Shown here: in pieces, positions 1 through 64,000 of the stretch
How the letters are laid out: each line of letters begins with the position of its first letter
How positions within the stretch are numbered: position 1 is the first letter of the stretch
NCBI GenBank assembly: GCA_964247055.1
Contig: OZ176051.1
Coordinates: 13,082,001-13,146,000 of the forward strand
Source: Paragordius varius
Lineage: Eukaryota > Animalia > Nematomorpha
DNA length: 64,000 nucleotides
Reading direction: 5' to 3'
Position numbers and translations under genes: made by a program
Notes under the pieces: generated by a model
What the model was told of the DNA's origin: nothing
The model's input: only the letters and a program-made list of their open reading frames with translations
Database searches by the model: none

Positions 1-3000
1 AGATATTGAAGATAAGGAAATAGTATATAATATATGTTAACATTGTATAGAAACAAATCGAACAATTACAAAATGGAATCAAAATTACGACTAATGACGG
101 CAATGAAAAAATTATCGAAAATGCTTTTGTCATTCGCGCTAACAAAGATGTTTTCGAAGTTTCTGGGGACAAACACAAGCTCAATATTGTCTTGATTGAC
201 TGTGCAAGTAAGATTCATAATGAAATATCGAAAAATATTGTTATCAGTAAATAGTTGTTTCATGCATTTATATTTGTTTTTCATATTAATACAGATGTAA
301 CGACAACAGGTATTTCTTGATTTTATTAATTTTTTAGTTGTGACGCCAACGACGACAGGATCACCTTTCAATACAACAACGGCTTCAACACCTATAACCA
401 CACCATCGGGACAAACAACTCCCTCTGGTCAAACGACTCCATCAGGTGAAACAACTCCATCTGGTGTAACTACACCATCTGGTGTTACAACGCCTTCAGG
501 GGAAACCACGCCCTCTGGAGCAACAACCCCATCTGGTCAAACAACTCCTTCCGGCTTAACGACACCTTCTGGTGCAACGACTCCATCTGGTGTTACAACG
601 CCTTCAGGAGCTACCACGCCATCTGGACAAACAACTCCATCAGGACAAACTACACCATCAGGAGCTACAACGCCATCAGGTGAAACTACACCTTCTGGAC
701 AAACAACTCCTTCCGGTCAAACCACTCCATCAGGTGCTACAACGCCTTCAGGAGAAACAACGCCATCCGGGCAAACAACTCCATCTGGTCAAACAACTCC
801 TTCAGGTCAAACTACACCATCAGGAGTGACCACACCATCGGGTGAAACTACACCCTCTGGTCAAACAACGCCGTCTGGTGAAACGACTCCATCAGGTGTA
901 ACTACACCTTCCGGTCAAACAACGCCATCAGGTCAAACCACTCCTTCAGGTCAAACTACACCATCTGGTCAAACCACTCCATCAGGTGCTACTACGCCCT
1001 CTGGTCAAACAACTCCATCAGGTGCTACTACACCTTCCGGTCAAACAACGCCATCCGGTCAAACAACTCCATCCGGTCAAACCACTCCTTCAGGTCAAAC
1101 CACTCCTTCAGGTCAAACCACTCCATCAGGTGCCACAACGCCTTCAGGAGAAACAACGCCATCCGGTCAAACAACTCCATCTGGTCAAACAACTCCTTCA
1201 GGTCAAACTACACCATCAGGAGTGACCACACCATCGGGTGAAACTACACCCTCTGGTCAAACAACGCCGTCTGGTGAAACGACTCCTTCAGGTGCAACTA
1301 CACCTTCCGGTCAAACAACGCCATCCGGTCAAACCACTCCTTCAGGTCAAACTACACCATCTGGTCAAACCACTCCATCAGGTGCTACTACGCCCTCTGG
1401 TCAAACAACTCCATCAGGTGCTACTACACCTTCCGGTCAAACAACTCCATCCGGTCAAACAACTCCTTCAGGTCAAACTACACCATCTGGTCAAACCACT
1501 CCATCAGGTGCTACAACGCCTTCAGGAGAAACAACGCCATCCGGTCAAACAACTACTTCAGGTCAAACTACACCATCAAGAGTGACCACACCATCGGGTG
1601 AAACTACACCCTCTGGTCAAACAACGCCGTCTGGTGAAACGACTCCTTCAGGTGCAACTACACCTTCCGGTCAAACAACGCCATCCGGTCAAACCACTCC
1701 TTCAGGTCAAACTACACCATCTGGTCAAACCACTCCATCAGGTGCTACTACGCCCTCTGGTCAAACAACTCCATCAGGTGCTACTACACCTTCCAGTCAA
1801 ACAACTCCATCCGGTCAAACAACTCCTTCAGGTCAAACTACACCATCTGGTCAAACCACTCCATCAGGTGCTACAACGCCTTCAGGAGAAACAACGCCAT
1901 CCGGTCAAACAACTCCATCTGGTCAAACAACTCCTTCAGGTCAAACTACACCATCAGGAGTGACCACGCCATCGGGTGAAACCACTCCATCAGGTGCTAC
2001 TACGCCTTCTGGTCAAACAACTCCATCAGGTGCTACTACGCCTTCAGGTCAAACAACACCATCTGGTCAAACCACTCCATCAGGTGCTACTACGCCTTCT
2101 GGGGAAACAACGCCATCCGGTCAAACAACTCCATCTGGTCAAACAACTCCCTCAGGTCAAACTACACCATCTGGTGTAACCACTCCATCAGGTGCAACTA
2201 CACCTTCCGGTCAAACAACTCCATCTGGTCAAACAACTCCCTCAGGTCAAACTACACCATCTGGTGTAACCACTCCATCAGGTGCAACTACACCTTCCGG
2301 TCAAACAACTCCATCTGGTGAAACAACTCCTTCAGGACAAACCACTCCATCTGGCCAAACTACACCTTCTGGTGAAACCACTCCATCTGGTCAAACAACG
2401 CCCTCTGGTCAAACGACTCCATCAGGTGAAACTACTCCATCTGGTGTGACTACACCATCTGGTCAAACAACTCCTTCAGGACAAACCACTCCATCTGTTG
2501 TTACAACGCCATCCGGTCAAACAACTCCATCTGGTCAAACAACTCCCTCAGGGCAAACTACACCATCTGGTGTAACCACTCCATCAGGTGCAACTACACC
2601 TTCCGGTCAAACAACTCCATCTGGTGAAACAACTCCTTCAGGACAAACTACACCATCCGGAGCTACCACGCTATCGGGTGCAACTACACCTTCCGGTCAA
2701 ACAACACCATCTGGTCAAACGACTCCTTCAGGTCAAACCACACCATCTGGCCAAACTACACCTTCTGGTGTAACCACTCCATCTGGTCAAACAACGCCCT
2801 CCGGTCAAACGACTCCATCAGGTGAAACTACTCCATCTGGTGTAACTACACCATCTGGTCAAACAACTCCTTCAGGACAAACCACTCCATCTGGTGATAC
2901 AACGCCTTCCGGAGCTACCACGCCATCCGGTGAAACTACGCCTTCTGGACAAACCACTCCATCAGGTGCTACTACACCTTCCGGTCAAACTACCCCATCT

Positions 3001-6000
3001 GGTGCAACAACACCATCTGGTGAAACAACGCCCTCCGGTCAAACCACTCCATCAGGTGTAACGACGCCATCCGGACAAACAACTACTTGTCCGCCAAGTA
3101 TTAAAAATATTTTTATAAAATTTTAGCCATTGATATATGTGAATTGGTGACGGAAAACGGTAATTACAGTTTGAGTGACTTAGTTGGGTGCACGTCTCCC
3201 TCTTGCAAGTATATTTACCTTTCTAAAAATTTATTAGGGATGATATTTATTTGGAACGCGATGGCGACAAAATTATATGGCCAATTGACAATCAAGACAT
3301 CTTTGGTGTATTTAATCCATCTGACGAAGACCAAGAAGAATTATATCAAACTCTCACCATTCTTTTCTACCTTAAAACAAAATTCAATCTTACATTTATT
3401 GCGGATAGCAATGTAAGTCATATTACACAAACATTTATAAATATGAAATGTAAAACGTCCAATATATATGACATAATTTTTTTGAATATTTAGCTTGTAT
3501 TGGTAACAAAACCAAACATCACGGATTACAATGAAATAGCAATTTGCAGTCTTTTCATTGAAAAGGATATCTATTCTGATTGCCTGTACCCACAAGATAT
3601 TGAAGATGAGGAAATAGTATATAATATATGTTAACATTGTATAGAAACAAATCGAACAATTACAAAATGGAATCAAAATTACGACTAATGACGGCAATGA
3701 AAAAATTATCGAAAATGCTTTTGTCATTCGCGCTAACAAAGATGTTTTCGAAGTTTCTGGGGACAAACACAAGCTCAATATTGTCTTGATTGACTGTGCA
3801 AGTAAGATTCATAATGAAATATCGAAAAATATTGTTATCAGTAAATAGTTGTTTCATGCATTTATATTTGTTTTTCATATTAATACAGATGTAACGACAA
3901 CAGGTATTTCTTGATTTTATTAATTTTTTAGTTGTGACGCCAACGACGACAGGATCACCTTTCAATACAACAACAACGGCTTCAACACCTATAACCACAC
4001 CATCGGGACAAACAACTCCCTCTGGTCAAACGACTCCATCAGGTGAAACAACTCCATCTGGTGTAACTACACCATCTGGTGTTACAACGCCTTCAGGGGA
4101 AACCACGCCCTCTGGAGCAACAACCCCATCTGGTCAAACAACTCCTTCCGGCTTAACGACACCTTCTGGTGCAACGACTCCATCTGGTGTTACAACGCCT
4201 TCAGGAGCTACCACGCCATCTGGACAAACAACTCCATCAGGACAAACTACACCATCAGGAGCTACAACGCCATCAGGTGAAACTACACCTTCTGGACAAA
4301 CAACTCCTTCCGGTCAAACCACTCCATCAGGTGCTACAACGCCTTCAGGAGAAACAACGCCATCCGGGCAAACAACTCCATCTGGTCAAACAACTCCTTC
4401 AGGTCAAACTACACCATCAGGAGTGACCACACCATCGGGTGAAACTACACCCTCTGGTCAAACAACGCCGTCTGGTGAAACGACTCCATCAGGTGTAACT
4501 ACACCTTCCGGTCAAACAACGCCATCAGGTCAAACCACTCCTTCAGGTCAAACTACACCATCTGGTCAAACCACTCCATCAGGTGCTACTACGCCCTCTG
4601 GTCAAACAACTCCATCAGGTGCTACTACACCTTCCGGTCAAACAACTCCATCCGGTCAAACAACTCCTTCAGGTCAAACTACACCATCTGGTCAAACCAC
4701 TCCATCAGGTGCTACAACGCCTTCAGGAGAAACAACGCCATCCGGTCAAACAACTCCATCTGGTCAAACAACTCCTTCAGGTCAAACTACACCATCAGGA
4801 GTGACCACACCATCGGGTGAAACTACACCCTCTGGTCAAACAACGCCGTCTGGTGAAACGACTCCTTCAGGTGCAACTACACCTTCCGGTCAAACAACGC
4901 CATCCGGTCAAACCACTCCTTCAGGTCAAACTACACCATCTGGTCAAACCACTCCATCAGGTGCTACTACGCCCTCTGGTCAAACAACTCCATCAGGTGC
5001 TACTACACCTTCCGGTCAAACAACTCCATCCGGCCAAACAACTCCTTCAGGTCAAACTACACCATCTGGTCAAACCACTCCATCAGGTGCTACAACGCCT
5101 TCAGGAGAAACAACGCCATCCGGTCAAACAACTCCATCTGGTCAAACAACTCCTTCAGGTCAAACTACACCATCAGGAGTGACCACGCCATCGGGTGAAA
5201 CCACTCCATCAGGTGCTACAACGCCTTCAGGAGAAACTACGCCATCCGGTCAAACAACTCCATCTGGTCAAACAACTCCTTCAGGTCAAACTACACCATC
5301 AGGTGCTACTACGCCTTCTGGGGAAACAACGCCATCCGGTCAAACAACTCCATCTGGTCAAACAACTCCCTCAGGTCAAACTACACCATCTGGTGTAACC
5401 ACTCCATCAGGTGCAACTACACCTTCCGGTCAAACAACTCCATCTGGTCAAACAACTCCCTCAGGTCAAACTACACCATCTGGTGTAACCACTCCATCAG
5501 GTGCAACTACACCTTCCGGTCAAACAACTCCATCTGGTGAAACAACTCCTTCAGGACAAACCACTCCATCTGGCCAAACTACACCTTCTGGTGAAACCAC
5601 TCCATCTGGTCAAACAACGCCCTCTGGTCAAACAACTCCATCCGGCCAAACAACTCCTTCAGGTCAAACTACACCATCTGGTCAAACCACTCCATCAGGT
5701 GCTACAACGCCTTCAGGAGAAACAACGCCATCCGGTCAAACAACTCCATCTGGTCAAACAACTCCTTCAGGTCAAACTACACCATCAGGAGTGACCACGC
5801 CATCGGGTGAAACCACTCCATCAGGTGCTACAACGCCTTCAGGAGAAACTACGCCATCCGGTCAAACAACTCCATCTGGTCAAACAACTCCTTCAGGTCA
5901 AACTACACCATCAGGTGCTACTACGCCTTCTGGGGAAACAACGCCATCCGGTCAAACAACTCCATCTGGTCAAACAACTCCCTCAGGTCAAACTACACCA

Positions 6001-9000
6001 TCTGGTGTAACCACTCCATCAGGTGCAACTACACCTTCCGGTCAAACAACTCCATCTGGTCAAACAACTCCCTCAGGTCAAACTACACCATCTGGTGTAA
6101 CCACTCCATCAGGTGCAACTACACCTTCCGGTCAAACAACTCCATCTGGTGAAACAACTCCTTCAGGACAAACCACTCCATCTGGCCAAACTACACCTTC
6201 TGGTGAAACCACTCCATCTGGTCAAACAACGCCCTCTGGTCAAACGACTCCATCAGGTGAAACTACTCCATCTGGTGTGACTACACCATCTGGTCGAACA
6301 ACTCCTTCAGGACAAACCACTCCATCTGGTGTTACAACGCCATCCGGTCAAACAACTCCCTCAGGGCAAACTACACCATCTGGTGCCACCACTCCATCAG
6401 GTGCAACTACACCTTCCGGTCAAACAACTCCATCTGGTGAAACAACTCCTTCAGGACAAACTACACCATCCGGAGCTACCACGCCATCGGGTGCAACTAC
6501 ACCTTCCGGTCAAACAACACCATCTGGTCAAACGACTCCTTCAGGTCAAACCACACCATCTGGCCAAACTACACCTTCTGGTGTAACCACTCCATCTGGT
6601 CAAACAACGCCCTCCGGTCAAACCACTCCATCAGGTGAAAGTACTCCATCTAGTGTAACTACACCATCTGGTCAAACAACTCCTTCAGGACAAACCACTC
6701 CATCTGGTGTTACAACGCCTTCCGGAGCTACCACGCCATCCGGTGAAACTACGCCTTCTGGACAAACCACTCCATCAGGTGCTACTACACCTTCCGGTCA
6801 AACTACCCCATCTGGTGCAACAACACCATCTGGTGAAACAACGCCCTCCGGTCAAACCACTCCATCAGGTGTAACGACGCCATCCGGACAAACAACTACT
6901 TGTCCGCCAAGTATTAAAAATATTTTTATAAAATTTTAGCCATTGATATATGTGAATTGGTGACGGAAAACGGTAATTACAGTTTGAGTGACTTAGTTGG
7001 GTGCACGTCTCCCTCTTGCAAGTATATTTACCTTTCTAAAAATTTATTAGGGATGATATTTATTTGGAACGCGATGGCGACAAAATTATATGGCCAATTG
7101 ACAATCAAGACATCTTTGGTGTATTTAATCCATCTGACGAAGACCAAGAAGAATTATATCAAACTCTCACCATTCTTTTCTACCTTAAAACAAAATTCAA
7201 TCTTACATTTATTGCGGATAGCAATGTAAGTCATATTACACAAACATTTATAAATATGAAATGTAAAACGTCCAATATATATGACATAAATTTTTTGTAT
7301 ATTTAGCTTGTATTGGTAACAAAACCAAACATCACGGATTACAATGAAATAGCAATTTGCAGTCTTTTCATTGAAAAGGATATCTATTCTGATTGCCTGT
7401 ACCCACAAGATATTGAAGATAAGGAAATAGTATATAATATATGTTTACATTGTATAGAAACAAATCGAACAATTACAAAATGGAATCAAAATTACGACTA
7501 ATGACGGCAATGAAAAAATTATCGAAAATGCTTTTGTCATTCGCGCTAACAAAGATGTTTTCGAAATTTCTGGGGACAAACACAAGCTCAATATTGTCTT
7601 GATTGACTGTGCAAGTAAGATTCATAATGAAATATCGAAAAATATTGTTATCAGTAAATAGTTGTTTCATGCATTTATATTTGTTTTTCATATTAATACA
7701 GATGTAACGACAACAGGTATTTCTTGATTTTATTAATTTTTTAGTTGTGATGCCAACGACGACAGGATCACCTTTCAATACAACAACAACGGCTTCAACA
7801 CCTATAACCACACCATCGGGACAAACAACTCCCTCTGGTCAAACGACTCCATCAGGTGAAACAACTCCATCTGGTGTAACTACACCATCTGGTGTTACAA
7901 CGCCTTCAGGGGAAACCACGCCCTCTGGAGCAACAACCCCATCTGGTCAAACAACTCCTTCCGGCTTAACGACACCTTCTGGTGCAACGACTCCATCTGG
8001 TGTTACAACGCCTTCAGGAGCTACCACGCCATCTGGACAAACAACTCCATCAGGACAAACTACACCATCAGGAGCTACAACGCCATCAGGTGAAACTACA
8101 CCTTCTGGACAAACAACTCCTTCCGGTCAAACCACTCCATCAGGTGCTACAACGCCTTCAGGAGAAACAACGCCATCCGGGCAAACAACTCCATCTGGTC
8201 AAACAACTCCTTCAGGTCAAACTACACCATCAGGAGTGACCACACCATCGGGTGAAACTACACCCTCTGGTCAAACAACGCCGTCTGGTGAAACGACTCC
8301 ATCAGGTGTAACTACACCTTCCGGTCAAACAACGCCATCAGGTCAAACCACTCCTTCAGGTCAAACTACACCATCTGGTCAAACCACTCCATCAGGTGCT
8401 ACTACGCCCTCTGGTCAAACAACTCCATCAGGTGCTACTACACCTTCCGGTCAAACAACTCCATCCGGTCAAACAACTCCTTCAGGTCAAACTACACCAT
8501 CTGGTCAAACCACTCCATCAGGTGCTACAACGCCTTCAGGAGAAACAACGCCATCCGGTCAAACAACTCCATCTGGTCAAACAACTCCTTCAGGTCAAAC
8601 TACACCATCAGGAGTGACCACACCATCGGGTGAAACTACACCCTCTGGTCAAACAACGCCGTCTGGTGAAACGACTCCTTCAGGTGCAACTACACCTTCC
8701 GGTCAAACAACGCCATCCGGTCAAACCACTCCTTCAGGTCAAACTACACCATCTGGTCAAACCACTCCATCAGGTGCTACTACGCCCTCTGGTCAAACAA
8801 CTCCATCAGGTGCTACTACACCTTCCGGTCAAACAACTCCATCCGGCCAAACAACTCCTTCAGGTCAAACTACACCATCTGGTCAAACCACTCCATCAGG
8901 TGCTACAACGCCTTCAGGAGAAACAACGCCATCCGGTCAAACAACTCCATCTGGTCAAACAACTCCTTCAGGTCAAACTACACCATCAGGAGTGACCACG

Positions 9001-12000
9001 CCATCGGGTGAAACCACTCCATCAGGTGCTACAACGCCTTCAGGAGAAACTACGCCATCCGGTCAAACAACTCCATCTGGTCAAACAACTCCTTCAGGTC
9101 AAACTACACCATCAGGTGCTACTACGCCTTCTGGGGAAACAACGCCATCCGGTCAAACAACTCCATCTGGTCAAACAACTCCCTCAGGTCAAACTACACC
9201 ATCTGGTGTAACCACTCCATCAGGTGCAACTACACCTTCCGGTCAAACAACTCCATCTGGTCAAACAACTCCCTCAGGTCAAACTACACCATCTGGTGTA
9301 ACCACTCCATCAGGTGCAACTACACCTTCCGGTCAAACAACTCCATCTGGTGAAACAACTCCTTCAGGACAAACCACTCCATCTGGCCAAACTACACCTT
9401 CTGGTGAAACCACTCCATCTGGTCAAACAACGCCCTCTGGTCAAACGACTCCATCAGGTGAAACTACTCCATCTGGTGTGACTACACCATCTGGTCAAAC
9501 AACTCCTTCAGGACAAACCACTCCATCTGGTGTTACAACGCCATCCGGTCAAACAACTCCCTCAGGGCAAACTACACCATCTGGTGTAACCACTCCATCA
9601 GGTGCAACTACACCTTCCGGTCAAACAACTCCATCTGGTGAAACAACTCCTTCAGGACAAACTACACCATCCGGAGCTACCACGCCATCGGGTGCAACTA
9701 CACCTTCCGGTCAAACAACACCATCTGGTCAAACGACTCCTTCAGGTCAAACCACACCATCTGGCCAAACTACACCTTCTGGTGTAACCACTCCATCTGG
9801 TCAAACAACGCCCTCCGGTCAAACCACTCCATCAGGTGAAAGTACTCCATCTAGTGTAACTACACCATCTGGTCAAACAACTCCTTCAGGACAAACCACT
9901 CCATCTGGTGTTACAACGCCTTCCGGAGCTACCACGCCATCCGGTGAAACTACGCCTTCTGGACAAACCACTCCATCAGGTGCTACTACACCTTCCGGTC
10001 AAACTACCCCATCTGGTGCAACAACACCATCTGGTGAAACAACGCCCTCCGGTCAAACCACTCCATCAGGTGTAACGACGCCATCCGGACAAACAACTAC
10101 TTGTCCGCCAAGTATTAAAAATATTTTTATAAAATTTTAGCCATTGATATATGTGAATTGGTGACGGAAAACGGTAATTACAGTTTGAGTGACTTAGTTG
10201 GGTGCACGTCTCCCTCTTGCAAGTATATTTACCTTTCTAAAAATTTATTAGGGATGATATTTATTTGGAACGCGATGGCGACAAAATTATATGGCCAATT
10301 GACAATCAAGACATCTTTGGTGTATTTAATCCATCTGACGAAGACCAAGAAGAATTATATCAAACTCTCACCATTCTTTTCTACCTTAAAACAAAATTCA
10401 ATCTTACATTTATTGCGGATAGCAATGTAAGTCATATTACACAAACATTTATAAATATGAAATGTAAAACGTCCAATATATATGACATAAATTTTTTGTA
10501 TATTTAGCTTGTATTGGTAACAAAACCAAACATCACGGATTACAATGAAATAGCAATTTGCAGTCTTTTCATTGAAAAGGATATCTATTCTGATTGCCTG
10601 TACCCACAAGATATTGAAGATAAGGAAATAGTATATAATATATGTTTACATTGTATAGAAACAAATCGAACAATTACAAAATGGAATCAAAATTACGACT
10701 AATGACGGCAATGAAAAAATTATCGAAAATGCTTTTGTCATTCGCGCTAACAAAGATGTTTTCGAAATTTCTGGGGACAAACACAAGCTCAATATTGTCT
10801 TGATTGACTGTGCAAGTAAGATTCATAATGAAATATCGAAAAATATTGTTATCAGTAAATAGTTGTTTCATGCATTTATATTTGTTTTTCATATTAATAC
10901 AGATGTAACGACAACAGGTATTTCTTGATTTTATTAATTTTTTAGTTGTGACGCCAACGACGACAGGATCACCTTTCAATACAACAACAACGGCTTCAAC
11001 ACCTATAACCACACCATCGGGACAAACAACTCCCTCTGGTCAAACGACTCCATCAGGTGAAACAACTCCATCTGGTGTAACTACACCATCTGGTGTTACA
11101 ACGCCTTCAGGGGAAACCACGCCCTCTGGAGCAACAACCCCATCTGGTCAAACAACTCCTTCCGGCTTAACGACACCTTCTGGTGCAACGACTCCATCTG
11201 GTGTTACAACGCCTTCAGGAGCTACCACGCCATCTGGACAAACAACTCCATCAGGACAAACTACACCATCAGGAGCTACAACGCCATCAGGTGAAACTAC
11301 ACCTTCTGGACAAACAACTCCTTCCGGTCAAACCACTCCATCAGGTGCTACAACGCCTTCAGGAGAAACAACGCCATCCGGGCAAACAACTCCATCTGGT
11401 CAAACAACTCCTTCAGGTCAAACTACACCATCAGGAGTGACCACACCATCGGGTGAAACTACACCCTCTGGTCAAACAACGCCGTCTGGTGAAACGACTC
11501 CATCAGGTGTAACTACACCTTCCGGTCAAACAACGCCATCAGGTCAAACCACTCCTTCAGGTCAAACTACACCATCTGGTCAAACCACTCCATCAGGTGC
11601 TACTACGCCCTCTGGTCAAACAACTCCATCAGGTGCTACTACACCTTCCGGTCAAACAACGCCATCCGGTCAAACAACTCCATCCGGTACCACTCCTTCA
11701 GGTCAAACCACTCCTTCAGGTCAAACCACTCCATCAGGTGCCACAACGCCTTCAGGAGAAACAACGCCATCCGGTCAAACAACTCCATCTGGTCAAACAA
11801 CTCCTTCAGGTCAAACTACACCATCAGGAGTGACCACGCCATCGGGTGAAACCACTCCATCAGGTGCTACTACGCCTTCTGGTCAAACAACTCCATCAGG
11901 TGCTAGTACGCCTTCAGGTCAAACAACACCATCTGGTCAAACCACTCCATCAGGTGCTACTACGCCTTCTGGGGAAACAACGCCATCTGGTCAAACAACT

Positions 12001-15000
12001 CCATCTGGTCAAACAACTCCCTCAGGTCAAACTACACCATCTGGTGTAACCACTCCATCAGGTGCAACTACACCTTCCGGTCAAACAACTCCATCTGGTG
12101 AAACAACTCCCTCAGGTCAAACTACACCATCTGGCCAAACTACACCTTCTGGTGAAACCACTCCATCTGGTCAAACAACTCCTTCAGGTCAAACTACACC
12201 ATCTGGTCAAACCACTCCATCAGGTGCTACAACGCCTTCAGGAGAAACAACGCCATCCGGTCAAACAACTCCATCTGGTCAAACAACTCCTTCAGGTCAA
12301 ACTACACCATCAGGAGTGACCACGCCATCGGGTGAAACCACTCCATCAGGTGCTACTACGCCTTCTGGTCAAACAACTCCATCAGGTGCTAGTACGCCTT
12401 CAGGTCAAACAACACCATCTGGTCAAACCACTCCATCAGGTGCTACTACGCCTTCTGGGGAAACAACGCCATCTGGTCAAACAACTCCACCTGCTCAAAC
12501 AACTCCCTCAGGTCAAACTACACCATCTGGTGTAACCACTCCATCAGGTGCAACTACACCTTCCGGTCAAACAACTCCATCTGGTGAAACAACTCCTTCA
12601 GGACAAACCACACCATCTGGCCAAACTACACCTTCTGGTGAAACCACTCCATCTGGTCAAACAACGCCCTCTGGTCAAACGACTCCATCAGGTGAAACTA
12701 CTCCATCTGGTGTGACTACACCATCTGGTCAAACAACTCCTTCAGGACAAACCACTCCATCTGGTGTTACAACGCCATCCGGTCAAACAACTCCATCTGG
12801 TCAAACAACTCCCTCAGGTCAAACTACACCATCTGGTGTAACCACTCCATCAGGTGCAACTACACCTTCCGGTCAAACAACTCCATCTGGTGAAACAACT
12901 CCTTCAGGACAAACTACACCATCCGGAGCTACCACGCCATCGGGTGCAACTACACCTTCCGGTCAAACAACACCATCTGGTCAAACGACTCCTTCAGGTC
13001 AAACCACACCATCTGGCCAAACTACTCCATCTGGTGTAACTACACCATCTGGTCAAACAACTCCTTCAGGACAAACCACTCCATCTGGTGTTACAACGCC
13101 TTCCGGAGCTACCACGCCATCCGGTGAAACTACGCCTTCTGGACAAACCACTCCATCAGGTTCTACTACACCTTCCGGTCAAACTACCCCATCTGGTGCA
13201 ACAACACCATCTGGTGAAACAACGCCCTCCGGTCAAACAACTACTTGTCCGCCAAGTATTAAAAATATTTTTATAAAATTTTAGCCATTGATATATGTGA
13301 ATTGGTAACGGAAAACGGTAATTACAGTTTGAGTGACTTAGTCGGGTGCACGTCTCCCTCTTGCAAGTATATTTACCTTTCTAAAAATTTATTAGGGATG
13401 ATATTTATTTGAAACGCGATGGCGACAAAATTATATGGCCGATTGATCAAATAATTGTTGATAATTCTGACGACGAACATTCACATTTTTATGAAACTTT
13501 AACGATTCTATTTTACTTAAAATCCAAATTCCCGATCTCATTTATTGCCGATAGTGACGTAATTATTTATAATACTTATTTACTTTTATAATTGTTTTAA
13601 AAATATCACTATGTATCACATGGTGTCCAACAATTTTTTAGTCATGATACACTCAACATAAAAATTAACAATAGAGCATACACTACTCAGACCTTAATTT
13701 GGAAAATTATTTATCAGTACTAATATGAACATTCATTTACAATTTGCAATTTAAATACCTTATTGCTTTCGAAATTATAGTTGGTGAATTGGTAACACAG
13801 TCATTTATAAAAAAAACAGAATGTGTATAAAATAAACAATAATTAAAATGGAACAAGTTTCTTCATTTGTTGTTTTTTCCCAATGACTAACTATAATTTG
13901 AATAAGCCAGCTTTGAAATGACTGTAGTTATTTTAAAAAATGGGCTACATAAAAGGAATGCTAAGCATCTTATTTTTTTAAAGACCACCTATGATATTGT
14001 TCCCAATATAAAATGCCTTTATGTCCTATGGTTCCTTAATGTGTTTATAAATAAATGAAGCCTTACTCTCTAGATTTTTCGTTATATCGGACAAACTGAC
14101 ATATGAATTTTTTATTATGATAAAATATATTTAATATTTTGTTATCAAGAAGCAATTATTAATATACATTTTAATGTTATTCGAAATTTCCAAATCACGC
14201 CTTTTAATATTAAATATTTCACAAACGGATAAAAACCACTTAATTTATTTTATAAAATATTGTGTTGATTACCTCCAATAGATATAATAGATGAAATATA
14301 ATTTAAAACTTTACTGTGAGATGATAGTCACTACAATATAACTTATGATATAATGGTATATTCCGTTTCGAAGAGTATGTACACAGTATTTAACTGATTA
14401 ATTACCTATTTAACAATTTTAGAGCGCTTTACTTTACGCATTCCTTTTTCTTAAATGATTCGGATCGTAAAGCATGGCCTAAATATTTCAAATAAGTAAG
14501 TTATCGAATAATATAAAATCCGGGTTTGTTAATTTTAGGTTATATGAATTTGACATTAAATTTTCCGAAAATTACAAAGATTCTTTGATACCACATTTTT
14601 CGCAAATTTTTGATTTAAAGCCATAAAAATGGTCACTGTATAAACCATGACTTTTAAAATTTGGAAGATAAATTAATAACGGGAGAATCCAAATTTCGTT
14701 CGCTTAGGGGCGTAATGCTGCGGGAAGGTTGTCAGATTCCGAATTACTGTAATAATAGATTCTAGTTATATATGTTAGCATGTCATTTAATAAAGGGTCT
14801 TCGAACCAAATGTATGCTTCGATTATTATTCCTAATGTTGTTTAAAAGGATAGTCTAAAACAGTGTATCGGCAAAGAATATGCCTACAATGTTGTATTTT
14901 TAATTAAAGCTTTAATTAAATTGAATAACCAGAAAGAGAACACTGCCTTGCTATTCATGATAAAAAAAGAATATGTGACAAAGATATTTCGTTGATATTT

Positions 15001-18000
15001 ATCTAGTAAATGTATTATTATCTGTTTGAACCCATAAACAGTAATGAACTGGATCAAAAGTTACTAGAAAATCCTTAAACAGCCGTAGAGATTCTCCATT
15101 TATTTTTTTGAATTACGTTTTTAAGATTGATTATATGATTTATATATAATTGGTTTAAATCCAGTTTGGACACCTGCTATGTACTCTTGAATATTTTAAG
15201 AAGTTTAGAAATTTGTTGATGATGGCTATTATACGGTGGTTCTGACAATAATGGTGATTGTTGAAAGAAATTAGGAAGTTCTAATCGTTTGGCCAAACAC
15301 GATTTCACAAGTTTAGTTAATAAGATGTAAAGTCTTATTGGGATTGGATAATCATTGGGTCTAACGATTTGTTAATGATTTAAGGAAGATAAAAATCCTT
15401 AAATTTACAAGATGGAACTAGAATGTACTTAGAATTCAAATGAAAAGAAAAGGTCTACTTTAAGACCATCTGGATTGGTTTTGGAATTAGTAGAACCCGA
15501 TATTCAGTTGTATTAGAACTCGACAGATTCATTTAATAGCTTTATATTAGAATGTTTTTTTTGAAATGGAAAAAGGGAGATCAATATGATGGATCATTGG
15601 CACCATGATTCAGTTGATGTTGGTTAGGTTAAAATTCGATTAAAATAATTAGTGAATTTAAAAAAGTCGTAACTAGGGTTGTGCTGACCAAGTCATGGTT
15701 TGGACAATTGACCGGGTCATGACAGGTCAAGGACTATTTATTTTTTACAGCTGTTTTTTATAATTGCAAGTTTCTTTTTTGGAAGAGATAGTAGGATTTT
15801 ATTGTTTATATATATTTATTAAAAAATATGAATTAAATATTTTATATAAAATAATCGATATATAAATATTCTCTATTAAAAATATATTAATTGTTAAACA
15901 TGCATCCTCATAACATTAGTATTAAGCATCCATGTGAGTTTTCGACAAAACAGTACATAAAACAAACTAAATAAAAAAGATATTTAAAGCCACAAATTGG
16001 CAAAATATATTAATTCTAAATATGCATTAATATTATTAAAAATAAAGTTTTTCTTTAAAATTGATTGAATATTTCTAATAATAAATAAAATGTTTAAATA
16101 TTTAACCAATAAAATTCGTGACATTATTAGTCAAACACTTATTATTTGAGCATTATTTTCATAATCTCCAATATACACTTAAATATTATTACAGTTTTTT
16201 ATAGTTTCAAAATAATTGATAACAAATTTTTACTTTGACTTCGTACTTTTTATAATCAAAGCTAAATTTAAGTTATGACACTTCTTTTACAGGTTCTGGG
16301 AAAGTTTTAGCGCTCAATATATCGATTAATTTGGAACCTGTGTTGCCTTTTGATAATATAATAATGTGTTTTATTATCGCAGGTTAATAGTATTTTGTAG
16401 CTAATAGGATAAGATAGCGATTTCCTCATTTGATTTATAGTAAAAACATATATGAATCAGATTTGGCTTCGGATGTGTGTCATATGTAATTTTAATTCTG
16501 CTATTATGCTGATATTTATTAGGTCGAAATAATTGTGAATTATGAATGCTCTATATCTCCTAAAAATATCATTAATTAAAAAAATAGATCAACTGTCAAT
16601 AAAATAATTTGTTTATTAAAATCATTATAGGATTTTGGATTTGCATTTCAAAATAGTCATTTGTAGCCAACATTTTTTCACTCACAACCATTCATTGTTC
16701 AGCACATTGTGCATTCCCAAATAATATTAATTTTAAAAATATAGTTTAATCAAGTCCGAATATTTTAAAATTATGATAAAAATAAATTCTCTATATTTCA
16801 CATTTTTAGTTCTTTACTTAAATGAAGTAATCTGCAGAAATGCAATTATAGAGAATTTTTTCTAGGGATATTCAGCTAACAAAATCGCCAATATCAAACA
16901 TTCGTTAAAATGTTGGGAAAGAGGAATGTTTAGAAATTTTTTGTAATATATCATTTCTTCAATAGTGTCCTTTAACATTTGAAGTTGGTCCTTGAACGCT
17001 CAAGTTGGTCCTTAAACACTTCAAGTTGGTCCTTGAACACACATTTTATTAATCCTTCAACTTTTTTTAAGTTTCCAACTTTTTTCAATAAAATCATATA
17101 TCATTCATGTATTTTATAATTATATTTTTAATTAACATAAGGTTTATATCAATAAAAACTTTTAATCATTTGAAAACCCTACATTTTTAGTATTTTCTTA
17201 ATTATTTTAGATTTATAAGATTTTAACATTAATTCGAAAAAAGGGTTATTATACACTTTTTCGTGAAAAACATTTAAAATAATTTTGTTAAATGGAAAAA
17301 AATAAACAAAAAGTGGTTTTGAATAGAATTTTTAATTTTAAAGTAATTATACAATAAAAAAAAATTGAGTGAGAAAATAAAATAATAAATGCAAAAGTTT
17401 TGTTACAGTGGTTAAATTCCAACTTGAAGTGTTAAGGACCCACTTGATGTGTTCAAGGAAACTCTTGAAATGTCCTAGGACCAAATGGTATATTATTATA
17501 AATTACATAAATTTAATCTATTTGAAATTTATTCTATTTTGATATTATTTATACATTATTGAAAACATTTATCAATTTTTTCACCATTAATTTAATATAC
17601 AGCTTATATTGACACCAAACGACAATGGATCAAGTGATAATATCGCATTTTGCAGTTTGTTTATAGAAAAAAATATTTATTCGGATTGTCTATACCCTCA
17701 GGATATAGAAGATATGGTACTATTTTTTTAACTTTCATAGGCTGAAATTAAACAAATGAATAATGGAATCCAAATAACGTTGAAAAATGGGCAAAATAAA
17801 TTAGTTAAAAATGCGTTTATCATTCGTATAAATAGTGACGCATTAAACATATCTGGAACGAAACATAAATTAAATATAATTTTGGCCGATTGTTCAGGTA
17901 AATATATTTTATATATTTTTTTAACATATTTCTATATCCATTTTTATCAATAGATATATCAACAACAGGTATTTTTGTTAATTAATTTTTAGTTATAACG

Positions 18001-20238
18001 CCAACAACTACCGGTTCACATTTCAATACAACAACCCCTACACCGATAACCACGCCTACAAGAGTGACGACGCCATCCGGTCAAACAACCCCATCGGGTC
18101 AAACAACTCCATCAGGTGAAACAACTCCTTCAGAAACTACACCATCCGGTGAAACAACTCCTTCAGGACAAACTACACCATCAGCTACCACGTCATCGGG
18201 TGCAACTACACCTTCCGGTCAAACAACCCCATCTGGTCAAACAACTCCTTCAGGTCAAACTACACCATCTGGTGTAACTACTCCATCAGGTGCAACTACA
18301 CCTTCCGGTCAAACAACGCCATCCGGTCAAACAACTCCATCAGGTGAAACAACTCCTTCAGGACAAACTACACCATCCGGTGAAACAACTCCTTCAGGAC
18401 AAACTACACCATCCGGAGCTACCACGCCATCGGGTGCAACTACACCTTCCGGTCAAACAACCCCATCTCGTCAAACAACTCCTTCAGGTCAAACTACACC
18501 ATCTGGTGTAACTACTCCTTCAGGACAAACTACACCGTCCGGTGAAACAACTCCTTCAGGACAAACTACACCATCCGGAGCTACCACGCCATCGGGTGCA
18601 ACTACACCTTCCGGTCAAACAACTCCATCGGGTCAAACAACTCCATCAGGTGAAACAACTCCTTCAGGACAAACTACACCGTCCGGTGAAACAACTCCTT
18701 CAGGACAAACTACACCATCCGGAGCTACCACGCCATCGGGTGCAACTACACCTTCCGGTCAAACAACTCCATCAGGTGATACAACTCCTTCAGGACAAAC
18801 TACACCATCTGGTGTAACCACTCCATCAGGTGCAACTACACCTTCCGGTCAAACAACTCCATCTGGTCAAACAACTCCTTCAGGACAAACTACACCATCG
18901 CAAGCTACCACGCCATCGGGTGCAACTACGCCTTCAGGTCAAACTACACCCTCTGGTCAAACCACTCCATCAGGTGCTACTACGCCTTCAGGGGAAACAA
19001 CGCCATCCGGTCAAACAACTCCATCTGGTGAAACAACTCCTTCAGGACAAAGTACACCATCCGGAGCTACCACGCCATCGGGTGCAACTACACCTTCCGG
19101 TCAAACAACTCCATCTCCTCTAACTACATGCCCACTTGGTATTTATTCTTTCTACATACATAGATTATTGATAGATATACAAAGACATATATCATTTTAA
19201 TATAAATAATTTTTTTGCTCACCATACCTTTCTTCTTAAATATCAATATATATCTATTTATTTCTTTTTATCTTCTCTCTTTTTTATAATTAAGGTTTAA
19301 TTTGTCCTATAATATAGGCATCCAACAAATAAATTTTATTAGACAAGTGCTATTTTAAAAATATAAAATATATTTCTACACAATTAAACTAAAGTTTGTT
19401 TACTTTTATTACCGTGTACTTTCTAGCACCTTTCCTAACATTACGTTATTACAGTATGAGTAAGTATACATTGCTAGAAAGTTATTAATTATTGCCAAAA
19501 TGTAAATAGAACAAAAGGCAGTATTATTGGCTAATAAGTGAAAAAATAACTAGCCAATAATAATGCCCTTTGTTATATTTACTATTTGGCAATAATTAAT
19601 ACTTTCTAGCAACCTATACTAACTCAGACTGTATTGTATATTAAGATAAATAGATACTATTAATTGTATATACAATTGACAGTACAGTAGCGTTTCTTAA
19701 ATAACAGATGGTTAAAATTACATTTTTATTTCTTACATTTATTTAATTTAAAAAAAATTCTTTATATCATACACTACTGCATTTCGATTGGCTAACAATA
19801 ATGGGAATTGACCATCATCACAGAGCGTACATATTATTGATTTAAAATATAATCTCGTTTAGGCATACCAATATGCGATCTCGTTACAGAAAGTGGATTG
19901 TACAATTTATCTGATATCGTAACCTGTACTTCACCATCATGCAGGTTTTTTTTATTTTTTTATTGATGCATCAGATGGGTTAATTTTATCAAATAGTATT
20001 TTGCAATACAAAAGTTTAATCGTTTACCCCATTTACTTTATAATGTATTAAGTGGAGAGATTTATCTGGAAAGAACCAAAAATGCTGTTATTTGGCCATC
20101 CAAAGATAATGATACCTTCCATCTATTTTCCAGCAATGAAGATGACAGGCAACGAAAGATATATGAAACATTAACCATAATTTTGTATTTGAAAACCAAG
20201 TTCCACATCTCATTTGAGGCTGATAGCAATGTACGTAA

Positions 20239-20280
<42 letters not shown>

Positions 20281-21103
20281 TTATAAGCATAAAAGTTTTT
20301 AGCTAGTAGATTCGGGTTCATGTTGCAATAAAAACTGATAAAACCGATTCAAGCATTCAGCTGTTTCTAAAAATTTTATTTATGGATTATAAGGAAAATT
20401 TTGCTAATCAAGTAATACATAATTTAAAAGCGTTTTTTGACTTCAATTAAAGCATATAAAATGCAATCAGAACTAAAAAATAATTATAAAATTTGGTTAT
20501 ATTAGCTAGTTAATCGTTATAATTTATATCAGAAATGCATTGTATAAAAACGTTAATTTTTTTTGAATTGCGTCTTGACTTTTTACATAACTTTAACCCG
20601 TTTGGCGCGGTGGGAAAGATAAAGTTTTAAATAATATTTATCGCAAATTTTAAATTTTTATTCTAAATGTAAAAAGCTCTAAAATTAATTGGATATATAA
20701 TGTTATTTTTAATTTTTGGGATTACATGTTTATAAATAAAATTACTCAAAACTGTTTGTAATAATCTAACAAAGGAAAAAAAGGTCGTTTTTTAAAATTA
20801 AGATATGCATTAACCGGTCTCTCTATTAATATATTGCTTAAATCTCGTAACTCAAATTCAATACGCCAGAGCAAGATTTTTGAAGGGTAATAAAGCCTAG
20901 CATGTCTATGATAATTATTTAACTATGTGTAAATAGCTTGTCTTGGAGAAAAAAGAATTAATTGCTCCCGATGCTGTTGCATTCTGCACCTTATTCATCC
21001 GAAATGATATCTTTTCTGATTGTTTCCATGGCAAAGATGTAGAGAATATGGTAAGATAGTTTCTTTATAGTTTTAGCCATTACTCAAAGTCCCGATTTTT
21101 GAT

Positions 21104-21135
<32 letters not shown>

Positions 21136-24100
21136 TTTACATGAATTTAGGTACAAGTAAGACAAGATACAAAATCTATTACAATTCAAGAGAATAAGAA
21201 TGGCCAAACTATTGATCGCGTAATTAATGACGCCTTCATAGTATATGTCAATCACAAGGCAATCAATACTTTGGGTGACAAACAAAAATTAAACATTGTC
21301 ATTGCTAATTGTGAAGGTATGATTCGTACAAAATTTTTATCAATAATTTTACCAGTTTTGTTTAAATTTCGGGGAACATTGTATACGTAAGTATACCAAT
21401 CGGGATGATAACTATATATCTCAAATAGTAAATGCATCATATAACTTTTGTTAATTGCTCAATCGAAGATTCCCAAAATTATCGCATACTATTATATTTT
21501 TTTGTTTTAAGATAAAAGCATTATAGCTTAAACTTTTCAAAAAATTATTCCGTTATTTTATTTAGATTATTTCTATTGTTTGGTATAACACGGTAATAAG
21601 TATATTTTTAAAAACTCAATTTTTAATTATACTTTTTTACAAACAAAATATCATTCTTATTTTATTTTATAATATTTATTTCATCCATATCGAAAATGGA
21701 CATGGTTTTAATGCAAAAATAATTAAAAAACGAATCTCTCAACCCATTCACTATCAAAATTAGAATAATTTTAAATCTGAATAATATTAACGTTTCTCTT
21801 TAAAAGAGTGACAAACAAGGATCACAATCATTTCCCAATCAAAAAAAACGTTTTCCTAGTCAATCACGATTTGCTGGTCAATCAAATCGATTTCCCAGTC
21901 AATTAAAATAATTCCCCAGTCAATCGAATCTATTTTCCAATTGAAAATTTTCCCAGTTAACAAAAACATTGGTTTTATTTTAATGATAAATATCGAAACA
22001 AGATACAAAAAGAACTTTTAACACTATGAGCATATCAATGGGATATTATTTTTCATAAAAACATAATTGAATGACATTCTATATAAGCCACAATCATTAA
22101 TGACTTTTATGTTTTATTAATTGGATTAGTATTTATGGTTTTTGAGATATTTTTAAATATTTAAAAAAAATTATTTTATTGATTTCGCATTAATATTCCG
22201 TAACCTATAAAATCTATAGTTTCGGATAGAAAATAAATAATATACCATTTTCGCCAATCGGTTATTTCACCCTTCAAATTGCTTTTTAAAATGCCAAATT
22301 TGTCGATAAAAATTCGGGAAAAATAGCTAAATCAATTTTAAATATATAAAAATAAAAAGGATAATTTAAAAGAAAAATATATTATAAAGTCGCAAATGTT
22401 ATATCTTTAAAGTTTTAAATGACTAATTTGAGATGAAAATGGTATACTTTTAAAATTTTAGATTTAATAGGTTAGCCCCGAATATTTGTACGAACTATAA
22501 AATAAAAAAATAAATGTTTTCTTAAAAATATCTCACGAACCATAATTTCATCCACATAATATATTTCTTTTAAAGAATTCTGTTATTAATGATTGTGTAT
22601 TGGCATATATAGAAAAAATTGTCATTCAATAATTATATACTTATTAAAAAACATCCCATTAATAAGTTCATAGTGGTAAAAAGTTATTTTTATATCTTGT
22701 TTTTATATTTATCATTATAAATAAAACCGTTTTTATTGACTGGAAAAATGTTTCGATTTACTGATAAAATGTATTGAGTGACAAGGAAAATGTTTCGATT
22801 CACTGGGAAAATGTTTCGCACTGGAAAAATGTATCTATAGACTGGGAAAACGTTTCGATTGACTGGGAAAATGATATATACTATGAATTTACCATTATAA
22901 TTTTTTTAATTCCTAATCAAAATTAAAATAATATCTTTTAATAATTTGATGCCGCTGATATGCTATCTCGTTAACTTTAAACTTAACTTAAATTTTTTTT
23001 TCATTTTACATAGTTAACGAAAGATATGATTCTTTAGCGACATAAGTGTTAAAAATAAATTGTATTTTATCGATTCTATCCCACTTCAAACCTATGTTTC
23101 ATGATAATTTATTAAAAAGTAAAAACTTCGGAGCTGCATAAAAAGTCAGAAATAATTTTCTGTACAAATTTAAAATATGTTTGCCAATAGAGGTTATGGC
23201 AATCCAAATATTTTATACATATGGTACTAGTCATTTTACTAAAAACAAGAAGTCCGTGTTCTCAAAAATTATTCGCGTTTTTATTATCGCTAAAAAGATC
23301 AATTTGAAAAATATGGAATAAACTTTCTTCTGAAAAAATTATTAATAAGAATTAATTTATATTAAGAAATTATCTACTTGGCTATAAATCTCGGTTTTGG
23401 ACAAAACTGATTCCCATATTTTATAAATTGAAACCGTGATATATATTAAAAATTAATAAAATTGGAATACATTATTTTTTATAAAATTGGTTGTATTTAT
23501 AATTCGAGAATCGACAATTTTTAAGATTATTAATGGTTGAAATGCCAGCTTTATAGTTTGTATACCAAATATTATTTTTTCATAACATAAAATATAGAGT
23601 GATCGTTTGATGCACTTATTTAAAAAAGCCTTTTTTATAACGAAATTATTCTAAATAAAAATTTGGTTAATGTGGAATCTACCAAGAAAATTATAAATCT
23701 TTATATATTTAAAGTTCTATAAACTATACTCTAGTCATTTAAAAAAATACTATTTTCACACAAATTTTCATTTATCTTTTTTAACACACCATTTTACCTT
23801 AAGGTAGTATTATAGCGCGATTAAGGTATTTGAGCAATTAACCCAAATTTATAGATATGTTTAGCATTCTAGTGCTACATTTTTTTTTAATTTTATAAAA
23901 AATTCTCATCTCAATTTTTTTTGCCGCCAATTTTTTGTATAAATATTCTTAAATCGCTAAAGGAAGGCAAATAAATGTATATTATGGTTGAAATGTAAAT
24001 AACTTTAAAAAGCTTTCGTATCTTCCCAGCAATGTATCAGCTGTTCGTTTCGATCATGTTTTGGGGTCGTCCCGATTTTAAACTAAAATATAAATATATA

Positions 24101-26590
24101 ATACATGAAAAAACTATGATTAATCAATTCTAATATCGGTAGCTTATTTATGAAATAGCTCTGGATAAAAATACCCCAAAAAAGCTAATTAGGGAAAAAA
24201 AGTTAATAAAATGTTAAACATGAATATAATAGCAACATTTTTGGATATGACACTCAGCGTATTATACCAACTAAAATAAACGAAATATTGAATAATATTT
24301 TTTTTATTGTGTTTTTAGAAACTACGACAACCACTACATCCATCAGCACGCTACCTTCGCTCTCGACAAGTATTATTTTTAATTAACTACATAATTTATC
24401 TTAACTTTTGGGATTACCAAAATATATTATTAAGATTCATATAACATTTTTCCAATCTTAAGTTTTTTTGAATCATGCTTTCTTACATTTCTTATAGGAT
24501 TTTATAAAAAATTTAAGTATTCTCCTTTTTAAAATAATTTTTATGTATCAATAACAAATTTGTATTAGCTATGCCCATCTCTTCTACCACTGATATAACT
24601 GGAGAAACAACAACAGAACCTACAACACCTTATACCTCACCAGATGGACAAACCACTACTTCAGATTCACGTATATTATTTATATAAGTGTGCTTAATGT
24701 GTATAAATGTTTGAAAATAAATACGTTGGATACAAGAACATAAATTATAATTGTAGCAATAAATTTTAAATTTTATTATAGGGGTAACCGTGATTGATTG
24801 TCCTGACGAAGATAATACAAGTAAGATAATTTATCAACCAAAATTTGATTTATTCATTATATTTTCAGAATAGAAATAAAAATTTATTTTTTATTCAGCT
24901 AAAACTCCAGCTTATGATATTGGAGCCATTTGCTTTGTGGTAGAAAGCGCAGGACTTTATGACATACGACAAGAATTGAATTTACCAAAGTATATACATA
25001 GCACAATATATCGTTTTCGTTGATTCGTAAATTTCTTTTTTTATGGAACATTGTAGTCAGAAAAAATGGTGTCTTGTAAATGTCGTATTTTATTTATTAT
25101 AGAGAGGCACAATTTAAAACACCAACCTACCTCTCTAAACAAAACAACAGTGTACAATGGACGGTAGATGGTGATAAAATTTTCCAAGCTTCTGATAATG
25201 TGTACACTGCATTAGATACAAATACTCTATCCGACATTTCAATGGCTAACAAATACTTTAACCTTAAAATGAAGGCTAGAAGTGATGTATGGATAAAATT
25301 ATAATCATTTTTGTTAATCTCTGTTTTTATAATGATGACTGGTTAATTATTACTGTTTTTCTCTTTAGTTATCATTGGAAATCAGCCAAGACACCAAGAT
25401 GAACAAATTCTGTGGTTTACATTTTGGCTCTGCTGGTCTGGCTTCTAGGTGCTATGATCTCTCCATACCAAAATCTTCTACATTGAAAAAAGTAAATTAA
25501 CATTTTCCATGATATACCAAATAAAATGCCTACACATACTCATTCATATAAACTATGATGGGTAAAAAAACAAAATATTTCAAAAGAAACGATAAGGTTT
25601 GCATATTAATCGGTCTAATTTTTCATGGATAAAAAATAAGTATGATCGCAACAAATTTTAGTATCGCCTATTCATTCATTATAAAATTATTTTATAAATA
25701 TTTTTTTTCAGTTGTCGGTGGTACAAAAGGATGACCATATAGCTGTTAATGAATACTTTGAGGATAGTGTTATTCGTAAAGCTATCAGTAAGACGTTTGT
25801 TACTGAAATGTCGTTTGAAAACGCCGTTTTAGAACCAATCGCAATGGGCCAACATAAACTTGATATCATCCTTCAGAACTGCACAGATCGTAAATATTTT
25901 TTATAAAAAAAATAATTTCATCATTTTATATTAATTTGTTTAATTGACCAAACTTAAGTTGTCAAATATTCAACTCTAATTTATATTTGATACATTTATA
26001 TAGAATGCTTAGATGAAACCGTTTGGTCTAACTATACACTGCCTGATCATACCAAAGATCAAAACAAAAGTATTTGATTTTTCATTCTGTTAATGCCTTA
26101 GGCGGTGATATTGATTGTATTTATTGAAAAATTATATTTTTATTTTTTTGTAGCGGCCTACTTGGAATATGACTGTATGTGTGAGCTTGTCCAAGAACCT
26201 GGTGTTTACAACATCTTAAACTTGAATGACCGTTTACCAAAATTGGAGTATATATACATTTTATTTTATTAATCTCTTACTTTTGAAAACACATTATATA
26301 TTTGCAATAATATAGATGGATTTTTTATATGATTAAATCCATTCTCTTCTTATGTATAGAAACGTTAAATTATACCCCGAAAATAAGGCTATTGCCCTCA
26401 AGCTTATAGCCAACTTTAACCCCGTCGAAGAAAATGGCAAGATAACATATCAATTATTTAATGATCAAGAGCAAACTTATTTGAGACAATTAACTGATGT
26501 AGCAGATTACAGTATATCCGTTAATGCTGATGTAAGTGGAAACTTTTTAACAACTAAACAATATCGATTGTCATAAAAATAAATTATGAG

Positions 26591-26638
<48 letters not shown>

Positions 26639-27037
26639 GTTAAATTCAATATCATGACACCCCCGGGAACTAAATCATCTACCATTTATATAGCCGATCT
26701 AACTAGTAAAAAGATCAAATACATTGAATCAGCCGATTATCCAAACGTAATTTTTTGAGAAATATAAATGAAAATTTAATTATTATATCAATCCATAAAA
26801 AATTATTCCATCTTGTTGTAAATTTATATATTATTTGTTAAATCTGTTTTACAGATAACCGTATCACAAAGTCGAGCTGGAGTAAGCATGAATTATATGA
26901 CAAACAGTGGAGAAGAGAAATTTGCTTATTTCAAGAACTTTGTCATTACTCAAGTTGATGTTCCATCCACACCTGAAAACAAGGAAATCTTTGATGAAGC
27001 TTACCTAGTCGTATCCAAGCCAATTAAGGATTGTTAA
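1..27037 (+). CDS. Giant multi-exon mucin-like secreted glycoprotein (5' end upstream of window): (XTTPSG)n PTS exons alternating with a ~180-aa Cys-containing domain; about 5,290 aa in window
   Basis: Phase-consistent GT-AG chain: 1-22, 51-207, 295-309, 338-3097, 3127-3208, 3238-3412, 3494-3616, 3645-3801, 3889-3903, 3932-6910, 6940-7021, 7051-7225, 7307-7429, 7458-7614, 7702-7716, 7745-10111, 10141-10222, 10252-10426, 10508-10630, 10659-10815, 10903-10917, 10946-13255, 13285-13366, 13396-13558, 17603-17716, 17741-17897, 17954-17968, 17993-19138, 19863-19944, 20053-20230, 20937-21050, 21151-21316, 24319-24369, 24569-24670, 24782-24820, 24899-24989, 25103-25286, 25369-25491, 25712-25889, 26004-26069, 26154-26247, 26360-26531, 26639-26746, 26855-27037 (ends KPIKDC-TAA). 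Sum 15,874 nt. The ORF-track stops at 3126, 6939, 10140 and 13284 are the TAG of 3' splice sites. Confidence 0.85.
338..3097 (+). repeat. PTS exon 1: coding 18-nt tandem repeat, roughly 150 x (Q/E/A/V)TTPSG
   Basis: 2760 nt, phase 1-1, open frame; ORF 340..3126. Confidence 0.95.
3127..3801 (+). CDS. Inter-PTS Cys domain copy 1 (4 exons); near-identical copies at 6940-7614 and 10141-10815, partial copy at 1-207
   Basis: Spliced translation TIDICELVTENGNYSLSDLVGCTSPSCK/DDIYLERDGDKIIWPID...YQTLTILFYLKTKFNLTFIADSN/LVLVTKP...IAICSLFIEKDIYSDCLYPQDIED..I/KQIEQLQNGI...GDKHKLNIVLIDCA. Confidence 0.85.
3932..6910 (+). repeat. PTS exon 2: roughly 160 x XTTPSG
   Basis: 2979 nt, phase 1-1; 612 nt longer than PTS exon 3, matching an internal 612-nt duplication. 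Confidence 0.95.
7745..10111 (+). repeat. PTS exon 3: roughly 127 x XTTPSG
   Basis: 2367 nt, phase 1-1; ORF 7747..10140. Confidence 0.95.
10946..13255 (+). repeat. PTS exon 4: roughly 124 x XTTPSG
   Basis: 2310 nt, phase 1-1; 3-nt deletion near 11689 keeps frame. Confidence 0.95.
13285..17897 (+). CDS. Inter-PTS Cys domain copy 4 (chimeric; contains a 4-kb intron)
   Basis: Exons 13285-13366, 13396-13558, 17603-17716, 17741-17897; IAFCSLFIEKNIYSDCLYPQDIEDM and HKLNIILADC match copy 1. Confidence 0.85.
15040..15500 (-). pseudogene. Degenerate non-LTR (LINE) reverse transcriptase fragment in mucin intron
   Basis: Minus-strand motifs in LINE RT order, with stops and frameshifts: LIPKP (~15490), RP, QTGFKP (~15160), DFLVTFDPVH (~15050; compare D..KAFD.V.H). 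Confidence 0.5.
16946..17492. mobile_element. Foldback-type MITE with ~20-bp subterminal repeats (cttcaagttggtccttgaaca); related copy 55101-55556
   Basis: Inverted arms; ends TATATCATTT...AAATGGTATA. Confidence 0.7.
17993..19138 (+). repeat. PTS exon 5 (more diverged): roughly 59 x XTTPSG
   Basis: 1146 nt, phase 1-1; starts VITPTTTGSHFNTT, ends PLTTCPL. Confidence 0.92.
19452..19631. mobile_element. Palindromic Tc1/mariner-type MITE (TA-flanked); second copy ~63266-63451
   Basis: ta|cagtatgag...ttgctagaaagt ... actttctagcaa...cagactg|ta; near end-to-end hairpin. Confidence 0.75.
19863..21316 (+). CDS. Inter-PTS Cys domain copy 5
   Basis: IPICDLVTESGLYNLSDIVTCTSPSC/GEIYLERTKNAVIWP...YETLTIILYLKTKFHISFEADSN/...VAFCTLFIRNDIFSDC/...GDKQKLNIVIANC; same intron phases; mostly missed by ORF track. 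Confidence 0.85.
21827..22880. mobile_element. Foldback element with ~300-bp inverted arms and ~22-bp ttcccagtcaatcgaa subrepeats; contains MITE 22241-22446
   Basis: Arm 21827-~22130 is the reverse complement of ~22580-22880; same arms at 43777-44865. Confidence 0.75.
24899..25889 (+). CDS. Cys domain copy 6 (divergent)
   Basis: ICFVVESAGLYDI / YLSKQNNSVQW...KYFNLKMKARSD / FCGLHFGSAGLASRC / GQHKLDIILQNC; intron phases 1,2,0,0,1 as in other copies. Confidence 0.75.
26154..27037 (+). CDS. Cys domain copy 7 (C-terminal, most divergent)
   Basis: MCELVQEPGVYNI matches ICELVTENGNYSL; same 4-exon layout; terminal Cys then TAA. Confidence 0.7.
26595..26632. repeat. (TA)n microsatellite next to 3' splice site; others at ~20245-20280 and ~63453-63510, (AAT)n at ~21106-21134
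   Basis: Directly visible simple repeats. Confidence 0.9.
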
Positions 27038-30000
27038 ATTATGATGGAACTCTATTATAATTAATTATAATATAAAAAAAGGTGTTGGTTATTTTGTTAA
27101 AATTAGTATTATTATTATTATTAATATTATGGGAAACAAGCAGTATTTAATCATCAAATATATATTGTGTTGTTCCACAATCGATATGAAAAATTTTGGG
27201 AAGAAATGTGAAATTATATATATAATGCATTATAATCACAATTAATTAATAATTTATTTATGATTTCGTTCAGATATCATCTGACATAATTAATTAGTAA
27301 TTTATTAACTATTTTAATTTTTATAAATCATTCACACCCAATCATATTTATTTATTCCCTATTTGTTTTTTCCTAACAAATTGGAAAAAAATTAATAATT
27401 ATAAGTAATTTAATTAATAAATGGGAAATGCAGCCGAATTAGATTAATTTTATATTTTAATGCTCTTCTATATAACAGCTATTCAGCTCTAGATAAACTG
27501 ATCTATATATTTATAAAAATGGAAAATGCTGGCTTTGTGAACTCTTTCCTGAAAACCGATACATCCATTCAAATCCAAATATCGAAAATATATTATTAAT
27601 GAATGCCCCGTCAATAGCTTCGCCCCTTTTTTGAAATAGGCCCCCAGTTCGGGCGCACCCGTGTAAAAAAATGGGTTTATTTTGAGAACACAATCCACAA
27701 AAATCGAGTCTTTGAGACCATTCTGTGGAGACCGTGTTGGACCATTCAATTTCAAATATGATTTTTGTTTACTTATTTTCGATTGCCTCGAACATAGTCG
27801 ACTCGCTTTTTTAATTTAGGCCCTCTTTTTACCCGCTCCCCCCGTAAAATGCTATTTTTTCAAAAAAAGTCCACAAAAAAATTTTTTGAATCTATTTTTC
27901 CCCAAGACAATGAATTAATGCGAATCACATTTAAAATTCTTATGAGATCCTATCTATTAAATAATGTTTCAAAATAATCTACATATGTGGATCATTTTAT
28001 TGTCACTTTTTTCAAATAGCCCCCCCAGAGGTCCGAAGGACTTCCTCGGGCTGCGTAGCAGCACGAGATTTACGCAAGTTGTATATAAATACGAAATTTA
28101 AATCTATGCCCCTATGCTTGGTAATATTATCCGCTCATTTCGCGCATACGGCTGCTTTCTTTGATAATCTCCTTTGAATATAACTAACATTGTAAGTTAA
28201 TATTACCAAAATATTCCTATATATTGCCATATTTACCACTATATTCTCACCAACTCTTCTAACTTTTTTAAATCAAGATATGTCAAAATTTACAAAAGTT
28301 AAATTAGTGAAATAAGTATAATGGACAATATCCCCTCGATTAAAATAGTTTATGTTTATCCAGGTAGGTAATAAAAATACACATACACATAATATATACC
28401 CTAGCATCAAACAGGCGGTACCTTTCTCTATATAAAAAACGAACTTTTTAATACTTAATACTTTCAAGAGTTTATTTAGCCTTTTCTAGAAAATATGTAA
28501 TAATAATTGCGTACATTTTGATGATGCCCTTCAGCCAAATCATAAGTTTATATTGTTGAGAAAAAGACATGTTTTTTTCCAAATATTTCCTCATAGTAAT
28601 ACATTATAAATATATTATAAGCTTAAAATATTTCATTTTTTAAAATTTGGTTGTTTCTTATTATTTTTCATGTAACAAGTATACAAACATTTTTTTAAAC
28701 CCATATTAGTTAAGCTTATTTTTATCTCTTTGTGTCGCGCGTATACAGTAATGGAAATTGTGATTAAATATTTTATGGCTTAAAATACAATTTACTGAAA
28801 AAATCACCATGCAATATACACAAATTATTAATAAAAACCATTATAATTTTTTTGCTCACAGTTTTTTAAATACGATATTTCCAACCAATTTTTTAAACAT
28901 ATTATCAGTCACGTATGTATTCCTTCTTTTCAAAGCAGGTATTATATTTTTATTTTTAAATTTTCCCATTTAGCGTTATAACCAGCCCTTAAATAGCCGA
29001 ATTTCAGAGCAGTTATTGGATTTTGGATTAAATATAAATTTTACTCAGTAAATTGAGTGGTATTCATCAATATTTAAAATATATGCAATAAATATTTGAT
29101 CATCTTTATCACATGGAAAAATAATTTTTAAGGCAAGTGTTGATATTTTTTTCAAGTAAATTATAAAACACCGCCTAAAATTATTAAAATTTAAAGGCAT
29201 TTTCGCTCGTAATAAATTAATTTAAAAATATGAACCATTTAGCCATGGTGCATTATTTAATTTTATAAAAAAATGTAAAATTCAAAATTCTGATTTCTTA
29301 CTTTTTTACCGTCATTAAGTCTTTTTTTTCGTTAACACAACAAGCGAATGCATATAATGGTTAATAAATGTAAAAATTAGGCTTCCCATCATTTGGCAAT
29401 GTATTTTGATAATTATCATTTGAAAATCAGGAGTTTTCAATTAGGTTTCTAGATATTCCGATTTCGGTTAGGAATCGATTAACTATTATAATAGAAATTT
29501 TACTTATAAAGGTAATTGTTTCATCATTATATATTAACCATAATTACGTTAAGAATTTACAAAGCCCTACTTCAAATTCTATAAAAATGGTGTGAACCAC
29601 AAACCATTGCCTTATCAGTTATATTGCCGCAAAGTTTGAATGTACACAGTGAAAATTATATTTCAGGAAATATAAAAAAAATATATTTTGTAGACAGCCC
29701 TATTTTTTGAAACCTGATTTTGTACTTATATTATTAATTGCTATTGTGGAATAAATTAAGAGTGTAGCTTAATACACATTCAGAAACGATAAGGATATTA
29801 AAATATTAGACTTCCTATTATAACTGTCTTTTCTAAAATAATTTTTTTCAGGATTTGACTATAAAATTTCATTTTTTTGACCAAATTTAATTTTATCAAA
29901 CTCATTTTCGATTAAAAATATTTTTTTATCAACTGCTTTTTTAAGTTTATCAGTTCCTTGGATCCTAACTTATTTGATTATTCTGATTTTCCATATTTTT

Positions 30001-30441
30001 ACAGATTCATCCATTTCAATAATTTAAATGTTACTAAACATTAAAATTCAGTAATTATGAAAAGTTTGGGTTTGACAAAAAATATTAAATTGATTCGAAA
30101 AATATTAAGTTCAAAATTGTGTTGAGTATAAAATTTATATTTATATATATTGGCTTTACATCAATTTTAGCATAAGAAATATTTCGCGTCCTTGTCATTT
30201 AAAATTAGATCATATTGAGTTCCTCCAGATTGATATAATTATTTAATTATCATTTGTTTATATATTTGTTAAAATTAGTTTATGGATCGTAGTGGGATAG
30301 TATTTTATTACAATCATATAATATTTAAAAAATATAAATTACATTTATGCAAGCGTAAAAATCTCTATTCGTGAAATGTTTTTTTATTACATACCATTTA
30401 ATTTAATAATCATATTTTAAAAATTTGTAAAAAAATTAAAG

Positions 30442-33400
30442 ATCCCACTTATCAACATGATGAGCTCCCAATTCTCAATATACAAGCGGCAGCTGCAGTA
30501 AGACAAAGATTAGGTCACGATTACCAAACGCAACAGGAAATTTTTCAATGGAATCGGAAATTCTTTATTCGTGAACCCAGAGATGTTACAGTTAATGAGG
30601 GATCGCCCATTTTCTTGTTATGTTCCTTAAGTCGGGTACAATTAGATGCTTTGTCATTAGAATTGAAGGATTTTGATAGCCAGAATTATGAGCTGCACTG
30701 GTATAAGGATGGTGAACAGATCTTACCCAACAAAAGGTAGTATATCTTTTTACTAAATGAAATTTTTTAACACACTTAAAGGTGTAAAGTAGCCATTAAA
30801 TACACAGCGTTATTCGCACGATCACAACCCTAAATATTATTTATTTCTTTTTAACTATAAATTCATTACTTCCACATATTAATTATGACATGGGTTGAGA
30901 TTTTACAAAAAACCAATTTCGCTTTTAAATAAAGAACATAATACTATTAACAGGTATATTACGTACCATAATGGGATAGAAACCAATAAAATTGCCAAAT
31001 TTTAATTTATAAATTTAATTCATGACTATCATAATTATTTTTAGGTTTAACCCATAACGTTATATTTTTTCCCAATTTAGGATATATTTAACGGTTACAG
31101 TCACGGACATAAAGCATTAAACACATTATAACCAGTTATTCCCAACATACATAACTATATAAAATCCATATTTTGTGCCACATAATTATCTTTTGTCTCT
31201 ATCGAAACGACCACCGTCCTAATCAATAATACTATTTATAGATAATTACACTAAATTTCGCAACCTAACATGTCCTTAAACATTACTTAACAACTAAAAC
31301 GTTTTTTTCCAATTTGCGCTATAGCTCTATATAAAACAAGATCCTTTGACTGACTATAAATTTCATGAGATAGCTTATGACCAGAGTATACATTCGCCGC
31401 AAAATTTTTATTTGTTGACGACTTAGCTTTTGAAATATCGAGAGAAATTACATAATTGGGCAAAAAGTGAAAATTGAGAATAATTAAAGGAATAATGATA
31501 GAACTTACGAATTATTATGTTTTATTATCCTAGCAGATATTTGCATATATAAATAACCTATCATATAGTTAAAGTTTTTATAAATATTCAGAACGGAAAA
31601 TAGCTTTTAACCTACTTAGAACAAATTTTTTATGAAACTATATTAAAATTTTAATTTTTTATTAACTTAACTCACTATTAAAATCTTAACATTCATATTT
31701 TATTCAGTAAAAAACAATGCAAAAAAGCTAAAAAAATATTGTTTTAAATTTTTCATTTATTTGTCACCTGGTTTATTGGAGTATAAATAATTTACTATTT
31801 AATTTTGGGATCGTTTATAAGCGGTAATTACAAATATAAATTAGAAATAGAATTCACAAATAGTGGAATATCAACCAAAAATTAGTACAAATCCCAAAAA
31901 TATTAATTTGTGTTAAAACAAATCTATTACAGGAAACGGATTCTTGGTTGATATTTCATTAATTATATTATATCAGTGATACTCAAACCGCGGCCCGGGC
32001 CGCATGCGGCCCCAACAGTGCTTTAAAATTGCCCTATGACCAAATTAATGTTATTTTTTATCGATGAATTTTTAAAATAGACATAAACGAATTTCGCCTA
32101 TTTGAATTTTAATTTATTTGCTTTAGATTTTATTTTGGTATATTTTTTTAACCAATTTGAAATGTAGAAAAATTTCCTAAATTAAAATGATTATAAAATT
32201 TTGGCACACGTTGTTTCTGCTGTATTTTCTTTTCTATTGAATTTGGAATTCCTTTTTTGTATTTAAGCAGCCTTTAACCCAAACTTGCATATACATATTC
32301 TTTTCAATGCTATACTGCAATTTTTCATAACTCATTCTATAATATTTTTCAAGTCAACTTCATTAAATGTCGACCTGTTTTTTTAAGCATAATTAAAATT
32401 ATATTCCTAATTTTAAAAAAAAAACACATGACATCTAATGCTAAAAATGTAAATTTTCCGATGAAAATCGCACCTTAAAAAAGAATGGAAAGAAAAATTC
32501 CTTGTCGTTTTAAAAAACAGATAATTTACAATCCATCATTTTCATAAAATACCAGAAAATCATGACAAAAGAAACGAAAAGATATAGCTAACCACATCCG
32601 TGACAGAGTATTCAACCACCGTATTCAAAAACCCTCAAAGATATCCACAGTTGATGATTTCATTTGTACACCGTTGTGAGATGGCTAGTCTTAGCAAAAT
32701 ATTAATAGACTTTTTGTTTTAAGACATGAAATTCTATTATTTATAAATGATAACAGAAAGTTTGACGAGGAAAAATAGTGACAAATTGAGTGTTTTATTA
32801 GCCTACCTTTGCGACATTATTTATAAAATTATTATTTTTAATACAAGTCTTCAAGGAAGCAAAATGACCCAGTTTGGTGATCAGATATTTGCTTTTGAAG
32901 AAAAATTAAATATATAAACAAGATTTTATAAATAAAACACTCCTATATTTTCAAACACTTAAATCGATTTATAAAGAAAATATGGAATTTACCGATTAAT
33001 TTAATAATAGACAATCATCTAACATTTTAATGAAAAGAAATTCAGATTTCAAGATTTAAGAAATATTAAAATTGGTTAAAACTCGTTGAAAATCCATGGC
33101 ATATGGATATCCAATATTAAGAAATGGAGCATTTCGGTTTTGATCAGGCGCATGTCATTAAAGAATTCGTAGATTTAAAAAATTATTCTAATTTAGAGGC
33201 TATATTCAGGAGAATCGTAGAAAAGAAAGATATGTAGAGTTTTGGCAAGATGCCAAATAAATATGAAAATATAAAAAAATGTGCTCTAGTTATTAACTGT
33301 TTTTCCCTCAACTTACACGTGTGAGACGGCATATTCAAAAATGTAGTATGCCAACAATACATACAGAAATCGCTGAACCGATGATCATATGGACGAGGTA

Positions 33401-36400
33401 TTAAGATTGGCCTGTCATGAGGCGAAACCAAATTTGTCAAAAATCATTGGTTAATATCAAAATAAATGTTATCAAAATATTTTAATTTTTTGAACTAAAT
33501 GGTTCCGAGATTTTAGCTGGTACATGAGATCCGCAAAAAAATTATTGAGCTGATTTAGTATAAATATGTGCAAATGTTTCAAATAGCTATGGAATATTAG
33601 CCATTATAAAGTTCATGGCCCTCGAAAAAAAATTATATTTTATTTGGCCCGTAAAATTTTTTTGGTGAGTACCACTTTATTATATTGCATAATTTAAATA
33701 GTTTATGATTCCCGCTCATCAAATAAAACAGTAAAATTTTTTTACACTCACAAACCAGATGAAAAATTAATAAATAAAAAACAGTATATTTATATTTAGT
33801 TATATATCATTTAAATTCACACTTGAACAATGCGAATTTACCCTCAAACAATTCAAATTTACCCTTGAACAATTCGAATTGACTCTAAAATTAATCATGT
33901 GTTTTCGGGCTAATATAACTTATCATTAATATGAAATATATTTTTACGACATAGTTTCTTATTTTTTCAGCATTATATTAATTTTAAACAGAATTTCATA
34001 TTTTAAAAATATTATAAAATAATTTTTAATCTTAATAAACAAATATTTTATGGTATGAATTGTTAAAGGGTGAATTTGAACTGTAACTGATATATAAATT
34101 TTTTACTGAAAAAAATATGAATATTAAGATTGTAATAGTGAGTTTAGCTGTAGCTAGTAAAATATTCATAAAAATTATTTTAATGTAGCTTCATAGAAAT
34201 TTTGTCTTTTAAGTACGTTAATACAAAAACGCGATTTTTATCTGAATTTATATAAAAATCTTTACTATATGATTTTAGCTCATATCTGCTGATAATAAAC
34301 CATAATATCTCAAGTTCTATCATTATTTTTTAATTATCCTTTTCCCAATTTTGATTTTCCAATATTTCAAAAACTAGTCACCAAATAAAATTTTTGGCGG
34401 CAAATGAATTCGCTGATCATAAGCTATATCATAAAAAAATTTAAAAAAAATTATCCTCTTTTTTGCCAGTGATATATTTCTTCTATAAATTTTGTCATAA
34501 TTATAAATTTTGTTCAAATTAAAACTGCATTGTAATAATATATTTTGATTATATTTTGGAGTTTTGTACTGAAGAATAAACTACTGTTTTAAATGTTGGA
34601 TATTTAATTATTAGACAGAAAGAGATATAAAAGCAATATAGTTTACAGTTTCTAATTTTAAAGTCCGAAATCTGAGTAAAACCTGATGATAAGAAAGCCT
34701 TTTTAGAATATAAAAGTGAAATATTTGAAAGCTTTCTAAATTAAATCCTTTGAATTAAGCTAATTAATTTATTGATTTAACAATTTTAAATTTTTTATAA
34801 AAATTTTAAAGCATGCGCTTTAAAGAATGCATGTCATAATTGGCTTAATGATCTATACTTTTTATTGATTTAAAACTCGGGTCAAAACTACCCTTATTAA
34901 GAAGGTTTTAAATCAAGGCTACATTATCTAAGATAGCTGACTAGCCAGAATTTAAAAATTTTTAATTATCATATACATACTAAGGCTCTTGTTATAAAAT
35001 ATTTTTATAGTGTATATAAACTATCAAATATTTTGATCCTCTCTCAAAACAAGTGAGCATATAATTAGAAAAAAAAGGTTTTATAGCAATATATATCACA
35101 TTAGATTTCGCATCTACTTTTGCAAATTATAGGCCACTAACACATTTAATTATTTGTTTTTTAGTATGCAAGTTTTAATCAATATTTATATATTTTAATT
35201 CGATTATTCTAGAAAATAGGACTGCTAAATTATTTTGTTAAATTTAAACAAAGTATGTCTCTTTATTTTTAGATACTTAAACGAGAATGATTTGAGTTTC
35301 GAATCCTAATAATTTGGGCGAATTTGTTTTGGGTCTGATTTCGGTATAAACTGTATTTGGGGCATTTTTATGGTTCAAATTAAAATTTTCAAATACCTAT
35401 ATTTACCGATTAGTAAAATAGCTGCAAAACGTTATATATTGATGATCTTCATGCTGAGTGGTCATGAGATAATTCTCATCTATACTTTTATGCCTTCATC
35501 TTCTGATTGGCATTTATCATTTATGCATCCAGGTTTTTGTCCGCTCTTGTCATTTCTAATTCTTGATTCCACTGTTCAACCTAGACCTTTTCAAGGTTAC
35601 TTCCAAAAATCTTTTTTCAAATTTTTTCAACCTACTAATTTGTGTGTCTATGTATTATAGTCGGCTGAATACCGTATAAATATAAACTTAGGCTTATTAT
35701 TAAATTTTTCTCCATTTAAACTAACTATAATTCATGTTTTCGTAAAACCCAAAGTTTTGGCTCCAAGGTTTGGCTATTAACATTGCGTTTAAATTCGGGA
35801 ATAAATATAACCTGATAAAATATTTATATTTTAGGAAATATATGAAGATTATCATGTGCTTCTAATTTTGGCCCTTATAAGTCATATAGAAAGTTATCAT
35901 TACTTTTGTAGTAACTGCTCCATATAAGGAAATGGCGAATTTCGGAACACATTATTTCATACAACTTTTTGATTAAAGCTAAATGCTTCATTCCAAAAAA
36001 TATCGTTAAAATGTATCATAAACTAATAAAAAGTAAAACACATTTAAATTAATTTTTAGATGTCATCTAGTAAAGTTCCAAATTATCTCTTCCGGGATAG
36101 TTCTCTCAAGAAAAGCGCCCCGGGGTTGCGCGATATAACTTAAAGTTAAATTTTGATATCAAAAAATATTTTTAAAAAATGTATACTTTTCAAAAATTTA
36201 TTTTTTAGCCAAATTTTGGTCAAACGTATTTCATACTATTTTAAAGCACGATGGAAACGGTATAAAAACTCTATCTGAACATTTCAGCTTCTGAAATTTA
36301 GGGTTATTTGCCTAATTTGGTGATTTGTGAAAAAATAGGATTATTTAACATAAAACCAACGAAATTAACTGAGGTGAGAGAAAAGTTTAGCATTAGATAA

Positions 36401-39400
36401 AATGTTCTTACAATATTTTATAGCATTTCTATCATGGCTTAAAATACTATGAGCTTACACAAATTTTTCCAAAACTGAGGTTTTTTAAAAGAATGCATTT
36501 TTAAAAGATTAGTTAAAATATCAAAATTTAGCATATGTTTAAAACTTTTATCGTGCAATCTCGGCATTTTGCAATCATTATTGTGAAAGAGCGATTTGGG
36601 ACTTTTCGAGCTTACATAGAAAAATTGAAAGGTTTTAAAAACATTGCTTGGCTTTTCATATTTAGTTTATATTTTAGTGATATTTTGAAATAAAGCATTT
36701 AGCTTTCACCAAAAAAATTTATTTTAAAAAATGCACGATTTTGCCTTCTGTATGGAGCAGTAACTATAAAAATAAACCAAAACAATCGTAAGGGCCAAAA
36801 TTAGAAGCACGTTATACTCCTGATACATTTACTATCAAATATAGTTTATTAGGATATTTTTGTGGACAGTGTATATATATATGTTTTTGAGATGTCCTAA
36901 AATATTTTTCATTATTTTATTATAGCAAATTACAAAACAAATTGGTAGGATTTATTCCCGAGGTGATGATTATCCATATAACAAATTTAAAGTGAAAAAA
37001 GACATTTATTAAATAACGTTAATATAATTACCTCAATCTTAAAAATCCACTTTAATGGTTGTTCGTGCAGATTTTTTGGTATATCTTTCTTATTTAGTGA
37101 TCAATTAAAAATAATTAAAAATATTATTGTTTTTTAACATTAATCAAAATACATAAATTATCATCAATATAATTGATAAACATATTCATTAACTTTTGAA
37201 AATTATTCAAATGGGACTAAATAATATTAATTTACGGATTTCAAATAGGGGACTAAGCATGAAAATGATTAGTTAGCAGAAATCCACTATTACATAAGTA
37301 TAAACTAAAATATTTAGTTTACAGTTGGATCTGATCGTTGTGAATGCTTACTTATTGTAGATTTTAAATACCAAATTAAATATTTTTAATCGTTAATAAC
37401 TATTTTTTTTGCAAATTAATACGGCTAATTCACTAATCACCGTAAATAATACACTATTGCCGAAAGTTGTTTAATATAAAAATGTTATGTCAAATTTTTT
37501 TTGATTAAATAATAATATATTAGGTATGCCATTTCGGAAGACCGCGAGAGGGCAAATTATTCCATTTATATAAGCCAGGCTATGATGAAATTTGACAGTG
37601 GCCGGTGGAGTTGTTCCGTCAATCGAGGGCTTATCGTCTCATTACATGCAACTATTAATATAATACAATTAGGTTAAAATTTAGTAAAATAGAGTTTACG
37701 AAATCACGAAAAATTTTAATGGTTAAACGCTTTACTTTCTTTATGTATATGAGTTTAGTTTTACACTGTATTTTATAATATAGTCGATTTTAGATACTCG
37801 TCTTTGCCCTTAACAAATACCTACAAGCAAAATGTTGTCACAAACATGGAAGGTAAATAGTCTGTCTCTCCAATCTTTTTTTTTTATAAATAATCGATGG
37901 CTGTTACTATTTATATATTAGCTTTTCATGATTGCTTGGAGGATAAATTTTTAGTCACCATGGATTTTAATTTTGGCGATCACCTGATTAAAGGCAACCA
38001 AAAAGCGCTAATAAGATTTTTTGTGCCTGCTGATGCATTTCAAACCGTAAAACCCGGACTCATAAGGTCAGTAACAAAGAAAAGTAAAAAATAATAGTAA
38101 TATTAATTAAACCATTTGATATGTTTAATTTAATTTAAACTTTTATCTATTTTAGTAAATATAGCCGTATTTATATATGATCAATAAATGTTAGCTTAAT
38201 TTACCTTAATATAAATTTAATAATTAAAGTTATACAGACATAACTGAGGATACATATTTTTTACTAAATAACCATATTTTTGAAATATATTATATTATTA
38301 TAATTGGTGGAATACATGTAAATAAGTAACATACTATCACAATTGTATTTACTTACTTTATATAAAAAATAATATGGTTTTTAAAAATGTTTATCGTTTA
38401 ATTCCTACGTTTTGTCCGTATATTAAAGTTTTTACTATATATTAAAATATTTAGTATTTTTTAGTAATTTCACATTTTAGCTATAAAAAGCCGAAACCGA
38501 AATCTAAGAGACATTTGTTTGAACGTATCATCGCCCCTCGAGATGAATGCCAAAAAACATTTTTGTACAACCCAAGAAAAAATCAAACCTCATTTTCCTT
38601 TTTTATACCTTATTATGGCTGTGGAACTATCATTATGCCCCATAAAGTCAAGTTTTTATTTATATAGAGGATCTTTTATACACATAGCTTATTTTTTTAT
38701 GTAAAATATACATTTTATTGCACTCCCTTTATATTGGAAAATTATGTCATTTCTTACTATTGATCATATAGGTTAATATATCTTATACAAACTATACCAC
38801 AAGCATAAACATTGTGTGGAATATGTCGAAACTCGGACAACGGCAAAGTAGGTAATATAATTAAAATTTAATTTAAATTTTGCTCTCTTTAATTAATTAA
38901 ATAAATTAGCAAACGCTAAACATATAAGTATTATATATGGTATACCGGATGGAACTTCATTCCTAACATTTTTATTATATATTTTAACCATATTAAAAAA
39001 ATTTCGGTTATGTATTATCCAAAATTAATTAGCGTTTAATATATGTAGTTTATGAGACATAATGATAAGTAATCGGGTGAGTATCACACGCCATTCAAGA
39101 GAAATGGCGCACAAAAACAATTTAAGTAACATAACTAATAAACCTGAAATAAATGATATAACTTTTAATAATAATTTTAAGGCATATTATATGTCAATAT
39201 ATCAATTTAAAAGCGGTATGTTTTATTATAAAAAGCCTTTTGGGATAATTTCAGAAATTTACACATATGCTTAATATATTTAGATTACAATTATGATTAA
39301 ACATTTTATGTAACCAAATAATTTTGGTTAAATGCTAAGGTTGGGAATTTTAACAAGTCTTATAATACATATTTTTTACAAAAGAGTGTTTATGATTTTG

Positions 39401-41650
39401 CTTGAGAAGTTTTGAATAAAAGTAAATTTTAGATCTGCATGCCCGAATTCTCCACCCATCCTTATAGGCTACGATTGATGTTCATTTGTGTACAAACTTT
39501 GAATCATCAGTGACATAATAGTCTTAGGCATTTTAAAATCGATAGATTTTCCTAAAAAGGAATATGTTGAAAGAGGGGTGTGGTCGAGTAAACATAAATA
39601 GTAAAACACTGTTTTATGTGTTTAGCCATCTCTTACCACAATATGACTCACAAAAATTGCATCAAAGAAGCCTTGGCATATTTACGTTATCCTGCTATAA
39701 ACCGTCCAGATCTTTCCGAGCTTCTGCACTGGAACCCCATCTTAGAATTTCTGAAGCGAGAAATGAAATACAAGAATCTCCCATTCCGGTACCAAACAAA
39801 AGAGTCTTACCATATGTAATTTGTAATATTTATTTTAAATTAACATAAAATTTGTACAATAAAATAAATTTTGTTAATTATTTCTGAAATATTTCCAAAA
39901 TATTTTTTACTTGTAGGATTGCAACTCGGATTTAAAAGAACCCAAAATGACGTGTAAGTAATTATATTATTTTATTAATAAAAAGAAATTATAATGTATC
40001 AAATTTAGATATATATACATACATACATATATATATGTATATGGGGCAACACTAAATGGTTTAGTAAAAATCAAATTTATTATTAAAATTAATTAGTAGA
40101 TATAGTTTTAGCCATAGATTTTACATAGTTAATTGTTCAACCAATATAAATTAAATATTTAGGTTGAGGTTAATAAAAACAATGCGGTACATCCCTATTA
40201 AAAGATATCGAACAAAGTTTTAGTTTTTTAATTTAATCTCTATCGATTGCCTTATTTACACATTCTTGTATAATTGTAGTAGAATTTAATTGTGAAATCG
40301 ATTATTTTGCCGTCAATCTGAGTTTTGCTCAACCTTTCACTGGCAAAATAGCTATTATGTTACAAGAAAATATGATTGTTGAATCGTGTTCACACCAGAT
40401 TTTTGACCAAAAGAAATTTTTATTTCAAATACTTTACACTGGATGTTCCAATTCTACCGTTGATTATGGATCCAATACTGATGAAAAGACTAAGGTTCTT
40501 ATATATTTATTCAGCTTATTAACCATTTTTTTTCTATAATTATATTTTCTTAAATAATATTTAGTGTAAAAAACATTCAATAATGATTATTCCATTTTCT
40601 AATTTATTTCAAACTATCTTTTTTTATAATTAAAAGTTAAAAACACCATGCTTTCATAACTTACTAGTATGTGATTATAAAGGTCCCTCCCTTATTTGCC
40701 AAAAATATAAAAAATTAAATAAATAAGTTTTTATAATTTTAATTATCAGTTATTATATATTATATTAATAATTTAAATCAAAAAATTTCTGTTATGTATT
40801 TTTGAAAAAGATTATGTGCAGAATTTTGCAGATTATTAATATTTAATAATTAATAATAGACATAATTTAATCAGATTATATAATCATAATTAATTTTTTT
40901 TATACCGCGTTGAGTTTAAATAAGTGATATAGGTATTTACAAAAGACAATGAATTACACCAAATATGAGCGAAAGTGTTATAATCAAGAGCGTATATATA
41001 TATATAATTATGTAGCTGGGAATCAACGCTTTTAATTAATTAATCGCCTAACAGGGATATGGAACTAGAATAACTTTATTAGTCTAAAAATTTAAGAACA
41101 GGTTATGTTTAAAACCGTTGTGAACCAATAATTTGTCCTTGAATCCAAAGCCTCACACTAATTATATTAATAATATAAAATTTCTATTATAGCATAAATA
41201 TGAATTTACACGATATGCTGAATTTAAAACACTCATATACGTGGAACAATATTGCTCAAAAACGTTTCTCAAACGTGGCTTGGAATGCAAAGTGAGCTAT
41301 ATTTGATTTTTGATTTATTCGAGCTGCTTTTAAGCTATTAATATTTTTAAAAAACTAAATTGATTAAAATTATTTGAAATAGAAAATTTGTCAAGATTTT
41401 AACATAAGAAAGATTTGTCATTACCTAAAAACAAATAAACAGCTAGCTGATTTCGCATAAAACTTCAAACCGTTAATATTTACAGATAACTTTATAATAT
41501 AAATTACCTTTATACAATTGGCCCTTATTAATTATTTAAACTGTAAATTGCTCCTTTTTTTAAAAAATTTTATTGGTTACGATAATATGTTATTTATCAT
41601 AGTTTTGGAATCCAGTAAAAGGAGCGATCCTTTTCAAAGAAAATCCGTAA
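30442..41650 (+). CDS. Extracellular protein with Ig I-set domain and two ZP-N-like modules (5' exons not resolved; last exon tentative)
   Basis: Phase-consistent exons 30442-30736, 37524-37672, 37784-37852, 37922-38066, 38481-38646, 38772-38851, 39182-39215 (weak), 39433-39509, 39626-39815, 39917-39953, 40280-40494, 41193-41291, 41603-41650. Ig: FIREPRDVTVNEGSPIFLLC...HWYKDG...RYAI...DSGRWSC. ZP-N: HDCLEDKFLVTMDF...DEC...FSFFIPYYGCGT...LMFIC and FNCEIDYFAVNLSFAQPFTGKI...ESC...FQILYTGC...LECK. Confidence 0.68.
31974..33677 (+). mobile_element. Degenerate hAT (Buster/SPIN-like) DNA transposon in intron of Ig-ZP gene
   Basis: TIRs cagtgatactca / tgagtaccactt; exact 8-bp TSD TATTATAT (31966-31973, 33678-33685); transposase relics ENRTLKKEW (~32462), LAYLCDI..LQG (~32800-32860), STYTCETAYSKM...RNR.TDDHM..LRLA (~33310-33412) with stops. 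Confidence 0.88.
33803..34095. mobile_element. Foldback-type MITE with ~21-bp subrepeats (aatttacccttgaacaattcg)
   Basis: Tandem subrepeats at 33815-33885; inverted counterpart tgaattgttaaagggtgaatttga ~34057-34080; TATATCATTT left end. Confidence 0.5.
35800..36871. mobile_element. Tc1/mariner-like non-autonomous element (left end degenerate)
   Basis: gtgcttctaattttggccctta and gtaactgctccata recur inverted at ~36750-36815; right end ...gtggacagtg|ta. Confidence 0.55.
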
Positions 41651-41757
41651 TGGAGAATATATGGCTTGTGGAAGTGTTTACTTTGCAAAAAACAATAAAT
41701 TATTTTCCATTATAAAGAGATAGATGAGTATCGGAAATAAATAAATTAATTTTATAC

Positions 41758-41897
41758 CAGGGGTGTCCAACACAAATATCTTCGCGGTTGATTTAAGGGT
41801 ATTTCATTTGTTTTAAGCCCAATTGATGATATATCTTATAATTAATCCTATTGATATCCAATTTTTTATTTCCAAAAAAGCGTGTTGGACATCCCTG
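41758..41897. mobile_element. hAT-type MITE between convergent genes
   Basis: TIR caggggtgtccaacac / gtgttggacatccctg; flanks do not form a clean TSD. Confidence 0.7.
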
Positions 41898-42029
41898 GAT
41901 TAGATTACCAATAATTAAATATTGAAGGTTGATAAACCTGTATTTAATAAACATAAAAGGGTTTTATAAATTATTTATTTAATATACATTGATATAATTG
42001 TAGATTTTAGATAATTATGTAGTGAATTT

Positions 42030-45000
42030 TTAGCTTTTCTTTGGTTCAATACGATGAGAGAGTTGCATCAAACGTTCTAGATTGTTAATCACCTTTAATT
42101 CTCTAACATATTTTTCATATTCTTCTTTGGGAATAACTGTGTTCTTGATTTTACTTAATATATTTTGGGTATTTATGGAGCTTTCTGGTCCCAAAAAATT
42201 TATGAGAGATTTTTCATCTGATAATAAGTATAAATTTTTTTAGATAATTAAGTATATTATATCCATATTTAAAAAATAATTATGTATAAACAATCTTTGT
42301 ATTTTATGTCTCCGTATTGTACAAATTATACAGAATAGCCATTTTTAAGATTATTTGTATTATTTAAAAAATATTATAATATAAAAGCTTACCAAAATTT
42401 AGAGATCTAAAATAATTGAGATTCCTTATGATACCTCCAATCAAGTGCTATAATATTATATTTAATACATATTTTATACCATTTTTTCAAAATTAACTAA
42501 GCCATTGTCCAAATATGTTTTATTGCCTTCATGGATGAATGTCAAATCTATGTTTGTAATATATGTATATATTATATATGACAAATCCAGTTTCTAGTTT
42601 TTCTGATTTTTGGGTTTTGAAAAAATTTACCAGCTTTAAATTCAAAAAATTAAGAGTAGGATGCAAAGCAAAAGTTTAATCTGATTTTAGGCAGTGAGTT
42701 GGGATGTCCAAAGAGGGGACCGCGGCAACTCAAAAAGTGCCCCCTTAAAATTGTGTTAAAAATTTTCTATATTAAAACTTCATTGATTTTTTCAGGTAGT
42801 TGGCTAAAGGTGCATATGTTTATTTATTAATTATGCTTATGTTTTGGCACATACCAGTTTTTAAAATTTATATTTTAAAATGAGTCAGAAAAAAGTTAAA
42901 TATCGCTAAAAAATGAATGGACAGAAAATTTTTTGTAAAAAATGAGACATGCACTTGATATATGCAATAGTATTGTTTCTAAGCTAAAAAAGTCAAATAT
43001 TGTAAGACATTTTTTGAATCTTCATCAAAATAATGCCGAAACCTGCCCATCAAAGTTTAAATAACGGAGGACTAAAGTAAAGAAATCAAAGGAACATTTA
43101 ACCGCTTTACAAAATTGTATATTTAATACAACAATAAAAAATATTTGTGCATTGTGTTAGTTATAAAACTAAGGTGGTTAGTAACTTGTCATCTTTTGAT
43201 TAAATTATCTTTGTATTTTGATCCAATCTTAAATCAATTATAAAATAGTGTAAATAAGTTACTTAATCTGTAAAGCATATACTCATATCATTTTAAATGT
43301 AATATTTTTGAAATACCACAAGATTTTTTTTATAAAAAGTCACAGCAACAAAAGCGTGGACATCCCTGTTATAGGGATTTTACATTCAAGATTTTCTCTG
43401 AAAGCGCTTTTTGCACACTAGCTTCTGAAAATTTTTTGCACACGAAACATGTGATTACTTTAACTAAGATGGATAGGCACTTTAAAAAATACCCAAAATA
43501 ATTATTTAGTGTATAGGTTCATATTTATTAAAAGTTTTTCAATTTTATTTGATTAAAAAATTGAGGAAAAATATTAAAATTGTTAGCGTTTTTACCCAGG
43601 AGGGATGCATTAAACCAAGAGTGGCCAACACGCGGTTCTCCGAGATTTTTATGCGGCCCTCAAAAAATCGGAATATCCATAATTTGTAAATGCTCATAGT
43701 ACCTTAGTAAAATTAACATTTTTAAACAATTTTTCTAAATTTGTCTATTTAATTGGCAACTAAAAAAATTGTATTCTACCATTTCCCAAGTCAATCAAAA
43801 CGGTTTTATTTTTGATGATAAATATCAAAATAAAGTATCAAAATAACTATTAACCATTATCAGCGTAATATTAGGCTATTATTTTTATAAAATACAATTA
43901 TTGAATGACAATTTTTCCAATTATATTCCAATGCACAATCATCAATGACTTATTCTTTAAAAGATATATTATATGGAATTTGAGTAATTTTAGAAAATAA
44001 TTAATAATTTTTTCATTTTAACGATAGTTCGCATTCTTTATTCTAATTTATATAATAAATTTATCTTATATTCCAGGGGTGGCCAACACGCGGCCTGACA
44101 GATTCTGCGGCCGCGCAAAATTTGGAAATCCATTTGCAAAAATATCAAATCATAGTAAAATTGATATTTCTTGCGCAATTTTTATGAATAAGTAAGTCTA
44201 TTTGGCAACGAACTTGAAGAAATTGTTATATTGCGTTTGCATTCTACTGTCTAATGTCTAAAATCGAATAAATTATTTATGAATGCCCGTATATATTTCG
44301 AATGCGGAACGCCATGATTTTTTAGTTAAATATGCGGCCGAGAAGCCATTTGTATTGGACACCCGTGTTTTAGTCAAATATATTTTTTAAAATATTTTTA
44401 AATCAAAAACATTTTTATCAAGAAATATTTTTTGTTTTAGTTTTCCGGCAGTATTTTTATCGACAAACTCGACATGTTTAAGCAGTTTAAAGCGTTAAAT
44501 GGCCATGAAATAGAAATGGCATATCATTAAAAATTTTATTATTTTATCCGTAACTATAGATTTTATAAATTAGCCCCAAATATTAATGCGAATCATCGAT
44601 AAAATAAAAAATTATTACACTCGAATTCCATAATATATAACTCTTATAGAATAAGTCATTAGTGATGAATTGGAATATAATAGGAATATTTGTCATTCGA
44701 TAATTGTAATTTTATAAAAATAATATCCTAATATAGGTGGATAAGGGTTAAAAGCCATTTTTATATCATGTTTTGTTATTTATTATCAAAAATAAAACCG
44801 TTTTTATTGACTGGAAAAACGTTTCGATTGATTAGGATAATATTTCGATTGACTGGGAAATGGTTTATTATGTTTGAATCTTACAGTCTATTCATCTATT
44901 ATATTACATATGGTCCACATATGTATTTCAAATGCGGCCAGTCCAAAAGGCGGCCCAAGAAGCCATTTGTGCTATTCATCTTTAGACAATTTTTCCATTT

Positions 45001-48000
45001 AAAAACTCCATATAGAAAGTAATTTAATGGCTCTATTTAATAACTGAGCAAAGCTTTTTGTAAACAAGCTTATTATGTATTTTTTTATTATCTGTTATTC
45101 AAAAGTTGAGCGAATTTCATTCAAAAATAAAAATATAATAAAGAAAATCTGATTAAACAGGTGGTTGCTTATTCGTTTATTTCCTTTATATGCAATACGA
45201 ACCCCATTCGAAAACTGGTGAATTGTTTCATGCAAAATACAAATAATATCACACTAAGATATTTAAAATGACTTTTAAAGCATTTGTACGTTTTTTTTAA
45301 TGATTTTATCTAGGCTTTTTATTTGTAGTTTTTGATTTAAACCTTTTAGAACTAAGGGCATAAATGGTATGAGGGGTGGTTTTAGCTTTGATATTTGAAG
45401 TCTGTAGGCCCTGTGATTCCGAGAAGGATCAGTAAATAAGAGTAGATCATCATACATTTTTCTGATACGGTAAGGTAATCGCTATAATAAAAAATATGCT
45501 AAAATGTGATCTATATTAAAAATCGCATAAATATCGTATTTTTATGTTTTTAAGTCCACGTTTTGAGCCCACAGTTGAAATATCAAAAACCGTGGTATAA
45601 CAATGATATCTGTAGTTAGGCAAAAATATGATTGTCGTCGTAAAAGAGTAGCCACTGAAATATATTTTAAACAAAAGTAATCGTATATGTTTCATTATAA
45701 ATTCAATAAATCACATCTCTTAATAATTACAGCATGCATATCGTTGGTCAATTCACATTATTGTTGGTCAGCTAATACAGTACCGTATGATGTAATAAAT
45801 GCTGTTTATAATTGATAAAATGTCGTAAGATAAAAAGAAATTGTAATTTTAACCATTTTTGCTTTTTTAAACATATGCTACTGTATTGCCCATTGGCCAA
45901 AAATATTGTTAATTGACCAATATCAATGTGATAATGTATTTATGCAATCACTATTTAAAAAATTGATTTTATATGCAGCCAAATCTAACTATTTTTAAAA
46001 CCTTTAATACCAATATTTGAATTTATCCATTAATACCTATGGAAACATTTTAGATAATATGTATTGATATTTTAATGGGATAATAATTAAATATATAATG
46101 AATTTAATCGATATCCCAAGTGAGTCTTAGACAAAATCTATTTTATTCCGCTTTAATTGGGAGGCATCTCGTTTTTAAATATATAATACTGATATTTTAC
46201 TGAACAATTACATAATTATCTATTTCTCAAATACTTCGGTGTGTAATGACATACTATCTAAAGACCTATTGTATATTCATTGAAACCGTTTTTACCCTAC
46301 CATTTAAAATAAACTGTGCAGTGAATGATAGTCATATATCACTCATATTTAATCTTAAAATTTCTATTTTTATTTAATAACTATCGTTTCATAAAAAATT
46401 ACTATTAAAAATGGTTAATCCTAATAAAAAGATAGAAAATTTTGAGGGTAAAATGGAATTAATAATAATTTTTACCTCCCAAGTCTCATGTAAACGGCTT
46501 ATACATGTATCATTTAACCCGAGACAGATTGCAAAAAAAGCATTGAGATTTTGGAGATCTTTACAGCTGTATTGCAAAGCATTGTATAAAATTGTGCAAA
46601 AATGAATACTAATTACTATTTTTCACTCAAAAGTAGTGGCATATTAAATTATTAATACAACAAGCAAATATTAATTAGCATTAAATAATTAATCATAGTT
46701 TAAACTTACTATTGAGCAATTTTTATAAATTTTTTAAGTATTTGGGCTCGCTTATTGATTGAGAATGGATCCGTCATACATACTTCCGTACAAACCCAAT
46801 ATTGGACCAGGTTAAAACGTTTGGCAAATATATCCAAATTGGCTGTTAATAGTTGAAATTTGAGCAAAGGTGTAACATTCCCAAAAAATTCTGCCTATAT
46901 CAAAAAAATATTGTCAAATTTTGTGCCGAATTTGTACTTTTTAGCATACTAAAATTATCGGAAAAAGTGATTAGGCTATTCATATAAGTCGTTCGCTTAT
47001 ATATGAGAAACAAATGGTGAACCAAAGCAATTGTATCAGTATTTTGGTTATAATTTTTAAGCATAAACAACAACATTATAATATATTATATGCGCAAAGA
47101 ATTAAAACTAAATAGGTTCAACTAGAAAAAATTATAAATATGTAAACATTATCATGGTAAACTAAAAAACTTACACTCCGATTATAATTAAAATTTGGAT
47201 CTATCATTCGTATACCATTTTTTCAGTAGAAAGCAACACTTTTTCAAAAACGCAACATTTTTTCAACCAAATGCATCATTTTTTTAGCAAAGCCAAATGA
47301 AAAATTGTTGCGTTTCGTTAAAAAAATGCTGCTTTCGACTGGAAAATGGTATATATCATAATGAATTTATACATTTATATATGATTTTTCAAAACATAAA
47401 ATCCATTTAAAATAATTGACAAAAGATTTCCAAAACTAAAATTTCAATAATCTCGAAGCGTTCCCCCATTATTTAAAATTTTAAAGAATGCGCAGCATTT
47501 CAAAAATCGTAATTTCGTATGTTATTGTTATGTTTAATAACTTAATTGTTTTTGTTAACTTAACTCAATTGATCTTATATTATTTACCATATGAAAATAT
47601 AATATTATCCTTCTCTCTTACCTTTGTGCATAATACACCTTTGTCCTTGTTACGCTAAAAATGTTTATTATCTTGGTTGTGAATGCTTTCACCTAAATAC
47701 TGTAATATTGAACCTTATGCAAATATATAACTTGGATGTGAATGCTTTCATCTAAATATTGAAATATTTAACCTTATGCAAAAATGCAACCTCGCTCTAA
47801 AACTATGTATAATGGAATATAATTTTTTATAAAAAGAATAAATCCCTTTTTTCGCTTATCATTGACGCGGTCGATTTTTTTTCTTGCGCGGTATTCATTA
47901 TTATGGAAAAAATAAGTATTGAAATTTATGAAATCAATAATAATTTTACGGAATATATTAAATATTTACGAAGAAATTTAGTAATTAAAGGAATACACTA

Positions 48001-51000
48001 TAATAATGAAAATATTAAAGCCATCTTTCTTGCCCAATCCGGTATTGATAACATTTCTAAAATGGAACAATTCTTTTACCCCGTTAATATTTAAAACATA
48101 TCTTGGGAGGAGATTTATGAAGCTGGGGTGAAAATATTTCAGCCCACCAAAAATACTTTTTTAGCCCGATTCGATTTTTTTAGAGCGGAACGATTAGCGG
48201 GTGAAGGATTCTTGGAATTTTTTATAAGACTTAAAAATTTAGCCGCCGCATGCGAGTTCAAAGGGAACGTTGACGAACTAATACGGGACGTATTTATATG
48301 TGGGTTGAAGGAAAAAAAACCAGAGACTGAACTACTTAACAGGTACCAAGGGCATTAGACAAAGACATACCAGTGGAATTAAATAAGGTTCTAAATTTGG
48401 CATTAGCGTATGAAAATTCTCGCCTGGAAGTGAACTCAGTGAGAGCAATATATAATAATGAAAACATAGAAAGTATTACTAATGGTAATAATAATGAAAC
48501 TTATAATGATGGTAATATTGATAACAATGAATATCTGGTAAGACGCAAATCTGGCGTAAAATCGTGTTTCAAATGCGGTCGCACCCACAAATACGGATGC
48601 TGCCCAGCTTCTGGGAAGGTATGTTTCAAATGTCAGGGTAGAAATCATTTCGGCAGCCAATGCCAAAACAAATATGCTAGCAATAACAGGTATGCGAATA
48701 ATATCGTAAATAAACCTAAAATAAATGTAAAAATAAACTCTACCCACGTCGAAATGTTATTCGACACGGGGGCCGACATATCTTTAATAAATTTTAGCAC
48801 GTGGTTTAAAATAGGAAAGCCTAAAATAAAACCCATTAATTTTAACATAAACACTTATGATAATAATCCTTAGATAGGACAACTGTAACTCTTGAATTAA
48901 AAAAATAAAAAAGATAACATTATTACAAAGAGACATCTTCCTCTAATATTTGGCATGGGTTGGATCCAGCTATTCCATATCCCATTGCCTAACGAATTAT
49001 ATATTAATAAAGTATATCCCACAAATGATATTTACAATAAATTTAAGTCTTTATTTGATAACAAATTGGGTTGTTGGAAAAGGGAACCCATAAAGATGTT
49101 TTTAGAAAACAATAGTAGGGGCCGGGTATTTCCGGCTAGAAGGGTTCCCTTGGACTTACAAGAGAAATTAAGTGAAGAGATCAAAAGGCTAGTATCCTTA
49201 AAAATTATTGTACCAGTAGACCCCAAGCAGTCTAAAATTTGTTGGTCCAGTCCTATAGTAAACGTATTAAAGTCAAATAATGAATTAAGAATATGCGCAG
49301 ATTTTAAAGTGTCAATAAACAAATACATTAAAACACCTCAATATATAATACCCACATTTGATGATTTGATTTCCGAAATTTCACATGGTAAGACGTTTTC
49401 AACATTAGATTTAAAAGATGCTTATCTTCAGATTCCAGTGCATTCCGAATCTCAAAATCTTCTCACAATATCCACACCTCTTGGTTTTTTAAATATACTA
49501 GGCTCCCTTTTGGTCTTTTGTGCGCACCTAGTTTTTTCCAACAGATCATGGATGAGCTATTAGGAGATTGTAAGGGAACAGCGGTCTATTTAGATGATGT
49601 AATTGTTACGGGGGAAACGGATGAGGAGCATTATAGAAACCTAACACAAGTATTTGAAAGATTAGAACGAATGGGTCTTAAATTAAAAAAAGATAAAATA
49701 AAGCTTTTTTAACAGGAAGTAGAATATTTGGGGTTTACTATATCAGAAAAAAGTATAAAACCAGCGAGCAGTAAGATTAAAGCCATTCGTGAGTGTCCAG
49801 CCCCTAAAGATAAAACAAGTCTCCGTTCGTTTTTGGGCCTTTTAAACTTTCATTCACGATTTATACCTTCTCTAAATACAATTGTTAAAGAACTCCATCA
49901 GCTAGCTGGTTCCAAAAAGAAATGGTGTTGGACCGAGGTACACCAAAATATTTTTGAAAGGGCATTAATAGGGAATAACAGCCGCCTCTTCCCTTTTAAC
50001 CCCAGACTTCCCCTTATTCTAGAAACGGATGCATCTGGGGAGGGGTTTGGGGCCATCCTGTCGCACAGGACGTCGGAAGGTAAACGACCCATTGCATATT
50101 TTTCAAAATGTTCCCCAGCAGAGAAAACTTATTCAGTTATAGAACAAGAGGCAAAAGCCATTGTATTGGCCCTAGAGAAATTTAAAACATTTTTATATGG
50201 TAGAAATTTGAGATTAGAACAGACCATAAACCTCTTATCAATTTATTCGGACAGCAACGCGTATTAAGCGATCTAAACAATAGTAAATTGCTAAGATGGA
50301 TTTCATAAACATCCATTTTCGACTTCAACATAATGTACTACCCGGGAACCGAAAATCTAGCAGACTCACTATCAAGACTACCAACTGAGATAACTGAAGA
50401 GTGTGACAATGACGAGGATATAGCCCAGGAGGTCCGGTTGCTATGGTGTCAAGAGTTAAACTTAAACAAGGAGAGGGTGTTTAAGGAAACTATGAGCGAT
50501 GAGACTTGTAAACATATTAAAGCAGCACGAAAGACAAATGATTGGTCTCATCCGGGGGTGCAGTCCTATAAACCACTGAGAAATGATATCGAAGAATCCT
50601 ACGGCCTTCTATATCTAGGTGACCGCCTTATTGTGCCTCAAAGCATAAGGGTTTATATTCTTAACTATCTTCATAAAGGTCACCCTGGTATACAGTCTAT
50701 GAAAGCGTTAGGTAAGAGAGAAGGATAATTTTATATTTTCATAAGGTAAATAATATAAAATCAATTGAGTTAAGTTAACAAAAACAAGTAAGTTATTAAA
50801 CATAAAATATCTCCTATCTAATTTAAAAGTGATTTGTGTATCTGTCAGGGGCTTTTTGGCGTTTGGTAGGATAGCGTCTCTCGACTGGTACTTCTAGGCT
50901 TCGGGGTTTTGGCCGAAATTGAACCAGGATATCGAAAAATGGTGGCAAGTATGTTCAATTTGTCAAAAGTCACGGTTCAACATTGCAGTAAGCCCGACTT

Positions 51001-54000
51001 ATAAATGGAACCCGAACACCACCGTTTGGGAGCGATTGCATCTCGATATAGCGGGGCCCGTAGATAACCTCTACTGGGTCATACTTATAGATCACTGCAC
51101 CTGGGTGGAAGTAGCACAGCTTAAAACAGTGAACTCGATCAGTATTTTGAAAGTTTTAAAAGGTTGGTTTGCACGATATGGCACCCCAGAGATGATTCAT
51201 AACTGATAATGCGTCGTATTTTAAGTCCGGTGATTTTGAAAGAATAGTAAGTTCCTCTAATATCAAGCATGTAACCTCTGCGCCATACCACCCTCGGACA
51301 AATGGTTTTGTGGAAAGGGTCATTCAAACATTGAAAACGCACTATTATATGTGTTCTGAAGTAGCAGATCCAGAACGCCGGTTAAACCAGGTACTGTGGG
51401 CTTACAGATCAGCACATCACAATGGTATAAATGAGACACCTGCACGACTATTCCTAAAACGAAATATGCCGACACCGCTGTCCTGGATGAAAGGCAAACC
51501 AAAGGATTATATCGATGGTACCTCAGGTAATATACGTGAGTTCGTTCCAGGTGAGAAAGTATTTATAAAGAATGAGTTAGAAGCCGGTTGGCGAGAGGGA
51601 AAAGTTGTAGAGCGGACTGGATTATTGTCCTACAATATCGAATATAGAGGGAGGGTTTTACGAAAGTATACTGATCAATTAAGAAGGTCCCGATGAACTT
51701 AAGCTAGACGACCTGAAAGAATCGGAATCGGAACAACAGAATAATAATGATAATATCATAGCCACCCCATTGCATGGTCCTCCTATTGATGACAATATCA
51801 ATAATGATGATACCAATCCTTCCCCGGATATTTGTCAAGAATTCCACAATAATCAGCAAAGTCCAACGGCGATAAGATTGCAGAACCCCCAAGCCTGGAA
51901 GTACCAGTCGAGAGACGCTATCCCACCAGAAGCCGAAAAGCCCCTGACAGACACACAAATCACTTTTAAATTAGATAGGAGATATGTTATGTTTAATAAC
52001 TTAATTGTTTTTGTTAACTTAACTCAATTCATCTTATATTATTTACCTTATGAAAATATAATATTATCCTTCTCTCTTACCTTTGTGCATAATACACCTT
52101 TGTCCTTGTTACGCTAAAAATGTATATTATCTTGGTTGTGAATGCTTTCACCTAAATACTGTAATATTGCCTTATGCAAATATAAAACTTGGTTGTGAAT
52201 GCTTTCATCTAAATATTGAAATATTTAACCTTATGCAAAAATGCAACCTCGCTCTAAAACTATATATAATGGAATATAATTTTTTATAAAAAGAATAAAT
52301 TCCTTTTGTCGCTTATTACAGTTATACATTGTTAATAAAATAGCCTAATATTTTTAATTATTGTTATGTGGAACTGTTTAGTATATTGGTTTATCTTACG
52401 ACGCCGCTGACTCTGGAATTGAGTGTATTAAATAAACCAATAAATAAAATACTAAAATAATAGACATATAATTTATTTTACCGGGATGATATTTCTAAAG
52501 AGCAACCATTCATACTTCATTAGGTAAAATGCGATAAGTTTTGGACTCATGAGCTCAAAAATATTTAGGGAATTAGGGGAATTCGCAAATTTTGTATCGA
52601 TCTATTATAAATAAAAACTTATATAAATATATATTCGGTTAGTGACAAAGTATTAATCTCAAATCAATGTGGGTTTAAGTGGGACAAAATTTTTTTTATC
52701 AAGGGTATTTAACAGGCGCCTTCCGAAATGGTATTTGCGGCCCGCGAAAAAATACCAACCAAAAATTCATAATTGCCTAATAAAATTGATATTATTAAAT
52801 TTTTAATTAAGTCTTTCCAAATTTTGGCCACGATTGTTTTTATATTTTTTAAGGCAGCCCGCGAGGCCATTTGTGCTGGGCACTCCTTCTGTACATTGGG
52901 TTACGAAATGTATTTAATATATAAAAATTAAATAATTGTTTTTATAAAATTATATCCAATATACTTTAAAATCAAAGTTGGACGGATCAACCAAATATAA
53001 TTTTGAATTTATTGGGAGTTTTGAAAGAAAACACGATAGGGTATCCTTCAAAACGATTTTTTTCCCATCACATGTTACTTGAACCAAAATTCTTTTAGGT
53101 CCATTGCTGATCGCAGGATGTTTTAATATATTATTTTCAATGCTTGTTATCAAATCTTTGACTGTTATTTCAAGGGGAGCTTTAATTAAGAGAGGACCAG
53201 CGGTTATTCGATATAATTTGAATATACCTGTATAAATTAATATAAATGAGTTTTAGCACTGAATACATTTATTGAGTGGGGACATACAGGACAATTAAAA
53301 AAGAAAAAAAAATGGAACTTAAGGACAAATATTTTTTCAAAATTCAGCCAACTTTATTTTTTTTATTCATATATTTTTAATTGTTTTACCCATCTCTCCT
53401 TAATTGGCGACACTAAACCTAGTTTTATTCAAAAACTTAAGATTTAAATTATAGTTCTCCTTTTTTTCTTTTAACTTTTACCGCTTATTTTTTATTTTCT
53501 TTAAAATAATCTAATCCTTAATTATCAAAATCATTCTAAACGCTGATTGGGTGAATGCCAATTTGGGTGTTTAACACTAGGATACAACACATTCATCTCA
53601 TACCTTCGATTCAAATTGGGGTAGTTGGATACCCCAGGACTGTTTAAAATTAAATATTTCAAAAAATATGGAATGAATTTAAACCATGGCAAAAGTTTGC
53701 ACATAACATCAATAAGCCAAAATATATAAAAAGGTTTATTCAAAAATACTTGATATAATTTTAAGGCAAAACTTAAGGGAAAAATTTAGCAATATAAAAT
53801 GTGTGCCTTAGCTTAATTAAAAAATAATACAAACAAACCACATTTTCTGTGTATATTAATGTTAGATGTGATTTATATAAAAAATTAGCTTTAATTTTAG
53901 CTTATTAAATAAACACGATATTTTGCAAAAATGTTGTAAAATAAAAATGGTCGATGTAGTTTGATATGAAACTTTTTTTTTCAAAACTAAATTTTATTTA

Positions 54001-57000
54001 AATATTTCGGCTTATTTATATAATTTTTATTGGGATAGAAGCATAAATTTAAATTGGGGCCGTTTCTTTCAGTAGTTTTTTAAAAACATATACTAAAATA
54101 TTGTCTAGGGTATTTAGATACCCCGATATGAATCGAAGTGTTAAGGCGCACATCATATATTTTTGGCACATTTCAAATTGAATATTTAGTTTGAATATAC
54201 ATTTGGGATTTACTAGCCAATTTTGAATAATACTATATTTGCTTTGTATACAAAAATTCCCTCTTAATATTTTGGGTTTTTATCAAATTATTATGTAAAT
54301 ATCATAAAAAATTTCTAATAGTGTTGGTATTTATATTATGTGAAGAAATTTAAAAGCATTCTGCTTAATCTAATTAGGTTACTTAAAATCAGCTAGGTGT
54401 CTTTCATGTGAATTTGGATTATTAAAGATAAACTTACCTAACTCTTTAACAGAATTCTTTGAGGCTGTACCAAATGCTGTCAAATATATACCAAAAGCAA
54501 GCTGACCGAAAATTGAAATTAGTTTAATAATACAATTAAAACTATCGATCTTTTGACATATAATCTAATTTAAGTGCCGTTGTCATTATAAACCAATTCC
54601 TAAAGCGGATCCTTTCTATAATTTTGTAAAAATTCATATCAAGTACCAAAAAGGGATATTAATGATTTATGCACGAAATTTTGATACATAGATATTATTG
54701 TAACTAAGAAGCCTTGGTAATATAAAATATAATGCCGGTTTTTGAAAAATCTAAGGGTTAAGCCTCCGAAGAAGTTTTAAAACGATATAAAATTTGCTAA
54801 AAGTCCCAAACACATAAAACATGTTTTATTATAAAATGCGACAATTAATTAGACGATGAGAAACGTAATGGAATTAAAACAACGATAAGTTAATAAACTT
54901 TCTCAATTTAAAACACTAACATTGATCTCCAATTTTCAAGGGGGCTGTTAAACGCTTGCATATATCACGATCTGATATAGATTGTAAATACTTTTTATAT
55001 TCGTCTGGGCCAAGGGACAAACATTCATTTTTACTCCGTGATAAGAGAACTAAAAAAATTTAAATAATTTATTTATCATAATCATGTAAAAATAATATAT
55101 TATACTTCAAGAGTGTCCTTGAACACTTAAAGTTTTAAACATTTCAAGTTGGCCCTTGAACACTTCAAGTTGGTCCTTAAAATTAAGTTTTAACCATAAA
55201 TTTACCTTGTATTTATTTATTTATTAATTTTTAACCTAATTTTCTAAATATATTATTCATTATAAATGTTTTCAACGAACTTTAATTAATAACTAAGACT
55301 TTTATTTTTTTCAAATATGTTGAAATCTTATTAAAATTAATATATTTAATAAAAATACACAGTATCTGAATGATCAAAAGTGAATTTAAAATATAATAGG
55401 TTAAAATCATAAAATAGATGAATACTACACGATATAATTGATAAAAGTTTTAAAAACACAAAAAAGTGAAAGGACCAACTTCAAGTGTTCAAGGACCATA
55501 AAGTCTTCAAGGACCAACTTAAAGTTTTCAAGACACTCTTGAAGTGCGAATGGTATAAAATATCCACAAATATATCTCATAATTCCCTATCCAACACGTT
55601 TAATAAAATTGTTAAACTAACCAATGTTTTAATTGAAACAGACAGGATATTTAACTCTAATATAACCGTCTTCAAGCTAGAGTATTAAATTTTGGAATAT
55701 TAATTTTGTTTTAACAAGTATAATTTTTTTGCCTTCCACGTATGGCGAAAGTTTATGATTAAGGATAGGATAGTAACAATATAGGAAAAAGCGTAAATAA
55801 ATTTTATTTGTAAATATGTAGCAGGATTTTAAACGCAAAACATTAACAAAACGATTTTTAAGAAGGTCTTTAAATGACTTATGCGAATTAAAGCTGAAAA
55901 CAATATGGCGTTGAACCTAAATACTTGATATTATACTGTTAAAGTTTTTTTTATTTTATGATATATTTATTATTTAAATTTAGGCAATATATACGCTCAA
56001 AAATGATAATAATTTGCAACAAAACAGAGATAGCGTGAATTTTTTACAAAACATTCAACATATATATTATAAAAACTTTTTCTATATTGTTTGCAGAAAA
56101 ACATTTATTTTATCACCTCAGTTATTGAATAAGTTTTTTATGCCCGCCGGATCAATAGCCAAAATATTAAATCCCAATATTCCAAAATCTCCTAAAATCA
56201 AATGATATGTTGTTTTCTCCATCGAATTGTTTGAATATTTTTAATATACCTAATGGGTGGTTTGTAAAACTTATAAGCTACTTCCGCTTTGGTTTAATTA
56301 ATCGAAAAATGAACGCAATATTGGGATAATTATCTTTATGGTAAATAAATGATAATTAATAACAAGTTTTCTTTATTGAATTTGACGCCAAATTGCGTTT
56401 AGCTTTGATTCGTTTAAAACCTCGAAGAGCCTTTTGATAATAATAAGCGTTTAGAGTTATTCGCGGATGGTACATGTTAACAAATATAATTTAGTTATCG
56501 TGATTTCTCACATTGTATAAAATATTTGACATAATGTGTACCACAGACATGTGATTTTTTGATTATGACTAGTAGCCAAAAATTTCTAGATTTTTAACCG
56601 CCATTATTTTACTATTCATTATCCTGAATTTAGTTAACCAATGATATATTAATGGTAACAATTATTTTTTGCTCACCGCGTTATAATAAATTATTTCACA
56701 TAGATTTTATTAGAATGAATATATACCTGAATGATTTGGACAATATTTTAGATAGGTTCTCCTTCTATAATTTTCATCAATTATAACAATCGATGCCATG
56801 GATGTATAAGCATTTATGTATTTCTTAAGTTGGCGAGCTTGATCATAAATTTTGCCATCATTTATGGTTTTATGTGATTCGTCCGATATTTTAGAGGGTG
56901 AATTATTTATATAATCCATTTGTACTAATTTATTATACTTCTTTATATCTTGGGACACGTGATCTAACAAATTAACTATGTGACCCAATTGATTATTGGA

Positions 57001-60000
57001 AAAAATATCAAGGATAACATCATTCCTTAGTATAAAAGGATTCGTTCCAGATACTTCAAACCATTTACTTAAAAAATTTATGATTTGTACCTTTTTTTTA
57101 TCCATATAAACCGCATCCATGTTTGATGAATTTGGTAGGGGCGATAATGAGGATTGAGAATTATTGATAAAAATTTTTTGGTTACTGATATTATTGTTAT
57201 ATAGCGCATTGTTATAATTATGATCTGGTTCACCTTTGGAATACACATTCCATAAATAATCACAAAAGGTTTGATAACTCATAAAAATTAGCGAGCAAAT
57301 AATGAAATCTTCGAAAAACGTATCATTTCTGTAGGCGGTTAAAGACATTCTTCGTGTACCATCTATTGTAGGGTTACTATATAAAGGATATTTTTTTGTA
57401 GTTTTATTTTGTATTTTATATCTTTCTGGGCAATCGAATTGAGTGCTATTATTTTTTCCAGCACCTAATGTCTGATTATTTTTTATTGAAATGCGTCGTT
57501 TATTCCCCGATTCATGATCCCCAGCGTTTATAGAGTATTGTTTAAATAAATTTCTCGGAGACTTGGAATAATTTACAGACAGACTACTTCGATTAGGTGT
57601 TTTTGCTTTTTTTGAAAAAGTTTTTTCCATATTGCTCTGAAAATTTGTCAATTTAGTTTGGAACAAATAATCAAACATCTTTGTTGAGGTTCCTGCAATC
57701 ACTAGATATCTAAACAACATAAAATATAACATTATATGTATTTTAAGTTATAACCATATATTAGCTTCATGGGTTTTTATCTTAATAATTAGGCAACTAC
57801 AAATTACTTACTTGTAAGAATATTTTGTTCTGCTTGCAACATAAGCCTTTTCTTCTAAAAGGTTTGATTTTTTATTTGCTGTTAAAGTTCTGGATGATGT
57901 GTTGTATCCCTTTGTTGTGGGATAATCATATAAATAATTATTAGGATCCCCTAATATGGGCTGGTTTGTTTTAAAATCTGATCTTCGTTGTCCCAATGAT
58001 AGGGTACTCAACGCTAAATTTTTTATATTTTGTTTAATCATTGAATTTCTAGGTTTTACATCGATATTATCTAAAAGCGCATTCGGATGGGCGAGATGAC
58101 AAGTCAATGATGAATGTGATGTGCTATTAGTGTCATAAGAATTAAGGTGGGTTCCATTTATTTTCAGTGAATTTCGGTGCGAATCTGACAAACTACTGTG
58201 TCTCCTGTTGGGAGAATCTTTCTCATTTCCGAAATAGGGGTCTAAAAGAGAAGGACTCGCTATTGTTTTTTTTGGTAATACCTTAGGCCTAAGGCTGCTA
58301 CTCTTATCACTTAAATCGACATTTTTGGATGGATTATTTAATATTTCGTCTTCAAATGTTTTTTTAGCGGTTTTGAAAGAGGAATATGGTTTTTGTATAA
58401 TATTACTACTATTTTGTGCAGTGTCCAATTTCCTAATTATTGTTGGTTGTTTATAATGGAGGTAATCAACATTTGTATCCTCCCCACGCGTCATAGTATT
58501 ATAGCATCCTAAATTAATCGACTTTATACGCTTAAAAAAAGTTTTTATTGTGGATGGGGCAGCATCCTGAACCTTTATATTGTTTTGTGATTCCATAGAT
58601 TTTTTCAAGTTTTCATTATCAAGAAACCAGTAACAGAAATAATCCGGTTTCTTCGACATGATTGTCGATAAGCTTTTAGTTGCCTGCGCAAAATAATCAT
58701 ATTCGGGTCGTATGGATGGACTTACCGCTCCGTTCATCACATTATAACCATTATTATCAAGTGTGAGAGGCATTGTTTCTTCTACCTTAACCTTTTCTAA
58801 AATAAGAACATCGATATCGTGTTCTTTAAGCCTTACCGTATTAGCTTCAATATCTTTCAATATAATATCATAATCATCTTTGTTAACGCGCAAAAGCACG
58901 CATTCCCCTTCATCAGATATAACTATAGAAGCCGTTCTTGGTGCATCATTGATCAAAGCTAATTTTCCAAAATCTTCGCCTTCCTTAAGTGAACACACTA
59001 CACCCTATGAAATAGAAATATGGGTAAGTTTTCTTTCAAATCAATAATATTGAATATATAATTGGTATAATCTAACGACAAACATAGCTAATTTCCAGAA
59101 ACCAAAACCCATACGATTGGATAAAATTATTTAATTTTTAGAAAATATAGTAAAACAGCCTACTGCTTGAGGGCTATCGATTTAAATAAAATATTTATTA
59201 TTAGACTAACACAAATAATTACAAATGTTTATAAATACAAATAAGTGATATAAAAGAATGAAACATAAATTCTTGAACCAAAAATAATCGTTTTAGACAA
59301 ATTTCATGTAATGCGGCTCCACTTCTCAAAATTACTTTGAGAACCGATAAGTAAGAAAATTTATATTATTTTTCCGGTCAAGAAACTTTTTTTTATTTAA
59401 TTAAATAGTTGCCACTTTTTCCTTTTTTTCAAAGGTAAGAACTTAATTTATATTAGCTATTGTGAAAGCTTTAACAGTTTCCTGCCCAGGTCGATAGTGA
59501 TTAAGAAAAAAACGTTGAGTTTCGGTTTCTAATTCATCCACTGGCAAGCAGTACGAAAATCCGACCCCCTACCTATTATACTAATACGCCTTAATGTTTT
59601 TTATGCATATGATAATTATCGTAAATAATATTTTATGATTTTTGTATTTTCGGAAAGATTTTAAACGAATAGCCATGAAAATAAAAATTGGTAAAATTTC
59701 AAATAAGTGACGATGGCAATCATTCAGGAAATTTACTTTATTAAGTGTTTGAGTCGCATTATGGCATAATGTCACATTTAGTAATTTTGCAACTTTTCAC
59801 AATTTCAAAAAAATTAAGGACTACAGTTATATGCTTGCATATAATGCATTAAACAAATGATCGTTATTTGGAATTTGTAGAAAAATTTATTATTATAATT
59901 TGAATAATAGGATCATAAAAATAAATGTTAGATGCAACATATAACTCATAAAGTTTTTATGTAGAATTTTGACAAAGATTAATATCGGGTCAAAATTATA

Positions 60001-61633
60001 GAGTTCTGTGTATAATCTAATACCTTTTATATAAAGATTCGATATCTGGTCCACATTTTCAGGTTTTAATTCTTTTATGTTTAAATTAAAAAAGTAAATG
60101 TTGAAGTATATAGAAGAAATGGATAATATCTTTGGATTAAAAAATTTGGTTATTTTACTTTGTTATCTATAACAACATCTACATTGCCTTTCATGATGAC
60201 ATACCAAGAGGTCCCTTCATCTCCTTGATGAAATATATAGTATCCTTTGCAATCAATATACCTTTCCATGTATATCACAGAAGAAAGTTGACGCTTAACC
60301 GTTAAAGGAAATCCAGAAAGGGCAGAGAGATCAGCAATCTCTTGGTAAACTAATTCCAATTCATCCATACTACGTTCATTTGGGCTACAATATAATAAAT
60401 ATACAGAATTTGGATAGTTTTCCCCAAAAACTAAAGAATATTTACGTTTTGGTTAAGATGATTCGCATTAAGGCATCAATACCTAAATGAGCCAATATGT
60501 TAAGTGCAATCTCCAAATTAGCTTCGTTTATAAAATCATTGTTTAACATGTCACGATATTCTGTTACCTTAGTTGGGAAATTATCTATATTCATCACAGA
60601 ATCTTTAATATTATTATTGTTATTGACCATGTCTAAGCTGATACCATCTGAAGACGCTCCCGTTAACATTAGTAGTGAATGTGGGCTATATTTTTCTCCG
60701 TTTGCATCTTGTATATTTTTTTCGCTACATCTAAGAGGAATGGTCAAACTGAGTTTATGATGTTTTTTCAAATTAACTTTGATGCTATTCCGTTTTTCCC
60801 GAATACTTGCCCAATAAGATCTTGGTCGAGTTGGAGTATTAACGGATGAATTTTTCGATCCAGGATGACGATTACTACTTGTAATGAATTCATCAATAGA
60901 TGTAGTGTCAACATCATTTTTATCATTATTTTTTTGGGCATTTAGATCTTTTATATAATCATGAGATTCTCGACTAGATGGTGTATTAACCATGTTTGTG
61001 GGTGAAATAGGGACATCAGTGACTAGATTTGGACTGGACAGAGCATCTAAGTCAATTTTCTTTTCATGAAATGCATAAAATACGTCTTGGTTTTCAACAA
61101 ATTGATACTTAAAATGTGAGCTGTGGACCTCTAACGGATCAACTATAACAAAATATGAAAAAATTATGTTTATAGATTATATTTTGATATGAATTAATTT
61201 AACGATGTATGCTAATTTGAAACCAAATAATGTACTAACAATAATTTTGATACAAAAAAAACAAACATATTTTATATCGGGTAATGCGTTTAGGTTAGTC
61301 CTAAAATGCTATATAAATTACTATGCCATGGTATAAATTTGCGGTTAAAGTTAATAACAAGAGATCTAGCCATTGTGTATATATTGATAAAAATGATAAA
61401 ATACCAAGAAACAAATAGCCTTGTTCCAAAAGGACTTGAAGGATTCCGGAAGCCTCTAATCTAGAATCGATTACACATTTTTGGCCCAGTATCCAATCAA
61501 TTAGGGCAATGGAATTGTATGCCTTCATATTGCTTTCTTTCATAACTAAACGCTGGACATCATTTTTAAGTAAACTGCGATAAAGAATAAAGGATGCCCA
61601 GCTTATTTTGTAAAGGGCCTGTTTTTCATGCAT
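42030..61633 (-). CDS. Epac: Epac-type cAMP-regulated Rap guanine nucleotide exchange factor (RAPGEF3/4 family), about 1,478 aa from candidate ATG 61633
   Basis: Phase-consistent exons (minus) 61633-61405, 61142-60446, 60384-60159, 59004-57812, 57709-56727, 53227-52965, 52601-52482, 46894-46710, 46566-46476, 45481-45343, 42547-42480, 42447-42393, 42217-42030. DEP (LIDWILGQ...LQVLLEQG); cNMP ([50 protein letters not shown]); REM (KYLVIAGT, FEDFI); RA (IFKLY..TVKDLI); CDC25 ([57 protein letters not shown]). Start codon uncertain. Confidence 0.93.
42692..43368 (+). mobile_element. hAT/Buster deletion derivative retaining an N-terminal BED-like zinc finger relic
   Basis: Ends gggatgtcca / tggacatccctg; internal EWTENFF and [21 protein letters not shown] at ~42915-43026. 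Confidence 0.62.
43616..44983. mobile_element. Nested TE stack: hAT MITE interrupted by foldback element (43777-44865), itself interrupted by hAT MITE (44074-44367)
   Basis: The outer halves are colinear with the intact inner MITE; inner TIR caggggtggccaa/ttggacacccgtg with 6/8 TSD match (ttatattc/ttttagtc). Confidence 0.72.
47211..47353. mobile_element. Short hairpin MITE of the TATACCATTT-ended family
   Basis: tataccattttttcagtagaaagcaac ... tgctgctttcgactggaaaatggtata. Confidence 0.6.
47526..47861 (+). repeat. 5' LTR (336 bp)
   Basis: About 8 substitutions and two 2-bp indels versus 3' LTR (hand count); followed by candidate degenerate PBS ttgacgcggtcga. Confidence 0.93.
47903..48873 (+). 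pseudogene. gag: gag and protease (disrupted)
   Basis: [15 protein letters not shown]...CEF...[10 protein letters not shown]; two knuckles [13 protein letters not shown] and [14 protein letters not shown]; protease LFDTGAD; split by stops and frameshifts. Confidence 0.88.
48955..51696 (+). pseudogene. pol: pol: RT, RNase H, integrase (multiple stops and frameshifts, 181-nt insertion)
   Basis: [47 protein letters not shown]...[27 protein letters not shown]. Confidence 0.92.
51985..52320 (+). repeat. 3' LTR (336 bp)
   Basis: Direct repeat of 47526-47861, preceded by purine tract aaattagataggagata. Confidence 0.93.
52713..52888. mobile_element. hAT-type MITE
   Basis: gcggcccgcg near left end and gcgaggccatttgtgctgggcactcc right end, shared with 44074-44367 family. 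Confidence 0.5.
53575..54140. mobile_element. piggyBac-like non-autonomous element; second copy starts 63623 and runs off the window
   Basis: TTAA on both sides (53571-53574, 54141-54144); CACT..AGTG ends; internal inverted repeat at asymmetric spacing. Confidence 0.65.
55101..55556. mobile_element. Foldback-type MITE, relative of 16946-17492
   Basis: Inverted arms cttcaagagtgtccttgaacac / gacactcttgaag; right end aatggtata. Confidence 0.7.
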
Positions 61634-63469
61634 TGTATTAAAGCACTCAATCAATAGTTTTTGTGGTTAATATCAATGTTTCAAAATCATTATTGATATC
61701 ATGGAGATTTACTTGATTCAAATGACAAAGTTCTAAATTGGAATGGGATTAAATTTCACTGGTCTTTTTAAGCGGTGCAAGGATATATAAGCGTAACAAT
61801 GAGGATTATTAAATATTTATGAAACAAATTTGTGCAATCTGTAATTAGTTTATGTTGGTATGTTACTTCCTAATGTTCAGACCATGCACTGTAATTACCA
61901 TTCCTAAAATTATATTCACTATGAAATATGGATTCATTTCGCAATTTATACGCGAGAGAAGACTGAATGACAGCAGAATTTATCTTATTTTGCGTGATGC
62001 TTTCATAGGAATATTAATGAAGAGCTTAAGCGAAAAAAAAAATTTTACATACAAATAGTACGCATATAATTTTATCATATCTATCACATCTATATAAAAA
62101 TGTGGTGTCCAAAATTAAAAATTAAACCATATACATGTATATATATAAATGCTAAAAAATGGGATATCAGCACACTTACGATCTAAAATAAGCATTGAGT
62201 CCAATGATTTATTCTGTAAAATAAAAAAAATGAACAAAGTACTTATATAGATATGTTTTTTCCAGTGCTCTATTTACTTATTTATAAATATTATAATGGT
62301 TGCAAAATCGCATAAATGTATCTATATTATTTTAGCGCATATGTGGTATTAATAATAAAAAAATGTACTTTAATAGTCTATCAATAATAAATCTTATTCT
62401 ATGTTATAGTATCTATTTTTAAGGATATTTCACTTTTTAACCTTATCATTTTTGGTTGTATTATTGTGTTATTGCGTTTTGTCATTAATAAACACACCTG
62501 GAAAATGGGAAGGTTTATTCATTAGATGCCTGACACTATTATAAGGGTGTATAGCTTTATTGATTTTTAGGGTTTAGTTTTATTGGGAAAATCAGGTACG
62601 CTCTGTTTAAAATAATACTCTAGTGTTTTTTTGCCATAATTAAATGCATCAATTAACTGAACCTTAACTTTTGCACCGTTGAGGATTATTGAATTCAACA
62701 AAAACAACAACAATAAAAAAATGGTAAAAAAATATGAAATAATATATATAAATTTGATACAAATAAAATCCAAATAATGTTAGTTATATCTAAGGAAAAA
62801 GGAGTAAAATCGATATTGCATTGATACTTTTACTGTTTCATACACCAATTATGTAGCATCTATTATTATGAAGCTCTTACTATCAATAAAATATTTATAA
62901 TATTAATTCTAAGCATAACCTCATAAAGATAACAATTAACATATTATGTTCATCTAAATTAATGATTTGGTTTCTATCTATAATACATTCCTATGTGTCA
63001 TATATATTTCCTTTATCTTACGAAAATTTTTGATCATAGATTTGGTAAGGCGTATTATTTTTAATAAACTTTTAAATATTTATAACCACGTGCTGTCTAT
63101 TAGCAAATTTTGGTATTTTATATGTCCCCTTTGTATTTTTTCTGACAGAAGCTAGTAATACCAACTGTAAATTCAATCTTAATATTAAAATTAATCATTA
63201 AGCATAACAGAGTGTACTAGCGACTCAAAAATAACTAAATTTTATATTATATATATATATATATATAGTATGAGTATACATTGCTAGGGTATCAATTATT
63301 GCCAAATAGTAAAAACAACAAAGGGCAGTTTTATTGGATAATAATACTAATAAGTGAAAAAATAACTCAAAGCCAATAATACTGCCCTTTGTTTTATTTA
63401 CTATTTTGCAATAATTAATAACTTTCTAGCAATGTATACTTACTCATACTGTATATATATATACCTATA

Positions 63470-63510
<41 letters not shown>

Positions 63511-64000
63511 TGTTAGATATATGTACTCTCATGGACACTTTGGTTTAGGGTTGAATTAGTATTAAATCATAATAATTAAATATTATGTTACTTGTAATAG
63601 CACAAATTTAGTGCAAGTTTAACACTTGGATACAACACACTCATTTTAGTCCTCCGATTCAAATTGGGGTAGTTAAATACCCCAGGCCTGTTTAAAATTA
63701 AATTCTTTAAAAAATATAGAAGGAATCGATACCATGGCAAAATTTTGCACTCGTCTAACATTAATAAATCGAAATATATAAAAAATTTTATTCAAAAATA
63801 CTTGGTATTACTTATTTTAAGTTAAAACCGAAAGGTAAAAATTTCGTCAACGTGACATGTGTCAAATTGTAAAATTGAAAAATTATAAAAACTAAACCGT
63901 TTTTCTATTTCTATCAATGTTAGATGTAATTTATATAAAAAATTAGCTTTAGTTTTACCCTTAAAATTAAATGAACTCGATATTTTGCAAAAAATTTTAA

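Follow-up and report, generated by a model that had tools for sequence, protein, structure and literature searches.

A candidate giant mucin-like gene of a hairworm, built from TTPSG repeats and a lineage-restricted cysteine module

What does a locus encode in which long tandem repeats alternate with a short cysteine-containing domain, and are its repeats coding DNA at all? We addressed this question at positions 1-27037 of a 64,000-nt stretch of hairworm DNA (Paragordius varius; the whole stretch is hereafter the window). The giant mucin-like coding gene is real, and in the databases searched its module is confined to one lineage. As to its nature, we consider it probable that the locus represents the 3' portion of a single large gene whose product is a secreted hairworm glycoprotein of mucin type, with modules that cross-link glycosylated rods into a gel or coat.

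The gene was reconstructed with hand-placed splice sites, guided by the exon structure of the paralogous modules and by a homologue from Gordionus. The predicted structure comprises 44 exons and 43 introns, all GT-AG, whose 15,873 coding bases translate as one uninterrupted frame into 5,290 aa, with a single stop at 27035-27037. This independent rebuild reproduced the model of a first-pass annotation, which had joined 44 exons into one frame of about 5,290 aa; its estimate of about 620 XTTPSG repeats was also close, at 617 in-register hexamer units, 603 of them with an exact TTPSG. The gene enters the window from upstream and its N-terminus lies beyond the window edge; as the window begins inside an amplified unit, the full protein must exceed 5,290 aa. 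Many introns are very short (16 of 28-29 nt and two of 24 nt), and retention of nearly any intron brings a stop within it or shortly downstream. The TAGs that the annotation had flagged as potential transcript ends (3124-3126, 6937-6939, 10138-10140 and 13282-13284) prove to supply the acceptor AG of a 29-nt intron in each case. Outside coding DNA, G+C is about 25% across the window, and the segments at 50% (338-13255 and 17993-19138) are the 18-nt tandem arrays.

Read from the left along the plus strand, exons 1-3 (1-309) form the end of a partial module, D0, with 357-359 of 360 bases matching spacers 1-3. Exon 4 (338-3097) encodes PTS block 1 (919 aa, 149 xTTPSG units) and is followed by module D1 with a 15-nt exon (exons 5-9, 3127-3903), PTS block 2 (exon 10, 3932-6910; 992 aa, 161 units), module D2 with its 15-nt exon (exons 11-15, 6940-7716), block 3 (exon 16, 7745-10111; 788 aa, 127 units), module D3 with its 15-nt exon (exons 17-21, 10141-10917) and block 4 (exon 22, 10946-13255; 769 aa, 123 units). 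Module D4, again with a 15-nt exon, spans exons 23-27 (13285-17968) and holds a 4,044-nt intron; it precedes block 5 (exon 28, 17993-19138; 381 aa, 57 units) and module D5 (exons 29-32, 19863-21316). After a 3,002-nt intron come three Thr-rich, phase-1 linker exons of 51, 102 and 39 nt (exons 33-35, 24319-24820), which are placed by frame only and are the weakest part of the model, then the divergent module D6 (exons 36-39, 24899-25889), and finally a linker and the divergent terminal module D7, which ends on a Cys and the stop (exons 40-44, 26004-27037). The alternation of PTS blocks of 380-990 aa with a domain of about 180 aa, as first described, thus stands for the five blocks (381-992 aa) but not for the last two modules, which are divergent and are parted by short linkers without a large PTS block.

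Ahead of every PTS exon lies a phase-1 micro-exon of 15 nt (295-309, 3889-3903, 7702-7716, 10903-10917 and 17954-17968), which adjoins a 24-28-nt intron; its skipping would preserve the frame. Long introns contain opposed pairs of 21-nt tandem repeats, the members of a pair lying some hundreds of bases from each other (16967-17040 and 17422-17473; 55138-55178 and 55470-55532; also 21821-21939 and 22721-22873), with the family at 17.0-17.5 kb found again at 55.1-55.5 kb, and their arrangement suggests small inverted-repeat transposons. Pieces of an Epac/RAPGEF-type gene, with DEP, cNMP-binding, RasGEF_N and RasGEF matches in separate exons, lie on the minus strand at 45275-61654, convergent with the mucin gene. 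Between its exons sits a broken Ty3/Gypsy-like LTR retrotransposon (~47900-52100, plus strand) with zinc knuckle, protease, RT and RNase H matches and several frameshifts. A 65-aa ORF of protein-like composition (37897-38094, plus strand) gave no Pfam match and is possibly an exon of another gene.

The cysteine-containing module

The window holds seven complete modules and the partial D0, each of about 180 aa and four exons. In all seven the exons follow the same order on one strand, with phases 1-2-0-0-1, as exemplified by D1 (A 3127-3208, B 3238-3412, C 3494-3616 and D 3645-3801; introns of this stretch 29, 29, 81, 28, 87 and 28 nt), D4 (13285-13366, 13396-13558, 17603-17716 and 17741-17897) and D5 (19863-19944, 20053-20230, 20937-21050 and 21151-21316). 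Exon profiles matched seven each of the A, B and C exons and eight D exons; every match lies within 1-27037 on the plus strand. Cysteine is restricted to the modules, which contain seven residues each in D1-D5, five in D6 and four in D7; an H-x8-C motif is present in the D exons, and the model carries 29 N-sequons. Among paralogous modules, dN/dS is 0.24 for D1-D4 and 0.18 for D1-D5, with D4-D5 saturated at synonymous sites. The module chain is under purifying selection.

Searches were run exon by exon, with Gordionus proteins as the whole-domain queries. Pfam, PDB sequence and fold searches of the exons and the Gordionus homologues assigned no family. No WxxW occurs in the entire model and no Pfam match to CysD (Mucin2_WxxW) was obtained for exons or homologues, nor did any exon or Gordionus homologue match SEA in Pfam; peritrophin-A (CBM14) likewise gave no Pfam match, and its six-Cys spacing differs from that of the module. 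Within the window we found no VWD, SEA, CysD, peritrophin-A or membrane anchor, the maximum 19-residue hydropathy being 1.3 (0.14 in the last 60 aa), and Pfam detected neither a C-terminal VWD-C8-TIL assembly nor a cystine knot, D6 and D7 having nine Cys in about 400 aa. The first-pass annotation had recognised no CysD, VWD, SEA or peritrophin-A in the spacer, with which the Pfam searches agree, and had counted a match of the spacer to a known mucin domain against its reading; Pfam gave no such match.

Could the module nevertheless be a known fold that has diverged far, either COLFI/fibrinogen-like or a galectin/ConA-like beta-sandwich lectin, with an inherited capacity for oligomerising or glycan binding? 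For the Gordionus D6 orthologue, AF2 predicts a folded, mainly beta domain (pLDDT 70.8, pTM 0.65); a second structure model was poor (pLDDT 47.6). By sequence and profile, the module showed no similarity to COLFI (PF01410), with an hhalign probability below 1%, at control level, and Pfam recognises the comparison COLFI domains yet not the hairworm module. The model also contains no Gly-X-Y run, a feature of fibrillar collagens. Given that the COLFI and galectin-like resemblances are both weak and that COLFI failed the profile tests, we regard descent from either fold as possible but unlikely.

Relatives were found in one other hairworm. Against 1.84 billion proteins, a profile built from the five B exons gave two credible matches, both from Gordionus sp. 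(XP_065324922 and XP_065322587, 'mucin-22-like'), and a separate search added a third Gordionus relative, LOC135929787. All three share the module family with the window gene, and in XP_065322587 and LOC135929787 the module alternates with S/T-rich stretches that lack the regular TTPSG hexamer. They differ in that the models were built automatically, are apparently partial, have no function ascribed to them and lack the giant xTTPSG array. Within the limits of query length and sensitivity, no relatives beyond Gordionus were found in the databases searched, in line with the earlier proposal of a lineage-specific mucin family. That the family is undescribed is true only in part: relatives exist in RefSeq as 'uncharacterized' or 'mucin-22-like', but we found no paper on them, and a literature search combining Nematomorpha and mucin gave nothing relevant. 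Of the listed sequencing runs that contain the stretch, none is recorded as RNA. Five runs with other organism labels contain 6-82% of the words of 24550-26560; these runs are related hairworms or worm-carrying hosts, and some might be spliced RNA.

Coding signal and composition of the repeats

Across the 617 repeat units, codon positions 1 and 2 carry 0-0.1 bit of entropy at five of the six residues (T-T-P-S-G), and the third positions at these residues carry 1.0-1.75 bits. The remaining five reading frames are filled with stops, 11.5 kb of repeat contain neither a frameshift nor a stop, and the indels that distinguish the blocks have lengths divisible by 3, in almost every case by 18. As repeat variation is almost confined to third codon positions and module dN/dS is about 0.2, the locus is coding DNA, and a satellite reading of the repeats is ruled out. 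The five blocks are also uniform in composition, with 50.1-50.4% S+T, about 17% P and about 67% S+T+P, and all fit the definition of a mucin-type PTS domain as an often repetitive stretch with 40% or more Ser+Thr and over 5% Pro (PMC4948705).

The same repeats contain 617 Ser-Gly dipeptides with a nearly invariant Gly, and could be taken for a chondroitin-type proteoglycan core or a mucin-proteoglycan hybrid, in which xylosylated Ser-Gly would carry glycosaminoglycan and yield a swelling polyanionic matrix, as in C. elegans CPG-2, whose spacers are peritrophin-A domains. The sequence rule for such cores asks for an acidic residue no more than eight positions from the Ser-Gly (PMC2063922) and describes 285 of the 617 sites, with D or E directly after the dipeptide at 105. 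Acid density is nevertheless low for a proteoglycan, Thr outnumbers Ser by about 2:1 (1416 vs 735), and the spacers of XP_065322587 and LOC135929787 are S/T-rich without the hexamer. In addition, T-T-P is a typical GalNAc-type mucin sequence. Taken with these points, a proteoglycan core appears improbable.

Gene boundaries and array history

Exons 36-44 tile XP_065324922 (LOC135931615, a 395-aa RefSeq model) gap-free and junction by junction at 47-71% identity, covering residues 2-25, 27-88, 89-128, 129-187, 189-209, 212-240, 242-298, 299-334 and 335-394. Identity is 51-71% for D6 (residues 2-187) and 47-62% for the linker and D7 (residues 189-394), and the two proteins terminate at the same Cys. 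By sequence, XP_065324922 is likely the orthologue of these exons, and its colinearity supports the splice model of D6 and D7 from another genome, the Gordionus model itself being automatic.

The annotation of XP_065324922 as a separate protein that starts at the exon 36 position also invites division of the locus into two adjacent genes, a mucin ending near exon 32 and a two-module gene (exons 33/36-44), all the more as neither the 3,002-nt intron nor exons 33-35 have homologue support and the join across the intron at 21317-24318 was made on frame and phase. However, the window has Tyr rather than Met at the start of exon 36, behind an AG acceptor, and exon 32 ends with a phase-1 GT like all other D exons. 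Each of exons 33-35 is rich in Thr and symmetric in phase 1, and XP_065324922 has no signal peptide and so looks 5'-truncated. We therefore give two genes little credence, and retain a single gene for a secreted mucin-type glycoprotein.

The upstream part of this gene has a recent history. Spacers 1-3 differ at 1-6 of 876 bases and the first macro-units are 99.3-99.9% identical, introns included in both cases, and PTS blocks 1-4 are 97-99.8% alike, with block 5 about 87% identical to them. A single 612-nt gap and 4 substitutions are all that separates block 3 from block 2. Over about 200 bases D4 almost matches D1, and its homogenisation with D1-D3 ends inside exon 24, near 13440. The near-identity of the units and this break inside exon B therefore indicate recent amplification or homogenisation of a 3.2-3.8-kb unit, which consists of a PTS exon, the module exons and their introns, with both ends inside exon B. 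Unequal crossover would most simply account for the array, and the locus is a clear example of a gene that grew when a unit of several exons, with introns of 28-29 nt, was recently amplified. The near-identity of the spacers could instead mean that part of the array at 1-13440 arose in assembly, or that the amplified array has no function, with the real protein shorter or not made, but this is very improbable, as each copy is marked by substitutions and in-frame indels of its own (97.6% identity for blocks 1 and 2, 97.1% for blocks 3 and 4), the repeat frame is uninterrupted, and the older copies D4-D7 show purifying selection and have a homologue.

Assembly into a matrix and comparison with known systems

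O-glycosylation stiffens mucin PTS stretches into rods with about 0.25 nm per residue. In the secreted glycoprotein that we favour, densely O-glycosylated Thr and Ser would likewise form stiff bottle-brush rods, and 770-990 residues would set the modules about 200 nm apart. A disulfide from the first helix to the last strand probably closes each beta-rich module. Since most modules have seven Cys, an odd number, at least one has no partner inside the module, and inter-chain disulfides may form there. The modules would then act as periodic stickers that join the chains, through disulfides or non-covalent contacts, into a gel or coat, and a secreted polymer is the simplest reading because the C-terminus has no membrane anchor. 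Array length would set the mesh, and growth or shrinkage by unequal crossover would tune its size. CysD is thought to act as a sticker in MUC2 and MUC5AC; the hairworm protein may function in a like manner, but through an unrelated module.

Candidate matrices in hairworms include the larval cyst wall, egg strings, cuticle coat and sperm drop, of which the cyst wall is clear and of a composition stated to be unknown (PMC6892959). The gene is a specific candidate component of such secreted matrices in a phylum of parasites that has received little study. A more far-reaching proposal, speculative and on balance rather unlikely, is that hairworms independently built a gel-forming mucin in which an undescribed fold replaces CysD and VWD as cross-linker, the TTPSG rods may bear both O-GalNAc and glycosaminoglycan, and a matrix, for example the cyst wall, is built from the polymer.

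Among known systems, MUC2, MUC5AC and MUC5B share with the window gene long repetitive PTS exons interrupted by a Cys-containing folded domain, repeat arrays of variable length and the lack of a membrane anchor, but the hairworm gene differs in having, by Pfam, no CysD, C-terminal VWD-C8-TIL or cystine knot; judged on the testable features, its product falls outside the gel-forming mucin family. The secreted SEA-PTS proteins of Xenopus (PMC4948705) are alike in their beads-on-a-string alternation and as a lineage-expanded secreted family. They differ from the hairworm protein, whose module is Cys-rich, mostly beta and without a SEA match. Among secreted proteins of ecdysozoans, the insect peritrophin-A mucins likewise place Cys domains between glycosylated stretches. 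C. elegans CPG-1 and CPG-2 (PMC2063922) are similar as ecdysozoan secreted proteins that combine S/T or Ser-Gly stretches with Cys domains. Compared with both, the hairworm module is about three times longer and lacks CBM14, and the repeats are dominated by Thr. The alternation of PTS blocks with a folded domain is a familiar architecture. The module, for its part, lends itself to structure determination, which may reveal a further domain family or fold and an independent route to mucus cross-linking.

Follow-up and report, generated by a model that had tools for sequence, protein, structure and literature searches.

A repeated domain in a window of 64,000 nucleotides of the Paragordius varius genome (contig OZ176051.1, positions 13,082,001 to 13,146,000) is part of one very large gene, and our analysis suggests that this gene probably encodes a secreted giant mucin with a homogenised centre and diverged ends, in which beta-rich modules would be set as beads between glycan rods. 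The gene occupies C2:13,034,619-13,109,037 on the + strand (74.4 kb); it starts with a signal-peptide exon 47 kb upstream of the window, and the stretch of seven module copies described in the first-pass annotation is its 3' third. All seven of these copies are real, but the count in the gene is 19, the 12 further copies including a part-copy at window 1-207.

Architecture of the gene and its predicted product

The gene model comprises 104 exons and 103 introns, all of the latter GT-AG, and yields a coding sequence of 43,302 nt without an internal stop and, as an open frame, a predicted product of 14,433 aa; splicing, especially of introns of 23-29 nt and exons of 15 and 39 nt, was assigned from frame, GT-AG sites and orthology. 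The gene holds 19 module copies, positioned by tblastn and exon HMMs, together with 13 exons of Pro/Thr/Ser (PTS) repeats, short linkers and a signal peptide. From 5' to 3', the signal peptide is followed by four diverged PTS-free module copies (A-D), 11 near-identical central units, copy 4, the final PTS exon and copies 5, 6 and 7. Each of the 11 central units consists of a module, a 15-nt micro-exon and a PTS exon of 2.3-3.0 kb; in upstream copy D, the micro-exon residues are continuous with exon 4, with no intron between. Phase-1 introns flank every module, micro-exon, linker and PTS exon, and the units could therefore be duplicated or removed without a break in the frame. The features within the window are as follows, in window positions.

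1-207, + strand: eighth central module copy, partial, where the gene enters the window; exon 3 end 1-22, exon 4 51-207, the latter 100% identical to copy 1 exon 4 (tblastn)
295-309, + strand: micro-exon, 15 nt, phase 1-1, N-V-T-T-T, between module and PTS (GT-AG sites, open frame)
3889-3903, 7702-7716, 10903-10917 and 17954-17968, + strand: recurrences of the 15-nt micro-exon
338-3097, + strand: PTS exon, 2,760 nt, TTPSG[QAEV] hexapeptides (ORF list, tandem repeats of period 18 and multiples, gene model)
3127-3801, + strand: module copy 1; exons 3127-3208, 3238-3412, 3494-3616 and 3645-3801; introns of 29, 81 and 28 nt
3932-6910, + strand: PTS exon, 2,979 nt (ORF list, gene model)
6940-7614, + strand: module copy 2; exons 6940-7021, 7051-7225, 7307-7429 and 7458-7614
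7745-10111, + strand: PTS exon, 2,367 nt (ORF list, gene model)
10141-10815, + strand: module copy 3; exons 10141-10222, 10252-10426, 10508-10630 and 10659-10815
10946-13255, + strand: PTS exon, 2,310 nt (ORF list, gene model)
13285-17897, + strand: module copy 4; exons 13285-13366, 13396-13558, 17603-17716 and 17741-17897; intron 2 of 4,044 nt, intron 3 of 24 nt
17993-19138, + strand: final PTS exon, 1,146 nt
19863-21316, + strand: module copy 5; exons 19863-19944, 20053-20230, 20937-21050 and 21151-21316
24782-24820, + strand: candidate exon, 39 nt, phase 1-1, between copies 5 and 6; read from the sequence and included in the gene model, the frame being open with or without it
24899-25889, + strand: module copy 6; exons 24899-24989, 25103-25286, 25369-25491 and 25712-25889; colinear with Gordionus XP_065324922.1 across every junction
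26004-26069, + strand: linker exon, 66 nt, PTS-free, with one conserved Cys, between copies 6 and 7
26154-27037, + strand: module copy 7 and stop codon TAA (27035-27037); exons 26154-26247, 26360-26531, 26639-26746 and 26855-27037

An in-frame TAG closes the 81-nt intron 2, and among the other introns checked by eye, in-frame stops interrupt intron 3 of copy 4 (24 nt) and that of copy 7. The host genome is very AT-rich, and Rfam and tRNA scans of the window gave no matches.

The 13 PTS exons encode 10,898 aa, with 1,722 units of the hexapeptide TTPSGx, and the whole protein is 27% T, 14% S and 13% P (54% for the three together). By inspection, the exon at L002:2619-2691 reads as a signal peptide, with Met, a basic residue, an 11-residue hydrophobic core, a small-residue site and a phase-1 GTAAGT donor. 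The signal peptide and the long Pro/Thr/Ser tandem repeats identify the predicted product as a secreted PTS mucin, whose PTS rods would be densely O-glycosylated. VWD, C8, TIL and cystine-knot domains are absent from the gene model, in which the Pfam scans covered the exons of copies 6 and 7, and from the Gordionus C-terminal orthologue, the exons of upstream copies A-D being placed by their alignment to the module; SEA (PF01390) gave no match at E<=10 in Pfam scans of the exons and the Gordionus proteins. Our search of the literature on Nematomorpha and mucin found nothing relevant.

This organization can be compared with known mucin types. MUC16-type mucins are built of SEA-module tandem repeats, in which a folded, disulfide-containing module encoded by several small exons lies between O-glycosylated stretches and the repeats are homogenised; human MUC16 is about the size of the 14,433-aa hairworm protein. 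The likeness lies in giant size, a repeated multi-exon folded module among PTS and homogenised repeats; in contrast, the hairworm protein has no SEA match and its gene model no transmembrane anchor, its PTS is encoded by huge single exons, and its module is predicted to be mostly beta, whereas SEA is alpha/beta. The CysD domain of MUC2, MUC5AC and MUC5B (~110 aa, 10 Cys, WxxW motif) also interrupts PTS and is thought to give non-covalent gel cross-links. The hairworm module is likewise a Cys-containing globular domain that interrupts PTS, but it is ~175 aa long with 3-6 Cys and no Pfam match, and it sits in a protein without VWD, C8, TIL or CK ends.

The module and its relatives

The four-exon structure with phases 1,2,0,0,1 that had been proposed for the seven copies was recovered in every one of them, with GT-AG at each intron and no internal stop, and the phases are identical across all copies modelled, those upstream included. 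Exon lengths in the seven copies are 82-94, 163-184, 108-123 and 157-180 nt, giving modules of 171-191 aa. The graded divergence also described for them is evident in the identity to copy 1, which falls from 99-100% in copies 2-3 to 67% in copy 4 and 48% in copy 5, with copies 6 and 7 at 24% and 29%. The shared motifs, among them C-x-[LV]-V-x-E-x-G-x-Y, hold overall, but copy 6 has S for E (C-F-V-V-E-S-A-G-L-Y); the upstream copies follow the looser form C-x-[LVIW]-[VM]-x3-G-x-Y. Little or no PTS was said to separate the last two copies, and indeed only the 66-nt PTS-free linker exon lies there; copies 5 and 6 are likewise without PTS between them. Only the first and last cysteines are kept in all copies. 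Exon 3 carries a second Cys pair and exon 1 of the central copies a third; the count is odd in copies A and C (5 each) and in copy 7 (3).

Copy 7 had been noted as weak past its first exon, in agreement with leave-one-out exon HMMs that recognise it only by exon 1 (E 0.03 among 2,903 pieces); the same HMMs pick up copy 6 through exon 4 (E 0.003-0.007) and, weakly, through exon 2 (E 0.16). The assignment of copy 7 to the family rests on exon 1 and architecture, and its exon layout, together with a Gordionus orthologue of copies 6 and 7, supports conserved coding sequence there.

The novelty claimed for the domain survived the searches so far made. Pfam scans of ten single exons and three spliced Gordionus proteins (P0002, P0003 and P0006) returned nothing above threshold, and PDB sequence searches with the Gordionus proteins gave no module match. 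Weak Pfam matches to MHB, DUF6081, PKD_3, FkbH_N, Cu2_monooxygen and S_locus_glycop were all under their cut-offs and were taken as noise. When an exon-2 profile was compared with 1.84 billion representative proteins, the only true relatives were Gordionus proteins; the matches P0001, P0004 and P0005 were rejected as summed 5-bit matches on unrelated Ig-like or helical repeats. The module thus appears so far only in hairworms and matches no described protein family, the restriction to hairworms being drawn from a 59-position profile of exon 2, which varies more among paralogues than exon 4 does, and from a word search limited by protein length.

The database relatives are three fragmentary automatic gene models of Gordionus sp. 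m RMFG-2023, XP_065324922.1 (LOC135931615, uncharacterized), XP_065322587.1 (mucin-22-like) and LOC135929787, none of them with an assigned domain. XP_065324922.1 is a colinear orthologue of copy 6, the linker and copy 7, with 57% identity and all 8 Cys kept; XP_065322587.1 and LOC135929787 are pieces of an array in which c1-type copies are separated by PTS. The Gordionus PTS repeat is ETTPFGSGIDST-like, in contrast to TTPSGx in P. varius, and its exon-2 region is longer, with extra cysteines. Within P. varius, three further mucin-like loci carry the module (C2:10.629-10.664 Mb, C2:6.383-6.389 Mb and C5:6.270-6.274 Mb). The exon-4 profile alone detects all three, with E down to 3e-7 and the same exon order at C2:10,628,755-10,664,064. 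These loci share the e1-e2-e3-e4 order and have associated PTS exons, and the one at C2:6.38 Mb likewise ends in a copy-6-like and copy-7-like pair; compared with the present gene, however, they are much reduced in size, have PTS spread over numerous small exons and contain far more diverged copies.

Fold and role of the module

AF2 gave beta strands and one helix wherever the alignment provided support. With XP_065324922.1 and orthologous exon fragments, mean pLDDT was 42, the copy-7-like domain alone reaching 60-80; with LOC135929787 and exon-4 fragments, the prediction was confident only at the aligned fragments, exon 4 having a pLDDT of 72-89 with seven of them. Fragments of mixed exon classes were not used to deepen the alignment because MAFFT puts different exons onto each other, a behaviour that was reproduced. 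Structure matches were to lectin-like sandwiches, at noise level only. We propose that the module would be a beta-rich fold in which a disulfide links the first cysteine to the last, and that the modules may act as folded beads that break up the glycan rods and serve as points of cross-linking, whether non-covalent (possibly lectin-like) or by disulfides. The PTS-free end clusters, with their odd-Cys copies, may be multimerisation heads, taking the place that VWD and cystine-knot ends have in vertebrate gel-forming mucins. Hairworm egg strings have been described (PMC6892959), and a gel or adhesive role, for example in a matrix holding eggs in strings, would be plausible.

A less probable but still serious reading is that the module belongs, as a very diverged member, to a known superfamily of jelly-roll, lectin-like beta-sandwiches and would itself be a sandwich that binds carbohydrate or another ligand, with Methyltransf_FA (PF12248) as the named candidate. 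Methyltransf_FA domains are of a similar size class and occur in secreted invertebrate proteins (PMC6003135, PMC9363628). The first-pass annotation had named this family from another copy, and a language-model feature search with the Gordionus copy P0002:299-478 ranked the Methyltransf_FA cluster first, at 0.87; this faint lead lies below the lead threshold of 0.9 and, with 114/256 shared features, within the tool's range for chance or distant relatives. The N-terminal domain of Cu2_monooxygen, which is a sandwich, likewise gave a sub-threshold Pfam match (E 0.0026, 18.4 bits against a cut-off of 30). However, PF12248 itself was missing at E<=10 from the scans of the ten exons and of P0002, P0003 and P0006 (curated cut-off 24.2 bits), and the c6-type domain gave no usable feature match; a six-frame genome scan for PF12248 was empty, but its positive control was silent too. 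The proposed likeness to Methyltransf_FA has no support from profiles, and the language-model search gives the one independent lead towards it.

It seems to us unlikely that Nematomorpha evolved the module as a new extracellular fold, one that serves to polymerise or cross-link mucins of a gel-forming or adhesive kind devoid of VWD, cystine-knot, SEA and CysD, which would make it an independent invention of beads on a glycan string. We are similarly doubtful that the modules are inert structural spacers, folded knots aiding folding in the ER or protease resistance, with no role in binding or cross-linking. No polar pocket motif is common to all copies, and the conserved positions are mainly those of the hydrophobic core and the cysteines. 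Copies 1-4, 6, B, C and D carry H-x8-C at the end of exon 4; the His gives way to Q in copy 5, to Y in copy A and to another residue in copy 7, and copy A has also exchanged the Ser of A-D-S-N. All of this would suit a spacer. Against it, the diverged terminal copies are under purifying selection, the copy 6-7 pair is 57% identical between genera, and the terminal pair is also retained in the paralogue at C2:6.383-6.389 Mb, which speaks for something beyond a generic spacer at these ends.

Evolution of the array and its meaning for mucins

The favoured reading of a homogenised centre with diverged ends draws on comparisons among the copies. Even with introns counted, the 11 central units share at least 99% identity, with 0-8 differences per 805 nt, the copy number of such an array of 3.1-3.8-kb units being dependent on the assembly. 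The homogenised tract ends inside exon 2 of copy 4, and the flanking copies diverge stepwise, with dN/dS of 0.19-0.32 and dS near or past saturation. At the level of DNA comparison, these patterns demonstrate homogenisation of the central array by unequal crossing-over and divergence of the outer copies under purifying selection. Assembly error, or a dead gene with no expressed 14,433-aa protein, is a highly improbable explanation of the array: units of such identity are difficult to assemble, but the frame is open over 43.3 kb and 104 exons, and unit lengths vary (3,129-3,813 nt) and private variants are grouped in blocks of neighbouring units, as expected of a genuine array. In addition, dN/dS lies below 1, and Gordionus has its own orthologous array, with copies that are 97% identical.

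Mucins arose many times, by the joining of PTS repeats to whichever folded domain the lineage had. The hairworm gene does not overturn established knowledge of mucins; it is an unusually clean and very large example, in which the sole folded part appears to be an undescribed module, so far restricted to the phylum. It also carries a lesson for annotation, since standard pipelines split such genes into 'uncharacterized' fragments and gene finders miss introns of 23-29 nt. For domain databases, the module would be a new family, with 19 copies here, exon-4 profile matches at three more loci and three Gordionus models. In addition, the evolution of an array can be followed within one gene, from an identical centre to graded edges, with the conversion boundary visible inside an exon.

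The gene to which the seven copies belong

Across the first 27 kb of the window, GC-rich (~50%), strongly C-skewed blocks alternate with AT-rich blocks. Each GC-rich block is an open frame, 378-1,001 aa long, built from TTPSG[QAEV] hexapeptides, and four short exons sit between successive blocks of this Pro/Thr/Ser-rich (PTS) repeat. The first-pass annotation had proposed seven four-exon copies of one domain at 3127-27037. We read the exons of copy 1 straight from the sequence and placed those of the other copies by tblastn, and the resulting coordinate-based models bore this proposal out: all seven copies have GT-AG at every intron, exon phases of 1,2,0,0,1 without stops and exons of 82-94, 163-184, 108-123 and 157-180 nt, with the frame of copy 7 terminating at TAA (27035-27037). 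The N-terminal motif described for this module (C-x-[LV]-V-x-E-x-G-x-Y) also held overall, except in copy 6, which has S in place of E. Identity to copy 1 is 99-100% in copies 2-3, 67% in copy 4, 48% in copy 5, 24% in copy 6 and 29% in copy 7. With leave-one-out exon HMMs, copy 7 was recognised by sequence through exon 1 only (E 0.03) and copy 6 mainly via exon 4 (E 0.003-0.007), and the case for these two rests on sequence together with identical exon sizes and phases.

The window begins inside a further copy, whose exon 4 lies at 51-207, and searching the assembly in six frames placed the window at C2:13,082,001-13,146,000 and revealed additional copies upstream, which we mapped in 60 kb taken from 5' of the window. 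The seven copies form the 3' end of a far longer gene, in which the first exon is followed by four diverged copies (A-D) with PTS absent between them, then by 11 units of module, 15-nt micro-exon and PTS exon, and then by copy 4, the last PTS exon and copies 5, 6 and 7.

Gene model (C2 is the assembly sequence that contains the window; L003 is a stretch of the same genome)
Start: C2:13,034,619, + strand, 73-nt exon encoding Met, a basic residue and a hydrophobic core, with a phase-1 GTAAGT donor at its end
Span: 74,419 nt
Exons: 104
Introns: 103, GT-AG in 103/103
Coding sequence: 43,302 nt, 14,433 aa, 0 internal stops
PTS exons: 13, total 10,898 aa, with 1,722 TTPSGx units
Introns of 23-29 nt: 50, for example window 3617-3644 and 17717-17740, L003:9454-9476 and L003:9591-9613

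Intron sizes vary widely: copy D contains two introns of 23 nt, the longest intron of the gene is 4,964 nt, and intron 2 of copy 4 (13559-17602) measures 4,044 nt where the central copies have 81 nt; no ORF of at least 60 aa was found in this copy 4 intron, which may hold a repeat or a transposon. Intron 2 also carries (TA)n microsatellites in copy 5 (20243-20280) and copy 7 (26598-26634). The boundaries of module, micro-exon, linker and PTS exon are all phase 1, and the units are therefore interchangeable in frame. The micro-exon is supported by copy D, in which the same residues are fused to exon 4, and 39 nt at 24782-24820 are a candidate exon. The locus is a real, well-supported gene.

Two other features lie in the window.
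48100-52100, + strand: Ty3/gypsy-type LTR retrotransposon remnant with ORF pieces in shifting frames, matching a zinc-knuckle Gag region, RVP protease, RVT_1, RT_RNaseH_2 and an integrase-like region
56710-61654, - strand: multi-exon gene with a cyclic-nucleotide-binding domain (PF00027, E 4e-5) and long Ser/Asn-rich exons
The remnant explains the local rise in GC content at 48-52 kb, and the second feature may encode an Epac/RapGEF-like or other cNMP-regulated protein.

Relatives and fold of the module

Searches with the exon-4 profile and a Gordionus protein as queries uncovered three further loci of the same genome in which this exon order recurs together with PTS exons.

Paralogous loci
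C2:10.629-10.664 Mb: paralogous locus
C5:6.270-6.274 Mb: paralogous locus on another sequence of the assembly
C2:6383404-6388808 (L008), - strand: small paralogous mucin-like gene

The L008 gene consists of a module like copy 1, a 188-aa PTS exon and then copy-6-like and copy-7-like modules; because it ends in this pair, the terminal pair predates the gene duplication.

The exon-2 profile, run against 1.84 billion representative proteins, gave five matches, of which two were real, both from Gordionus sp. m RMFG-2023: XP_065322587.1 ('mucin-22-like') and XP_065324922.1 ('uncharacterized', 395 aa). The other three were summed weak scores on unrelated repeats. Spliced copy 6, linker and copy 7 are colinear with XP_065324922.1 at 57% identity, almost gapless, across 8/8 splice junctions and with 8/8 cysteines kept, which validates these exon models and identifies copy 7 as conserved coding sequence. 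Using a full Gordionus copy in a word search brought up a third fragment model, LOC135929787, which holds two complete module copies and is 97% identical to the first fragment model; Gordionus therefore has a homogenised array of its own, which differs from the P. varius gene in its PTS repeat. RefSeq probably splits one giant orthologous Gordionus mucin into at least three fragment models (P0002, P0003 and P0006), one of which bears the name mucin-22-like. The module is real and undescribed, and so far restricted to hairworms, a range limited by sensitivity because the large protein search used exon 2, which is less conserved than exon 4.

For ten single exons and the three spliced Gordionus proteins no Pfam match passed the threshold, and a PDB sequence search gave no match. 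The P. varius gene was compared with databases one exon at a time, while its spliced sequences served for alignment, frame checks, dN/dS and comparison with the Gordionus proteins. An AF2 model of XP_065324922.1, with orthologous exon fragments as alignment rows, had a mean pLDDT of 42; its copy-7-like domain (residues ~255-380) reached 60-80, with about a dozen strands and one helix, and the rest fell below that level. The model of LOC135929787 with exon-4 fragments was confident solely where fragments aligned, exon 4 forming five strands (pLDDT 72-89). The module is thus predicted to be rich in beta strands, and its one helix falls within the second half of exon 2. A speculative resemblance to Methyltransf_FA had been raised from the sequence, and it found no support at that level: PF12248 was absent at E<=10 from every scan. 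Scanning the entire genome in six frames also gave no match, although the control for that scan matched nowhere either. A language-model feature search returned nothing usable for the copy-6-type domain; for the Gordionus copy resembling copy 1 it placed a Methyltransf_FA cluster first (0.87, 114/256 features shared), where scores under 0.9 are a lead only. That this lead names the same family is notable, but it does not count as evidence for membership.

Homogenisation of the central array and constraint on the outer copies

Over 805 nt, the 11 central units show 0-8 differences, in exons and introns alike, and identical neighbours form blocks; unit length ranges from 3,129 to 3,813 nt, the variation coming from the PTS exon. 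The stretch of copy 4 that is identical to copy 1 opens at the end of the PTS exon, takes in exon 1 and intron 1 and extends one third of the way into exon 2; there similarity collapses, and this point marks the edge of the homogenised tract. Synonymous differences between the diverged copies have reached or passed saturation (pS 0.55-0.88), non-synonymous divergence amounts to 0.20-0.44, and dN/dS, where computable, is 0.19-0.32; purifying selection therefore acts on the outer copies. In the central array, homogenisation is ongoing.

Cysteines and a possible mucin function

The protein is secreted and phase-1 modular, alternating PTS rods with folded modules that have conserved cysteines. Our cysteine census suggests a model whereby the first and the last Cys, which every copy has, would staple the module ends, the exon-3 pair, missing in copy 7 only, would form a second bridge, and the C-x4-C pair of exon 1, found in copies D and 1-5, a third. 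Copies with odd Cys counts (A and C, five each; copy 7, three, plus one in the linker) could form intermolecular bonds. The modules would act as cross-linking beads, and the PTS-free ends as multimerisation heads. Given the architecture and the census, we favour a gel-forming or adhesive mucin as the putative gene product. The architecture is a variant of a known mucin design in which a folded domain lies between PTS rods. Hairworm females glue their eggs into strings (PMC6892959), and egg strings would be a plausible site for such a product.
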